A stretch of 54,319 bases of DNA from the NCBI GenBank assembly GCA_002633005.1, contig NMRA01001104.1, forward strand, positions 1 to 54,319, written 5' to 3'. This DNA comes from Phoronis australis (lineage: Eukaryota; Animalia; Phoronida). Shown here piece after piece: positions 1 through 54,319 of this stretch. The position numbers and the translations under genes were made by a program. The notes beneath the pieces are model-generated. The model was given only the letters and a program-made list of their open reading frames with translations. It was not told where the DNA came from and did not search any database. How positions within the stretch are numbered: the first letter of the stretch is position 1; each line of letters starts with the position of its first letter.

Positions 1-674
1 TCGAAGAACTCTGGCATCCTCCATGGAGCTATCACCTGCGTCAGATCAATTGACAATTCAACATGGCACTAAACACGGAGAAACTAAAATGGAGGACAAA
101 TTTAAACTCAAGGGGTTGACGAAAGCGGAGGACTTGAACCTCAAAATCCAAAAAATGATTTTCTGGTAAATATCAAATGACTCTGACAGTTAATGGCTTC
201 CAAAATTGAACAAGCTGCTCTGAGGCAAATCTTGGACTAGGCACGAGATAATTAGCACACAGAGTAATTAGCACAGGGTAATTAGCACTGAGTAATCAGC
301 GAAGAAAACTTAAACATCTATCAGCAGATTAACGTCATATTAGTAGGAAGATTAGTTTATTATGCATGTCATGATTCCTAATAAAGATTTTTGCAGGGTA
401 TTTTTAGTTGGTCAAGATTTAGAATGGTTTGCCTTTCGACTTCAGCCATTCAAGTTCCATCGCGTAAAAAGCAGGAATTCTCCAGATCGGGAAAAAAACT
501 TTGAAAAATCAATTATTTTGCTCAAGGCTGGATATTGTCTAAAGTCAAGAATCACAGTCGGCAACAAATGCCACTCACTTTTGCACACAAAGGGGATGGA
601 TGAAGACCTTGCGTCAGCGACCATTTTCCAGAATTTTGTAAACATCCGAGTCTAATGACTTTCAGATTCAATGA

Positions 675-845
675 GGAGACAGTGTGACTCAATGGTTAGA
701 GCACCGGGTTCCCACGTGGGAGACCTGGGTTCAAATGCTGGCTTCACTGGCTGAGCTTTGAGCTTTGCACAAAGGTTTCCCATTCCTCTGAGCTCGGTCT
801 CACTTGTGAACGTGTGCAAGGGAGTGAATGAGAACCTGGATGCCG
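675..845 (+). mobile_element. tRNA-derived SINE-like element
   Basis: Pol III A-box-like TGACTCAATGGTTAGAGC (685-702) and B-box-like GGTTCAAATGC (728-738), with no clean cloverleaf. The tail TGCAAGGG...AATGAGAACCTGGAT recurs at about 1507-1533. Confidence 0.55.
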
Positions 846-3642
846 GCAACACAAAAGCGATTTATATGGGCTGTGCTCATATTTTTTTTAAAGCTTTCAG
901 ATTCAATGCAAAACCCAGTGTCCCAAAATTAAAAACAAAATATGAAAGGTGAAATCGCCCATGTCCCTATTTTCAGACTCAAGAAAATGTCACTTCAGCT
1001 TGAAAATCCATGTCCCAAATTTCTGCGAGAGTTCTGAACTGGAGAATATTTACTGTAGCTGAAATTGGTGGTAATTACTCGTTTCAATGCTTAATATAAT
1101 ACAACCTAACAACAGTGTTGAAGTCCAGCAGTCTTCAGAAGTAAAGACTTGATCATATTAACAAAAACGAAATATTTTCACTCAATCGTTTTGTTGATTT
1201 TCAAATAGAAAATATTAATTTGTCAATTTTTTTCATATTACTGTAAAAAATCACACCAGTATTGTTTTACTTTTTGCAGCAAGTCATAATCAGCCGACAT
1301 CCCACACCTAACACACAGTTAGGGTACAAGGCGTAACAGCAGAGTTCAAAGCCTATTTGATCGTTCCTCTTCCCCGTGGCTCCATGAGAGATGTACTGGG
1401 CATTGTGGTCTTGAGCCACCTGCACTAAAGCTCTAGAACCAACACAAAGTTAACGTCACACACTGACTAGTACACTCTAGGCTTAGTCTCAGTTAGTGAT
1501 ATTGTATGCAAGGGGCCCAATGAGAACCTGGATATAATGCGACAAGTATCTTCTATTTATTATTTCTATGATCTATTTCGTTTCATCAGTTTTTTCCATG
1601 TTATTCATCACTGATTATTTAAATTTTGTCTAATTTGTAATTTTGTTTTGTTTTCAACTGTCTTTTTATGTTTTTACTGAGGGCCCCCATGGAAAGCAGT
1701 GTGAACTGATGGGGCTTCCCTCATAGTAAACATTACATTAATAATAAATGTGAAAGCGATTTCTGAGATGCAAAGTTACAAAGTTAGCTGGATATTTTTC
1801 TAGGGTCCGACATAACCTTAAAAGGGCATGTTTCAGATATGGGCCTCTTTCATGCGGTTGGATAATGGTTTATAATTTGTGTGTTTAAGTATTAGTGTCA
1901 TACAATGGATATGCCATTAACTAATAAGAACATGAATCAGAGTTTCACTTGTTGGGAGAAAGACAAGTGTTACATATGATAACATTCATTAAATAATTAT
2001 TAGACACTGTACAACCCAATCTAAATATATGCTATTCAATTCTCCCTAACCCACAACCTGCCAAGAGACAACCATGGTTTTTACATTAATTTTCTTACAT
2101 AACCTACATGAAGGTAACAGTGGGTTATTGATCACCCAGATTTTTTAAACACACTAGCAAAATTCAATAAAGATCCTAAAAAGCATTTAGGAGATACAGC
2201 CATGGGCGCAAAAACAAACAAAACTACCACTATGAGGCGCCACAGTATTCAAAGTCGTTGGTAAATCATTGTCAACAGCCCTCTTCACAGTAACATCATA
2301 CAGATGTATATGACAATTTTCAAAATCATCCCTAGCCTAGAGCGTATTGGTTGATAGAAGGGCAGACGCCAAACACAGATTCGAAAATAGGAAAAATGGC
2401 CACTGGGTGGCACAAAGTACCGCGAATCTGTCGAAAACGGGAGGACGGCATCATCTCACTAACAGATGCTTTAGGAGATACAGCTATGGACGCCAGACGC
2501 CCAGACAGAGATGACGGCAATATGCGACCACATATAAATATGTGGACACATAACAAACAAGTGTGTTGCACAACAGTTAAGGGTACCTTCTACGTGCCCT
2601 CCCATGTATGTGCACATTAAGGCTGACATGCCTTTATTCTAAACAATGCCTCTTTAATTTTGTTTATTCCAGTGTGCAATATTAATAAAATATATTTGAA
2701 GTGCAATTCCATTTGAGAAGGAGGTACAATATGAGAACATTTTGATCAATTGTGAAACAAGTATTCATCCTAGCGAATTAATTGATAGTACATCAATTGC
2801 CAGGTCTCATGGTAGCTTTCAATGCATGGATTAACTTTTGATTGATCTTTTTGTCTGACTGAGAAAATTGCTTCTAAAGAGGTTTGACGGACGCACACAC
2901 AGAACTTGAATTAAAAAAAAAGATTTTTGACATTTCTGTGAACTTTAAAAAAGTTACTTTAGTTTTATATGATCATTTAGTGAAATGTTTGTGAAGTACA
3001 ATACATTATGATATCTTCAAAGAAATTTTTACCAGACAACTCAATGTAAGTTGAGTGAGTGTGAGGGCTGTACGTACACTCTGAATTTCTAGTTAAACTC
3101 TGTGTTTCTTGTGGCTCGTCTTTTGCCAGTGATTAAAAATTACATTAATATGGAGTGAAACTTATATTAATTAATCAAAATACACCTTTTGGATGAAATC
3201 ATCACTTCAGTTAAGCCTATGGACATATACACTAAGATGTAAAATTTTTCAACACATTTGATCAAATACGTAAAAACAACCCCCTCAAATCCTCACTTCT
3301 CTTGAAAGTTGGTAAACAATGTGGAATCCGATGAGAATAAGTGCGATCATTGATAACTGTTAGCACTTAGGAAAACTGTTTTTGAGTTAAGTAGGAATAC
3401 AAATGTGAAACTAGCCAGTAAGTGAATGTCGCTGTCCAGAGTGTGGAGCAGAGTTTAAAACATTACTAATCACCAGTTAAAAATGCATTTTGAGTATTTG
3501 TATTTTTGAATTAGGACTCATCCTAAGCTTGAGCACAGGTTGCGTGGGCGTGTCGCTGGTCTTTCTGATGTATATATATATATGTACGTACGTACGTACT
3601 TACGTATGTATGTATGTATGTATATTAGATACATGAATGTGT

Positions 3643-3712
3643 GTGTTCGCGTGCGCACTTTCGTGTGTGTGTGTGTGTGTGTGTGTACGTGCGTGTGCTT
3701 GGTCGTGTGCAT
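3643..3712. repeat. (TG)n microsatellite with degenerate flanks
   Basis: Direct reading of the sequence. Confidence 0.9.
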
Positions 3713-4250
3713 GAGCGTGTGAGTAAAGCTCGATATGGGGCGAGCGAGCGTGTAATTAATGTAATTATTACAGGCGTCCCGCAGTTCGAGCGCCAGTTTT
3801 GTCTACTAAATAGCAGCCATCCAATCGCTTCTCAAAATCTACATGTAGGATTTCTGTAATCGACTATTGCTTACATTTCCATGGTTGGTCACCTTTCTCG
3901 CTACGGTTTCGCGAGAGGAATAAGAAAGAGTAGTGTATATACAAAAGTAATGAGTGCCTCAGTGTGCAATTTCTGAACTAAGATTTCAAAAATGCGAAGT
4001 TTATCATAAGACTTCAAAGGTGTTAGAATGTTTCGGGAACAAAAGTATATATTTCCACTTAATCGAATGCATTTATAAAAGCCAAGCCATGACTTGACGA
4101 CGGAATCGCAGATCAAAGTTACTGATTCACCCACTTGGTGCAGAGAAAATATACTTGTTCCCATAATTTTACTTGTGACACGATGTTTAAATGGCTACAG
4201 ATAAGGGTAATCCATACAATTGTGGCAACAAATGAATTTCTTGTCAAAAC

Positions 4251-4364
4251 TGGTGTCAAGCGTCTCAGTTCTCTGTAAATTGGTGTCAAGCGACTCAGTT
4301 CTCTGTAAATTGGTGTCAAGCGACTCAGTTCTCTGTAAATTGGTGTCAAGCGACTCAGTTCTCT
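4251..4364. repeat. 30-bp minisatellite, about 3.8 copies
   Basis: Unit TGGTGTCAAGCGACTCAGTTCTCTGTAAAT in tandem. Confidence 0.95.
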
Positions 4365-4814
4365 AAACATTTTCTAAAAAAGACCCGGAAAATATGACAC
4401 ATCTCTACTAGTGTATCCAGAACAATGAGTTCTTGTCTGCAATCACTCATTTGTTATTTGACAAAATACAATCTTTTGGCTCTCGTCTTAGAGACGGATT
4501 TTTCACTATACACAACTGAGATACAATTCACTAACGCGTATTTCTTGGAAAATAACACATCTACAGCCAACCAATCAGAATGCTTCTACCTCAATACAAA
4601 CGATTAAGAAGAAGGGACTTAAGCACAAGCAAATGGACAAATATCTGTATTTCAGAAACTGTGAACCTGAAGAATTTAACAGTATGGTCCTCTGAGTCTG
4701 TTTTGTTTTATGGAGTACTCATGGGTTCTAATTCAGTGGGCACTTCTGGAAATACGTGCGAGAGTAAGTGTGATGTCTGAGCGTGTTTATGTGTACGTGC
4801 GCGTGGTGTGTGCT

Positions 4815-4817
<3 letters not shown>

Positions 4818-4858
<41 letters not shown>
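4818..4858. repeat. (TG)n microsatellite
   Basis: Direct reading of the sequence. Confidence 0.95.
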
Positions 4859-4860
<2 letters not shown>

Positions 4861-7800
4861 CCATCATTATGTGTTGTGCATTGCTTTTGGGTTTTGAATA
4901 AAATAAAACAAAACTAGTACCATTGGCAGACATTTGTCATCGGAGGAGAACCGACAAACACGAATTAATTAAGAAAAATTAAGAACGACATTTGTTATAT
5001 TGGCAGTGTTTTGACATCTAGGCCTACATCTTGAGGAGTGCACCCATTCAACCTAAGTAAAGGTTTACTTCAAGTACATGTAGGTGTGATTACGCTCTTG
5101 AATCACTAGCTTTCTTTTAGGGAAATATTTAGAAAGTCGCATGGGCCTTGCTGCTTCAGAAATGCTATAGACATCTACTAGTATTAATGGAAGGAGTTTG
5201 TAAGGTGTTTGTAAATGCTTAGATTGCCAATAAAACACTAATGTTTTTGGTCCTTTTATTCATTGAAAGTTCTATCGTCTCAAAAGGCTTCAAGGAATGA
5301 TATTGTGGGAACAGTCCCTGTCACAATTTCTAAAGGACCAGATATAGTAGTTGGGTGGGGGGGGGGGGGGGNNNNNNTTCTACCCATAAATGTGATTGTG
5401 CTTGCGTTTTATCCATTGTAGCAACGGTAAGTAAATGACATCCTAAACGTGTTTCCTCAGTGCGTCGGTAGGTGACTGTAAAAGCTGCTTTCGTTTTTAT
5501 CTCTAACTTTGACGGCGGACAGCATTAACAACTAACCGAATTTTTTAAAGTTACACTGAGCCCAGTCCTTCCTTTAGTAGGGATATGCACCCTCTTAATG
5601 TGACCCGCAGTTTTTTGTTCATTTTAGAAATGATTTCTACACTTTTAGAAGAACTGACAGTTCGCACCATGTGTTATCACAGCGTGTTAGTTTCAGCCGC
5701 CCAGGTACCTTAACCATAAAGGCGTTCTTGCAATCAATTCAGCTAAAGCGCAATAATACAAGGATGTTGACGTGGAAGAGGAATTTTTCTTGCGAAGGAA
5801 ATCGCTTTTTACGTCAGCAGAACATTGAGTTTTCAATATATAAAACCTTACTAGTTTTAGTGTTTCCTACGCATCGTTTGTAGTCGATGAATAGTACATG
5901 TATATTACCCTCCCTTGGATAAACAGGAACAGTGAGGCATTTGGCGAGAGGCTTTTGTCAGCAAATAAGCATTCGATTTGGCAAACCGTCATGGTTAAAC
6001 AACAGATTTATAACGAGGGTTTAGGAAAGATGCATGGAAAAGTCACACAGAATTTTATGACAGAAACTCACATGTCACAAGCAATCTTCCGACAACTAAG
6101 AACGAACAATTTGCAGTCGACTTTCGATTCCTAACCTGGCTTGAATTTTGTAAACGTAAGAGAAAGCCAAATGACCAACGTGCTTTACTTATAACTGATG
6201 ACGATATATATCGCGAAACTTAAGTGATTCTGCTTTTCCGCGCGTGCATTGCGCCTACAGAGGCGGGCGACTGCTGCTTCGATATTCGGATAGTCGTAAA
6301 CATTGTCTGCATGCAGCAACATCGTATCACGGTTTTTGTGCTACAGCAATTCAATTTGTCAAGCAGCCCAGAAATTGAACTAGCCCTCGTCTCTCCTAAT
6401 GTGAAACGCAACATTTTCTACTGAATCGCCATAATGATGGCCATTTCACGTGATGAGACGTGGCACCCATGAGTAGGTCGCGGTTTGATGTAAATGAACA
6501 TGTACACACTGTAGATAGTACGAGCTAAGCTGGTAATGAAAGTGACGAACCGTGACATTAGTAGTACATGTACCTGCTACAGAATACCCGCTTTGTAGCA
6601 TCATGCTATGATCTTTAAACTAATGTTACGTGACGACAGGTCTAATATGATAATGATAAGGTAATTGTTGAGTACGAAAGAAGTCGTTGTCAGGTGGTCG
6701 TGGTAGACTGCTTTCTGAAGATGGACGCATAAAATAGATTCTAAAAATGTCTTTATACTAAAATAATCTTATTTCAGTTGCCAACGAAGCACATCCAGAA
6801 CGTTTACATATTAAAAACTTGCCCTGAGAAATCAAATTGCGAGCTTGCCACACTCCTTCCAAAATGTGACCTCACAACCTTCTCTCAGTTCCGAACGAAT
6901 GTCCACACTAATATTATCAAGACAAGGACTTTTAAGTACATATTTGTTAGGCTTAATTAGAATGTTCCTTGGTTTTACAGAAAATGTGAACTCGAACTCA
7001 CGCTATCGGAATTTTCACACTCGAACCTGGATACACCGTTGATGTATAGATGGCGCTTTGATCAATTAGAATCTCAAAGAGCTCATTTGTCTCAAGTATG
7101 CCGCGCTCGCGCTTCAGCAGCAGACGCTCTCAGGCGAGTCACGTTATCAAATTATTAGATTTATATAAATCTTGAGATCTTTTGTTCACCATACAAACAA
7201 GACAGAATGATCCCGACATTTCAAATACGTTATTATTTCTCAAGGTAATGATTGTTTAAGAAATAATAGACGGCTTACACGGAGCAGTGCCCGGTTGCAT
7301 CAAACAGTCCCAGATAGGGACTCAACCAAGTTCTCTCAATCTACTGCGTATTTTTGGACTGGTGAAAAAATCGGTTTCCCTTTTTTGTTTTTTTTTAGTT
7401 TCATGTCTAAGTCAACTTTTCAGTTTGATACAGAGTGAACACTTCGTTGAATTGTCACTATTATCGAAAATAATTAGGGGTCTTTTCATACATGTAGCTC
7501 CGCTCCTTCATTGCAAAAACATCATCCAAGAACTCTCAATGTCAGAAGAGTTGATCCAATTTCATCTCTTCACAGTTTATAATTTGCAATATTGCCGCGA
7601 GCTCAACGAGTCCAAATTTATGTATATATTATTTACGTGCCTATTGAAGTATTATTCATTTCATAGGTATATGGATGTGTAATGGCGCCTTCACTAACTC
7701 CGCAAAAGTTTGATTGAAAGCCCAGACAGTTCTGGCGACAATTCCCCATAGAAGTGCGCCCCCCCTTTCCCATGTCGTGCTTGAATGAGAGCCTTGAGAC

Positions 7801-8112
7801 AGCTATTCTAATAACTTGCCCCAACATGTTTATTACATACTACAAAATAATAACTACCATAACAATAAATTTTATAAACTTAACACAAAAACGTTAACAA
7901 AAGGACATTTTTAACAGGATGTTCTATCGAAACAGGAACCCCGGTGTAAAAGAGATATCCCGGAGTCGAAAACAGACTTCCGCAACTCAAAACAGCTGAA
8001 CACCCTGATTAACTAATTGCCACATGTCACGAGTGTACGATTGGTAACAAAAATCTGCCAAAAGGATATATAACGCAAGCATATCTTGACTTTTCGGTTT
8101 CAGAGCTGAAAC

Positions 8113-8510
8113 ACTACCCACGCTGTGACACGTGACCTACTGGGCCTGATTTGAACCGATAACAGTTGTTCTCAAGTTCGGATATCCTGTTTTAACTCAG
8201 TAACGGACAAGCTATATTTATAACAATTATTGACCTAAAACAATGTTGTTTTGCTTAGAACGAGCTTAACGCCTCACTTAAGAATACTTGAATATTGTTA
8301 ACGATTTTGCCATGCAATCAGTTTTTGGGGTGAGTGTAATCAACGCTGGGTATTGGAAAGCAGCGTCAACAGAATGCTTCTTGATGTCATTTAGTCTATG
8401 GGACTGAGTCTGGGATTAAAAAAGGTTAGCATGTTTTTGCAGAAAACCAGAGAAGGCCACTGAAATGACATTACTAAAATTTCCGGCTGAGGATACGTTC
8501 AGAATTTATC
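8113..8510 (+). repeat. ~398-bp direct repeat, copy 1 (left flank of Gypsy fragment)
   Basis: ACTACCCACGCTGTGAC...CAGAATTTATC matches 12160-12556 with about 13 substitutions and 2 small indels by eye. Confidence 0.95.
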
Positions 8511-11500
8511 TACATCTCTGACTCTACAGATAAATTCTTCCTGAGTAGACAGGCCTGCCTAGGGTTAGGTATAATTAGCGCTGAATTTCCAACCATCGGC
8601 GAGTGCCTCTCGACTAAAAACGACGGCGAGGACACGCCTTGCAAGTGCCCACCTCGGGTTAAACCCCCTCCTCGTCCTACGACACTTCCGTTTCCCGCTA
8701 CTGTCGACAATCGGGAACGCCTACAACAGTGGCTTTTGGACCATTATGCGTCCTCCACCTTCAACACATGCGAACATACCGCACTCCCGATGATGGACAG
8801 CCCCCCTCTCCGCCTCATGATCAATCTGGACAACGATCCGACACCCCACCACACACCCATCCCCGTCCCCATTCATTGACAGGACGAAGTCAAAGCCGGC
8901 TTGGATCGGGATGTCAGCCTGGGTGTTATCGAACCTGTGTCCATCGGAGCTCCAGTGACGTACTGTGACCGTATGGTGATATGCGCGAAGAAGTCTGGGA
9001 AACCTCGTCGCACCGTCGACATGCAAAGCCTAAACGCGCTCGCTACAAGGGAGACCCACCACACGCCATCGCCCTTCCACCTGGCGAGATCTGTCCCCTG
9101 TAATACAAAGAAATCCGTGTGTGACGCGTGGAACGGATATCACAGCATTCCGCTGCACGAGGACGACCGACATCTCACCACGTTCATCACGCCATGGGGA
9201 CGCTACCGATATCGTGTCTGCCCCCAGGGTTATGTTGCTTCCGGTGACGCGTACACACGTCGCTTCGACGACATTATAGCCAACATCTCTAACAAAGTGA
9301 AATGCGTCGATGACACGCTTTTATGGTCGGACACCATTGAAAACTGTTTTCACCAGATGACACTGTTCCTAGACACTTGTGGCAACAACGGAATCACTCT
9401 GAATCCAGACAAGTTCGTTTTCGCCAGCGACTGCGTGGAATTTGCGGGGTTCGACATCACCGCCACCAGAGTACGACCGAGTCAGAAATATTTACGGGCA
9501 ATCCGCGAGTTCCCAACCCCTCAGTCGACTACCGATGTCCGCTCATGGTTCGGCTTAGTGAACCAAGTCTCCTACGCATTTTCTATGGCGACTGCCATGG
9601 CGCCGTTCCGGGAACTCCTGAAGCCGAGACAAAGCTTCTACTGGGACGACACCTTAGATGCACTTTTCCGGGCGTCCAAGTCCAAAATCATCGACGAGAT
9701 TTGCCATGGCGTTCAGATATTCGATAAGACGAAGCCAACATGCATCGTCACCGACTGGTCGAAATAGGGCCTCGGGTTTTGGCTCCTGCAGAAACACTGC
9801 AATTGCGCAACAGCAACCCCAAAGAAACTATTCTGCTGTCCTGACGGATGGAAGATGGCCCTTGTAGGTAGCCGATTTACCCACCCCGCTGAATCGCGTC
9901 ACGCCCCGGTTGAAGGCTAGGCCCTCGCTGTTGCGGATGCCCTCGACCGAGCACGATACTTCGTACTTGGATGTGCCAACCTCATTGTCGCTGTCGACCA
10001 CAAACCACTTCTGGGCATATTTGGCCCGAAACCCCTAGACGAAATCAGCAACCCCCGCCTCCGCAACCTCAAGGAAAAGACGCTGCGTTACAAATTCCAA
10101 CTCGTCCACATACCTGGAGCTAAGAACAAGGCCTCTGACTGCATGTCGCGCTTCCCAACCGGACCACGTTCCCCGGACAAATACCCTCTCGAAGACGACA
10201 TTGGTGCCGTCGTCCCTGGGTCCACTGCCGTCTGCGCACCTCTACAGATTCTGCGGCAACGATCCCCACCCCCGCTCTCAAGCCTCGACGACCACTTGGA
10301 GCGTGTCGCCTCCGCCTCCTTGGAAAACTTACCCTCTATCACCTGGGACAAAGTCCGCGTGGCCAAAACTAGCGACCGGACTTGTCACGTCTAGTAGCCA
10401 TGCTCGAGAATGGCGCCCTGACGGACTTATACCCCGACTGGCCCGAGGGGCTGCGCGAATACCACCCATTCCGGCACCATCTCTACTCCATCAATGGCGT
10501 CCTGATGTACAAAGACAGAGTAATAATCCCACGGCCACTACGGGAAAACTGTCTACAAGCCCTCCACTCCGCCCACCAAGGAGTCTCGAAGATGACGGCC
10601 CGTGCCGAGACCTCAATATTTTGGCCTGGTATCACGAGCGCCATCACGCACACACGGGCCCGCTGTGAACACTGCAACCGCATTTCCCCGTCCCAACCTA
10701 GCGCAACACCTGCTCCCCGATTTGACCCGACTTATCCGTTTCAATGCATCTGTGCGGACTATTTCCACCACAAGGGCGTAAACTAACTGGTCATCGTAGA
10801 CCGATACTCCAGTTGGCCCATTGTGGAACACGCTGCTGATGGGGCAAGCGGTCTAATCTCCTGCCTCCGTCAGGTTTTTGCCACCTACGGCATTGCAGAT
10901 GAGCTCTCATCCGACGACGGTCCGGAATTTACTGCCTTCGCCACTCGTCAATTCCTTCAACAGTGGGGCGTACATCATCGTCTCTCCTCTGTGGCACACC
11001 CACACAGCAACTGCCGAGCTGAGATAGGGGTCAAGACTGTGCGACGCCTCATCTCGGACAGCACAGGCACTAATGGCACCCTGGACACAAATGCCTTTCA
11101 ACGCGCGATACTCCAATATCGCAACGCACCGGACCCAACGACCAAGCTCTCGCCAGCTCAGTGTGTGTTTGGCCGCCCAACCAGAGACTTCATACCTGTA
11201 CGACCTGGCCGCTACCTTCCCCACCCTACTTGGCGCTCTACCCTGGCAACTAGAGAGGACGCCCTTCGCAACCGCCATATGCTCGACGCGGAACGCTGGT
11301 CGGAACACACCCGACGTCTTCCTCCACTCAGAGTGGGTGACACCGTGCGCCTCCAGAACCAGGTTGGCAACCATCCGACCAAATGGGACAAGACCGGCAC
11401 CGTCATTGAAGTCCGTCAGTTCGACCAATACCTAGTCCGCGTTGACGGTTCTGGTCGTGTCACCCTACGGAACAGGAAATTCCTGCGACGGTTCGTACCG

Positions 11501-11812
11501 GTCCACCCCCCACCACGCCGTCGCACCTTGCTCAAGGACTTGGCTTGCGCTCCATCGCCACTGGCCTCCACGCCCCACCCTGTTCCAGGACCGACGCCTT
11601 CGTCACCCACCCTAGTTGCCGACGGCGCACGGCATTTGGATCCCCCTGCGACGTCGTCTCCGCCGACGCCGGATCCTCCACTCCAACTTCCTCCGCCGGC
11701 AGCAGCCCCGAAGTCGCCGGCGGCACCGGCTCCGACGGACTACACGCCGCCGCCACGACGTTCCCTACGCGAGAAGAAACGACCTGCGTGGCTCGGAGAT
11801 TTCGTGCCGTAG
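8511..11812 (+). pseudogene. pol: Gypsy pol pseudogene (probable end of protease region, RT, RNase H, integrase)
   Basis: RT motifs DAWNGYHSIPL, TTFITPWGRYRY, PQG, CVDD; RNase H TDWS and DHKPL; IN zinc finger LHSAHQG...CEHC; catalytic core ADYF, SSDDGPEF, SNCRAE. In-frame stops near 8877, 9765, 9918 and 10784, and a frameshift near 10380. Confidence 0.93.
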
Positions 11813-11885
11813 TCTCCTGCCCGTTGTTTCATTATATCAGTCCTATCGTAGCTGTCTCTGTTGTTTCCAACTCCGGCTAGGACTT

Positions 11886-12159
11886 GGGGGGAAATAGAGA
11901 ATTATGACATATAGATGGCGCTTGCTATTCGCCCTAGCCGCCATGTTTCTTTTGTCTCTAAGTCCATTGTTTAATTAGCGGTAAGATTCCCTCATTTATT
12001 ATAGCCTTAGCACATCTCTAGCGTTGTTAACCTATTGTAATCACACGTCACTTGTTAGCGACCTAGTTTTTACCCCCTGTCTCTGTTCTTTCAGGTTACG
12101 ATCATTCGTAGTTTGCTGTAACCAATAAACAGTGAAGAAATACTTGCGAGTTATTTTTT
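11886..12159 (+). repeat. Polypurine tract and probable 3' LTR
   Basis: GGGGGGAAA about 75 bp after the pol stop, then an AT-rich ~265-bp segment with AATAAA at 12124-12129. Canonical TG...CA ends are not seen. Confidence 0.6.
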
Positions 12160-12556
12160 ACTACCCACGCTGTGACACGTGACCTACTGAGCCTGATTTG
12201 AAACGATAACAGTTGTTCTCAAGTTCGGATATCTTGTTTTAACTCAGTAACGGACAAGCTATATTTAGAACAGTTATTGATCTAAAACAATGTTGTTTTG
12301 CTTAGAACGAGCTTAACGCCTCACTATAAGAATACTTGAATGTTGTTAACGATTGCCATGCAATCTGTTTTTGGGGTCAGTGTAATCAACGCTGGGTATT
12401 GGAAAGCAGCGTCAACAGAAAGCTTCTTGATGTCATTTAGTCTATGGGACTGAGTCTGTGATTAAAAAAGGTTAGCATGTTAATGCAGAAAACCAGAGAA
12501 GGCCACTGAAATGACATTACTAAAATTTCCGGCTGAGGATACGTTCAGAATTTATC
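12160..12556 (+). repeat. ~398-bp direct repeat, copy 2 (right flank of Gypsy fragment)
   Basis: Matches 8113-8510. Confidence 0.95.
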
Positions 12557-15500
12557 GCGAGATTTCCGTCTTCTAGAAATCCATTTCATAATGTAGTCTA
12601 GACTAGTTAATGGCGGCGTAGTTTACCGTTCAGCAGTAAATTCTTCAGGCACACTGGACTTGCATTGTTGAAAGATAAGACTTGTAAATCTGTTGTAATG
12701 ACGAGAATGTCAAAGGAACAAGGTCAATCAAGAACTGTATTGTACTGCAGACGAGGGGAGAACGAGAGTGGTGGAAAGATGGAACAGGAAGATGAAAAAT
12801 ACCATCTTTTTAGCCAATTCCACTACGGTAGTGGCGATGTTCTCAGTAATTCGGTTAATCGGTACAACAACGCCAGACATTCGCCCATTAAACTAGTGTA
12901 TATGTATGTATTCATGCCTAAACACAATGTAGAGGATATACAAGGCACATTTTAAAAACTTGAATTACACAAGACAAAACAGTAAGCGTTAAGAAAGAGG
13001 AAATCATCATTAAAATAAAGGCAACGTAAAATGTTTAGTCAACTAGAAGGGATAACTGGATAACTTTAATTCAATTCATCAATGAATTTATTTTTGTAAG
13101 AAAGGCAATCGACCCATCGCAACATTTAGCTTTTTTAGCACTGCCTAAACAAGGTCTCTGGAAATGAAGATTAAATATAGTTACAGAGGTAAACAAGTTG
13201 TAAATTATCATTTTCTAACAATAGTTCATGAATTTATACATGTATACGGAAGAATATTTTCAATAATACGTGTCAATGTAACTTTCTCCAGGTCCAAGTC
13301 AAAGTGAAAGGGTATTCGTCCTCAACAGTATTGGAACAGAAGGAACACGCTGTCTGCCGGTCAACCTTCAAGTATCTGCCTACTTAAATTCATAAGATCT
13401 GATTTGGCTAGCGAAAACCTACCATGACCATAATCAGAGCATGGAGTATATTTAAACTGAGATATTTTTCTAAATTAGATTCAATGTTAAAGTTATGAAA
13501 AATACAACTTAGTAGTAGAAACGTATATTTTGGCGCCATTTACCTTGCAAATAGTAATTCCTTATTCTTTGCGTAAAAAATTTTCTGGGGTAAATTTTCA
13601 CAAACGATGCTTTGATTCAACCAAACACCATGTTTAGGAATCGATAAATCGATAATATGAGACTATCCGAAGAAGCCCAGTTCGGTCAACACCCATCAGT
13701 TTAGTCCAAGTCCCACAAATTGTGATAATAATCTCCTCCCTTGATTTCCGGTTTGAACCAGTATTTCGTATAATGTTGATACAGAACTTGGTGAATATCG
13801 GCAACCAGTAACATTTGTTCAATACCGCATCATTTAAACAATAATTAGCTACACAAAACACTCGTTTATAAAATGTAATACACACTTATTCGACGCAATA
13901 TTTTTATCATTTTAAGTTGTATGCCCCATATTTCCTCACNNNNNNNNNNNNNNNNNNNNNNNNNNNNNNNNNNNNNNNNNNNNNNNNNNNNNNNNNNNNN
14001 NNNNNNNNNNNNNNNNNNNNNNNNNNNNNNNNNNNNNNNNNNNNNNNNNNNNNNNNNNNNNNNNNNNNNNNNNNNNNNNNNNNNNNNNNNNNNNNNNNNN
14101 NNNNNNNNNNNNNNNNNNNNNNNNNNNNNNNNNNNNNNNNNNNNNNNNNNNNNNNNNNNNNNNNNNNNNNNNNNNNNNNNNNNNNNNNNNNNNNNNNNNN
14201 NNNNNNNNNNNNNNNNNNNNNNNNNNNNNNNNNNNNNNNNNNNNNNNNNNNNNNNNNNNNNNNNNNNNNNNNNNNNNNGAGAGAGAGAGAGAGAGCGCTT
14301 AATCTAAATACACAATGCTGTCCATGTGTCTATAGGAAGAGTATCCTGCTCTGGCCAATACAGAACCGGAAAGTAAAAGCAGGTGCGCCTACTTTGAAAT
14401 AGATCTTCAAAAGTTTTGTCAGGTATTAACCAAAAAACATCATTGGAAATCGCCACCGTTTCTACACGACCAAGTGTCTGACATGTCCGACCTAATTTTT
14501 GATTTTTTAATATCAACTATTCAAAAATAGTGTTTGTCTGGAGAGGAAGACGGCGTTAAAAATAGAAATACAACGAATTTGGTGCGAGTCGTTCTTTGGT
14601 TAGAGAGAAGACGTTCCTAATGATTCTTTTCGAAAATTACTTAATTAAACAGTACACACCATGAATTTTTGCACATTTTGAATTGCCGATGTTCTCAGGG
14701 AGATAAGTGTGTGACAATCCTAGGTTGAGAATGGGATAACTTCAATTGTTTGACAATCGGCTGTGCACAACTGTCCGGTTTCAACAGTCTTTACCTACCA
14801 GTCCACTTACTTTTACGTGAAAAACACTTGTAAATGTGGCTTCTTTGTTTGCTCAAATTAATCCAAGACACAAGTGGACGAAACCAAGCCCATAGGGCTA
14901 AACAACTAAAACAGTAAAATAACGCAAAAATACTCAGTCAAAGACACCAAGGATTTCACTTAAGGAATATTGGTAATGTCAGTGTGCTCTACTGTGTACT
15001 GTTAGGCAGTAAAATAAATCTACCATAACATTATGAAAACTAAGTAAGGTTAGTTTAGGTTAGCATTGCTGTAACGAGTGACGCCTCGGACATCCGTTCG
15101 CCAGCAAAATCTTTCCTAACAGAGAACGTGTAACAGCCATCTGGGATTGCAGATTAGTCCATCACCCAAACTGATATTCATTTCAAACTTTACGGCGATA
15201 ATAGTCAACTCGAGGACGCTTAGCAAGCCTTTTCAACGGTACCGAGTTCACGTAGGCCCATATACGATCTTGAGATTAACCGAATCTCCAAGTTCATATT
15301 CGACACTCGAATCTGTGATTGAGTCTTCGTACGGCCTCCATTTATTTCTTGGTGCACCACACCAAAACTAAAAATTAAGCTAAAAAATCTGTATTAAATT
15401 CAGTTCATTATGAAAAAATTCGATGTCATGGCGAAGACTATTATTTGGGCTTAGGTTTCGAATAAAAGTGTTTGTGTAAAGATCTGTTTCATGAAGTTTT

Positions 15501-18397
15501 TAACAAAAAAGAAGCGGAAATAGTGCCTTTAATGTTTGGTTTATAAACTGTAAAATGAGATAAAAAATTGTTCCATGTAAGTCATTATGTACTCTGGGAT
15601 CATACTTATCTTGAGTTGGCACAAATGTAAAGTAGAAAATGGCAAACATTTTTCGAGTTCCATTTGGAGTAAAAATATTAGAATCCGGGCCCCGGAGAGT
15701 TTACAAGATTGAATGTCACCAGCATGTTCTTGTCAACTAAGCAGCTGTATAAGTCTAGTTCAGTTCAGGCTATTTCGAACTGGGCAGTCGAAACCAGTAG
15801 CCTGGCTAAAGTCCACAATCTTAAGTTTGTACCAAATGGCATTAGAGGAAACTCTACATGTACTCTTAGCAATGGTCCTTTGTAGTCTTTCTCAAAGGAT
15901 ATGATTATATTAACCATTATGTCTTCTAGTGACTGGTCTTCAAGGCCCACCTTTATTGATCAGTATTTTATAGCTGAAAATGTAAAAGTTATGGTGTTTT
16001 TAGTTTGCTTAATTTTCTTGCCATGAATGCGTTGATGCCGTCATTTGCGGGTCTAGTGCAGCCCGGCAATAAGTTGTTTCGTTGAGTTTTATTGACTTTT
16101 GAGTGAGCCTGTTCTCACGTTTAACTTTAGGATTTTTTAATTGTTTATTTAGTCAGTTTCGAATCCTGAGTTATTTGAATCTTCTCTTGATCTAGATTTT
16201 ATTTCTGGTTTGTGTGTATTTCTGAAACGTGCACCCATTTTCCTCTTGATAAGCTCATATCAGGTAATAGGCCTATATATGAAATAAAATTGACCAGTCT
16301 GTTATCAAAATTTAATTTTAATGGTTTACACTTCCCATATAGTTACCACCTCCGTCAATATCTCCACTTGAACTATCAGTGCGCTGGCTCGTTGTGCAAA
16401 ATGGGAGAATCAATGAACTCATGCCGTCCTATCGGAAGTGGCCGTTCTTATTGACCTCGATTAGTAGTTACGCAGTTTTGAAGCGCTACCTTTCGTTGAA
16501 TGAAAGAACTTCGGTTTTGAGAAGGAACAAAAATAAGCAATTTTCAGGTAAGCATGTACTTGTAAAATTACAATTTCATAAGAAATTGACTAATCATCAC
16601 TGGTAGGCTATATTGACCGCTACTTCAACTGGTCAATTGAGATGAACCAATGAAATGTTTTTTCTAAGTCAATAGTAATACCTTTGATCCTTCTTCACCT
16701 AGGCCTACATCCCGATGGTAGAAGCAATAATTGATCGCTGTCCTATTTCCACAACTCGATTGATCTGAGGATTAACGAACATTAAACCAATCGACTTGCA
16801 AGTTAATGAAATCGTATCACCCAAGGTAACAGTGATTTTATTACCTACACTGTAGTAGCCGCTGACTGTAACTCAGGTAAATTCTAACACCGAAAATCAA
16901 AACTTGCTCAACATTCTTTTTTCGAAACAAAATCATGAGGGATATACGTATTGAACGCTGTACAAACTTTGCAATACTACCATTACGTGATATTACAATC
17001 TAAGCCAAGTTCAGCCCTCACATACATGTTCATGTATAGCTGGAGATCGGTTCTATCCACGTTTACTTCGAATCAAAAATATAAACCAAAAATTTGCATC
17101 GCCGATTCATGATCACCCCACGTAAGAGGGATACATTTATTCGTGGGTGACATGCCTTCTAAAATATTCAACTTTGTTGTTGTCGTCCATTGATTTTTCA
17201 ACTGAGCGATAACGGCATCAGAGGCAAGTTTGGAAGTTATCAGTGAAAGCTTGAACTCCGTGGTGATCAAAGTGTATGCTTCACGAACTGCACAGACGCT
17301 CCCACTGATAATATGTACATGTATGTTCGCTTGATGTTGTTCCACGTGCGTTAGTCTTTCCTCTGCAGAATACGTCACCTCTCCAACACGTGTTCCATAA
17401 CTGCATTTGTTTACATCACTTTGTACATTAGGCTTGTGTTATTTCAATGTGGCACCTCCTCTGAACGTAAGCTACGGGCTGAAACTGCACACGTTTAACT
17501 TTAGAAATGTGAGAATGGAGTGCAACTGAATTTCACTAAATAATCATTTCTGTTTCAGTTGCACTGCAAAGATTCCGGTGAACTGGATATGATGAGCAAC
17601 GCTCCCTAGATTGCATCATGGAAAGCTATATCCGGGGACTCAGCGGACTTTTTGGTTTTTACTGTGATTTTGGTACGTAATCGAACTGTACAAAACCAAG
17701 TAAAATAGTTCCTGTCTGCGTGAAAACCTTTTTGAAAAGTACGCCTCAATGCCGAAATTGATCAGCGCCCAACAAAATCTACACAAACTAATGTAACAAC
17801 ATTTCAAGAATTATCACGTTCTTAGTTTCAATTTGGTCGCATCCAACTTCCCCACCTCACAAGTCTAATCACCTCCTGTTGACCCCGAGCACTACCTTAT
17901 CAATGGATCATTGGGGCAGGAAAATAGCGTGCACCACTTTATACGCAAAATGGGTGACTTTTTAAAATATAATACTACCTGCATCCGTGTCACCGCATCA
18001 GTTATCAAAAACACAAACATTTGCTCATTATGCCTGTTTAACCTATCCAAATCGTAGACATACGACGGTAGAACATTGTAATCAGCGCGCCCTCAGAAAT
18101 GTTCACGTCGATTTGTAGGAACAACTTAATGAGTGATAACACTGCAATTTAACCTTTACAATGGCGAGCATGTATTTCTTAAAAAACGACAAAATCACGA
18201 ATTAAGATATTCCGATTTCATGGACCCAGGGTATCTACTCTGTAAATTAAGACTTGGACTCAGAATTTTTCTAAATCGTTTGCTTACTTGAGTGGCTTTC
18301 GTAACTCACATGTTTAACCATCTTATTTATTATGAGATATTTTTGATTGATGGTAACCTCTGGAAATGTGACTAAACACTGAGCTTCTGCATATGGA

Positions 18398-18441
18398 TGC
18401 GTGTGCGTGTGTATGTGTGTGTGCGTGTGTGTGTGCGTGTG

Positions 18442-18471
<30 letters not shown>
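18398..18471. repeat. (TG)n/(TGCG) compound microsatellite
   Basis: Direct reading of the sequence. Confidence 0.95.
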
Positions 18472-18472
<1 letters not shown>

Positions 18473-20174
18473 TCATGTAATGTCAGGTTGTGAAAGAACG
18501 GTTCTACAGGTCTTTCTTTACGCCTCAAACTCTAACAGGGACAGTTCCTTACTTGCGAAATTGAAGTTTGACAACTTCAAGAACACCCCATATCAGTTGA
18601 GCTAACCAAGTATACCCGTAGAGTGGCACATACCTAAAGGGGCAAAAATAGCACCCAGTCCGCTCAGTCATCTAATAGTTGTCAAGGCAACTGAGGAAAG
18701 AAAAAGAAAGCCAGTCATCTGTAAAGTAAAATAAATACCAAGTGAAACAATAGTTACAGTTAGTAATGTCCCCTTGATTTGTTCATGGAAAAAGTAAACG
18801 ATCTCTTCAAATCAAATTTCCGCAAACACTGTTTTTGATAAAATTTAAAGAAATATTGTTAAAACAAATGGTATATTGTCACAAAAATGGCGTTTGAAAA
18901 TGAATTTTGCTTTCAAGGGGAACAATAAAAAGTGAGTTTCAGTTGCTAAATATCGCATTTTCAAACGGAATAAAATCGACAAAATCGACGGGCGTAGCGA
19001 GTGGTCTCAACTTCCATCGGCAGCTGGGTGTCCCCGTGTCTTCATGGGGCTCCTTGTGCTGATTACCAAGGGTAGCTGCCACTCGATTCTTGCCTGGGTT
19101 ATGCTAAAAATGGTGCTGTTTGCGAAGGATATCGACAAAGCGACTGCAGTGAATACTGTGTGCGTTCTGCTTCGACGATGCGCTGCGTTGCGGGAAGGTC
19201 CATATTGCCTAAAACAGCCCCAAATAGCGACTTAATTAAGTTATCTAAACCCACTATGTATTCGTGGAGTTCTGAAAACGCGTATGTTGTTTTAGATTTA
19301 TTACTAAGTCAGGTTTTGGTGTTAAATTAATACAAATCGGGAGTGAACTCTTAGTTAAATGCTCACTACGATTGGAAATTCAGTGCAAGTAGGGATCTGT
19401 TCTTGCAACGACCCCAATTTAAGTACTGATAGATATCTTATCTGCGCATTTTTTATTATACCATTAGAATATTTTGTGAGTCAAAGAGGGCTTCATAATA
19501 AGATTGAAGGTTAAATGGTCGAAATAGGATTAGTTCTCTGAGTAAAGAACGACGCAAATACGCAAAAGATTTAGGTACCTGAGTTGAGTCCCTTTTTGGG
19601 ACATTTTTATGCAACTGCGAACAAGCGGCTTCACAACATAGAGGGAATTACTTCGTAGTAAGTTCCAAAGATTGTGATTTTTTATGCTGTTCGTATTTTG
19701 CCATGTCGACACTGTTGCTGGAAATCTATTCGTCGAACTAAAACTACATGTCAAACTCTGACTTATATTTTGAGAATTCTTCACTCTCCCTCTGCGTCAG
19801 TCTGTGCTCAACAAAACTGCCATTCATGTTGTGCTGGAATATGTCACAACTGTAACTGCATACTTACCGTTTAAATTTCATTTTCACGCAGATGATAGCC
19901 CGAAAACATTGATGACATTTTCACAGTTTAATAAGTGTACTAACCACCAAGGCAAAATAAAAAGTCAAAGCAAATTTCATTTGTCTCGTTATTACTGCAC
20001 TTCTCACTCTATGAATGTTCACGGTTATAAGTTTGAATTTTTAGCATCTTCAAAACGAAACTCTGGCAATGGACATCTGGACAACTGAAATTGACTGCCT
20101 GGAATGGCGTTGGCATCAGATTCTGCAACAAAAACCTTGAATTACTATTTGTGTGTGCATCTTGTGCGGAAAAG

Positions 20175-20409
20175 CAGAGGCAGATCCACGTTTTCAGTAA
20201 GAGGGGCGGGTTTAGGATTCACGCAAATCCGAAGCGCGTAGCGTTACGCGTAGGGAAGTTCGGGAGTGATTTCTCCCCTCCCGTGTCAGATTTGTTTTGG
20301 TTTTTAGTACCAGATTTCGTTTTCCTGGTGATAGTTTTTTAAATTATTATTTTTGATGTTGTCCCGAGTGGGGGTTGAAACCCCTGAACCCCCGGTAGAT
20401 CCGCTTCTG
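20175..20409. mobile_element. MITE-like non-autonomous DNA element
   Basis: Imperfect terminal inverted repeats CAGAGGCAGATCCAC / GTAGATCCGCTTCTG (12/15 paired), with AAAAG on both sides as a possible target-site duplication. Confidence 0.5.
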
Positions 20410-23105
20410 AAAAGTTTTGGACATCTCACAATGTGCAGATTGTCTAACTGGCCAAGTGTCTACCAAACTGGTGTGTATGTAGAAATGCCATTTTTGTGCC
20501 TTTGTTTTAAGAAACTCACGGCTTTGCTAACAACTGGTTGATAACATTTGCTGACTACAAATTGGTCTTAATAGTCTTCCATAGTCCATTCAGAGGTGGT
20601 TTCGGGTTAGTGAAAGAATTGCAGATAGCTGTTGCATGAAACCAAATTTAAGTGTTTTCAGGTTGGCTTGCCACGACGTGATTACATAAGCATCGTGCTC
20701 TAAAGAGCTGCGAGTCTAACCAAACTAGCGTACACTTCTAGTTTGAGTAAAGAACAAGTTAAGGTCAAAGGTCATTTGTCAATGTGTGGGCTCAACCAAA
20801 ATTGAATTTCTTTGACAAAATGTGGATTTACACTCACGTTGAATCATTTGGCAAGTCTACCAACATAGGTGGGACTTCCGTTCCACAAAAAGGTGTCTCA
20901 AGGTTTTGCATGTTGCGGGGAATGTTTCTACAGATATTTGTGTTTTTGTTTTGAACCAGAGGTCCCGCTTTTTATATAAATTCCGATTTTAAAATCAGTT
21001 TTTCCGTTTTTTTTCTCGAATTTTGACCGTAACAAATTTTGCAAAAGGTGTTCAAAATAACATTTGTCTCTCCTTTTTCGATTTGTTACTCTAGAAAAAG
21101 GAATACATGTACCCTTACTCTGGGAAATAACAGTATTGATAACAGTGTATTCCAATATCACTTCTTTACTGTAACACACACAACGTACACGTATCGGGAT
21201 CACTAATATTTGCTTTCTTATGGTTAGGTTAATGTCTTGTTGTTGCTGCCTATTCTTTTAAACCGTTTTAAATCTACTTTAATTGCTGACCTTCTTTGGA
21301 CAAAAACTTGATAATTTGGGCAAACATATTCATGTTGCTCTAATTTAGTACAAGGATGTACACAAACATTTGAAATAATTATTTTGAACCTATGTCACCG
21401 GGTTATATGAACCCACTCTTTTAAGATTTTTGTCAGTGACCCTACAGTTTACCTTTGGATGCTCTCGTAGATTGACAATTTTATATGGCTTAAATAAAAG
21501 ACCTGAACTCGGGATGGATCATCTTCCTGAAAATGTGTACATTGGCTACTGAAGCCAAACTGCTTTAGAAATATGAACATTTGTTCACATACATTTAATA
21601 ATGTACATGTATTTACACAATGGTGGTTATTGTGTCAACGGGATGTCCCAAGTATATATCCTAATATTCAATTAACAACAAGATATCCTTAAAAACAAAT
21701 AACAAGTAGATATCCTTACAATACAAATAACATGTAGTTATCCTTACAATACAAATAACAATTAGATATCCTTATAGTACAAATAACATGTAGTTATCCT
21801 TCCAATACAAATGATNTAGTTTTTTAAATTATTATTTTTGATGTTGTCCCGAGTGGGGGTTGAAACCCCTGAACCCCCGGTAGATCCGCTTCTAAAAAGT
21901 TTTGGACATCTCACAATGTGCAGATTGTCTAACTAGCCAAGTGTCTACCAAACTGGTGTGTATGTAGAAATGCCATTTTTGTGCCTTTGTTTTAAGAAAC
22001 TCACGGCTTTGCTAACAACTGGTTGATAACATTTGCTGACTACAAATTGGTCTTCCATTGTCCATTCAGAGGTGGTTTCGGGTTAGTGAAAGAATTGCAG
22101 ATAGCTGTTACATGAAACCAAATTTAAGTGTTTTCAGGTTGGCTTGCTACGACGTGATTACATAAGCATCGTGCTCTAAAGAGCTGCGAGTCTAACCAAA
22201 CTAGCGTACACTTCTAGTTTGAGTAAAGAACAAGTTTAGGTCAAAGGTCATTTGTCAATGTGTGGGCTCAACCAAAATTGAATTTCTTTGACAAAATGTG
22301 GATTTACACTCACGTTGAATCATTTGGCAAGTCTACCAACATAGGTGTTATGCTAGAAAAAGGAATACATGTACCCTTACTCTGGGAAATAACAGTATTG
22401 ACAACAGTGTATTCCAATATCACTTCTTTACTGTAACACACACAACGTACACGTATCGGGATCACTAACTCTTGCTTTCTTATGGTTAGGTTAATGTCTT
22501 GTTGTTGCTGCCTATTCTTTTAAACCGTTTTAAATCTACTTTAATTGCTCACCTTCTTTGGACAAAAACTTGCTTAATTTGGGCAAACATATTCATGTTG
22601 CTCTAATTTAGTACAAGGATGTACACAAACATTTGAAATAAATATTTTGTACCTATGTCACCGGGATATATGAACCCACTCTTTTAAGATTTTTGTCAGT
22701 GACCCTACAGTTTACCTTTGGATGCTCTCGTAGAATGACAATTTTATATGGCTTAAATAAAAGACCTGAACTCGGGATGGATCATCTTCCTGAAAATGTG
22801 TACATTGGCTATTGAAGCCAAAATGCTTTAGAAATATGAAAATTTGTTCACATATATTTAATAATGTACATGTATTTACACAATGGTGGTTATTATGTCG
22901 ACGGGAAGTCCCAAGTATATATCCTAATATTCAATTAACAACAAGATATCCTTAAAAACAAATAATAAGTAGATATCCTTACAATACAAATAACATGTAG
23001 TTATCCTTACAATACAAATAACAAGTAGATATCCTTACAATACAAATAACAATTAGATATCCTTATAGTACAAATAACATGTAGTTATCCTTCCAATACA
23101 AATGA
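20332..23105. repeat. Tandem block duplication 20332-21814 / 21817-23105, probably uncollapsed haplotypes
   Basis: Near-identical copies, each ending at a single N (21816, 23106). Copy 2 lacks about 220 bp. Both end in a ~28-bp minisatellite (ATCCTTACAATACAAATAACATGTAGTT). Confidence 0.9.
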
Positions 23106-24411
23106 NTTCACATTTAATGAAAAAAATTAGAAGTTTCGAGTTTTTTCTCAATATTAAATTCTACAATAAAATGTGTGGAAAAAGGTGCATGTAAATATTT
23201 TTATTTACTCAATTACACTCATGCTGTTTCAAATTATACTTATAAAACACTACATTGACCAGGAATATGAACAAGATTGTATTGTATTGTAATCATGGTT
23301 CATTGTTGAAAATCAACAAGTAAAGGTAAACCAACAATGACTCTCCGTCCCTTAAATGTATGACTGCGAATTACGATTTTCTTCAACATTCTGTTTGAAC
23401 GCCCACATGATGACAATAAACTCCATATAAATAAACCTGTTACATTTCCAACATGCGCCTCCATCACCTCAGGAAAACGATAACACGTGGACATATCACG
23501 TGAACATACAATATAAGAGACACCTACGGGAACATCACCTGTTTGAGTAATTCCAAAATGTGTTTAATACGTGTTGCTGAATTGGGAAATCATTCAATAC
23601 ACGTATATTTAAAGGGGAGTGTTCCAGTATTTAAAGTCACAATTGTAAATATGGTTACGTGACGAACATTTGCAGACGTGTATATTTTCGCATCTGTACA
23701 TGTTAATGATGCGCATTTCCGCTCGTTTTAGTTGAGAATCTCATAAGCAGATATTGACGCAAGTCAGTTTAGACAAAACATGATCACTATGCTCATCCAA
23801 TACAACTCAAACTGTGTTCAAGGTTATATTGCATCACCACCCAAAGTAGCCACCACTGTGAGATACAGTTGACCTATGCATTATGGGTACCCACTCAACT
23901 GTCGCCATATGTTAAGAGGTTTCCAAGGCAACCCCGCCCACATTGGAAGTTTAGCAGTTAGAAACGCAAAGTGAAGTTACGATTTTTCAATATTTTCGTG
24001 ATTTTTTCAAGTAGCAAAACTCACATGGTGTTCTGAAAGTATGAAAGTAAGGGGAGATGTACCTTTCAATTAAGCTAAATCTTTTCTTTTCTCTGATTGT
24101 AATGACTGTACTATATTGGCAAAAATCCACTCACTCGACAAACTTACTTTGACGCAGTTACCAAATATAACGAAGATCATGAAGATATAAGAAGCAATAA
24201 AAGAATGTGCTACAGCTCTGTAAATAATGTAATTGCGAGTAAAATGCAATAATAGAAAAATGAAAACCGTTCCCAGTCAGAGCCCCGTAACTGCAGATTA
24301 AATAGTGACACATTGGGGAGCTCAAAATTCAGTGAAAGCTTTGACCAATAGCAGATGTAGCTTCTGGGTCATGCTTATTGGTGATTTTGTGACCCATAAA
24401 ATGCCCGGGTT

Positions 24412-24762
24412 TCAAAAAGGTCTTCCGTTGGGGAAAATTTCCATGCATAGTTGTTTATCACTGTCGCTTATGGAGTCGTTCATGGAGTCGTAGATGGCCT
24501 CGATGCAAATCCCTTGTTCAATCGAACGAGGGGCAATTTCAGCAATCGAAACCGTATGAAAGGGTGGAACAGCCGGAAAAATCAACGCGTGCACCACGGC
24601 CACACTGGCTTCCTGTCGCTCGTCAGGTACAAAGCCTGGACAACCGGAACTACCAGTACCAAAATTTGAACTGGTTTTGTAAAGGGCTCTGCAACTATCA
24701 TCTAACTTCGGGTAGACGTCGAAGCCAAATCTATCTTGTGACCACTGCTTTAGCTCGTCATG
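24412..24762 (-). CDS. Terminal exon of FAM111-like protease (catalytic Ser)
   Basis: Acceptor TATTTCAG, phase 0. HDELKQWSQDRFGFDVYPKLDDSCRALYKTSSNFGTGSSGCPGFVPDERQEASVAVVHAL...RSIEQGICIEAIYDSM...EIFPNGRPF*. GSSGCP and SIEQG resemble FAM111 GASGSP and IIEFG. Confidence 0.88.
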   Translation of the reverse strand, partial: HDELKQWSQDRFGFDVYPKLDDSCRALYKTSSNFGTGSSGCPGFVPDERQEASVAVVHALIFPAVPPFHTVSIAEIAPRSIEQGICIEAIYDSMNDSISDSDKQLCMEIFPNGRPF

Positions 24763-27700
24763 CTGAAATAGACAAGTTTATAAGCGTGGATGGTGCTTAA
24801 GATAAAGTTTTATAAAAAGAATACAATTGACTGGCTTGTGTGACAAGATTATTGTAGTTATATTTGAAGGAGAATCATGTCCGCTAACAGGTGTACCCTA
24901 TCGCAAGCCGTTCGGCGGAAAACGTCGCCAGTAATGACGTACGAAATTACCACCGAGACTTCCCTCGTGTTTTACGACCGTGATCGTTATACATGTATTG
25001 AAAGAGTAATTTGAGGGTGAGGTCTAAAGAAGTTGTGCTTTCGTAGTTTTACACTCGCATTTTTTGCTCCATATCTTACGCTCGTATTAGTAAGCTCGTA
25101 ATTTTACCAAGACCGGGTCGTTATATTTAGGTCATGCCAGTCAACGCCACTTAAAACTCAGTTGATACTGTTTTGTGGCGCAAATGGTTTGTTATTCAAA
25201 TGTATTGAATAAAGAATTCGCGACTTACCACCATCATTTAGAAATTCGACATCATTACACCCCCCCCCGAAAACCGTGTTGAACCTAATATGCTTTTTGT
25301 AATGCCATACACTGTGCGACTGTGTGCGTCATCTGCACGAACTGCTAGGAGTAAGAGAAAGAACATTCGCCTAAAATTTGATAGTGAGAAAACACGGTAA
25401 CACAAAAAGAAACATTATCAGACTGCCTGCTAGACGTACATTTTGCCACCTCGGTGTGTACTAAAACGGACCAAATTCAAATGCCTGTGATGATTGGGTC
25501 AGCGAGTCAAAAATATCAGCCAATCTTGGATATTTGTCAATCTTTTGCACTTACATACTTTGCAACCGAGATTTTACGAGCGTAAAATTACGGGTGTACA
25601 AAGACTGCTTCAGACCTCATGCGACCTTCAAGTCAATTTGTCATTGGATTACTTTACCAGCCAAGTTTCGGTCGTAAAACCGAGCGTAATTACTAATCAA
25701 CAACATCCGTTGTGAAACACGAGTGAAGTCTCTGTCGCAATTACTAGCCTAGTTAGGGGCGACACTTTCCAACGAGAGGCCAACCATAGTACCCACCAAT
25801 CCACTGGCAACGTGCCACAATACTTCTGGCTGGTTTACAAAAAACTGTTCCTTATATGGTCAAGCAAGTGTTAGGATCGCGCTATCACCAAACTGTTCCA
25901 TGTATAGTCATGTATATGAGTGGGTTAAGCTTGTACCACACTGTTCCTTATATGGTCATATGTGAATAAAGCATTCATCAAATTGTTCCAAATATGGTCA
26001 TGTAGATGTGTGGTTTAAGCTTGTACCGAACTGTTCGCTATATGGTCAGACTGTTCCATTTGTTTGGATTATGTTTGCATCAAACTGATTTGCAGGGAAG
26101 AGATTTCTTTATGTATGCCACAACCTTTGCAAATGAACTCGGGCATAGTAGTTCTTAGCACATTTTGGCAATAGTTTCGTGTATTTGCAGCGGTGCCTTC
26201 TTCGCTGGTTTAGTTTGTGATTCATTACATCCATAGAACAATACACTTAAACTTAACACAGTTTTCATCTTGTGCCTCACAGTTTATTTGTGCATGTGAC
26301 AGGGTCGAATAGTATTGCAAACAATATCTGATCATTCAATACCACAGGCCTACCTTTGCGCGAAAGTCGCTCGTCTCCATTTGCACAACACCACACCTGA
26401 TATCAGCAACTTTAAAATCGCCGTCAGGGTGACCAGCAAAGTGAAGTTGTGTTTCTTTGTTTATCTTCTTAAACCTTGTAAGAGGTGGCGGTAGAGAGTC
26501 CAACTTCTTGCAGCCTTCTATTGAGCGGGGAAGAGGTGCCTGTAAGTCCAACTTCAAAACAGCCACGTCCAGATCATCGTTAGAATACACTAGTGAGTCG
26601 ACACAGCAGCCGGCAACTGACTCGAGTCCAAGCCATTTTGATTTGTCGTAATAAAAGAGCACTGCACTCTTTTTGACTGAAACGAACAAGTTGACACGTG
26701 AAATTCCGAACAGTGTAACCTATTACACTGTTCATGTGTATGGAAATAAACAGTGTAACTGGTTACACTGTTTATTTCCATATACATGTAACATACACTG
26801 ACTTAGGTAAACCAGCAAACTCTATATTTGAATTCAGCGTTTAGAAATATATCTAACATCGTATATCAACACCGTTTCCAAAGGGATTTCAAGCATGAGT
26901 GTAGTCAAAAGTAGCCTTTTAATAACCCGTGCAAGTTGTACGCTAACAAAAGGTGAAAGTGCTTTTTGGAAACATGGATGCATATTATGTTGCTGAGGGC
27001 TATCTTTGAAAGAAGTGCTGTCACTAAAGAGGCCACCCTCATTTTAAATACCACAGTAAATAAATAAACAGAAAAACTACATGATAGCGACCTCCACATT
27101 TTTTTAGGCATAACAAAGACACAAAACTTGAAAAAGAACGACAAATTGAAAATTTAATCAATGAAAAGAGACATCTGAGGTCAAGTAATAAAACTAACGA
27201 AGGCCCATGGGTCTCTGGTCAGGTTGTTTGGATCTCGTGAGAGCAATGCCCCCGTCTATGTATAACCTCACACTGAAGTCGTGATCGGTTCACTAGTGCG
27301 ATTGCTACTCAAACTCAAATCAACAAAATTCCGATATAAACCATACTCTGTTATGAGAACGGACTTTATTAACACGCCTATTTGAGAGTGTGAAACGCCC
27401 ATGTATTTTAATCTTTATTTACATATTGGTTGAGATAAGACGTTCTCCATCACGGCTTTACATCTGATGATAACGCGCCTAAACAAGTAATATCCATGAA
27501 CTTGATTTGAACCAATCATGAAGTGTCATTTCTTCTAGACAAGCCTTGTCTGAGATGAGACTGACGGAAAATGGCCTCGACCAAAACTTTGTGTAAGAAC
27601 AAACAGTTAAGTAAGAGATAATTTTACCTTTTGTTCTGAAAATAACATACTGTAACATAACAGTGTGCACTTGTTCGATCTCAAGAACAGTAAATCGTAC

Positions 27701-30700
27701 TGAATTTATGTTTCTAACTATTCATTAGGTGATTTGAAGAACGTGGACAGTTTCAGGAAACAGTGACAGTGTGTTTGGGGAAAGCATTTGACCTTTCTTT
27801 GGATAATCAGAAAATTGTAGCCTTTGTTTTTACCGTCGTCAGTTTATAGCATTTTCAAACGCGAAATATTGAACTGGAAGTAATTTTGGTCTGCTAGAAA
27901 TACTCGCAGAAATAAACTCATAGAACCTTGTCAGCCATAACACTAATTCCAAGGGAAGATTGCACTGAAAATTGGCGTTCAAGGGCAATTGGCTTGCGAC
28001 ATTCTCGCCCCAAAAACTGACGGAAAAGGAGTGGGTCTAGGCTGACGGCAGTTTCTGTGCTAAATATATGTAGGAAATGCTTGCCACGCATGGCGTTCAG
28101 TAGTACTGTAGTTCCTGGAAGTTGATGTGATTAAATGAAAATAAAAAAATTGGTCTCTGCTCTTATCTACCGGGAGACGGGAGCCCCGTCATTTTCAGAG
28201 CATAACCTAAGACTTGTTTAGTTGGGAATGTTGGCACGATTACGGGTACCTCTCAGACAAGCAAATTTGCCAGTTTTTAGGAACATTAAGCTGAGTGGCA
28301 GAGCATTACATTTTTTGTCTCGTTTCTTGCACAGGTGGATTCTTGAACTAGTGATTTTAGGTATAAAAATGAGGCAAAAATTACACTATTTGGCCATTTT
28401 TGGCGTCTGATTTTTAAGGTGGACTCGACAAGACTAAGAAATGACATGGTTGACTGTTTATAGAAAAACCATTAAGTATACTTTTTCTGAGTTTTGCCTT
28501 TTTTCAGGTGTCACGATACTGTAAACAAGACCCAGCTTTATTAACCCAGACCAGTGATGACGTCAAAATCAGTTACTTGGTCTGTACAGCTGTGGTCTTT
28601 GCTGGTCCAGTTAACTCCAGCATTGCATATGCCGAGCGTAGCGCTCTGCACGTATTTAAAATGAACCAGAGAAAGGTTTCGCAGAGCGTTACTCAGCCAC
28701 TAGTACACCAATCAGGGAATAGAATGCACTCACGATCATCGCCGAGTTTTTCAGCAACGTGCCAATTGGTCATAACGTAGTCAGGGCCAACGCGGAAACC
28801 TGAACCTGTGCCGGTTTGTCCAACAATAAGAGCTACTGATGAAAAGGCTGTTGACAAAGATGTGTGGAAATGTGCCGACATCGTCTCTTTGTTCAAATCA
28901 AATGCAGGACCGAAGCTACACCGGGGCGGCAACTTTCTGGAACTTGTGACAGGAAAGTAATCTAGAAGAAAACAAATGTCAAACCATTTTCCAATATCAT
29001 CAATGATCTCTTCAGTAAACATCAACGTGATGTTTATGTCTCTGTTATATTGTGTCACAGGTGTTAGTACCTGTCAAACACGAAACAATCTACAAAGGTT
29101 GACCAGTTCGCTCACACAAGGAAACTGATATACCAAATGAGGTGGCGTGCTTTCATTTCTGAAGAAAAATCGAGGAAGTGACGAGCGGATGACATATTTG
29201 AAAATGAAGTGAAAAAGATTTGACATCAACAGAAATTCAACATATATTTGAACAAATTCCGTTTTAGTGGCAGAGAACCACTTTGAATCATGCAATTTAT
29301 TCTGTTCTTTATGTTGCACTATGCCACTTTAACAATGGACTCGTTCGATATCTGGACCAACCACGACTTATTAGAAACTGTTGTCTTCTAGATTTGTAAA
29401 CCAAATGGGGTTCTTTTGCCAAATCGTGGCACTCCTTGTGTAATGAGCACGATTAGGACTGTATTAGATGCAAAATAAAACTAAAGATGGTGGTAATTAA
29501 ACTAAGATTACAATTAGAAATGACGGTAAAATTGAGCGTTGTTTATCTGACATGTTTTAACTAAGTCACTTGGTTAGTGCGCACAGTATCAGAAATAAAA
29601 TAATGCATTAGACAAAAACTGCTTCTTAATCTATTCGGCATGACTTCGATGGGTTAACTTATCAAACCTAAACTACATGTAAAAATTGGTAGTCATCGAG
29701 TCTGTTCACACCATGTGTTATTTCACAATCGTTGATTTCAGCGAGGTGCCATCTGCAGGTACATGTTTACGAACTACAACACCATCTATTTTAACATCAT
29801 ATACATATACGGACGAATGTTCAGACCAAGAACACTGTGCCCAATTATCAGTCGTAGAACAGCTTGGGTCAATTGGTTCCATACACACTGAACTGAATTT
29901 ATGGTATCAACATCTCATTTAGTGCATTGGGTGAATAAAAATCGATAATTTATTATTTAGAAGCTTGATGGGACTAATCATTCCAATTCGTAGTTCGTTA
30001 ACAGAGAAGTTTACAATATATGATTGTGCGTAAATAGTATAAAGCCAATATTTATGACTTATATCCATACATGTATACCTGATAGCCTGATGTCAACACC
30101 CAGAATTCCCAGCTCACTCTCGTCTCGCTGTGCTCTTATGTTTATATCTACCCAACCCTCGGGTACTGTTGCCCCGGAAGACTGCAAGTAGTGCATAACA
30201 TGTCTTCCGAACTCTAAGGACGGATCAGTTGTGGGTGCGACTCTCGCTTCAGCTCCTTCAGCAGAACTCGCACGTTGGTTTTCCTGCCTTTTTTTCTTGT
30301 GATTCTATAACCGATATTAAAAAAGTGCAATACAATGCTACCATCGGCTCGGTATGTACACGCGATTAGGAAGAAGCAACGCATAAAATTTAAAAAGCAT
30401 AAAATTCGTAAAAGTTTATCCACTTAATGAATATCGGAAATAATAAGAGTATTGACAAACTAGTTAATTTGGTTGATGAAAGATTATTTAGTTGTGAACA
30501 ACATTCACGACAACCAAAATTTATCGTCAAAATGACAAACTAGAGTGTACCTCGAGGACCTCCTTTATTTTTTTAATAGTTTCGATGTTGTTAAAGAACA
30601 CGTTGGCCTCTTTTCCACAAACATCGTAAGCTGTTTCTCCTCTCTGAAAATTGACAAATGATTATAAGTATTGAATCAAAGGACACATATACAGTATCAG

Positions 30701-33700
30701 CAGGTACTCATAATGGATAATTCTGAGGATATTGTTGAACTTAAGATTCCGATTTGTTTCCATTTGCATAAGTTCAATATCATCATTTAAAGCAAGAGTC
30801 TCAGTAGTTATGTGTGTTCCTTGTATAGCAGTTATTGTCTTTGTGGTACAAGAATGCTACTCAATGTCAAGTGTTTGTTTTAATATTAATTTGGGACACT
30901 GTCTTTTTATACCTGCGTCTGGTAGTATAAACCACATGAGCTGCTGATTCGTGTACTGAGCTTAAAGAAAGACACGGTGCTCTTAACTCTTGCTGTAAGC
31001 TTTGTCATCATAGGGGCTCAACACGTTTTTGTTTCTTGTTCAAACATTGACATCTACCCAAAACTAAACTCATAACTTTACATGTAGTTTTTTTATAAAT
31101 TTCGAGGCATCCACCTGAGAAAAATTTTGAATCTAATACAAAACTTGCCGCAATGCCGCACCTTCTGGTTAAAACGTCACCTATTAGCCAGAATAAAAAA
31201 GAACGTCACAAGCCAAGCTGAAGTCCGTGAGAGACGGACGCAACCTCCCTAACTCAAGTAATTTTTATTCCATCTTTAGATTCAAAATTTTATCCGAGTC
31301 CTAAACATCCGAGGAGAACGAAAAGGTAATACTCCACTTAAGTTACTGACTTCTTTTAGCTGTGGGTTCTTCAAATTTTTAAGCAATCACATAGTAACCT
31401 GGTTACTACATCAAGTGAATAGTTTAAATTTGTTAAAAATCCCGTGTCAATAGTCGCTTAGAAGTTTACAAAAAAGTAGAAAAGGACTTTGCCAGCAACC
31501 GTGGACGCTGTTCCATTGTACCGGGACATATAATTACATATACGTGTACAACTGTAATGAGTTATGATGCCTAAAAACACTGGTTACATAAACATTGACA
31601 AACATCCAATGCAGACATTGACAGCATACATGTACCACACAATTTGACTGACACTCTTATCTTACCGTATTAACAACCGTCGCATCGACACCCGTTTTCA
31701 GAAGCAGTTCAACAACTTCTAGATGGCCACGCGAAGACGCGCTGTGCAGCGACGTGTTGCCTCCCTACAAGAAGTATTGAAATTTGTTGACAAACAAAAA
31801 ACAAGTTTGCACGATAATCAATTGCTGAATAAACAGCAAATGAAAATAGTTTAAATTTGTTAAAAATCCCGTGTCAATAGTCGCTTAGAAGTTTACAAAA
31901 AAAGCAGAAAAGGACTTTGCCAGCAACCGTGGACGCTGTTCCATTGCACCGGGACATATAATTACATATACATGTACAACTGTAATGAGTTATGATGCCT
32001 AAAAACACTGGTTACCTAACCATTGATAAACATCCAATGCAGACATTGACAGCACACATGTACATGTACCACACAATTTGACTGACACTCTTATCTTACC
32101 GTATTAACAACCGTCGCATCGACACCCGTTTTCAGAAGCAGTTCAACAACTTCTAGATGACCACGCGAACACGCGCTGTGCAGCGACGTGTTGCCTCCCT
32201 ACAAGTATTGAAATTTGTTGACAAACCAAAACAAGTTTACACGATATTCAATTGCTGAATAAACATCAAGTGCAAATGAAAATTAAATTGTCAAAAAATA
32301 AACCGAGTTCAAAATGAAACTGCTAAGACTTATTTCAGTCACATAACAAGGACATTTTGTTGCCGAACAATTTTGGGCATTTCAGAATAGAGCGATATGA
32401 CACTCTCGGTAAAGACGGACGAGAACGGAAATAGTGCATACAATACATGTAGAATTTATTTTCAAGATTCAGGGTGGTATGCCCTAATTGTTCACGCATC
32501 ACGTGGTCGTTAGTGTTTCTCCATAGCATCTGACACTCCAGCGTGTGTTGTTACTTATTTGTACACTTGATTTGTAAATTTTGCTCCTAGATTTCACTCA
32601 AGTTGTTTCAAATATGTAACCAACAGCTTTGTATGTGGCGCATGCTCTTTAGGTTGTCTAGGGCCCAAGGAAATGTCCGATTTGGCTACCGTCGTAAAAT
32701 AATATCTCAAAATAGCTGATCCGTCTCAGAAACTATTTTCATGCACTGTTCGATAACACACTGTACTGAATTGATTTTAAAAGATAACATTTTTTGCATG
32801 ACGGGCTGTCAAAAAAGATTTTCACGATTTTCATCAAATTTATACCAAAAAGTGAACAGATGTTTAGAAACAGGACCAAATTTTGAGATCTCATCTTGAA
32901 GATTTATACGAAATAAAATCTGATATCATTGTTTTGTTATCAACGTACCTTTCCTTTCAGATAAATCACGTGATGTAAATAGTGGGAGACTAGTAAAGAG
33001 GTAAAATCAATTTTTGTAGTTTACTTACAGAAAGTATAAACATTAACTCTGTTAAAATCCACACTTTTAGACACTTTTCATAATACGCAGACTACTCAAT
33101 TAGGGCCCACAAAACCATAACACACGTGTATAATGGTAAGCGAAACTGCAGCAAAGATATCATGTTGCTGGGTGGATAGTGTCAAGACACAATCACCTTT
33201 ACAACAGGATTATGTTTTACAATCACGTGGCTCGCGTTTATGTCAATGACAGGCGGTAATGCAGACCGTGCCATCGGTGTCAACACTCAGCAAATGAAGC
33301 ATCTTCATGCAAAGCGTTTTTAGATTCTTGGCGAAAGCCTATATCGCAGAATTATCTGTTGGCGATCTGATGACATTGAACCGAACATCGGCTGGCCGTC
33401 GCATGAGTGATGAACTCTTGATGTGTGGCCGATATGTTCACTAGACTCTTTAGATTGTCGTAGTGTAAGAAACGTCGGACAAGCAATGGTTTGTATCTCA
33501 AAATGTCTTAATCACATATCAGGTGATGCTGCCACTGACATTTATTCGACCACTAGAGCATACACTGTATGAGATTTGTTTACTTGGCACATTGTAATGC
33601 ACTTTATTTCTAAAGAAGAATAGTAAACGAAAATTTGTGAATAAACAAAGAAAGTTGTTGCCCAGTGCAGAGCATTGTGTGTTTTACGCATTTAGGCACT

Positions 33701-36700
33701 TGCGCCTATATCCAAAATAACTGCCATAAGGAAATTGTCCTACTCAAATGTTTCGCACAAACGCATGCATTATGCTTCTCTTATAGGCGCAGGTGGATAT
33801 CCTTTCATGTTTTGTAGGCTTTAGAATATTTCATTTTACGTATTGGCCTCAATACGCGCATATAGGGTAAAAATACATGAAACACACAGACACACTGGCT
33901 TACATGCCAAATATTCAGAATTTACAGAAGGAAATCACAAAAAATATTACTGACACCCCACAGCTATTGTCTCAGCTCTACAGCATGCTTCACTAATTTT
34001 TCTAGGTAGAAGTGTCCTAAAACATCAAAATGCTAAAATACTTAGCACTTTTTGGAATCTACGGAACTTGTTGCTTGGGGGTCTAGAAGCTCAATGTTCT
34101 GAAGATGTTTTTTAATAATTGGCAGATTTTATTCGTACATCGGAGAATTGCCGATTTTCGTGGAAGCATAAACATGCAAATCATAGAGCAACGAACCCTT
34201 CACACCGTCAATCAAATATTAAAACATACACACATTTCCAGTTCTGTACATGTTTGTTTATACAATTTTGTCCATCTTTCTGTAAGGAGCTCCTTGGCAA
34301 TTTATCCAGGTATGCGCTCAAGAATGACTTAAAATTTGCACGGAAAAGATAATGGAAATTGATGTTTTAACAGCCGAAAGTGGGGGCCTAAAATTCACAA
34401 TTTATAAGAAAAAAGATTGTGCAAGTGGCGGAGGAAGGTGGTTATACAAAGACCCGTGGCACATTTTTTAAATACATTTTACAAACAACCCATGCCAATT
34501 GACGTCGTATGGAGCTCGCAAGTTTACATCATTACAGAGAACATAAATCAAACCACGAAATTAACATACATAGTCGTGCAGTGGGATTAAAAATAAGACA
34601 CGCTGAGAGTTTTATTGCAAATTCAAGTAAACTGCAGCCCTCTGGTGAACGTTTTGTTTTTCATTTACTAAAATGCTCACACCGAAGAAATTAAAGTAGG
34701 TTGCACCATGGCCATCGATAAAATTATATGCTACCCGATCAATCTCACAGAAAAGGAAAGTGATTGAATTATACTGTAATATAGCATCTTTAATAATGAT
34801 GGAAGTGACTAAATACGAAAAGGGTTGCCATTCTATTAGTTCTTACATTTGAGACTATAAAGTGGAATGCGAATAAATATTTTAATAATAAACCATCCCC
34901 AAAACGCTATTACCGAAAGAGTTTTAAAACTTCCACATTCTCCACAGAATACACTCATTGCAAACATCATGGAAAATGTTACGTTAAAGAACTCAGTCTC
35001 ACAACTTGAAACCCCCAAACCGTTCTTCTCACTACGTTGTTGAAATTTGAACAGTTTTTTTTTTAATATTATGATTCGATTTAGTCTCAGTCGTAACATG
35101 AAATCCAGCTTAAGAAATGCGAGTCTCTTATCCTTCCTGAAGGTATGAATATTTTTGTCCATTCATTCAAGTTTTTGCGTAATTGCATTTCTATGAAAGC
35201 GCACGTCTAGCGGAAGGTTTTGACCAGAACGTTTATTCCAAAAAGTATTTGATGCGCTGCACCGAGAACTGTGTCCTGGTACCCGAAATACGATGGTACT
35301 ATGAGGGGTGAACCAAACTGTTTGATGGCTTTCAAACTGAAATGGTTACGTATTTTTTATTTCGTGATCAAGATCCACCATACCAAACATCGCGATTTAG
35401 TCTGGTCACTTTTGTCTTGACCCTCGTAGCATCAACAAAAGGTTTTGAGACAAAAATCCACATCTTGTAGTACTTGGTAATTATCAAATGGTTTTAATTA
35501 ATTAACAGAAGATGAGATTCGACACCTTCTTTGAAATGGTTTACAGGAATGGACATTTCAACGGATATTCATTCATTTTACTCAAAAGGAAACTATTTTG
35601 ATTAATCCTGATCGTAGCACACATTTTGTGTTTGGGCATTATGTATTCCACTTGCAACTGCAACACAAGCGACTTTTTTCGTGGAATATCCTCTCATAGG
35701 CCAGATGAGTGCACAGTGCTGTGCTCTGTTACTATCCTATCGAAAAGTTTGCACCGAACGGACTTGCAACAATGTGACTTAGAAAACTGATTGTTCAAAT
35801 AGTCCCTTTTTAAAGCAATCTTGACTAACAAACTTAAGTGGGGTTCCTAAATGTGCACTGACGTGATTAAAAACCTGCATAAACTTTATGGGATGAGAAA
35901 ATTAAAATCTGTGTCTGTGTTCGGCGCCTTATGGTGTGGTTGGTTTTTTAGTTAGTATGCCAATAGTATGATCACACCAGCGACTCTGGTTTCACTGCGT
36001 GTTCTGGGAAAGTACTTGCAGTGAAGAAGTGACTCTTTGTATAACTCCACGTAAAGAGGTTGTTCATTTTTAAGAGATATTTATTATGAATGAACAATTC
36101 CTCGAACTCAATATTCATTTAAAACACGTTTATTGCAACATTTACTAAGCTCGGAGTGCAGCACTCTTGAGATACCTTGTTTACGGCATTCACCTCACAA
36201 CTGCCTTCATTGACAAGCAGCTCTACGACCGCTGCCTTTCCATTGTGCGACGCCAGGTGTAATGCTGTATCTCCATTCTAAAGTGAACAAAATGAGAGAA
36301 TGCCGGTCATCCTTAAATATAGCGAAGTGGGTGTGTCAAGAGGACGTCACGTTTTATACCTTTCTGTTCCAGAACTTCACCATCAGTTGCATACTTACTG
36401 TATGAAGCGGGTGACTCAACACAGCACGACTACACTTGACATTTAAACTCAGATATAAATGAACGAGATTTCTTAAATGCTGACCTGTTTTAGTCACACG
36501 ATTGATAATATGGTTTTAAATATCACAATTTGATTCTATGTAGTACAACAGAGCCACATTCATTTAGTGAGTGCAATGGAAATACAAGTAAAGAACCACT
36601 GCTCTTTGTACAACTCAGGGTGAAGAGAAAACTGTTCTAATTACTTAATGTCGCGAGCACGTCACGTCAGGTGCAGCGGTGTGTGGCCCTCCTATGGAAA

Positions 36701-39700
36701 GCAGAAGACATTTAATTTGACATTGTTGAGAGACATTAGATTACAAAAATATCAACAAAATTTGTTACTTAATAGTTTTAATCATCACTTGTGTAAACAA
36801 CTAATTCAACCAAACAACATGTGTGTCATTAATTACCTGATCACGTACATCCACTGTAGCGCTGTGTTCCACAAGACACTTCACTGTCTGTGTATGACCA
36901 CACAGTGCTGCATAGTGCAGCGGTGTCCGGCCCCACTATGTAATATATAATGGAGATGTGTGAATGGACGATCAACGTTTAGAGCAAATTAACATACACG
37001 CGGCAAAGTGAACTTGTAAGGTGACATAAATGAAACATTACTGACCCCTCTAAAACGCTACAATACTTGTAATGATTTCAACAGGGAAATGTTAAGTTTT
37101 AGAACAAAACAACAGAGCGTGTTCAGTGTTCCCTGTCTCGTTACAGGCCGGTAACACACAGCAAGTAATTGTGCGCTGTAAAGTGTTAGACAATCAAAAT
37201 AAGGTAGAAAATAAATCTGAAACTAAATGAGGCGATCCAGATCGTCTGAAGAAAACTATTGTTTGACGAAATGTAGAATATATATAGGTAAATAAAACAG
37301 CAATAATGAATCAACTGAAATGTTCAGATGCAGCTTTGGCAGTTCTCTGTTGGAAAGCAGACGACATTTAGTTTGACATTGTTTAAGGACATTAAATTGG
37401 GAAAATATCAACAAAATTTGTTCTTCAACAGTTTTAATCATCTCTTGAGTGAACAACTAGTTCAACCAAACAACCTGTGTGTCATTAATTACCTCATCAC
37501 GGACATCCACTGTAGCGTTGTGTTCCACAAGACACTTCACTATCTGTGTACGACCACACCCTGCTGCATAGTGCAGCGGTGTCCCGCCCCCCTATGTAAT
37601 ATATAATGGAGATGTGTGAATGGACGATCAACGTTTAGAGCAAATTAACATACACGGGGGAANTGTTCGGCGCCTAATGGTGTGGTTGGTTTTTTAGTTA
37701 GTATGCCTATAGTATAATCAGACCAGCGACTCTGGTTGCACTGCGTGTTCTGGGAAGGTACTTGCAGTGAAGAAGTGACTCTTTGTATAACTCCACGTAA
37801 AGATGTTGTTCATTTTTGATGAGATATCTATTATGAATGAACAATTCCTCGAACTCAATATTCATTTAAAACACGTTTATTGCAGCATTTACTAAGCTCG
37901 GAGTACAGCACTCTTGAGATACCTTGTTTACGGCAGTCACCTCACAACTGCCTTCATTGACAAGCAGCTCTACGACCGCTGCCTTTCCACTCTGCGACGC
38001 CAGGTGTAATGCTGTATCTCCATTCTAAAGTGAACAAAATGAGAGAATGCCGGTCATCCTTAAATATAGCGAAGTGGGTGTCAAGAGGAGGTCACGTTTT
38101 ATACCTTTCTGTTCCAGAACTTCACCATCAGTTGCATACTTACTGTATGAAGCGGGTGACTCAACACAGCACGACTACACCTGACATTTAAAATCAGATA
38201 TAAATGAGCGATATTTCTAAAATGCTTACCTGTTTCAGTCACACGATTGATAATATGGTTTTAAATATCACAGTTTGATTCTATGTAGTACAACAGAGTC
38301 ACATTAATTTAGTGAGTGATATGGAAATGCAAGTAAAGAACCATTGCTCATTGTGTAACTCCGGGTGAAGAGAAAACTGTTTCTAATTACTTAATGTCGC
38401 GAGCACGTCACGTCACGTGCACGTCACTCCACGTGCTGTGGAGACAGCATTTACAAACAAAATCACAATTTGTGATTATTTAATTAAAACACGCAATAAT
38501 TAGCCTAGTCACGTATTGTGTTCATCAACCTGTGTGTCATTAATTACCTCATCACAGACGTTCACGTTGGCCCGGTGTTCGATGAGACACTGTACGACGG
38601 CTGTATGACCCTCCCGTGCTGCCAGGTGCAGCGGTGTGCGGCCCCACTATGGAAAGCAGAAGACATTTAATTTGACATTGTTGAGAGACATTAGATTACA
38701 AAAAATACCAACAAAGCTGTTACTTAATAGTTTTAATCATCTCTTGTGTAAACAACTAATTCAACCAAACAACCTGTGTGTCATTAATTACCTGAGTACG
38801 GACATCCACTGTAGCGTTGTGTTCCACAAGACACTTCACTGTCTGTGTATGACCATTCCATGCTGCACAGTGCAGCGGTGTCTGGCCCCACTATGTAATA
38901 TATAATGGAGATGTGTGAATGGACGATCAACGTTTAGAGCAAATTAACATACACGGGGGAAAGTAAACTTGTAAGGTGACATAAATGAAACATTACTGAC
39001 CCCTCTAAAACGCTACAATACTTGTAATGATTTCAACAGGGAAATGTTAAGTTTTAGAACAAAACAACAGAGCGTGTTCAGTGTTCCTTGTCTCGTTACA
39101 GGCCGGTAACACACAGCAAGTAATTGTGCGCTGTAAAGAGTTGGACAATCAAAATAACGTAGAAAATAAATCTGAAACTAAATGAGGCAATCCTGATCGT
39201 GTGAAGGAAACTATTGTTTGACGAAATGTAGAATATATATCGGTAAATAAAACAACAATAATGGATCAACTGAAATGTTCGGATGCAGCTTTGGCAGTTC
39301 TCTAACGGAAAGCAGACGACATATATTTTGACATTGTTTAAGGACATTAAATTGGGAAAATATCAACAAAATTTGTTCTTCAACGGTTTTAATCATCTCT
39401 TCTGTGAACAACAAGTTCAATCAAACAACCTGTGTGTCATTAATTACCTGAGTACGGACATCCATTGTAGCGTTGTGTTCCACAAGACACTTCACTGTCT
39501 GTGTATGACCATGCCGTGCTGCAAAGTGCAGCGGTGTCAGGCCATCCTATGTAATATATAATGGAGATGTGTGAATGGACGATCAACGTTTAGAGCAAAT
39601 TAACATACACGGGGGAAAGTGAACTTGTAAGGTGACATAAATGAAACATTACTGACCCCTCTACGACGCTACAATACTTGTAATGATTTCAACACTCAAG

Positions 39701-42700
39701 TTTTACAGGTGATTTTAAAACGTTGAAGTAAGAACAGAACATGGTGTAGACGTCGACTGTCAGAAATTACTGAGCGCCTCCATAACTTCACAGTGACCCC
39801 TCCATGTTGTGTTTATACATCGGTTTAACGGCTTCCTGTTTAATGTAAAGTTGCAATGTTGAATGGATGATTACCATTAAGAATAGAAAAATATCAACGT
39901 TAAGTCGCCAAATATATTGTTGACACGATTCAAACCTCACTGTTTCTGAAGATGCATGTACGGGGTACAGATTGAAAAATACATGTCTAAATCATGAGAA
40001 ATAAAAAGTGTATTTACACACAACATGTTTAGTTAAACTTCAGATAGTCTACAGCTTTGTAACAAAGATAACATTGTCTTAATTATAAAATCGTCTCAAG
40101 TAGTTTCTATTACCCAGTCTTGCTTGTTGATATTAGCGCCTGCTTCACACAAAACACGCGCCACCTCTGTATGTCCCTCCACTGCTGCACAGTGTAGTGC
40201 TGTGTCGCGGCCCTGCAGAAACAATGAACAAGTTATAGCAAACTTCACAATCATTAACGTCACCGTGAATCTTAATTACTCATCACGGAAACGTTGAAAT
40301 AACACAATTGTACACGCAATTACTAAATCTACTCTCTGTTTATCATGCAATATATCAGTTGTCTTGTAATAGACCATCATTTATAAAGAACAAGTTTACG
40401 TCGCTTTCGTAGTATGTTTGTTAGTGTCAGAATTAATCCTCAGAGCAAAGACATGGCATGTTCATTAAAAATATGGGCGACTGGTTGTAGCTAGAACAAT
40501 CATTGTTATTGACAATAACATGACCATGATCTTCACATTTAATAATCATTTTTAAGAAATCAATTTCATGAGAGTAAATGGTTTAATTCACTTTTCGTTT
40601 TTAGCCAGATGAACAGGACGAAATTTAATTTGCTGCAAAAATGTTGACACAAAATATGATGTAATAGACATTAATGTGAAAGTCAAATATACTCTATTTG
40701 AAAGCTGCAATTANNNNNNNNNNNNNNNNNNNNNNNNNNNNNNNNNNNNNNNNNNNNNNNNNNNNNNNNNNNNNNNNNNNNNNNNNNNNNNNNNNNNNNN
40801 NNNNNNNNNNNNNNNNNNNNNNNNNNNNNNNNNNNNNNNNNNNNNNNNNNNNNNNNNNNNNNNNNNNNNNNNNNNNNNNNNNNNNNNNNNNNNNNNNNNN
40901 NNNNNNNNNNNNNNNNNNNNNNNNNNNNNNNNNNNNNNNNNNNNNNNNNNNNNNNNNNNNNNNNNNNNNNNNNNNNNNNNNNNNNNNNNNNNNNNNNNNN
41001 NNNNNNNNNNNNNNNNNNNNNNNNNNNNNNNNNNNNNNNNNNNNNNNNNNNNNNNNNNNNNNNNNNNNNNNNNNNNNNNNNNNNNNNNNNNNNNNNNNNN
41101 NNNNNNNNNNNNNNNNNNNNNNNNNNNNNNNNNNNNNNNNNNNNNNNNNNNNNNNNNNNNNNNNNNNNNNNNNNNNNNNNNNNNNNNNNNNNNNNNNNNN
41201 NNNNNNNNNNNNNNNNNNNNNNNNNNNNNNNNNNNNNNNNNNNNNNNNNNNNNNNNNNNNNNNNNNNNNNNNNNNNNNNNNNNNNNNNNNNNNNNNNNNN
41301 NNNNNNNNNNNNNNNNNNNNNNNNNNNNNNNNNNNNNNNNNNNNNNNNNNNNNNNNNNNNNNNNNNNNNNNNNNNNNNNNNNNNNNNNNNNNNNNNNNNN
41401 NNNNNNNNNNNNNNNNNNNNNNNNNNNNNNNNNNNNNNNNNNNNNNNNNNNNNNNNNNNNNNNNNNNNNNNNNNNNNNNNNNNNNNNNNNNNNNNNNNNN
41501 NNNNNNNNNNNNNNNNNNNNNNNNNNNNNNNNNNNNNNNNNNNNNNNNNNNNNNNNNNNNNNNNNNNNNNNNNNNNNNNNNNNNNNNNNNNNNNNNNNNN
41601 NNNNNNNNNNNNNNNNNNNNNNNNNNNNNNNNNNNNNNAAACATCAAAATACGGCCGCACAACCATGACAAGAATGTTGCTAAAGTGTATTTTAAAAACA
41701 GAGTTACGTCGTTCCCGTTAACTAAGACCTATTATTGAACTCAGTCTCGACACGTTAGCATATTGCAATAGTAGTACTGTACAGACCAAAATTCTTATGA
41801 GAGCACGGGTTTTGGCCACTCGTATCAAGTCCATGTATGCAACTTGGAATTCCCAACATAAGCGTACTGAGATTTTTTATATGTAGTACACTTCTCAGCA
41901 TATACCAGGCAATTATGAAGCAACTCATGTGGGTCCGACCATAATTTTGTTGTTGCTCCGAAGACAGTTCTGGGCCATGGCAGAATACGTGATAAAACGT
42001 CACAAAAGTGCGACGTTTACAAAAATTCTGGAACGATCAACTAACCAAAGTTTGTGGTGAAAAAAATAAATTATTTTTTTAAGTAAAATGTCTTGATTGT
42101 TCAATTACATTATCTCAGATAAATTTAGTATCGCATTGCGACGCTGCTTGATCCTGTTGTTTTTGTGCACGGTCGAGGTCCCAGCAGGGGATAATAATTC
42201 GGAATAATAAAGTAACATAATGTTTGAACATGCGTCTCGTTTTTCTTATCGCAAAAGACACAAAGCGAGTAAATTAAAACCCTACGTCTATCAATCGCCA
42301 AACGGTGAACACGACTTCTCTTTCAGCAGGCAAGTTTTGAGTTGGTACATGTAGGTATTTCAACTAACATGTACATCTGTATAAACAAGCAGACGTAAAA
42401 TTGTGAGTGATTATTTTATTTCCTATTCGTAAACACCATGAAAACTTTTTACTCCTAGTGTCATCAATTGACTACGTCACTGATTTTTAAAACTCGCTTG
42501 GAAAAAGTACTGTTCCAATTGAAACGTCAGCTAAAGACAATTAGAAGAGATGTTGCGGGTGGCTAAAATACATGTATTGTGGTTGTTAAGAATGCATAGC
42601 ACAGAAACATGGTACTGCATCATTTCTTGCTTTTAACGTCTTTTGATTTCTTTAAACGGCGATGATTCGTAACAACGACCAAACTAAAATTTGCGCCTAC

Positions 42701-45700
42701 ATGTACAGTATTCCCTACCTTTGAAAGTTTTCGGAACAAGCGCCCACAGCTCTACTAATCGCCATCTTAACTTTTGACAAACTTCAATAAAGCGCCAACA
42801 GCTCTGGCAAGCCCCCACCCGTAATTTCACTCACTGAAATTTATTTTCATAACTGCAAGATGTGTTTAAAATGCGGTAACCCAATCGCGATGTTTCGAGT
42901 CGCACGGTATAATTATGTGTGCAATGATCGAAGGAGACATTGTATTGTATCCTGTTAGCGTCCGCGTGGTTTGAATTTGTCACTTACACAGTCTACAGTG
43001 GGTCACACTCTCATTTTACTTACTGGTAACAAGAAATTCGTTTTCTAAAAGAGCAACTCTTTCATCAACGTTTAAAAGCAAAATCCCGGATTCGTTTTGT
43101 GCCTCCGAAGGTATGGCCTTGCCAAAGCGACATGCATGCTGGGGTCACGTGTTGTTTTGAGGCTAATCTATTTTCAGCATGGTTACATGTACATGTATAC
43201 ATGTACAGTGTATGGCACTTACACAGTGCTGTGGTGGGGCGTAGGCGCACGTCGGCGCAGCCAACCACCTTTAAGCATTTGAACATAGCGCCTACATGTA
43301 TATCCACCGTAAGACACGTTCAGCGCTCAAGGTGATACGATGGGCTTTGGGCGCCTACATGTACTTACCTTTAATTTTACCACTACAGCACTGCACGTGT
43401 ACAGTGTATCCGTGCTAAGGGAGCAAACTCGAATTACCCAATAATTGAAACCCGCACGGAATGGTATTATTTGAAGCGTTTTATTGTATGAAAAGCTTAT
43501 AATCAAAAACGTAAACAGCATTCCGTTCTTAATTGTTTGTGATGACCTACCGTTTGTTTGATAACTGTTTATGTCATCTTAATTTCTGCCCCCAAATCGA
43601 TAGCGGTATATGCACAATACGTCATTCAGCTAGGAAAACGTTTTGCGGATTTTTTTCGACAGCATGTTTTTTAGTCAGTCGAGTCGTACAATTTGAAGAA
43701 CAAACAAATGGAGCAAGATTGCACTCAGAGTAAAAGCATAATGTATATATTTGCTTCTGTAACGATTTTGATTACAGTCACATGGCGGATCAATAATAAA
43801 AGAGTCGTGCGTATCTTTTCAAATATTACTTTCTTCTAGTTTACGATGCATATTTAGTAACTCGAAACGGTTAGAGAGCACTGGCTCAACTTTCACTTAG
43901 GCACCAAAGCTTGCAACAAATTTTCTGAACTCGCGAAAGGATGTGCTGTAGTACGGTAGATATAGAAAACCCTTACGGGAAGGTCAGGCGGCAGGGAATT
44001 ATTTCATTTGCATAGCAACATGCGCATCTAGGGCATTTCAAAAGCGGTCGAGGAAAACCGATACAACAGACATTAAGAACTCAGTTATGCAATCTGAAAA
44101 TTGAGAATACTTAACGCCGAAGGTAAGAGCATTTTATCTAAACATTTTCTCGATGGCCTAAAAATCAATTTGGCGCATAAAAATTGCGGGTAATTTTTGC
44201 GACCTGGAATTCGTGACAGCGAGCTGGGATTTTGACAGTGTTACAAAATGTGGAGGTAAGGCGAGTTATTATTATTTTTTCTTGTGCCATGACCACTATG
44301 TTAAGTACTGTCTAAGGATATAAACTATTGGTTAGATAAACGCATTTCGTAACAATACCGAACAAGTGATACAACAAAAATAAACGCAAACCAAAAACAA
44401 CGCTTTTTGCTCAGACCACATACATGTAGCAAATAATCACCTGCATGTGTATTTAATCAAGCAAAGTTAATCACAAAATGTGACAAAACAACTAAAGCAA
44501 TAAAAATAATTGCTGCAAGTATACCCGTAAGTTTATTGACATATCTTATGTGTTTAACATTAATCTACATAAAATGCAATAATACTATTTTGTGTTTTCA
44601 AAACTCTGGAATACTACCTTTAAGTTTATGTTTAAAAAAGGAAAGTCTAGCTAAGCAAAAATAACATTATACACTAATACTTTCTAAGATTCCGAAGAAC
44701 CAAACAGAGCTACTTTACAGTGTAGTTGATAAAGAAATACTCTCGTAGAAGATATGCTTTAGCCTGCAATAATCTAACCCACACCGGTTTTACAACACGG
44801 AAACTACCCAAAAATATGTTCATCAGTTTCTGTGAAATCAGTACAAATACACTGTAGTACAAAGAGCATAATCGATTACGCCAATTTGAGTAAACACTTG
44901 TAATGAACTTGTGAATCAGTCTACATTGAAAACATTTCATTTGAGTATCTTGAATAACGCAATTATTAGTTTTTTCTAATTTATATTTTCATCAGTCACA
45001 CTAAGCGAAGATTCCGCTTAGTTTCGCAAGAAAGTGGAGTGTATAAAATCATTAATAACACTTTTCTGTGACTTCGTGATAATCTGATTAATACATTAAA
45101 GATGACATTGGAAGTACAAGTAGAATCTGTTGATAAGCAAACGGATCTTTTATTTTTAATACTGTACTTGGAAATACTTTGCTACTGACGATAAGTTTTC
45201 TCGAAGAATAAATCAAACCCACTAAAATGTAGAAACGTTTTGACAACCACGTTTTGTAAAAATAGGTTCGCTCGAGCCCCCCGAGCCTCCCCTGATGCGC
45301 GCATTTGGTGACAAAGTTAACATATTTCGTTAAATTTTGAATCTGTAAGTTTTAACATTTGCCACTTGGGGAATTGTTTGTGAAAATTATATCCCGGAAA
45401 ACATACGTTTCACCATCAACCACGTTTGAATTGACAACTGTGCAAATATTACGCCTGGAAAAAGTGAGTACCCCGTAACAAAACCTAGCGCAAATTTGGT
45501 GGAAATGTTGAACAGAGTGTATAAAACCATAGGCACCTGTGAATGTTAACGTCAAATGACTGAAAGGTACGAAAATTTTCGGCGTTCCTTTATTGTAACG
45601 CAAAATCTGATAAGTTGGCGTGAAGACAGAATTGTGAGCAAATCTGAAAAACCTGCAACAATTTGATAATAAAAGTCTTCCAGGCAACTGCGCTTACGTG

Positions 45701-48700
45701 ATCGATGTTACTTAGAACAGCTCATCCGGAATCTGTGAACCAGGATGACGTCGTTTGTCCTTAACTGCTGGGATTTTCTACAAATCTTCTGTCAAAAACC
45801 TAGCCTGTATTTATTAATACTACGTCAGATAAATATTTATCAGCAGCTTCAGTCGAAATCATCATGACGAAATACGCAAGGTCAAATCGGAATTGTACAC
45901 CTGAAATCTAATCGTTTCATCGTGATTAATGAATGTCCCTTTAAATATTTCAAACAAGTGTTTCACTGTAGCTAACACGTGTGCACGTGAGAACTGCCGT
46001 GCAAAGCGCTGCTTTTTAAAGCGAAGCACGAGTCGTCATTTCAACTCACGGAACGATATAAAAATTAGGGTTTGGATTCTGACTAGACAGAGGTCTTGCA
46101 CAGAAGGTTAATTTAGGTAGAAATGGTTTCAAGGGGCTTATATAAATATGGGTTTTTTGGGGCTTGTTACCCGCTTACATATTAATTTGAAGGTGTTCCC
46201 CGTGCCTTTTTTCCCAATGCTCTCTGTGCAAAACGTTTTACAACCGATATTCACCCTCAGGAACTTTATTCTTCAGCCAATAACCTATTTTGATATTACA
46301 ATCCAACTGTATTTCGTGTTCACCTGGTATTGATGTCCCCTCTGTCCTCTTTATTGTGTTTGTTCCTTACACAAATTTGTTAGAGGTTATTACATGGTGT
46401 TCAGTGGAAATTTGCTATAGCTTCATTTATTTATGTGATTTTTCTTATCAATTTATAGTTGTCTGTCGAACAAGTACTGGTCTGGGATAGGATACTAATA
46501 ACCGCGACCCAGAATCCTGACTGTAGACAAGGGCGTGTGTCAGGTGAGAAAGCACCGACATCGGCAACCGTCGTTCTAAAATTACGTGAAGTTAGCAAAA
46601 AGTTGGACCGGTATTTACTATGGAGGACGTAGCAGATGGTTTAAAAACTGTGAAATATGAAAAACTTCCCTGGTTAGATGGATTTCCAATAGATGTTTTT
46701 TTTTCTGAAAATCATTGCTAACTATGTTACAGAGAACTGCTAACTACACCTGTAGTTGAAACAAACGACCCACTCAATTACAGGGTCAAGATACTGTATA
46801 AACGCGCTAATTTCTGAGAAGAAAAACACTCGTTATAAGCTAAAGAATTGGAAACTCTTCTTTTTGCTTAATGCATGTTTTTCAGGTGTTGTTGACGATC
46901 GAGTTAAAATGCATTTACTCCCTGATATTCAAAAGGTCTATTTGGCGGGACGTTAAATCGGAGAATATACATGCCTTCCTTGGACTACTGCTTCCAAGCT
47001 TTTTCATGCGCGCACCCAGCCTTTAATATGGAGGATGTGGACCTTTTACATACCAAAAAGCCGAAGGACTAAAAAAACGGGGTACCACGTCCAGAGATGT
47101 GAATTGTACGTTTGTGCCTTTTTAGTGGACTTTTTGTCTCATTTTCTCGGACTTTTTGTTTCTCTGAGGCGGACCTTTTAGTCCACTTCGCCAAATGGGG
47201 GGCTCACTCCCGTTGGGTGCGCGCATGAATTTTATGACAAAAATAATTCTTTTTCACTAACTTTGCAAAATATACTAGAAGTTGGTTTGAAGCACTATTA
47301 GAGAATTCAAATCTTGTTATAATGCAATGTTATATATTTTCTGAACTCTTTTCAACCAACCGCGGTTGTAGACTCTGTCTCCTTATTTTGGTTATATGCA
47401 GAGAGCAGTAGGCATCAGAGCCATCCACATACAACACTGTTGTAGAATATGTTATTCTTGGAATAGAGTTGCTGCAAGAATTGGGGTGCTGTCTAGACGA
47501 TGCTTAAACTGGTGCAACTTGCTGCACTTGTGACATCTTTCTCCAGATACTGTTCAGGAAAAAATCATGATGCAAATGAAACGAATTTGAAAATACGGAG
47601 TGCAAACTGTTGCAATATACTGATGATGTTGCTCTTTTCGAAAGCTAGGAAAGTTCACTCAAGTCATCACTCTCACTAGTCGACCAGTCTGCAAATTTCT
47701 CAGACTTGAACCTCAATTTTGATAAAACTGTCTATGTTCGGTGAAGCTGTATACGGACCTCTAACACTTTGTGTCAAATGAAAACCTGACGCAAGAAGTA
47801 AGCATTTGTTTCTTTTCATATTGGTCTAAAATGCTGCCAGTTGTACACCGTAGTGTTATAGATTTAAGCTTTGGTATTACCAAATTGGTGCGTCTTTTTT
47901 CACTGCATCCATTCTTCGCCTGATTCTGCTTAGAAAGGATTGTCTATGACACGGTGGATTGAAGATGACAATTATCGCATTTTTAAAAATACTTTAAAAC
48001 GTAAGGAACACTTAAATCCACAGTGATCAAGACTTGTGGGCTGAATTAATGTCACATCTCATAATGTACATGTAAGCTAATACTTTTCTTTTTACAAAAT
48101 GTTGAGCCTTATTCCGCCTCAGAGAAACCGTGAACAAATTGTGGAAAGCACGTCAATTCGGTACGTAGAGCACGATGTGCTGCGATTGAAAGTATTATAA
48201 TCACTTTTGATTGCAATTAAGAAGCCAGCCAGTAACGCTAGGACCTCGCAAAAAAGCAAGACTTCGTGAAATTACGCGAGATATGGCCGTGTATTTTAAA
48301 TGAGAACACGTGACTTTTGCTAGATTTTAGCTAGGTCCTAGCGTTACTGAACGCACGCCTGTTTTGAATTAGCAGCAAACATGGTCGCGCCGCACGTCAC
48401 AGTTATTTGCGTGACTTTCCCGTTACCCCCTTTCGTTTGTCATTCTTTGCAGTGTTTCACAGCTGCCGTGTCCCACTGTGTACATGTAAGTATCCAGCTT
48501 ATGCTATGTGGTTGCATTACTGTGTCATTTTACATGTATATCCACTTGCATGAGAATGAAACAAGTACCCCGTATGTTAGGTGTACCTTTTGATTGACCT
48601 ATCGCAAGTTCCGCCCCTTGCGAAATGTCGACAAACAAACAATAAATTTTACCTGGCGACGTGTTGATTGTTGGGTAAAATGGCATCTTGGAAACGAAGG

Positions 48701-51700
48701 TGTTTCAAGAATGCTACATTCTGATTGGTCAGTAGCCGTCACTCAAAACCCTGGGGATAAGTCAATTGCGTCGCTAGGTCAGTTACTTCATCTATGTTCC
48801 GTTGAATGCAGAATTTTATTCCCAACATATGAACGAAGCGGACTAAAGACTGTCAATAACAAAAAAGTGTCGTGTGTTCCAACATGCAGAATCGATTAAA
48901 CATTCATGTAAAAAGTGATTGCTCCGACTATAAAACAAATAAATAATTACACCAATATAAAGATATGCCTCTACTGATCATTGATTTATTCAACAAAATT
49001 CTACTGACAGGAGCCTACCCTTCTATTTGAAACTGCGATTATGGTACCCAATTAGAAAAGAATTCAGAATCACTGCAGTCTTTCTTTAAAAGTGAATAAA
49101 ATGTACAAGAACCTCATTTTCAATAACTTAAAATAAGTAACAAATTTCACTTTGGTTTTATGAGTGAAAGAGTACTACATCTCACCTGTACAAAGTTGTT
49201 CATGAGATACGACAACAATATGAAAAATGGGTTTAATGTTGGATAATTAATCCGCATTTGACAAGGTTTCACAAGATCTCTTCTTGTACAAAGCTGTCTC
49301 TTATCGAATATCGCACTCTCTGCATACCTGACATGTAAATGTATCTATCTAATCGGGTAGTAGACCACTTGTAGGTGAAGTATTTTCTAAACCAGGGTTT
49401 TGTTTATGAAGGGGTACGGAAAACTGGTCTCCCTTTTATTCTCTACATCAATTACAGACTTCCAAAAGCACCCATGACATAGTCAGTGATAGAGCCAAAT
49501 TTTATCCAAATCTCGAAACCATCCCAAGAACCAACAACAACTGAATCTAGGTTAGGCTCAGGACACGTAAGAGGCACACACATGTAAACTTCAAGATTGA
49601 GATAAAGTGTTCGTCTGGGGCACATCCCTCGCAAGAGCAGCAAAACTTCTGCGTTCTTTTTGAATCGCGGCGTAAGTTTGAAGTGTATACGGACATAACG
49701 GTGAGGCTCGTGGTCCGTTACAAATTCAGGCTGTCGGATCTTTCAATTGATAAATTGGAGACGTTAGAACTGTAGGTAAGGGCATTTTTCGCATGTAGTT
49801 CATGGGCTGGGCGCTTACTTTAGCAAAGTCTGAAAACGCGTTGGGGCACTTGTTGAGCCATGGGCGCTAATTAGGGCGAATAGCGGCAGAATTACATACA
49901 GCAGCGTAGTTTAATGCACACAAATTACACGTCGTGCAAACCAGTCGGCCATCCCGTTTACCATCAACAATCCCAGTAGCCTTTGCGCACCCTAATTTCC
50001 GGACATGCGCAATCGTTAAATCGATTCGGTTGCAACTCCGCTATTGTACACTGGCCTACATTATTCGTATTTGAGTCTGGAAGGTGAAATTGTTACCCCA
50101 AAAACACTGGTAAAGACATCTAACCATAATAGAAGATGATGAAATGTCATTTAAACCACACTGACCAGTCCGTGCTCAAAAACAATTCAAATCAACTTAC
50201 TGAAAATTGTACAGTGTATCGCATCTTTAATGCAAGTTTTAAATCGTCTGATACATGTAAGTACATACGATTGAAACGTTTTGACTACGGTGATATACTG
50301 CACCAAGTACATATAGATTGTGCGGGAACTTTTGCCTGAGCTGGACAGACTATATTATCAAGCTTGCAATAATTATTACTGGTGTCATGGAAGGGTCGAA
50401 TATAGTTAAAATCTTAAGTCGTTCAAAATGCAACTGTAATGAAAGTTGCATTTAGGTAATAACACCTCAAGTTCTCAACAAAGTAAATGACATAAGCAAA
50501 ACAAAATTCGAATACCACTCGATCTGGGTAGAGTTCAATAACGCTAGGAACTCGCCAGGCCATTCGCGAGATTACGGCGTGTATTTTAAAAGAGAACACG
50601 TGAGTTTGGATAGTTTTTCGAAGCCCGAGACAGCTACCGATCTCTACCGGGGTCTCTTTCAGCATGCCTTCCTTAGTTCCGCCATCTTACAGTCGAGTCA
50701 CTCGTAAATCCACAATAACCAAAGCATAGATATATGTCACACCCTCCCAATATACACACGGAATTTAGAAATTATATATCATTATTAAATTCATTTTATA
50801 CAATACTTTTTCTTAAAGAATAAAGTCTTTCTTCCTATAGTCCTATACCGCCGCACAATAACAAAGGAAATATGTCAACAGATTCAGGTCAAGATTATTG
50901 TTGAACTCTAAAAAAGTCGGACCGACTTTTCAAAAACTGTCTCTCCGGTGCAACTGTGGTCTGCCCAAATCGGCCAGTCTCTAATTGTTTGCACTATCAT
51001 CGATCGTTTTCGGGATCCTTCTGGCGGACCCTGGAGACAGTCGACGATATTGCAGGAAAAATTAATAGCATTCCATGGAAAATTTATTTTTTGATCACTG
51101 ATTCTCATGACTATCCCAATAGCGTCTACAAAGTGCTTCTTAATAAAGTTGCCAGCATTTCCATACTAAACTGTCTTTATACGATAACTTGATTATATTT
51201 TTTCTCACCGACATACTACCGTAAATCAAGAAAGACATCTGCCATATTTACAACTTTTGCAGCTAAATGTGAATATTTTGTTATTACTGTTGTAATGTTA
51301 CTACGATGTTCACCTGTTGCTTTGGTTAACAGTATAGAGTGTTGATATAGAAATATTCAACAGAAAACCAGGAAAGCAATGCCATCCTGATGAAACGTGC
51401 AACAATGGTCGTTTCTTTAAAAAGGTGCACTTCAATCCAATGATGATCATACGAGCGTTTATGTGTGAATACTCACCCACGGATTAAGTTCTTGGTCCAC
51501 ATCCCACCCACGTTTTATATATTTCACAAGTTTAGAACAATTGCCATTGCTTGCAGCTGCTTCAACCTGAAAATAATAACAAAAAAAGATTTTAAATCAC
51601 ATAGTCTACATTCACTACCAGCATGGAATCATCCTTACAAGCAGAGAGCTTTCAAAGATGATATGAACAGTCCGGGAGGGCTTGGGTTGTTCATGGATCT

Positions 51701-52720
51701 TGACACTGAAGACTGTATGAAAAACTTTTCAAACTTTGACCCATGCTCATATCAAAGCTTCATAATAAACCTGCATTTATACAAACTTTAGAAACGAGAA
51801 ACACATGTATCTGTCTCCTTCTCACTCATTGTGTCCACGTTGACCTTCGTGTCCATTTCACCTACTGAAACCAGTTTACCCCCATTTTCATTTCCACCTA
51901 TTATGTTCAATTTCAGCTGCCCATAGCGTGCTGCCTACTGCAGTTGGTATCCTGCCCTATCAAACATTGTGTTGGGGTAAGTATTTTTCCCTTCGGTACC
52001 ATTTAGGGGGCATCGTCTCGAGTTGTTATTTGCTCATTCACGTAGCCTCTCGGAGTGTGTTTGTCGTTGAGGTATCGGCTCGGGTATATATTTATTAAGA
52101 ATTTTGTGGCGTCATCTTGTTGTTGTTGTTATTGTTGTTGTTGTTGTTGTCATAACAAATCCTAGAAATACTAACAGAATGACAGCATTTAAAGCGACTG
52201 GTTGGGTTTAACAAATGAGGCAACGTGGACCACCACCTTTATTATAACCTTGTATCAGCAGTACTGCAGCGATGAATTTTGTGGGACTGAAAACCCGCGA
52301 AACTCTGAATCAACGTGAGCTTAGAATTTTGGACTGTAAGAAACGCAGAAAACGTGGAACTCACATCCTTTATTTCATCAACTATTGGATTTTAACTTGA
52401 CGTGTCCTTTGACTTAGATCCTTCCTGCGACACAACACCATCACTCGACTTTACTCAATGTCCCTAACCTCACTCTACCTGTTTTGCCACCCCCCTTCCT
52501 CCTTGCCTCCTTGCTCGTAACAATAAGTTCTCCGTGTTATGCCAGTTCCCGTTTTTCTAATTACCTGTCGTCGGTACTTCTTTTTTACTGTTTGTTCTTG
52601 ATTCTTGCCCGTTTTTTGCTTAAGGTTATTTCCCACCCTCGAAATATGGTCCAAATCTTGCTCACGTTGGAATACCATATCTAACATACGGTACAGTACA
52701 GTATGTGTCATTGGATTCAT
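24412..52720 (-). CDS. Multi-exon gene: ankyrin-repeat array fused to a FAM111-like trypsin-fold serine protease (span of the gene model; exons listed separately)
   Basis: Manually spliced GT-AG exons with compatible phases, except one unresolved junction (30079 to 29070). The 5' exons are less certain and an N gap lies at 40714-41638. Confidence 0.7.
25844..26060. repeat. Degenerate ~45-48-bp intronic tandem repeat
   Basis: Core ACTGTTCC..ATATGGTCA recurs about 5-6 times. Confidence 0.7.
26354..26676 (-). CDS. Protease exon (catalytic Asp)
   Basis: Acceptor TTCGTTTCAG, donor AAG|GTAGGC, 323 bp, phase 1 to 0. Encodes SNDDLDVAVLKL and HFAGHPDGDFKVADIRC. Confidence 0.88.
28734..29070 (-). CDS. 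Protease exon (catalytic His)
   Basis: Acceptor TTTGACAG, donor C|GTGAGT, 337 bp, phase 0 to 1. Encodes SSVALIVGQTGTGSGFRVGPDYVMTNWHVAEKL. The 5' boundary is less certain than the 3' one. Confidence 0.82.
29811..29887 (-). CDS. Possible 77-bp linker exon
   Basis: AG/GT bounded and phase 1 to 0, which would reconcile the neighbouring exons (CMEPIDPSCSTTDNWAQCSWSEHSS). Weak donor GTATAT and no recognisable homology. Confidence 0.25.
30079..30181 (-). CDS. Linker exon
   Basis: Acceptor TACTTGCAG, donor CAG|GTATAC, 103 bp, phase 0 to 1. SSGATVPEGWVDINIRAQRDESELGILGVDIRLS. Confidence 0.55.
30551..30643 (-). CDS. Ankyrin C-terminal capping exon
   Basis: Acceptor TTTTCAG, donor GAG|GTACAC, 93 bp, phase 0-0. 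RGETAYDVCGKEANVFFNNIETIKKIKEVLE. Confidence 0.78.
31666..31764 (-). CDS. Ankyrin repeat exon
   Basis: 99 bp, AG/GTAAG, phase 0-0. GGNTSLHSASSRGHLEVVELLLKTGVDATVVNT. Confidence 0.9.
32100..32198 (-). CDS. Ankyrin repeat exon
   Basis: 99 bp, AG/GTAAG, phase 0-0. GGNTSLHSACSRGHLEVVELLLKTGVDATVVNT. Confidence 0.9.
36176..36277 (-). CDS. Ankyrin repeat exon
   Basis: 102 bp, AG/GT, phase 0-0. NGDTALHLASHNGKAAVVELLVNEGSCEVNAVNK. Confidence 0.88.
36668..36691 (-). pseudogene. Remnant of a deleted ankyrin exon
   Basis: Acceptor CCATAG, then EGHTPLHL, fused to intron sequence with a stop two codons later. Counterpart of the intact exon 38548-38646. Confidence 0.75.
36837..36935 (-). CDS. Ankyrin repeat exon A
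   Basis: 99 bp, ATAG/GTAATT, phase 0-0. WGRTPLHYAALCGHTQTVKCLVEHSATVDVRDQ. Confidence 0.9.
37493..37591 (-). CDS. Ankyrin repeat exon B
   Basis: 99 bp, ATAG/GTAATT, phase 0-0. GGGTPLHYAAGCGRTQIVKCLVEHNATVDVRDE. Confidence 0.9.
37923..38024 (-). CDS. Ankyrin repeat exon
   Basis: 102 bp, AG/GT, phase 0-0. NGDTALHLASQSGKAAVVELLVNEGSCEVTAVNK. Confidence 0.88.
38548..38646 (-). CDS. Ankyrin repeat exon C
   Basis: 99 bp, ATAG/GTAATT, phase 0-0. WGRTPLHLAAREGHTAVVQCLIEHRANVNVCDE. Confidence 0.92.
38792..38890 (-). CDS. Ankyrin repeat exon D
   Basis: 99 bp, ATAG/GTAATT, phase 0-0. WGQTPLHCAAWNGHTQTVKCLVEHNATVDVRTQ. Confidence 0.92.
39448..39546 (-). CDS. Ankyrin repeat exon E
   Basis: 99 bp, ATAG/GTAATT, phase 0-0. 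DGLTPLHFAARHGHTQTVKCLVEHNATMDVRTQ. Confidence 0.92.
40114..40212 (-). CDS. Ankyrin repeat exon
   Basis: 99 bp, TTTCTGCAG/GTAATA, phase 0-0. GRDTALHCAAVEGHTEVARVLCEAGANINKQDW. Confidence 0.92.
47003..47229. mobile_element. MITE, 227 bp
   Basis: Perfect 16-bp terminal inverted repeats TTCATGCGCGCACCCA (47003-47018) and TGGGTGCGCGCATGAA (47214-47229); no coding capacity. Confidence 0.75.
47586..47742 (+). mobile_element. Decayed non-LTR (L1/Tx1-like) reverse transcriptase fragment
   Basis: FENTECKLLQYTDDVALFES*ESSLKSSLSLVDQSANFSDLNLNFDKTVYVR resembles the QYADD...F...SGLxxNxxKT region of L1-clade RT. Confidence 0.6.
51477..51566 (-). CDS. Probable N-terminal capping ankyrin exon
   Basis: Strong acceptor TTATTTTCAG and donor TGG|GTGAGT, 90 bp, phase 0-0. 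VEAAASNGNCSKLVKYIKRGWDVDQELNPW has the AAxxG...GxDVD pattern. Confidence 0.68.
52117..52150. repeat. (TTG)n microsatellite
   Basis: Direct reading of the sequence. Confidence 0.9.
52565..52720 (-). CDS. Candidate first coding exon (ATG at 52720 or 52678)
   Basis: Open frame MVFQREQDLDHISRVGNNLKQKTGKNQEQTVKKKYRRQ ends at a phase-0 donor CAG|GTAATT compatible with exon 51477-51566. Confidence 0.45.
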
Positions 52721-54163
52721 ATGAATCTCTCAGACATAGTAACTGATGCGCTGTTCTCCAAAATCTTGTTAGTAATTGTGATTCAGTTTTTGCAAAAATC
52801 GAAAGGGGCATAAATCTAAAAGGAAATTATAATTTACAAAACTGTAGTACATTTTTGAGACTTTATGGTGTACATTGATACCAAACAGAATTCAGTAATG
52901 TTATTGATACCGCACATGTAGTTTTGCTATGAATGTAGGTTTTATGCTAAAGTTTTCTAAAACGACATAGTCACAAGAACTCATTAATTCAAATTGGTAT
53001 CAAGTCAAGAATCAAATTCTACCTTCATATAGGGACGTTTATTAAGTTAAACATGCCATTTTGTAGATATTTGACTAAATTCACCTACAAGTCGATAGCG
53101 TCCTATGATAATCTTCAATTTGGAGGTTTTTCTACCACACCAGTCCATTTATTTATGTTCCCCTTCAGTTAAATGATCCAAACCTATTTTATGGACACAC
53201 GATAGTGCAGTGGCGAAAGCCTGTCAGTGACGTGAAAGTTTAGTAGTATTGTGATTGGCATCGGTTTTAGACCCAGACACAGCTGGTTTGACAATTCAGT
53301 CAGCATAAGCGCAAGATGATGAAACTTTCCAAGTATTACGTGAGTCGATGAAACATTTTTATCAGTGGAATCGTGGCTTCTTTTTGATTGGCTAATTGAC
53401 AATGACAATTTCATCTTTCAACGATCTCCATACTGACATGGTTTCACGGAGAACTCACTTGCTAAACCAACGAACGTCGAGCACAAAGAAACATTTGAAA
53501 TCATCANNNNNNNNNNNNNNNNNNNNNNNNNNNNNNNNNNNNNNNNNNNNNNNNNNNNNNNNNNNNNNNNNNNNNNNNNNNNNNNNNNNNNNNNNNNNNN
53601 NNNNNNNNNNNNNNNNNNNNNNNNNNNNNNNNNNNNNNNNNNNNNNNNNNNNNNNNNNNNNNNNNNNNNNNNNNNNNNNNNNNNNNNNNNNNNNNNNNNN
53701 NNNNNNNNNNNNNNNNNNNNNNNNNNNNNNNNNNNNNNNNNNNNNNNNNNNNNNNNNNNNNNNNNNNNNNNNNNNNNNNNNNNNNNNNNNNNNNNNNNNN
53801 NNNNNNNNNNNNNNNNNNNNNNNNNNNNNNNNNNNNNNNNNNNNNNNNNNNNNNNNNNNNNNNNNNNNNNNNNNNNNNNNNNNNNNNNNNNNNNNNNNNN
53901 NNNNNNNNNNNNNNNNNNNNNNNNNNNNNNNNNNNNNNNNNNNNNNNNNNNNNNNNNNNNNNNNNNNNNNNNNNNNNNNNNNNNNNNNNNNNNNNNNNNN
54001 NNNNNNNNNNNNNNNNNNNNNNNNNNNNNNNNNNNNNNNNNNNNNNNNNNNNNNNNNNNNNNNNNNNNNNNNNNNNNNNNNNNNNNNNNNNNNNNNNNNN
54101 NNNNNNNNNNNNNNNNNNNNNNNNNNNNNNNNNNNNNNNNNNNNNNNNNNNNNNNNNNNNNNN

Positions 54164-54319
54164 GCGTGACGCTTGCGCGTGACGCTTGCGCGTGACGCTT
54201 GCGCGTGACGCTTGCGCGTGACGCTTGCGCGTGACGCTTGCGCGTGACGCTTGCGCGTGACGCTTGCGCGTGACGCTTGCGCGTGACGCTTGCGCGTGAC
54301 GCTTGCGCGTGACACTTGC
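54164..54319. repeat. 13-bp GC-rich tandem repeat (GCGTGACGCTTGC), 12 copies
   Basis: Direct reading; bounded by an N gap and the window end. Confidence 0.97.

Follow-up and report, generated by a model that had tools for sequence, protein, structure and literature searches.

Does the minus strand of this contig carry one gene in which an ankyrin-repeat array is joined to a FAM111-like serine protease, and what might the encoded protein do? The window, that is, the whole stretch of DNA analyzed, comprises the 54,319 nucleotides of contig NMRA01001104.1 of Phoronis australis. It was compared with four short-read RNA runs from two studies, of which X1 was used as contigs and X2–X4, chosen by species label, as read counts; the main list of splice joints used here gives 15 of 113. 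In 4/4 runs, short reads traced a chain of in-frame GT-AG junctions leading from the ankyrin array via a linker exon to three protease exons. Seven joints along this chain were 38548>38024 (28/20/186 reads in X2/X3/X4), 37923>31764 (9/15/128), 31666>30643 (7/10/91), 30551>30304 (8/11/119), 30079>28961 (12/5/94), 28734>26676 (27/31/158), and 26354>24762 (24/9/144). Each was also present in the X1 contigs, and all junction reads derived from one strand. Pieced together joint by joint from short reads, the chain links ankyrin and protease exons in one gene on one strand, as originally predicted. The locus is one expressed, spliced gene that encodes about six ankyrin repeats and a serine protease of trypsin fold, the catalytic motifs of which are all intact.

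Joined from the N-cap exon, the gene model encodes 635 amino acids without an internal stop, the frame being open over 12 exons, all on the minus strand. The ankyrin N-cap-like coding exon (51477–51566, 30 aa, phase 0, AG/GT ends) showed joints to 40203–40208 in X1–X4. It is followed by the repeat exons A1 (40114–40212; Pfam Ank E 9.6e-10; joints from 51476–51491 and to 39537), A2 (39448–39546; hypervariable type; joint from A1 in X1), A3 (38792–38890; hypervariable type; aligned to ankyrins and DARPins; A3-type>A3-type and A3>A4 joints), A4 (38548–38646; E 2.4e-12; joint to 38024), A5 (37923–38024; 34 aa; E 2.3e-8), and A10b (31666–31764; E 3.2e-8; joints from 37923 and to 30643). A10a (32100–32198), a local duplicate two nucleotides from A10b, was joined to 30643 by 10/3/33 reads (X2/X3/X4). 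The C-cap-like exon (30551–30643, 31 aa) has joints on both sides, and the linker exon (30079–30304, 75 aa), which opens with a basic, charged stretch, gave no Pfam, NCBIfam, or PADLOC match. Each repeat occupies one phase-0 exon of 99 or 102 nt with AG/GT ends, so placed that the splice joint falls in the hairpin loop. All four full ankyrin exons scanned exceeded the Pfam Ank cut-off, and neither cap-like exon was matched. At the N-cap/A1 hairpin joint, the RNA forms varied between samples, and some of them lacked one or two codons in frame, as counted by hand.

The ends of the gene departed in part from what had been predicted. The ORF near 52720, proposed as the first exon, was rejected, since the mean depth there was 0–0.6 (bin 52448–52975) and Pfam gave no match. 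The exon at 51566–51477 is instead spliced to a further upstream exon (134 X4 reads end loosely at 51568), a 15-letter motif of which was not found in the window at ≤2 mismatches. Among the predicted junction ends, 31666, 30643, 26676, and 24762 are used, but 30181 and 29070 were absent among the 15 of 113 joints listed, the exons used being 30304–30079 and 28961–28734. The 3' UTR extends past 23600. Rfam gave no matches, and tblastn found no second protease copy inside the window.

Ten full and two cap-like ankyrin exons are indeed present in the assembly, as had been noted, but the main transcript does not use all of them. The segment 35918–37662 is a second copy of the A2–A5 block, 94–95% identical to 37664–39617, and abuts a single N at 37663. 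Three of the ten full exons (37591–37493, 36935–36837, and 36277–36176) belong to this copy, and its A4 counterpart at 36691 is broken by a deletion of ~210 nt. Because the best-supported junction (37923>31764) skips the copy, the main path contains about six full repeats, and a main transcript with ten was rejected. The block copy probably represents the second haplotype, assembled next to the first.

The protease domain is split over three exons at the C-terminus. Protease exon 1 (28734–28961) contains a Phe-Gly pair at 28914, a predicted lead-in helix, and the TNWHV motif at 28770 with the catalytic His codon at 28761. Exon 2 (26354–26676), joined on both sides, contains DLDVAVLKL at 26575 with the catalytic Asp codon at 26569 and GHPDG at 26434. 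Exon 3 (24412–24762) contains GSSGCP at 24654 with the catalytic Ser codon at 24648, a His codon at 24591, SIEQG at 24525 with a Glu codon at 24519, and the stop codon at 24414–24412. The His, Asp, and Ser motifs are intact, ordered, and in frame in a trypsin-like domain, and the triad, GHPxG, and SIEQG of the original prediction were all located on exons spliced in frame. In single-exon scans, Trypsin_2 (PF13365) matched exon 1 at E 0.005 (profile positions 1–20) and, collinearly, exon 2 at E 0.27 (positions 45–103), both below the 27.6-bit cut-off, and did not match exon 3, which gave no family match in Pfam, NCBIfam, or PADLOC. Exon 1 also matched a MarP-type His motif (E 0.007). Pfam matches of this exon to Ntox25 and Gemini_AL1 were rejected, as they lay below the cut-off and overlapped the protease start. 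When folded singly without alignments, exons 3 and 2 reached pLDDT values of only 42 and 34. Over the 635 residues there was no transmembrane-like segment (best 19-residue hydrophobicity mean 1.47), and the protein may be cytosolic or nuclear. The true first exon, which lies beyond these residues, could carry a signal peptide or another domain; the earlier remark that no signal peptide is apparent concerned the unexpressed ORF near 52720.

To which protease family does this domain belong? The distance from His to Ser is 155 residues (His-Asp 45, Asp-Ser 110), and 77 residues follow the Ser. Secreted trypsins (S1A) carry TAAHC and GDSGG motifs; membership was rejected on the basis of TNWHV and GSSGCP and the lack of a PF00089 match. 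HtrA/Deg (S1C) proteases share the Trypsin_2 fold, and the His motif of Escherichia coli DegP is close to the one here (local match over 21 residues, E 0.13; whole-domain phmmer, E 0.12). However, the His-to-Ser distance in DegP is 105 residues, there was no PDZ match, and the 77 residues past the Ser leave no room for a PDZ domain, so that this assignment was likewise rejected. Spacing, tail length, Pfam, and motif evidence thus agree with the earlier view that the protease is neither HtrA-like nor secreted-trypsin-like. Rice NAL1 is likewise an intracellular enzyme of trypsin fold with a widely spaced triad (57/94; PMC12012508), and its His-to-Ser distance of 151 fits nearly as well as that of FAM111A, but the second barrel here has the GHPxG motif, and neither Nal1_C nor NAL1_N matched at E ≤ 1 on the four linker and protease exons or on three surrounding ORFs, in single-exon scans of low sensitivity.

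The motifs D-x-A-V-L-K-L and G-H-P-x-G-x-x-K-x-x-D presumably resemble those of FAM111A. FAM111A and FAM111B (PDB 8S9K, 8S9L) likewise have a Trypsin_2-type domain at the C-terminus (PMC9798293, PMC10920703). The His-to-Ser distance of FAM111A is 156 residues; Phe536 (Ser −5) and Gly539 (Ser −2) are matched here by Phe −5 and Gly −2, with Thr at the position of Phe538, and in both proteins a His and then a Glu follow the Ser (PMC10920703). The Phe-Gly pair lies 51 residues before the His, the same offset as the FAM111A self-cleavage site, which is suggestive only (PMC9798293, PMC10920703). The two enzymes differ in the division of the triad (His-Asp 54 and Asp-Ser 102 in FAM111A) and in the later landmarks, with His556 at +15 and Glu573 at +32 against +19 and +43 here (PMC10920703); the split of the protease over three exons is a further difference. 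The landmark spacing thus fits FAM111A, but FAM111A was not matched in any of three single-exon PDB searches at E ≤ 10, and the claimed match of motifs to FAM111A/B is only tentative. From these features we infer a protease of FAM111 type, which would prefer bulky hydrophobic P1 residues. The N-terminus of FAM111 carries a PIP box and two ubiquitin-like (UBL) domains; in the part of the protein seen here, the two UBL domains of vertebrate FAM111 are absent and ankyrin repeats stand in their place. According to PMC9798293, FAM111-like proteins of coral and lancelet also lack UBL domains, with their status as orthologues in need of further annotation, and FAM111 acquired its PIP box and UBL domains only in vertebrates or mammals.

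Homologues were sought with single exons of 75–116 aa, so that blank results are weak evidence. Word-index protein searches yielded no relatives among 94, 65, and 25 candidates scored, and exon 3, compared by HMMER with 1.84 billion proteins, gave two matches, both rejected as chance similarity to repetitive, unrelated proteins. Single-exon queries found no relative on 595 metagenome contigs, 24 viral contigs, or 379 prokaryote genomes, nor any match in phages; one of 155 further metagenome contigs gave a match, which was rejected because the contig is bacterial and the peptide similarity due to chance. No paper describing ankyrin repeats with a FAM111-like or Trypsin_2 protease was found in a search of the openly accessible literature. 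The word 'ankyrin' does not occur in the FAM111 review PMC9798293, nor 'FAM111' in PMC8195603.

The ankyrin exons themselves offer evidence on what the array does. Four sister exons differ at 18 nucleotide columns, 10 of which fall in the six codons that we take to be the set randomised in DARPins (P 6e-5 when counted by column and 0.01 when counted by codon). All six sister-exon pairs had pN above pS, and pN reached 0.43 at these six codons; positions 3, 8, 11, and 12 are variable among the aligned DARPin repeats as well. When exons were compared with their same-position counterparts in the block copy, 19 codons were changed in amino acid and one was silent, the changes being concentrated on the predicted binding face; these exons were 14% and 10% divergent, compared with 3.3% in the flanking intron (Fisher P 4e-5). 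In 4/6 exon pairs, those at different array positions, exon divergence was 8–13%, no higher than the 8–10% of the flanks, and gene conversion could be shaping the pattern of divergence. In the linker and protease exons, four of the six RNA differences were silent and two conservative, among the 40 of 1061 entries listed. Judged by pN/pS counts on seven exons of one assembly, divergence in the hairpin and first helix is biased toward amino-acid change, which points to diversifying selection. This bias supports the recognition part of the earlier suggestion that the array is a recognition or gating module.

We tentatively favor the reading that the protein is an intracellular immune sensor-effector, the fast-changing ankyrin face of which binds a foreign protein and switches on the FAM111-like protease. 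FAM111A is described as an antiviral protease that is targeted by viral inhibitors (PMC11847056, PMC13640560) and that needs dimerisation via the helix at the start of its protease domain (PMC10920703). By analogy, a ligand on the concave ankyrin face would bring two protease domains together or lift an inhibition. The active enzyme might then cut proteins of the pathogen or of the host, perhaps once it has cleaved itself at the Phe-Gly pair that precedes the protease domain. Exon duplication, exon loss, and point change would keep altering the recognition surface in the course of an arms race. A more specific version, a 'natural DARPin' receptor, single-chain and free of an NTPase, in which a reshuffled, positively selected repeat-per-exon array directly gates a FAM111-type antiviral protease, is possible but doubtful.

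The same diversifying signal would be expected if the array were a substrate-targeting arm rather than a switch, steering a constitutively competent protease to variable proteins, for example viral ones. The isolated protease domain of FAM111A does not need the N-terminal part for activity (PMC10920703), which agrees with such an arm, whereas an always-on intracellular protease would be toxic, as unrestrained FAM111A kills cells (PMC10551639). The present data fit targeting and gating equally, and we regard the targeting arm as rather unlikely. The high allelic diversity between samples would also suit a self/non-self protein, for allorecognition or gamete recognition, with a variable face that recognizes a polymorphic partner of the animal itself rather than a pathogen, and fungal repeat sensors with a similar evolutionary pattern act in allorecognition (PMC4986451). 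The protein looks intracellular, however, the nearest likely enzyme is antiviral, and no linked polymorphic partner gene was seen in the window, which together make this role improbable.

Could the variation instead reflect relaxed constraint in a housekeeping intracellular protease, for example a nuclear, replication-linked one like mammalian FAM111A, with free surface positions varying and gene conversion homogenising the rest? An ankyrin framework is always more conserved than its surface, the linker opens with its basic stretch, and the exon sample is small. Nevertheless, relaxed constraint neither lifts exon divergence above that of introns nor yields a 19:1 ratio of amino-acid to silent codons, and the PIP box and UBL domains are, as noted above, later additions; this explanation is quite unlikely. 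Finally, the full-length fusion might be a minor or non-functional product, with most transcripts stopping in the intron after A1 and the protease decaying or being translated separately. This intron (39547–40113), which has an in-frame stop five codons past A1, was covered at near-exon depth in X2–X4 (92–263 at the listed places in X4) and by a 577-nt contig in X1, and is likely retained; moreover, the protease is too divergent for relatives to be found. Yet in X1 the spliced A1>A2 joint was as deep as the retained form (66.1 vs 59.8); about one transcript in two may retain the intron and end early. The frame open over 12 exons and the silent or conservative nature of the listed protease-exon differences also speak against a minor product, which we consider highly improbable.

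The sensor-effector reading can be set beside two known designs. RNase L combines an N-terminal ankyrin array with a C-terminal antiviral enzyme in one chain and is activated by dimerisation; it has a fixed small ligand, conserved repeats, and a pseudokinase with a nuclease, whereas the present array is hypervariable and has a protease as its effector. In fungal NLRs, ankyrin sensors have near-identical repeats, polymorphism in repeat number, and selection on the concave face (PMC4986451). Near-identical repeats, number variation, change in the hairpin and inner helix, and fusion to an enzymatic effector are common to both. The present gene differs in being of animal type, in devoting a single exon to each of its N-terminal repeats, and in having a serine protease as effector. 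NLR/STAND membership was rejected, as only the 75-aa linker lies between repeats and protease and no NACHT or NB-ARC occurs in the part seen.

The FAM111 review leaves the role of invertebrate UBL-less FAM111-like proteases open and proposes defence against viruses as the earlier function (PMC9798293). A FAM111-like enzyme on a diversifying array makes this idea directly testable, by swapping alleles and reading out the protease. If the 'natural DARPin' reading is true, the ancestral role of FAM111 would be defence against pathogens by means of interchangeable sensors, until the ubiquitin-like domains became fixed on it in vertebrates. The array would show ankyrin repeats diversifying in nature at the very positions chosen for randomisation by engineers, and the protein would add a simple class of sensor-protease receptor to invertebrate innate immunity, which to our knowledge has no antibodies.

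All ten full ankyrin exons and all five protease motifs of the original prediction (TNWHV, DLDVAVLKL, GHPDG, GSSGCP, and SIEQG) were present on the - strand where they had been placed. The full ankyrin exons are 99 or 102 nt, are in phase 0, and carry a single repeat each; all four ankyrin exons scanned passed the Pfam Ank cut-off. One RNA contig set (X1) and three stranded RNA runs (X2-X4), from two studies, were mapped against 23600-40700 and 37664-53500. Among the 15 of 113 joints listed, GT-AG joints at 38548>38024, 37923>31764, 31666>30643, 30551>30304, 30079>28961, 28734>26676, and 26354>24762 led from the ankyrin repeats through a C-cap exon (30551-30643) and a linker exon to the three protease exons, the last being 24412-24762, and an alternative GT-AG joint, 32100>30643, was found beside 31666>30643. 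X4 contained 91-186 reads for each main-chain joint and 33 for the alternative, and X2 and X3 contained 3-31 reads per joint, every read being from the same strand. X1 contig depth was identical (106.8) across four consecutive joints, which suggests that one contig spans repeat A4 into the linker. Joints from the N-cap exon (51477-51566) to A1, from A1 to A2, between A3-type repeats, and from A3 to A4 were also present, with letters differing from the assembly. The spliced model is open for 635 aa counted from the N-cap exon, with His 403, Asp 448, and Ser 558. Because of this chain of joints and the open joined model, the ankyrin and protease exons are linked by spliced RNA (short reads, not whole molecules) rather than lying on separate transcripts. 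The ankyrin-protease gene is real, and its component parts are known.

Several details of the predicted structure were revised. The splice sites 31666, 30643, 26676, and 24762 are used, whereas 30181 and 29070 are replaced by exons 30304-30079 and 28961-28734. RNA depth was under 1 at the first exon proposed at 52720. The N-cap exon is spliced to an exon beyond the mapped stretch (134 loose ends in X4); a motif search of the window did not find this exon, whose position may be within the gap 53507-54163 or farther out. Instead of ten repeats, the main path comprises the N-cap, about six repeats, and the C-cap. The last full repeat exon is locally duplicated within 31408-32297 (2 nt apart); each copy is joined to the C-cap, and the joints listed include none from one copy to the other.

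In X2-X4, sense reads covered the intron after A1 (39547-40113, -) at close to exon depth; X1 has a contig across it, with a depth of 59.8 for the retained form and 66.1 for the spliced form. A stop lies five codons into this intron. Its retention would yield a short cap-plus-one-repeat product or lead to decay, and may act as a brake on a toxic protease. The coverage may instead reflect an alternative 3' end; no AATAAA was found in the intron. Intronic interspersed repeats at 42944-43471, 46640-47695, 48224-48751, and 49280-50335 showed heavy RNA on both strands with many loose ends, and had no Rfam match.

At 94-95% identity, 35918-37662 duplicates the block 37664-39617; the copy stops precisely at a one-N gap, and the main junction bypasses it. 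One-N gaps also end duplicates at 21816 and 23106; the duplicated blocks 20332-23105 and 35918-39617 are 94-97% alike and meet at single-N gaps 21816, 23106, and 37663. We infer that 35918-37662 is a second haplotype set in tandem, and both pairs of blocks are likely the two haplotypes of a heterozygous animal, although a true, recent duplication may also account for 35918-37662. Since the A4 exon of this copy is disrupted by a deletion, repeat number is variable in either case.

The window as a whole has 38% GC. It is eukaryotic DNA, probably of an invertebrate animal, and contains scaffold gaps and spliceosomal introns as well as an LTR retrotransposon at 8113-12556 (+). Its 399-nt terminal repeats (8113-8510, 12160-12556) are 96% alike. 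Stops and frame changes break up its coding pieces, which come in the Ty3/Gypsy-type order of RVT_1, RNase H-like, Integrase_H2C2, and rve. An argininosuccinate synthase fragment at 1270-1449 (-; Pfam E 2.6e-10) is a neighbour exon or pseudogene piece; a motif search of 1-8100 found no additional exons. A 65-aa frame at 6223-6417 (-) had no Pfam match and looks like the C-terminus of a LINE reverse transcriptase. Minisatellites occur at 54164-54319 (13-nt unit x12, adjoining the gap), 21649-21812, 22912-23103, 25842-26048, and 4247-4364, the others having 28-nt, 48/90-nt, and 30-nt units.

In single-exon Pfam scans, Trypsin_2 matches in two protease exons were weak, collinear, and below cut-off, and no protease exon matched the Trypsin (PF00089), PDZ, or NAL1 models. 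An Ntox25 match at 28735-28959 (-), in a stretch leading into the protease, was below cut-off (E 1.8e-4; 21.8 bits against 25) and was taken as chance. Single-exon queries found no protease homologues and no match to FAM111A in the PDB. The predicted FAM111 likeness is based on landmark spacing and motif resemblance. FAM111A has His385, Asp439, Ser541, Phe536, Gly539, His556, and Glu573, and cleaves itself at Phe334/Gly335 (PMC9798293, PMC10920703). Its His-to-Ser span is 156, compared with 155 here, and Phe at Ser-5, Gly at Ser-2, and the His and Glu beyond Ser are shared. A Phe-Gly pair 51 residues ahead of His, one of four such pairs in 375 aa, has the same offset as the self-cleavage site. 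The Asp and GHPxG motifs also resemble those of FAM111A. Counting against the likeness, NAL1 has nearly as long a span (151; PMC12012508). In E. coli DegP the span is 105 and the sequence match is negligible. The domain is probably of FAM111 type. We do not place the protein in the FAM111 family, as the portion covered lacks UBL domains and the single-exon searches did not group it with FAM111A.

A2, A3, and the block copies of both form a set of four sister exons. Only one of their 18 variable nucleotide columns was purely silent, and pN exceeded pS in 6/6 pairs, in a small sample (pairwise counts rather than a codon model) whose copies may be either alleles or close paralogues. Ten of the 18 columns fell in the six codons that DARPin design randomises (P 6e-5 per column, 0.01 per codon). 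Positions 3, 8, 11, and 12 vary in DARPin repeats (PDB alignments) as in the sister exons, and DARPins bind through randomised concave-face positions (PMC8229355). Three same-position pairs, each an exon and its block-copy counterpart, had 19 amino-acid-changing codons and one silent. The A2 and A3 pairs were 14% and 10% divergent, against 3.3% for flanking intron, and exon divergence exceeded that of the whole block's introns (P 4e-5). Four different-position pairs were alike in exon (8-13%) and flank (8-10%), so the excess over introns is limited to same-position pairs. At the N-cap/A1 hairpin, RNA joints took several in-frame forms, one or two codons shorter than the assembly (counted by hand). 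The C-cap exon was also polymorphic: 29/163 X4 reads carried an in-frame 6-letter insertion at 30582, and at 30615, 94 reads showed a divergent loose end. RNA differences in the linker and protease exons were four silent and two conservative (n = 6, among the 40 of 1061 rows listed), although these data are of another kind. The combination of a variable array with a steadier protease fits the pattern reported for fungal NLR ankyrin sensors (PMC4986451).

This anatomy and variation can be read in several ways. The ankyrin array could be a substrate-targeting arm, which we regard as rather unlikely. A housekeeping protease with relaxed surface positions is improbable, an allorecognition protein slightly more so, and a non-functional fusion the least probable. 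On the observed anatomy, expression, splicing, and variation pattern, we tentatively favour, at somewhat short of even chances, an array whose sensing would switch on a FAM111-like immune protease.

In the literature searched, no description of an ankyrin array with a FAM111-like protease was found. A review of FAM111 evolution reports coral and lancelet members without UBL domains and makes no mention of ankyrins (PMC9798293). FAM111A must dimerise through the helix at the start of its protease domain (PMC10920703); it is antiviral, and two viral proteins, SPI-1 of poxviruses and large T of SV40, inhibit it (PMC11847056, PMC13640560), which makes an immune role a natural guess. In such a role, the concave ankyrin face would bind a variable foreign protein, binding would dimerise or de-repress the protease by analogy with FAM111A, and the active enzyme would then cleave pathogen or host targets.

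Follow-up and report, generated by a model that had tools for sequence, protein, structure and literature searches.

In the LRR-ROCO and NB-ARC-TPR genes of the brown alga Ectocarpus, as set out in the available portions of two reports, each repeat is encoded by its own symmetric exon, exons have been recently duplicated or inactivated, the binding face is under positive selection, and the repeats are fused to a signalling domain (PMC3341825, PMC11378527). Fungal NLRs of the high-internal-conservation (HIC) type, built on WD40, ANK or TPR repeats, are described in excerpts of a further report as having near-identical repeats with few hypervariable positions, exchanged by unequal crossing-over or conversion (PMC13449251). 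FAM111A, whose catalytic triad is given as His385, Asp439 and Ser541 (PMC9798293), is reported to be antiviral and to need dimerisation (PMC9798293, PMC10920703, PMC10469034); the part of the account available describes the FAM111 ubiquitin-like domains as absent in a soft coral and a lancelet (PMC9798293). Finally, the available text on DARPins describes a fixed framework in which it is the beta-turn and the first helix that vary (PMC8229355, PMC4308713).

We analysed a contig of 54,319 nucleotides from Phoronis australis (the window). Its minus strand carries ten full ankyrin repeats, each encoded by a single exon of 99 or 102 bp. All ten (E1-E10) are bounded by AG/GT and, as the initial annotation had proposed, are of phase 0-0 (10/10); by chance, AG..GT ends flank 99 nt at 184 of 51572 places. 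All six ankyrin exons scanned passed the Pfam Ank cut-off. The array begins with E1 (40114..40212, 99 bp), identified by its splice ends and frame and having flanks that are multi-copy in DNA contigs. The sister exons E2 (39448..39546) and E3 (38792..38890), which lie 656 bp apart, are backed by Pfam, splice ends and codon comparison. They are followed by E4 (38548..38646), an older relative of the sister class recognised by Pfam, and by E5 (37923..38024, 102 bp), recognised by Pfam and spliced to E10 in RNA. E6 (37493..37591), E7 (36837..36935) and E8 (36176..36277, 102 bp) were identified by splice ends and frame. E9 (32100..32198), with weak read support, differs by 2 nt from E10 (31666..31764), the last full repeat, which has RNA joints to both E5 and E11. 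The prediction of a common intronic motif beside the donors of five exons was also borne out, since a 21-nt motif occurs exactly five times, immediately 3' of the donors of E2, E3, E4, E6 and E7.

The array is framed by two capping-type exons of phase 0-0. The N-terminal one, E0 (51477..51566, 90 bp), has AG/GT ends and an open frame, and its 3' end resembles, by eye and with differences, the loose ends of RNA beyond E1. The C-terminal one, E11 (30551..30643, 93 bp), has splice ends and RNA joints. The true first exon, with a start codon, was not found; there were several candidates, none of which could be singled out. The array does lie within positions 31418..40212, where it had been placed, but the gene runs far outside them, from at least 51566 to 24412, and includes a predicted protease that had been missed.

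This wider extent is revealed by RNA (four short-read runs taken by species label, from other individuals), in which the array is spliced to another five exons (E11-E15), three of them protease-coding. The joints E4-E5, E5-E10, E10-E11, E11-E12, E12-E13, E13-E14 and E14-E15 were each present in 4/4 RNA runs, and the E12-E13 junction occurred in three versions inside one run. Shortly after E5 there is a minor 3' end, with a pile-up at 37848 in 2/3 raw-read RNA runs and an AATAAA near 37881. The joined frame encodes 635 residues and has one terminal stop.

The linker exon E12 (30079..30304, phase 0-1) is supported by RNA joints and has no Pfam match. E13 (28734..28961) contains the His motif TNWHV and matches Trypsin_2 positions 1-20 (E 0.005), and E14 (26354..26676) contains the Asp motif DLDVAVL and matches positions 45-103 (E 0.27); scanned as single exons, they score 18 and 12.4 bits, below the cut-off of 27.6. 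E13 also matches MarP (E 7e-4) and PDB 3k6z (E 0.007), and the neighbours of E14 in the atlas are trypsin families. A match of E13 to Ntox25 (21.8 bits, cut-off 25) was put down to chance. The last coding exon, E15 (24412..24762), is supported by RNA joints and carries the stop together with GSSGCP, which we take to be the Ser motif; it had no Pfam family match but fell in an atlas trypsin cluster (0.91, low recognition). The three motifs, at His403, Asp448 and Ser558, are in order and at typical spacing, and the two Trypsin_2 segments fall in order on consecutive exons. We therefore predict a trypsin-fold protease, weakly recognised, with all protease matches below curated cut-offs. Single-exon fold models had pLDDT of 42 and 34, and PDB sequence searches returned no match for E14 and one, irrelevant, for E15. 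FAM111 is only a tentative lead for the family of the protease half, since no match in sequence came up; no FAM111 chain was among the PDB matches at E up to 10 for any of the three protease exons. Homologues of E15, E13 and E14 were likewise absent among 65, 25 and 94 candidates in a word-based search, which is weak evidence, and among 595 and 554 matches in metagenome pattern scans. No ROC-COR, NB-ARC or NACHT domain came up when E0, six of the ankyrin exons and E11-E15, a set that lacks the first exon, were compared with Pfam.

Do the ten exons form one array? The periods that the initial annotation had read as recent cassette duplications are present, at 656 bp (twice) and 427-434 bp, as is the 244-bp spacing. 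However, both 656-bp pairs belong to one event inside a larger duplicate of 1.75-1.95 kb, in which 35918-37662 and 37664-39617 are 94-95% alike and meet at a single N (37663..37663). The duplicate contains three exons and one broken exon; the second copy (35918..37662, minus strand), a probable other haplotype or paralogue, holds E6, E7, a remnant of E4 at about 36690-36669, and E8. Since E4 is deleted there, its loss is evidently tolerated in frame, in keeping with the proposal that symmetric exons can be skipped or duplicated in frame. The 434-bp pair stands as a period joining the near-identical E9 and E10, but E9 itself is weakly backed by reads. The 244-bp spacing is no recent cassette, as E4 resembles the sisters in no more than the exon itself (71-74% across its first 72 nt) and 22 bases of intron next to the donor. 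A high-copy interspersed repeat lies in the E2-E3 intron near the cassette junction (39151..39285), with a bin depth of 87372 (DNA contigs, X1), where the long intron has about 200; contigs have loose ends at 39151/39285 and at 37197, and its twin starts at about 37197.

We consider it quite probable that the 1.75-1.95-kb duplicate arose from two haplotypes or paralogues stacked by the assembler, so that the ten exons, which had been counted as one array, probably come from two haplotypes. One copy starts on the base after the N and the other stops on the base before it, both mid-repeat, and the only other duplicate of more than 1 kb in the window likewise starts directly behind a lone N (21817). 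As the copy below position 37663 likely comes from a different haplotype or from a paralogue, the number of full repeats in any one allele is probably five or six (E1-E5 and E10). If so, the case is an example of how stacked haplotypes swell apparent cassette arrays.

It is unlikely, if conceivable, that all ten exons are truly tandem on one chromosome, with each transcript using a selection of them, either through skipping of blocks or through mutually exclusive splicing. Such an arrangement would account for the intact splice sites of E6-E8 and for the summed DNA depth of E5 and E8, which in 4/4 runs (all from one sample) is 1.1-2.9x the single-intron median, a contig depth and no true copy number; this depth does not favour an assembly artefact. 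Joints E6-E4, E7-E4, E3-E7 and E6-E3 also occur in RNA. Against it, in addition to the exact abutment at the N, the 15 of 141 RNA joints listed skip the duplicate: E5 is joined directly to E10 in every run (31763/37922; 131 reads vs 196 for E4-E5 in RNA run X8), and neither an E5-E6 nor an E9-E10 joint is among them. Moreover, the E6-E4 joint is in reverse order relative to the assembly, something that a different allele can produce but splicing cannot. The out-of-order joints among E2, E3, E6, E7 and E4, rejected as a sign of alternative splicing, look as reads of other alleles or paralogues would when assigned to their best match. Of the 49 joints in the DNA contigs, the 15 listed include none that crosses or bypasses the N.

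The sister exons vary in a patterned manner. E2, E3, E6 and E7 share 86-92% identity in their first 72 nt, and positions 3, 5 and 13 each hold three or four residues across the four. In the pairs E2/E6 and E3/E7, the only two behind the selection statistics and possibly having exchanged sequence, residues changed at 8/12 binding-face positions as opposed to 8/54 others (Fisher p 6.5e-4, the same for both position sets). At the base level, 13/36 differ in binding-face codons vs 60/1420 in flanking introns (p 4e-9). About 22 of the 24 exon differences are non-synonymous and 2 synonymous, a contrast that taken alone reaches only p 0.038, and just 5/24 are CpG-type changes. E5 and E8 differ in three codons, all non-synonymous, two of them at positions 13-14. 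In the protease exons, 6/8 read differences, taken singly, are silent (among the matches listed, 40 of 1662 rows).

On balance, these results favour a model whereby the gene, which is expressed and belongs to a multi-copy family, links an ankyrin exon array that varies mainly on its binding face with a predicted protease of the trypsin fold, likely as an intracellular sensor-effector against a fast-changing foreign protein. The likely immune role is drawn from the evolutionary signature and from analogy, no homologue having been found. Alternatively, a diversifying sensor-protease could tell self from non-self among individuals, gametes or selfish elements instead of recognising pathogens. It would leave an identical sequence signature, and the available part of one report describes allorecognition by fungal receptors whose repeats are near-identical and hypervariable (PMC13449251). 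Nevertheless we regard it as improbable, as nothing here points to this role directly and the same text argues for a general immune role of such fungal genes.

A still less probable explanation is an ordinary ankyrin scaffold, with unconstrained surface positions and with duplications that arose by neutral accident and were tolerated since the exons are symmetric. Indeed, across natural ankyrin repeats in general these positions are described as varying most (PMC4308713, available portion), and the statistics are carried by two exon pairs only. However, binding-face codons differ at about 8x the intron rate, and the silent-site value (2 of about 48) is in line with the 4.2% of the introns. Because relaxed constraint cannot surpass the neutral rate, the binding-face excess speaks against such a scaffold.

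How, then, might the diversity of the putative sensor arise? Of the two-by-two sites, 3/4 group by copy in the sister exons vs 0/15 in the downstream intron (p 0.004, or 0.02 with adjacent sites counted once), a discordance that, at two or three sites, hints at conversion between cassettes. The E1 bin is at 3.9-5.5x the long-intron median in 4/4 DNA runs (contig depth, no true copy number); the DNA contigs thereby hint that many more cassette copies exist. Both the RNA and the DNA runs hold many sequence variants. Of the proposal that germline shuffling or splicing yields a repertoire, the germline part is upheld, with duplication and deletion of cassettes supported and conversion probable, but combinatorial or mutually exclusive splicing is not, as the odd joints fit other alleles or paralogues. 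Somatic rearrangement giving a per-cell repertoire, for which one could cite the 7-11 contigs at variant sites around E1 in one DNA sample and an identical 30-nt tract spanning the donor of otherwise diverged exons, is very improbable, since the variants are accounted for by paralogues, neither a recombinase nor a signal came to light, and the brown-algal text available reports no somatic recombinants either (PMC11378527).

In the sensor-effector model, diversity would arise in the germline as cassettes are duplicated, lose sequence by microhomology deletion and undergo conversion with one another, changes that stay in frame because the exons are of phase 0-0. The array would bind a fast-changing foreign protein, presumably of a pathogen, and binding may then switch on the protease, which would be active, via clustering or relief of inhibition. 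Ankyrin-only transcripts could act as decoys or extra sensors. We put forward more tentatively, as a possibility somewhat short of even, that this is an undescribed animal family of natural DARPin-like receptors, in which a recombining ankyrin cassette reservoir with diversifying binding residues is wired to an intracellular serine protease without a nucleotide-binding switch, and early polyadenylation adds ankyrin-only transcripts. Our search of the open-access literature found no description of an ankyrin array with a protease, or of such an array in animals. If correct, the family would offer a compact, testable model of intracellular recognition diversity in animals without antibodies, and RNA and DNA runs with which to measure the repertoire are available.

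The comparison with Ectocarpus drawn by the initial annotation is apt, and is strengthened by a binding-face diversification that it had missed. Both systems place each repeat on its own symmetric exon (here 10/10 of phase 0-0), show diversifying selection on the binding face (here in two exon pairs only), and have recent exon duplications, inactivated exons and fusion to another domain. They differ in that the repeats are LRR or TPR there and ankyrin here, and the partner a GTPase or NB-ARC there and a predicted protease here; multiple splice combinations are reported, in the text available, for Ectocarpus only. Nor does the locus resemble Dscam-type mutually exclusive arrays, because its sister exons are spliced one after another and to E4, then E5, rather than one per transcript. 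With fungal HIC NLRs it has in common 80-100% identical repeats with few hypervariable positions (here E2, E3, E6 and E7) and an effector domain on the same chain, whereas the 635 residues found here contain no NACHT or NB-ARC, introns separate the repeats and only one repeat class is near-identical. Brown-algal and fungal hypervariable repeat-shuffling receptors are mostly coupled to an NTPase switch. FAM111A, being antiviral and dependent on dimerisation, may serve as a model for the effector step: FAM111A/B also have a C-terminal Trypsin_2-type domain, with triad spacing of 54/102 in FAM111A (available text) and 45/110 here, but carry two N-terminal ubiquitin-like domains where this protein has an ankyrin array in its N-terminal half. 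Finally, an alignment to PDB 6mol indicates the same fixed framework and beta-turn/first-helix variation as in DARPins. There the libraries are artificial, whereas here the variation is natural and encoded in exons, and the positions that engineers randomise appear to be coupled straight to a protease.

The ankyrin-exon array is a real feature. A six-frame scan, together with a profile built from the exons, identified ten ankyrin repeats (E1-E10, running from 40212 to 31666), all on the minus strand. As the initial annotation had proposed, each repeat is a separate phase 0-0 exon between AG and GT, eight of 99 bp and two of 102 bp, and all six of the ankyrin exons tested passed the Pfam Ank cut-off. 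The 656-bp and 244-bp spacings were recovered as described, the 434-bp one as a spacing of 427-434 bp, and the intronic motif reported beside the donor was found as a 21-nt sequence in five copies. Each of the introns concerned opens with this shared motif (38527-38547 and the four donors of the sister exons, E2/E3 and E6/E7), which takes up its first 21-22 bases; in-frame translation across the donor yields a short peptide in common and reaches a stop after 8-12 residues. A 30-nt stretch that spans the donor and corresponds to the same motif is identical between E4 and E6, while the two exons are 71% alike and the remaining introns unrelated. Either conversion or selection on an element at this site would account for it.

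The gene reaches beyond the array at 31418..40212 that had originally been described, since RNA joins the array to exons E11-E15. RNA was mapped onto 24300-40713 from three raw-read runs of one study and one contig run of another, and raw-read depth over exons was nearly all on one strand, fitting a minus-strand gene. Joints E4-E5, E5-E10, E10-E11 (C-terminal cap; 30643), E11-E12 (linker; 30304), E12-E13 (28961), E13-E14 (26676) and E14-E15 (24762) each occurred in all four RNA runs. Compared by eye, a 90-bp capping-type ankyrin exon at 51566-51477 (E0) fits the loose RNA ends beyond E1. The consensus of these ends varied between runs, agreeing only at 0.63-0.84, and the hairpin at the E0-E1 junction therefore appears variable. 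Loose ends and related joints point to the E0-E1, E1-E2 and E2-E3 joins, which are inferred and not among the exact joints listed. The spliced path E0-E5 plus E10-E15 encodes 635 residues with one terminal stop. No start exon was found; assembly gaps at 40714-41638 and 53507-54163, within or adjoining the gene, could hide it or further exons. The intron after E1 had sense-strand RNA cover at exon-like depth, and in two of the three raw RNA runs 3' ends accumulated at 37848, with an AATAAA 33 bases before it, so that some transcripts probably carry the ankyrin part only.

Within the array, 35918-37662 (lower copy) and 37664-39617 (upper copy) are 94-95% alike, meet at a single N and both stop mid-repeat. 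Taken with the E5-E10 joints in all four RNA runs and with E6-E4 joints that run backwards relative to the assembly, this makes it fairly probable that the copies are stacked haplotypes or paralogues, and thus an assembly artefact. No E5-E6 joint was present among the 15 of 141 RNA joints listed. The window's other duplicate of more than 1 kb (20332-23105; 1.3-1.5 kb, 96-97% alike) has the same signature, its second copy, which starts at 21817, being flanked on either side by a single N (21816 and 23106). However, the summed DNA depth of E5 and E8, the matching exons of the two copies, was 1.1-2.9 times the long-intron median, and none of the 15 of 49 DNA joints listed resolved the N, both of which count against stacking. 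In the lower copy, a ~200-bp deletion between short matching sequences has removed most of E4, so that repeat number differs between the copies without a frameshift. Stacked or not, the two copies are informative to compare.

Their introns differ at 60 of 1420 bases (4.2%). In the exons, comparing E2 with E6 and E3 with E7 gives 24 differences in 198 bases, about 22 of them non-synonymous and 2 synonymous, with 5 of the 24 being CpG-type. We took the DARPin binding positions to be 2, 3, 5, 13, 14 and 33, with the repeat register checked against a solved DARPin. At these positions 8 of 12 residues had changed, compared with 8 of 54 elsewhere (p = 6.5e-4; the two pairs are not fully independent), and 13 of 36 bases differed (p = 4e-9 versus introns), whereas the framework showed no excess over introns (11/162 bases, p = 0.16). 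A direct test of non-synonymous against synonymous change was weaker (p = 0.038). With positions 2, 3, 5, 10, 13 and 33, as given in the available text of PMC4308713, 8 of 12 residues were again changed and 11 of 36 bases differed (p = 4e-7), the framework standing at 13/162 (p = 0.045). All four sister exons are preceded by the same 40 intron bases, and grouping by copy is seen at 3 of 4 exon sites as against 0 of 15 sites in the downstream intron, hinting at conversion between sister cassettes.

Recent cassette duplication had been proposed for both the 656-bp and 434-bp periods. The former, E2-E3, is real, since both copies contain it and the introns downstream of the exons have diverged considerably. 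The latter, the near-identical E9/E10 (32100-32198 and 31666-31764), either occurs in one haplotype only or is an error: summed depth was 0.67-0.90 of the single-intron median in all four DNA runs, and RNA reads on E9 bore the E10 letter in 14/14, 11/11 and 40/57 cases.

The DNA data, four runs from one sample, represented the long intron by an exact contig and a variant of greater depth (about 3-7 depth units), and sites near E1 by up to 11 contigs (9-56 depth units). Contig depth is no copy number, and the data point to E1-E4-type cassettes far outnumbering protease-linked segments. A DNA joint, 38420/38744 (8-12 depth units, all four runs), connects the intron that follows an E3-type exon with the one preceding E5, with unknown letters between, and suggests a common arrangement unlike the E4 region here. 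Most RNA reads matched the window at 90-99%, and three versions of the E12-E13 junction occurred in the RNA contig run. Reads and contigs diverge at 30551-30615 (E11) and 28925-28961 (start of E13), which suggests paralogues that have another cap and linker.

Judged from sequence, E13 (28734-28961), E14 (26354-26676) and E15 (24412-24762) probably encode a trypsin-fold protease, with the motifs TNWHV, DLDVAVL and GSSGCP supplying His403, Asp448 and Ser558, respectively. Matches to Trypsin_2 were below the cut-off for both E13 (positions 1-20, E 0.005) and E14 (positions 45-103, E 0.27); E13 also matched MarP proteases, and E14 and E15 lay near trypsin clusters in the atlas, with a low recognition score for E15. 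Our presumptive lead is a FAM111-like enzyme. No FAM111 match to the protease was obtained; FAM111 motif spacing, in the text available of PMC9798293, is similar. Just after the Asp motif, 26516-26545 shows clustered read differences with compensating one-base indels (at 26523, 147 of 171 reads in one RNA run, X8, are unlike the window), and could correspond to a variable loop in the predicted protease. A short inverted repeat lies at 26709-26793, just upstream of the E14 acceptor.

Elsewhere, a plus-strand element at 8113-12556, which we take to be of Ty3/gypsy type, matches RVT_1 and rve and is broken by stops and frame changes; its flanking direct repeats (8113-8510 and 12160-12556; 399 bp, 96%) are without TG..CA ends. 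A tandem repeat occupies 54164-54319 (13-bp unit, 12 copies, 99% matches).

The gene product is best read as a sensor-effector with a putative immune role, in which the ankyrin array would bind a changing target, binding would activate the protease, and new specificities would arise in the germline. We found no report of this kind of ankyrin array joined to a trypsin-like protease in the open-access literature. As far as the available texts describe them, the Ectocarpus receptors (PMC3341825, PMC11378527) and the fungal high-internal-conservation NLRs (PMC13449251) work in a like way. However, Pfam scans of E0, six ankyrin exons and E11-E15 found no nucleotide-binding domain, and the phoronid gene therefore belongs to neither group. 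Trypsin-like effectors are described for bacterial conflict systems in the accessible portion of PMC8195603.

What the first reader, a model, noticed from the sequence alone, without database searches (positions are those of the whole stretch)
36176..39546. Ankyrin exons vary mainly at ligand-binding positions, like a natural DARPin library
Seen, counted by hand between positionally equivalent exons: A (36837) vs D (38792) has 6 amino-acid changes and 1 synonymous change; B (37493) vs E (39448) has 10 amino-acid changes and 0 synonymous. Across exons A-E, codons 1, 3, 8, 11 and 12 read W-R-Y-L-C, G-G-Y-G-C, W-R-L-R-E, W-Q-C-W-N and D-L-F-R-H, often through multi-nucleotide changes. TPLH, the second helix of A/B/D/E and the introns stay nearly identical. 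The 102-bp pair also differs at codons 11-12 (HN vs QS). Established: these beta-turn and first-helix sites form the ankyrin binding surface and largely coincide with those randomised in DARPins. Inference: diversifying selection on a recognition surface, as expected in a host-pathogen conflict.
Basis: partly seen in the sequence, partly recalled or inferred. Interest (0 to 1): 0.85.

Follow-up and report, generated by a model that had tools for sequence, protein, structure and literature searches.

The report
Hypervariable ankyrin exon cassettes, protease gene
An expressed animal gene carries one ankyrin repeat per exon, and its near-identical exon copies differ almost only at the codons of the ankyrin binding surface, a pattern likely kept by diversifying selection, although the two exon sets compared may be two haplotypes of one locus rather than neighbours.

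Summary
On the minus strand lie 99-bp phase-0 ankyrin exons A, B, C, D and E and the 102-bp pair L1/L2. A/D differ at 10 nt (6 aa, 1 synonymous codon), B/E at 14 nt (10 aa, 0 synonymous) and L1/L2 at 3 nt, all amino-acid changing.

The aligned introns differ at 68/1443 sites (4.7%). The six codons equivalent to DARPin-randomised positions differ at 13/36 nt (p = 1.3e-8 against introns). The other codons differ at 11/162, no different from introns. Seven of 66 codons carry two or more changes.

RNA reads show the gene is spliced. The reading frame runs on into a likely trypsin-like protease domain. The reads also carry further variants at codons 1, 3, 32 and 33.

Two caveats limit the reading:
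- The two sets may not be serial. A single N sits at the junction, L2 splices past set 1, and 19 of 33 listed read variants equal the other set's letter. They may be haplotypes or a very young duplicate.
- dN>dS rests on 25 against 2 changes (p = 0.02), and sequence exchange between exons is evident.

Diversifying selection is likely. Host-pathogen conflict is untested.

The parts
40114..40212 (-). Exon U: ankyrin repeat upstream of the cluster. In RNA it mostly runs on as a terminal exon down to about 39577.
   Evidence: Pfam PF00023 E = 9.6e-10. Acceptor cag, donor gtaata. RNA depth of 120-238 over 39550-40300 in X8, with molecule ends at 39577.
39448..39546 (-). Exon E (99 bp, phase 0), ankyrin repeat DGLTPLHFAARHGH...RTQ.
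   Evidence: RNA cover is low (bin depth 21.8 in X8).
38792..38890 (-). Exon D (99 bp), ankyrin repeat WGQTPLHCAAWNGH...RTQ.
   Evidence: Splice reads D>C at 38646/38792.
38548..38646 (-). Exon C (99 bp), a more distant ankyrin repeat (55-64% aa identity to A/B/D/E).
   Evidence: Splice reads C>L2: 191 reads in X8.
37923..38024 (-). Exon L2 (102 bp), ankyrin repeat. It splices directly to exons at 31764 or 32198.
   Evidence: Joints 31763>37922 and 32197>37922.
37663..37663 (.). Single N exactly at the junction of the two near-identical sets (set 1 35918-37662, set 2 37664-39618).
   Evidence: The 40 nt to its right recur at 35918. The 40 nt to its left recur after exons A, D and E.
37493..37591 (-). 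Exon B (99 bp), ankyrin repeat GGGTPLHYAAGCGR...RDE.
   Evidence: In RNA, B-like exons precede C-like exons (130 reads in X8).
36837..36935 (-). Exon A (99 bp), ankyrin repeat WGRTPLHYAALCGH...RDQ.
36662..36691 (-). C' remnant: the first 8 codons of a C-type exon (EGHTPLHL). The rest is lost in a 208-bp deletion relative to set 2.
   Evidence: It differs from C at 3 nt, all in codons 1 and 3.
36176..36277 (-). Exon L1 (102 bp), counterpart of L2. It differs at 3 nt, all non-synonymous (codons 11, 12, 30).
   Evidence: Joint C>L1 with 16 reads in X8.
32100..32198 (-). Exon M2, ankyrin repeat, used as an alternative to M1.
   Evidence: Joints 30643>32100 and 32197>37922. It differs from M1 at 2 nt.
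31666..31764 (-). Exon M1, ankyrin repeat, used as an alternative to M2.
   Evidence: Joints 30643>31666 and 31763>37922.
30551..30643 (-). Linker exon X1.
   Evidence: Joints. Reading frame open.
30079..30304 (-). Linker exon P1.
   Evidence: Joints. Reading frame open.
28734..28961 (-). Exon P2: start of the likely trypsin-like peptidase domain (GTGSGF...TNWHV).
   Evidence: Pfam Trypsin_2 E = 0.0044, 18.2 bits, below the cut-off of 27.6. Joints.
26354..26676 (-). Exon P3: holds the DLDVAVLKL motif, the likely catalytic Asp region.
   Evidence: Atlas feature hits to Trypsin/Trypsin_2 clusters, top score 0.91. Frame.
24412..24762 (-). Exon P4 with the stop codon: holds the GSSGCP motif, the likely catalytic Ser.
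   Evidence: The loose-end consensus of the reads lies at 24733-24762. Atlas Trypsin cluster 0.91. ORF of 506 aa from exon C to the stop.
37848..37881 (-). AATAAA (37881-37876) and clustered RNA ends at 37848: a likely alternative poly(A) site giving an ankyrin-only short form that ends after L2.
   Evidence: (table 6).

Best explanation
These are one-repeat-per-exon ankyrin cassettes of an expressed minus-strand gene. Their copies differ about eight times more at the codons of the canonical ankyrin binding surface than in their introns, a pattern likely maintained by diversifying selection on cassettes that are otherwise kept alike by duplication and sequence exchange.

Shown:
- The exons are symmetric (phase 0, 99 or 102 bp), so any number or order stays in frame.
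- The 66 nt upstream of exons A, B, D and E hold one variable site, and the framework codons are almost identical.
- Codons 1, 3, 8, 11, 12, 32 and 33 carry many states, often through two-nucleotide changes.
- Spliced RNA joins exon C to L2, to M1 or M2, and then to four further exons. The frame stays open for 506 aa.

Inferred:
- The C-terminal part is a trypsin-like serine peptidase, with H, D and S motifs in the right order.
- The ankyrin array would be the target-recognition part of this protein.
- Sets A/B/L1 and D/E/L2 are more likely two versions of one segment (about 60% haplotypes placed in tandem by the assembler, 40% a real young tandem duplicate) than serial parts of one mRNA.
- Unequal crossing-over and patchy conversion move cassettes and homogenise introns and framework, while selection keeps the surface codons diverse.
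For: Divergence by site class:
- Introns 68/1443, against A/D 10/99 and B/E 14/99.
- A-priori surface codons 13/36, odds ratio 11.4, p = 1.3e-8 against introns. The other codons are 11/162, p = 0.25.
- Seven of 66 codons have two or more changes, against 0.42 expected (p = 2.5e-7).
- NG86 totals are 25 non-synonymous changes over 227 sites against 2 synonymous over 73 (one-sided p = 0.02). pN against introns gives p = 4.6e-4.
- Among A, B, D and E, variable sites are 1/66 upstream, 18/99 in the exon and 8/60 downstream.
- The C' remnant differs from C at 3 nt, all in codons 1 and 3.
- As a within-gene control, M1/M2 differ at only 2 nt, 1 of them amino-acid changing.

RNA evidence:
- The exon borders are used as splice sites with CT..AC ends, which fixes the minus strand.
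- Reads in one run (X8) give C-type codon 1 as W, E or R. Codons 32-33 read DE, TQ, ME, DK or NE (GQ in run X6), and D-, E- and B-type exons start VGW, GGL and ECP.

Evidence that the two sets are alternative versions of one segment:
- L2 splices to M1/M2 (93 reads in X8), and no L2>B, B>A or A>L1 joint is among the rows shown.
- A- and B-like exons precede C (162 reads in X8).
- 19 of 33 listed read variants equal the other set's letter.
- All three single Ns in the window lie at ends of near-identical tandem blocks.

Protease domain.

Published precedent: fungal NLR ankyrin repeats show five positively selected positions on the concave surface together with repeat-number polymorphism (PMC4986451, passages read).
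Against: - The sample is tiny: four to seven exons from one assembly.
- dN>dS is only p = 0.02 and depends on multi-hit codons.
- Some intron windows are as divergent as exon pair A/D.
- The surface positions are the least constrained in any ankyrin repeat, so clustering by itself is expected.
- Exchange between exons is evident: D and E share ACT CAG at codons 32-33 and A and B share TGT at codon 12, against the intron tree. The changes are therefore not all independent.
- Set 1 shows signs of decay: exon C is deleted, and the framework changes R14 and I17 in B and S25 in A are present. For R14 and S25 most RNA reads carry the consensus letter instead.
- Reads at 90-95% likeness come from several related copies, so read variants cannot be assigned to alleles or paralogues.
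- Variants near exon ends are over-reported by the joint tables. Only 40 of about 490 difference rows were shown in each lay.
- No relatives were found by sequence search, so nothing is known of function.
- The protease call rests on sub-threshold or feature-based hits.
Confidence: 0.55

Rival explanations
1. Neutral mosaic. The surface codons are simply unconstrained. Patchy gene conversion from other family members imports ready-made differences into the exons, with no selection for diversity.
For: - Conflict between exon and intron groupings.
- Multi-nucleotide codon differences fit templated exchange.
- DNA-run contigs pile up several-fold higher on the exons than on unique intron (bins of 108-495 against 30-58), which suggests many related copies that could serve as donors.
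- One run holds at least three states at C-type codon 1.
Against: - Donors would have to match at synonymous and framework sites (2 synonymous changes over 73 sites) and in the flanking 66 nt (1 variable site), yet differ at the surface codons. This only moves the same dN>>dS pattern to the family level.
- Unselected conversion should homogenise the surface codons along with the rest.
Confidence: 0.2
2. Decaying duplicate. Set 1 (B, A, C', L1) is an unused or pseudogenised copy, or a null haplotype, and the excess exon divergence is relaxed constraint.
For: - The C' exon is truncated.
- Framework substitutions R14 and I17 in B and S25 in A are present; at R14 and S25 most reads differ from the reference.
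- L2 splices past set 1.
Against: - Relaxed constraint cannot raise divergence above the neutral level, yet the surface codons differ at 36% against 4.7% in introns.
- All four exons keep open frames and intact splice sites.
- A- and B-like exons are present in spliced RNA.
- Only 4 of the 24 A/D and B/E differences are set-1 framework or silent changes: codons 25 and 30 in A, and 14 and 17 in B.
Confidence: 0.1
3. Assembly artefact. The exon letters are chimeric consensus calls from collapsed paralogues or sequencing errors, so the differences are not real.
For: - The assembly is gapped, with a single N at the junction and at another tandem block.
- B has GGG at three variable codons.
- The family is multi-copy.
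Against: - RNA reads from three other samples lie on all the exons at 95% likeness or more.
- They use the exact exon borders, including the D-type end ACT CAG, the B-type end GAT GAG, C's codon-1 TGG and B's own 5' border.
- The differing letters fall in a structured pattern at surface codons, not at random.
Confidence: 0.05
4. Targeted mutagenesis or somatic or combinatorial assembly. The variable codons or the exon order are diversified by a dedicated mechanism rather than by germline selection.
For: - RNA joints that run against the assembly order (B>C, A>C, D>E, D>D, B>B).
- Many states per variable codon within one run.
Against: - A DNA contig also shows structural variants: a 323-bp deletion removes exon C, and a C-type exon has another start and an A/D/E-type upstream intron. 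Germline copy-number and order variation therefore suffices.
- There is no base bias at the variable codons.
- No forward L2>B joint is seen, which a circular RNA reading would need.
Confidence: 0.03

Closest known systems
Highly internally conserved ANK/TPR/WD repeats of fungal NOD-like receptors (Podospora NWD/HET family; Dyrka et al. 2014, PMC4986451, passages read)
   Same: Near-identical repeats with a few hypervariable positions on the concave binding surface (inner helix and beta-hairpin), repeat-number polymorphism, exchange between repeats, and fusion to an effector domain.
   Different: This is an animal gene with one repeat per exon and conserved introns. Amino-acid identity between repeats is 70-82%, below the 85% criterion. 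No NACHT or NB-ARC domain was found in the window. The partner domain is a likely trypsin-like peptidase at the C-terminus.
DARPin libraries (designed ankyrin repeat proteins). Six randomised positions per 33-residue module are stated in PMC3602593 (passages read). The numbers 2, 3, 5, 13, 14 and 33 are recalled, and they fit the residue numbers given there.
   Same: Constant framework, with variation at the same surface. Exon codons 33, 1, 3, 11 and 12 vary, which is five of the six equivalent positions.
   Different: The array is natural, not designed. Codon 31 (module position 33) does not vary among A, B, D and E. Codons 8 and 32 vary although they are not randomised in DARPins. Five framework singletons are also present.
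PRDM9 zinc-finger arrays (abstract in the search listing only, PMC4874674; selection at the DNA-contact residues is recalled)
   Same: A tandem repeat array in an animal, homogenised by unequal exchange, hypervariable at the few contact residues, and polymorphic in repeat number.
   Different: PRDM9 repeats form a minisatellite inside one exon and bind DNA. Here each repeat is its own exon about 650 bp apart, and the fold binds proteins.
Dscam-type clusters of tandemly duplicated alternative exons (search listings only)
   Same: Tandem duplicated, frame-preserving exons that encode a recognition surface. The M1/M2 pair here is used one at a time.
   Different: A/B/D/E-type exons are joined to each other in series (D>D, D>B, B>B), so they are not strictly one per mRNA. 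The diversity seen here is germline or allelic, and is not shown to be produced by splicing.

Membership tests
Ankyrin repeat (Pfam PF00023) | Profile match above the curated cut-off | tested here: met
   8 of 8 exon peptides (U, E, D, C, L2, B, A, L1) score 34-47 bits against a cut-off of 21.1.
Ankyrin repeat (Pfam PF00023) | 33-residue unit with the G-x-TPLH motif and a GH turn | tested here: met
   A, B, C, D and E have TPLH; L1, L2 and U have TALH. B has GR instead of GH in the reference.
DARPin-like binder library (resemblance only) | Variation confined to module positions 2, 3, 5, 13, 14 and 33 on a constant framework | tested here: inconclusive
   5 of the 6 equivalent codons vary. Four of the 5 codons with three or more states are in the set (p = 0.0017). 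However, codons 8 and 32 and five singleton codons (14, 17, 25, 28 and the silent 30) also vary. The position numbers are recalled.
Fungal-NLR-type highly internally conserved repeats | At least 85% identity between repeats over at least 100 aa (criterion in PMC4986451) | tested here: not met
   A/B/D/E pairwise identity is 70-82% at the amino-acid level, and 55-64% to C.
Fungal-NLR-type highly internally conserved repeats | NOD (NACHT or NB-ARC) domain in the same protein | tested here: inconclusive
   No such Pfam hit in the 18 plus 123 peptides and ORFs scanned. The 5' end of the gene was not found in the window, and exons under 60 aa were not scanned.
Fungal-NLR-type highly internally conserved repeats | Repeat-number polymorphism | tested here: inconclusive
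   RNA exon orders differ from the assembly (B>C, A>C, D>D, B>B, D>E). One DNA contig lacks exon C. Alleles and paralogues cannot be told apart.
Fungal-NLR-type highly internally conserved repeats | Positive selection at binding-surface positions | tested here: inconclusive
   Surface codons against introns give p = 1.3e-8, and dN against dS gives p = 0.02. No site model on a larger sample was possible.
Dscam-type mutually exclusive exon cluster | Exactly one exon of the cluster in each mRNA | tested here: not met
   Serial joints D>D, D>B and B>B are seen for the A-E type. For M1/M2, only single-use joints are among the rows shown.
Trypsin-like (PA clan) serine peptidase, for the C-terminal domain | Profile match above the curated cut-off | tested here: not met
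   Trypsin_2 scores 18.2 bits against a cut-off of 27.6 on exon P2 only. There is no PDB sequence match for P3 or P4.
Trypsin-like (PA clan) serine peptidase, for the C-terminal domain | His, Asp and Ser motifs in that order | tested here: met
   TNWHV at residue 271, DVAVLKL at 319 and GSSGCP at 427 of the spliced ORF. Atlas feature hits to Trypsin clusters score 0.91 for both P3 and P4 (these are leads only).
Trypsin-like (PA clan) serine peptidase, for the C-terminal domain | Double beta-barrel fold | not tested
   The spliced protein is not a contiguous window translation, so it was not handed to the folding tool.

The most novel reading that the evidence does not exclude
An animal carries a germline 'ankyrin binder library'. 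Exon cassettes vary in number, order and binding surface between haplotypes and gene copies. They are fused to a protease effector and act as a polymorphic non-self sensor, for immunity or allorecognition. This would be an animal, exon-modular counterpart of the hypervariable repeat domains of fungal NLRs.
Probability: 0.3. Interest if true: 0.8.

Novelty: new variant of a known kind. Interest (0 to 1): 0.55.

Why it matters
Repeat arrays that stay alike overall yet vary at their contact residues are a recurring way to build fast-evolving recognition proteins. Known cases are fungal NLR repeats, PRDM9 fingers and plant NLR leucine-rich repeats. Concerted evolution of protein repeats is reported as rare in metazoans (PMC5100051, passages read), and highly conserved ANK/TPR/WD repeats make up under 1% in metazoans (PMC4986451).

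If confirmed, this would be a case built from single-repeat ankyrin exons with conserved introns and joined to a protease. It would give a tractable system for studying how exon duplication, exchange and selection shape a binding surface. It would also be a candidate recognition-plus-effector protein in an invertebrate-like, highly polymorphic genome.

The finding is also a caution. In this assembly, near-identical tandem blocks separated by a single N may be haplotypes, so 'paralogue' comparisons may in fact be allelic.

Tried and rejected
- No whole genome is held for the window, so exon copies elsewhere in the genome could not be collected.
- Rfam found nothing in the window.
- Word-based protein searches found nothing. 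The 33-aa exon was too short. Exon D plus 11 intron-encoded residues gave no candidate. Exon P3 gave 94 candidates, none significant.
- PDB sequence searches of P3 and P4 gave nothing meaningful.
- Earlier notes of this scan held nothing by place, by sequence or by words.
- Run search: no RNA holder was listed by the index. The RNA runs used were added by species label and laid directly.
- Papers: three searches for an animal ankyrin exon array or an ankyrin-plus-trypsin-like family found no such description. Two DARPin papers read in passages gave no position numbers.
- Circular RNA as the source of the 'goes back' joints was rejected, because the forward joint L2>B that it needs is not among the listed joints.
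- The N at 37663 was weighed as proof of a false duplication and rejected as proof. A de Bruijn assembler would also break contigs exactly at a true tandem junction, so the N alone does not decide.
- Structure prediction was not attempted, because the spliced protein is not a contiguous translation of the window.
- The lay tables show only the best-supported rows: 40 of about 490 differences, and 15 of 62 and 108 joints. Absence from the tables is therefore weak evidence.

Full report
**What is there**

The window is eukaryotic DNA with about 38% G+C and scaffold gaps. Between 36176 and 39546, on the minus strand, lie seven ankyrin-repeat exons. Each is bounded by AG and GT and lies in phase 0:
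- E 39448-39546
- D 38792-38890
- C 38548-38646
- L2 37923-38024 (102 bp)
- B 37493-37591
- A 36837-36935
- L1 36176-36277 (102 bp)

A further exon U lies at 40114-40212. A truncated C-type remnant lies at 36662-36691. All 8 of 8 exon peptides tested match Pfam PF00023 above its cut-off.

The region consists of two near-identical blocks:
- Set 1, 35918-37662, holds L1, the remnant C', A and B.
- Set 2, 37664-39618, holds L2, C, D and E.

A single N at 37663 separates them. Within each block, A and B (and D and E) are an older 656-bp duplicate.

**Check of the observation**

- A/D differ at 10 nt: 6 amino-acid changes and one synonymous codon.
- B/E differ at 14 nt: 10 amino-acid changes and no purely synonymous codon.
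- The five listed codon strings are exact.

The aligned introns of the two sets differ at 68 of 1443 sites, or 4.7%. The exon pairs differ at 10.1% and 14.1% (Fisher p = 1.8e-4).

Intron divergence is uneven. Some 99-bp intron windows hold 10-12 differences. B/E equals the maximum of all windows, but A/D is not extreme.

**Where the differences lie**

I fixed a set of codons in advance: exon codons 33, 1, 3, 11, 12 and 31. With an offset of two, these equal DARPin module positions 2, 3, 5, 13, 14 and 33. The numbers are recalled. They fit the residue numbers of randomised positions given in PMC3602593, whose passages state six randomised positions per repeat.

Results (unless stated):
- These codons differ at 13 of 36 nt in A/D plus B/E. 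Against introns the odds ratio is 11.4 and p = 1.3e-8.
- All other codons differ at 11 of 162 nt, no different from introns (p = 0.25).
- Four of the five codons with three or more states lie in the set (p = 0.0017).
- Seven of 66 codons carry two or more changes, against 0.42 expected (p = 2.5e-7).
- Nei-Gojobori totals over the three pairs are 25 non-synonymous changes on 227 sites and 2 synonymous on 73 (one-sided p = 0.02).
- Among A, B, D and E, the 66 nt upstream of the exon hold a single variable site. The exon holds 18 in 99, and five of those lie in its first nine bases.
- The C' remnant differs from C at three bases, all in codons 1 and 3.
- The neighbouring duplicated ankyrin exons M1/M2 differ at only 2 nt, so the effect is specific to this exon type.

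**Expression and gene model**

RNA reads of three runs of the same species label, plus one set of contigs, were laid on 26000-40700 at 95% likeness and on 35700-40300 at 90%. The splice joints have CT..AC ends, which fixes the minus strand.

The joints chain together as follows:
- C to L2 (191 reads in X8).
- L2 to M1 (31666-31764) or to M2 (32100-32198).
- On to 30551-30643, 30079-30304, 28734-28961 and 26354-26676.
- A last exon ends at the stop codon (24412-24762).

The frame is open for 506 aa from exon C to that stop.

The C-terminal part carries TNWHV, DVAVLKL and GSSGCP in the order His, Asp, Ser. Support for a protease reading comes from three places:
- A sub-threshold Trypsin_2 hit on exon P2 (E = 0.0044).
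- Atlas feature hits to Trypsin clusters for exon P3 (0.91).
- Atlas feature hits to Trypsin clusters for exon P4 (0.91).

I read it as a likely trypsin-like serine peptidase. This is inferred, not shown. No relative was found by sequence, and no other domain was found in the window.

**Are the two sets really neighbours?**

Several results suggest they are two versions of one segment.
- L2 is spliced directly to M1 or M2 (79 + 14 reads in X8). That skips three exons whose splice sites are identical to those of D and E. No L2>B, B>A or A>L1 joint appears among the joints shown (15 of 62 and 15 of 108).
- A-like and B-like exons are instead found in front of C-type exons (32 and 130 reads in X8). 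C is also joined to an L1-like exon (16 reads).
- Of the 33 read variants listed within the two sets, 19 carry exactly the letter of the other set. X8 is fixed for set-1 letters at six set-2 sites and for set-2 letters at five set-1 sites. The differences between the sets therefore segregate as a mosaic in other samples.
- Reads differ from the reference by 1-5% over the whole laid stretch, so 4.7% may lie within the allelic range here; flank-only diversity was not measured.
- All three single Ns in the window lie at ends of near-identical tandem blocks. The other block is 20332-21815 against 21817-23105, followed by an N at 23106.

None of this is proof. A graph assembler would break contigs at a true tandem junction too. 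I put haplotypes placed in tandem at about 60% and a real young duplicate at about 40%. Either way, A/D, B/E and L1/L2 are recent counterparts, so the comparison keeps its meaning.

**More variants in reads**

I decoded the letters that reads carry at exon borders (letters).
- C-type exons start with W (112 reads), E (96) or R (16) in run X8 alone.
- The preceding exon ends in DE, TQ, ME, DK, NE or GQ.
- D-, E- and B-type exons also start with VGW, GGL and ECP.
- One DNA contig has a C-type exon starting IDF behind an A/D/E-type intron.
- Another DNA contig lacks exon C through a 323-bp deletion.

Three or more states at one codon in one run point to several gene copies, unless the run pools several individuals. 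Contigs of the DNA run also pile up higher on the exons than on unique intron.

These tables favour variants near exon ends and show only part of the rows. They show that the border codons vary widely in expressed copies. They do not show how variation is spread over the repeat.

The listed variants inside exons are mixed:
- Surface codons 11 and 12 in A, B and L1.
- Reversion of the reference's framework changes R14 in B and S25 in A to the consensus.
- Synonymous polymorphisms in C and L2.

**Explanation**

The best reading is a family of exon cassettes that evolve in concert. Tandem duplication and exchange keep introns and framework alike. Evidence for exchange is that codons 12 and 32 group A+B against D+E, while the downstream introns group A+D and B+E.

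The binding-surface codons stay diverse well above the neutral level, which argues for diversifying selection. Conversion from other copies can explain multi-nucleotide changes. However, the donors would have to match at synonymous and flanking sites and differ only at the surface codons, so the same pattern reappears one level up. Relaxed constraint cannot push divergence above the intron level. Consensus error is unlikely, because the RNA of other samples uses the same borders and end codons.

The link to a host-pathogen conflict remains a guess. What supports a recognition role is the fusion to a likely protease, the structural polymorphism and the multi-copy state.

**Comparison with what is known**

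[quoted passage not shown] There, five ANK positions under positive selection map to the concave surface, and repeat numbers vary between isolates (PMC4986451, passages read). This locus fails that paper's 85% identity criterion (70-82%), and no NOD domain was seen, so it is not filed there.
- It resembles DARPin libraries in where it varies, PRDM9 arrays in how it would evolve (recalled), and Dscam clusters in being made of duplicated exons (search listings only). A/B/D/E-type exons are joined in series, so they are not mutually exclusive.
- Three searches found no description of an animal ankyrin exon array of this kind or of an ankyrin-plus-trypsin-like family. These searches cover open-access text only.

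**Verdict**

The finding is a new variant of a known kind of fast-evolving repeat array. It rests on a small sample in an assembly whose local structure is doubtful. Interest 0.55.

Noticed in passing
window 20332-23106: A second near-identical tandem block (20332-21815 vs 21817-23105, 95-99% identical) is bounded by single Ns at 21816 and 23106. Each copy ends in a 28-bp minisatellite (21636-21842 and 22899-23161). With 37663, all three single Ns in the window lie at ends of such blocks. This may mark haplotypes placed in tandem by the assembler.
   Followed up: partly
window 31666-31764 and 32100-32198 (minus strand): Two ankyrin exons 434 bp apart differ at 2 nt (one S/C change). In RNA each is joined to L2 upstream and to 30643 downstream. 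No joint between the two is among the rows shown. They are either mutually exclusive exons or another copy-number or haplotype difference.
   Followed up: partly
window 37848-37881 (minus strand); homologous AATAAA at 36129-36134: RNA molecule ends cluster at 37848, 28 nt past an AATAAA in the intron after L2. A short ankyrin-only form ending ...AVNKVSQECCTPSLVNAAINVF would result.
   Followed up: partly
window 39550-40300 (minus strand): The stretch between exons U and E is covered as deeply as exon U itself (120-238 in X8), while exon E has depth of only about 22. U therefore mostly runs on as a terminal exon or 3' UTR ending near 39577. It may belong to a separate upstream gene or to a short isoform.
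   Followed up: no
window 37086-37393 and 39088-39395: The intron between the A/B (and D/E) exons holds a very high-copy element. Summed contig depth in the DNA run reaches thousands to 27,000, there are reads on both strands, and many reads have loose ends at 37204/37243 and 39232/39284.
   Followed up: no
window 38421-38743: One contig of the DNA run X1 skips 323 bp and so removes exon C entirely. This deletion differs from the 208-bp one in set 1 of the reference. Presence or absence of exon C seems polymorphic.
   Followed up: no
window 37493-37591 (exon B): Exon B has glycine (GGG) at three of the variable codons (1, 3, 11) and Arg in place of the conserved His at codon 14. Most RNA reads at codon 14 carry the His codon (185 of 242 in X8).
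   Followed up: partly
window 8478-11812 (plus strand): G+C-rich (50-58%) retrotransposon pol with reverse transcriptase (PF00078) and integrase (PF00665) in broken frames.
   Followed up: no
window 1270-1449 (minus strand): An ORF piece matches the argininosuccinate synthase N-terminal domain (PF00764, E = 2.6e-10). This is probably an exon of a neighbouring housekeeping gene.
   Followed up: no
window 34493-34522: A 30-nt piece is covered by over 100 RNA reads in X6 and X7. These reads run on into unrelated sequence on both sides, so it is probably a chance or repeat match to a highly expressed transcript from elsewhere.
   Followed up: no
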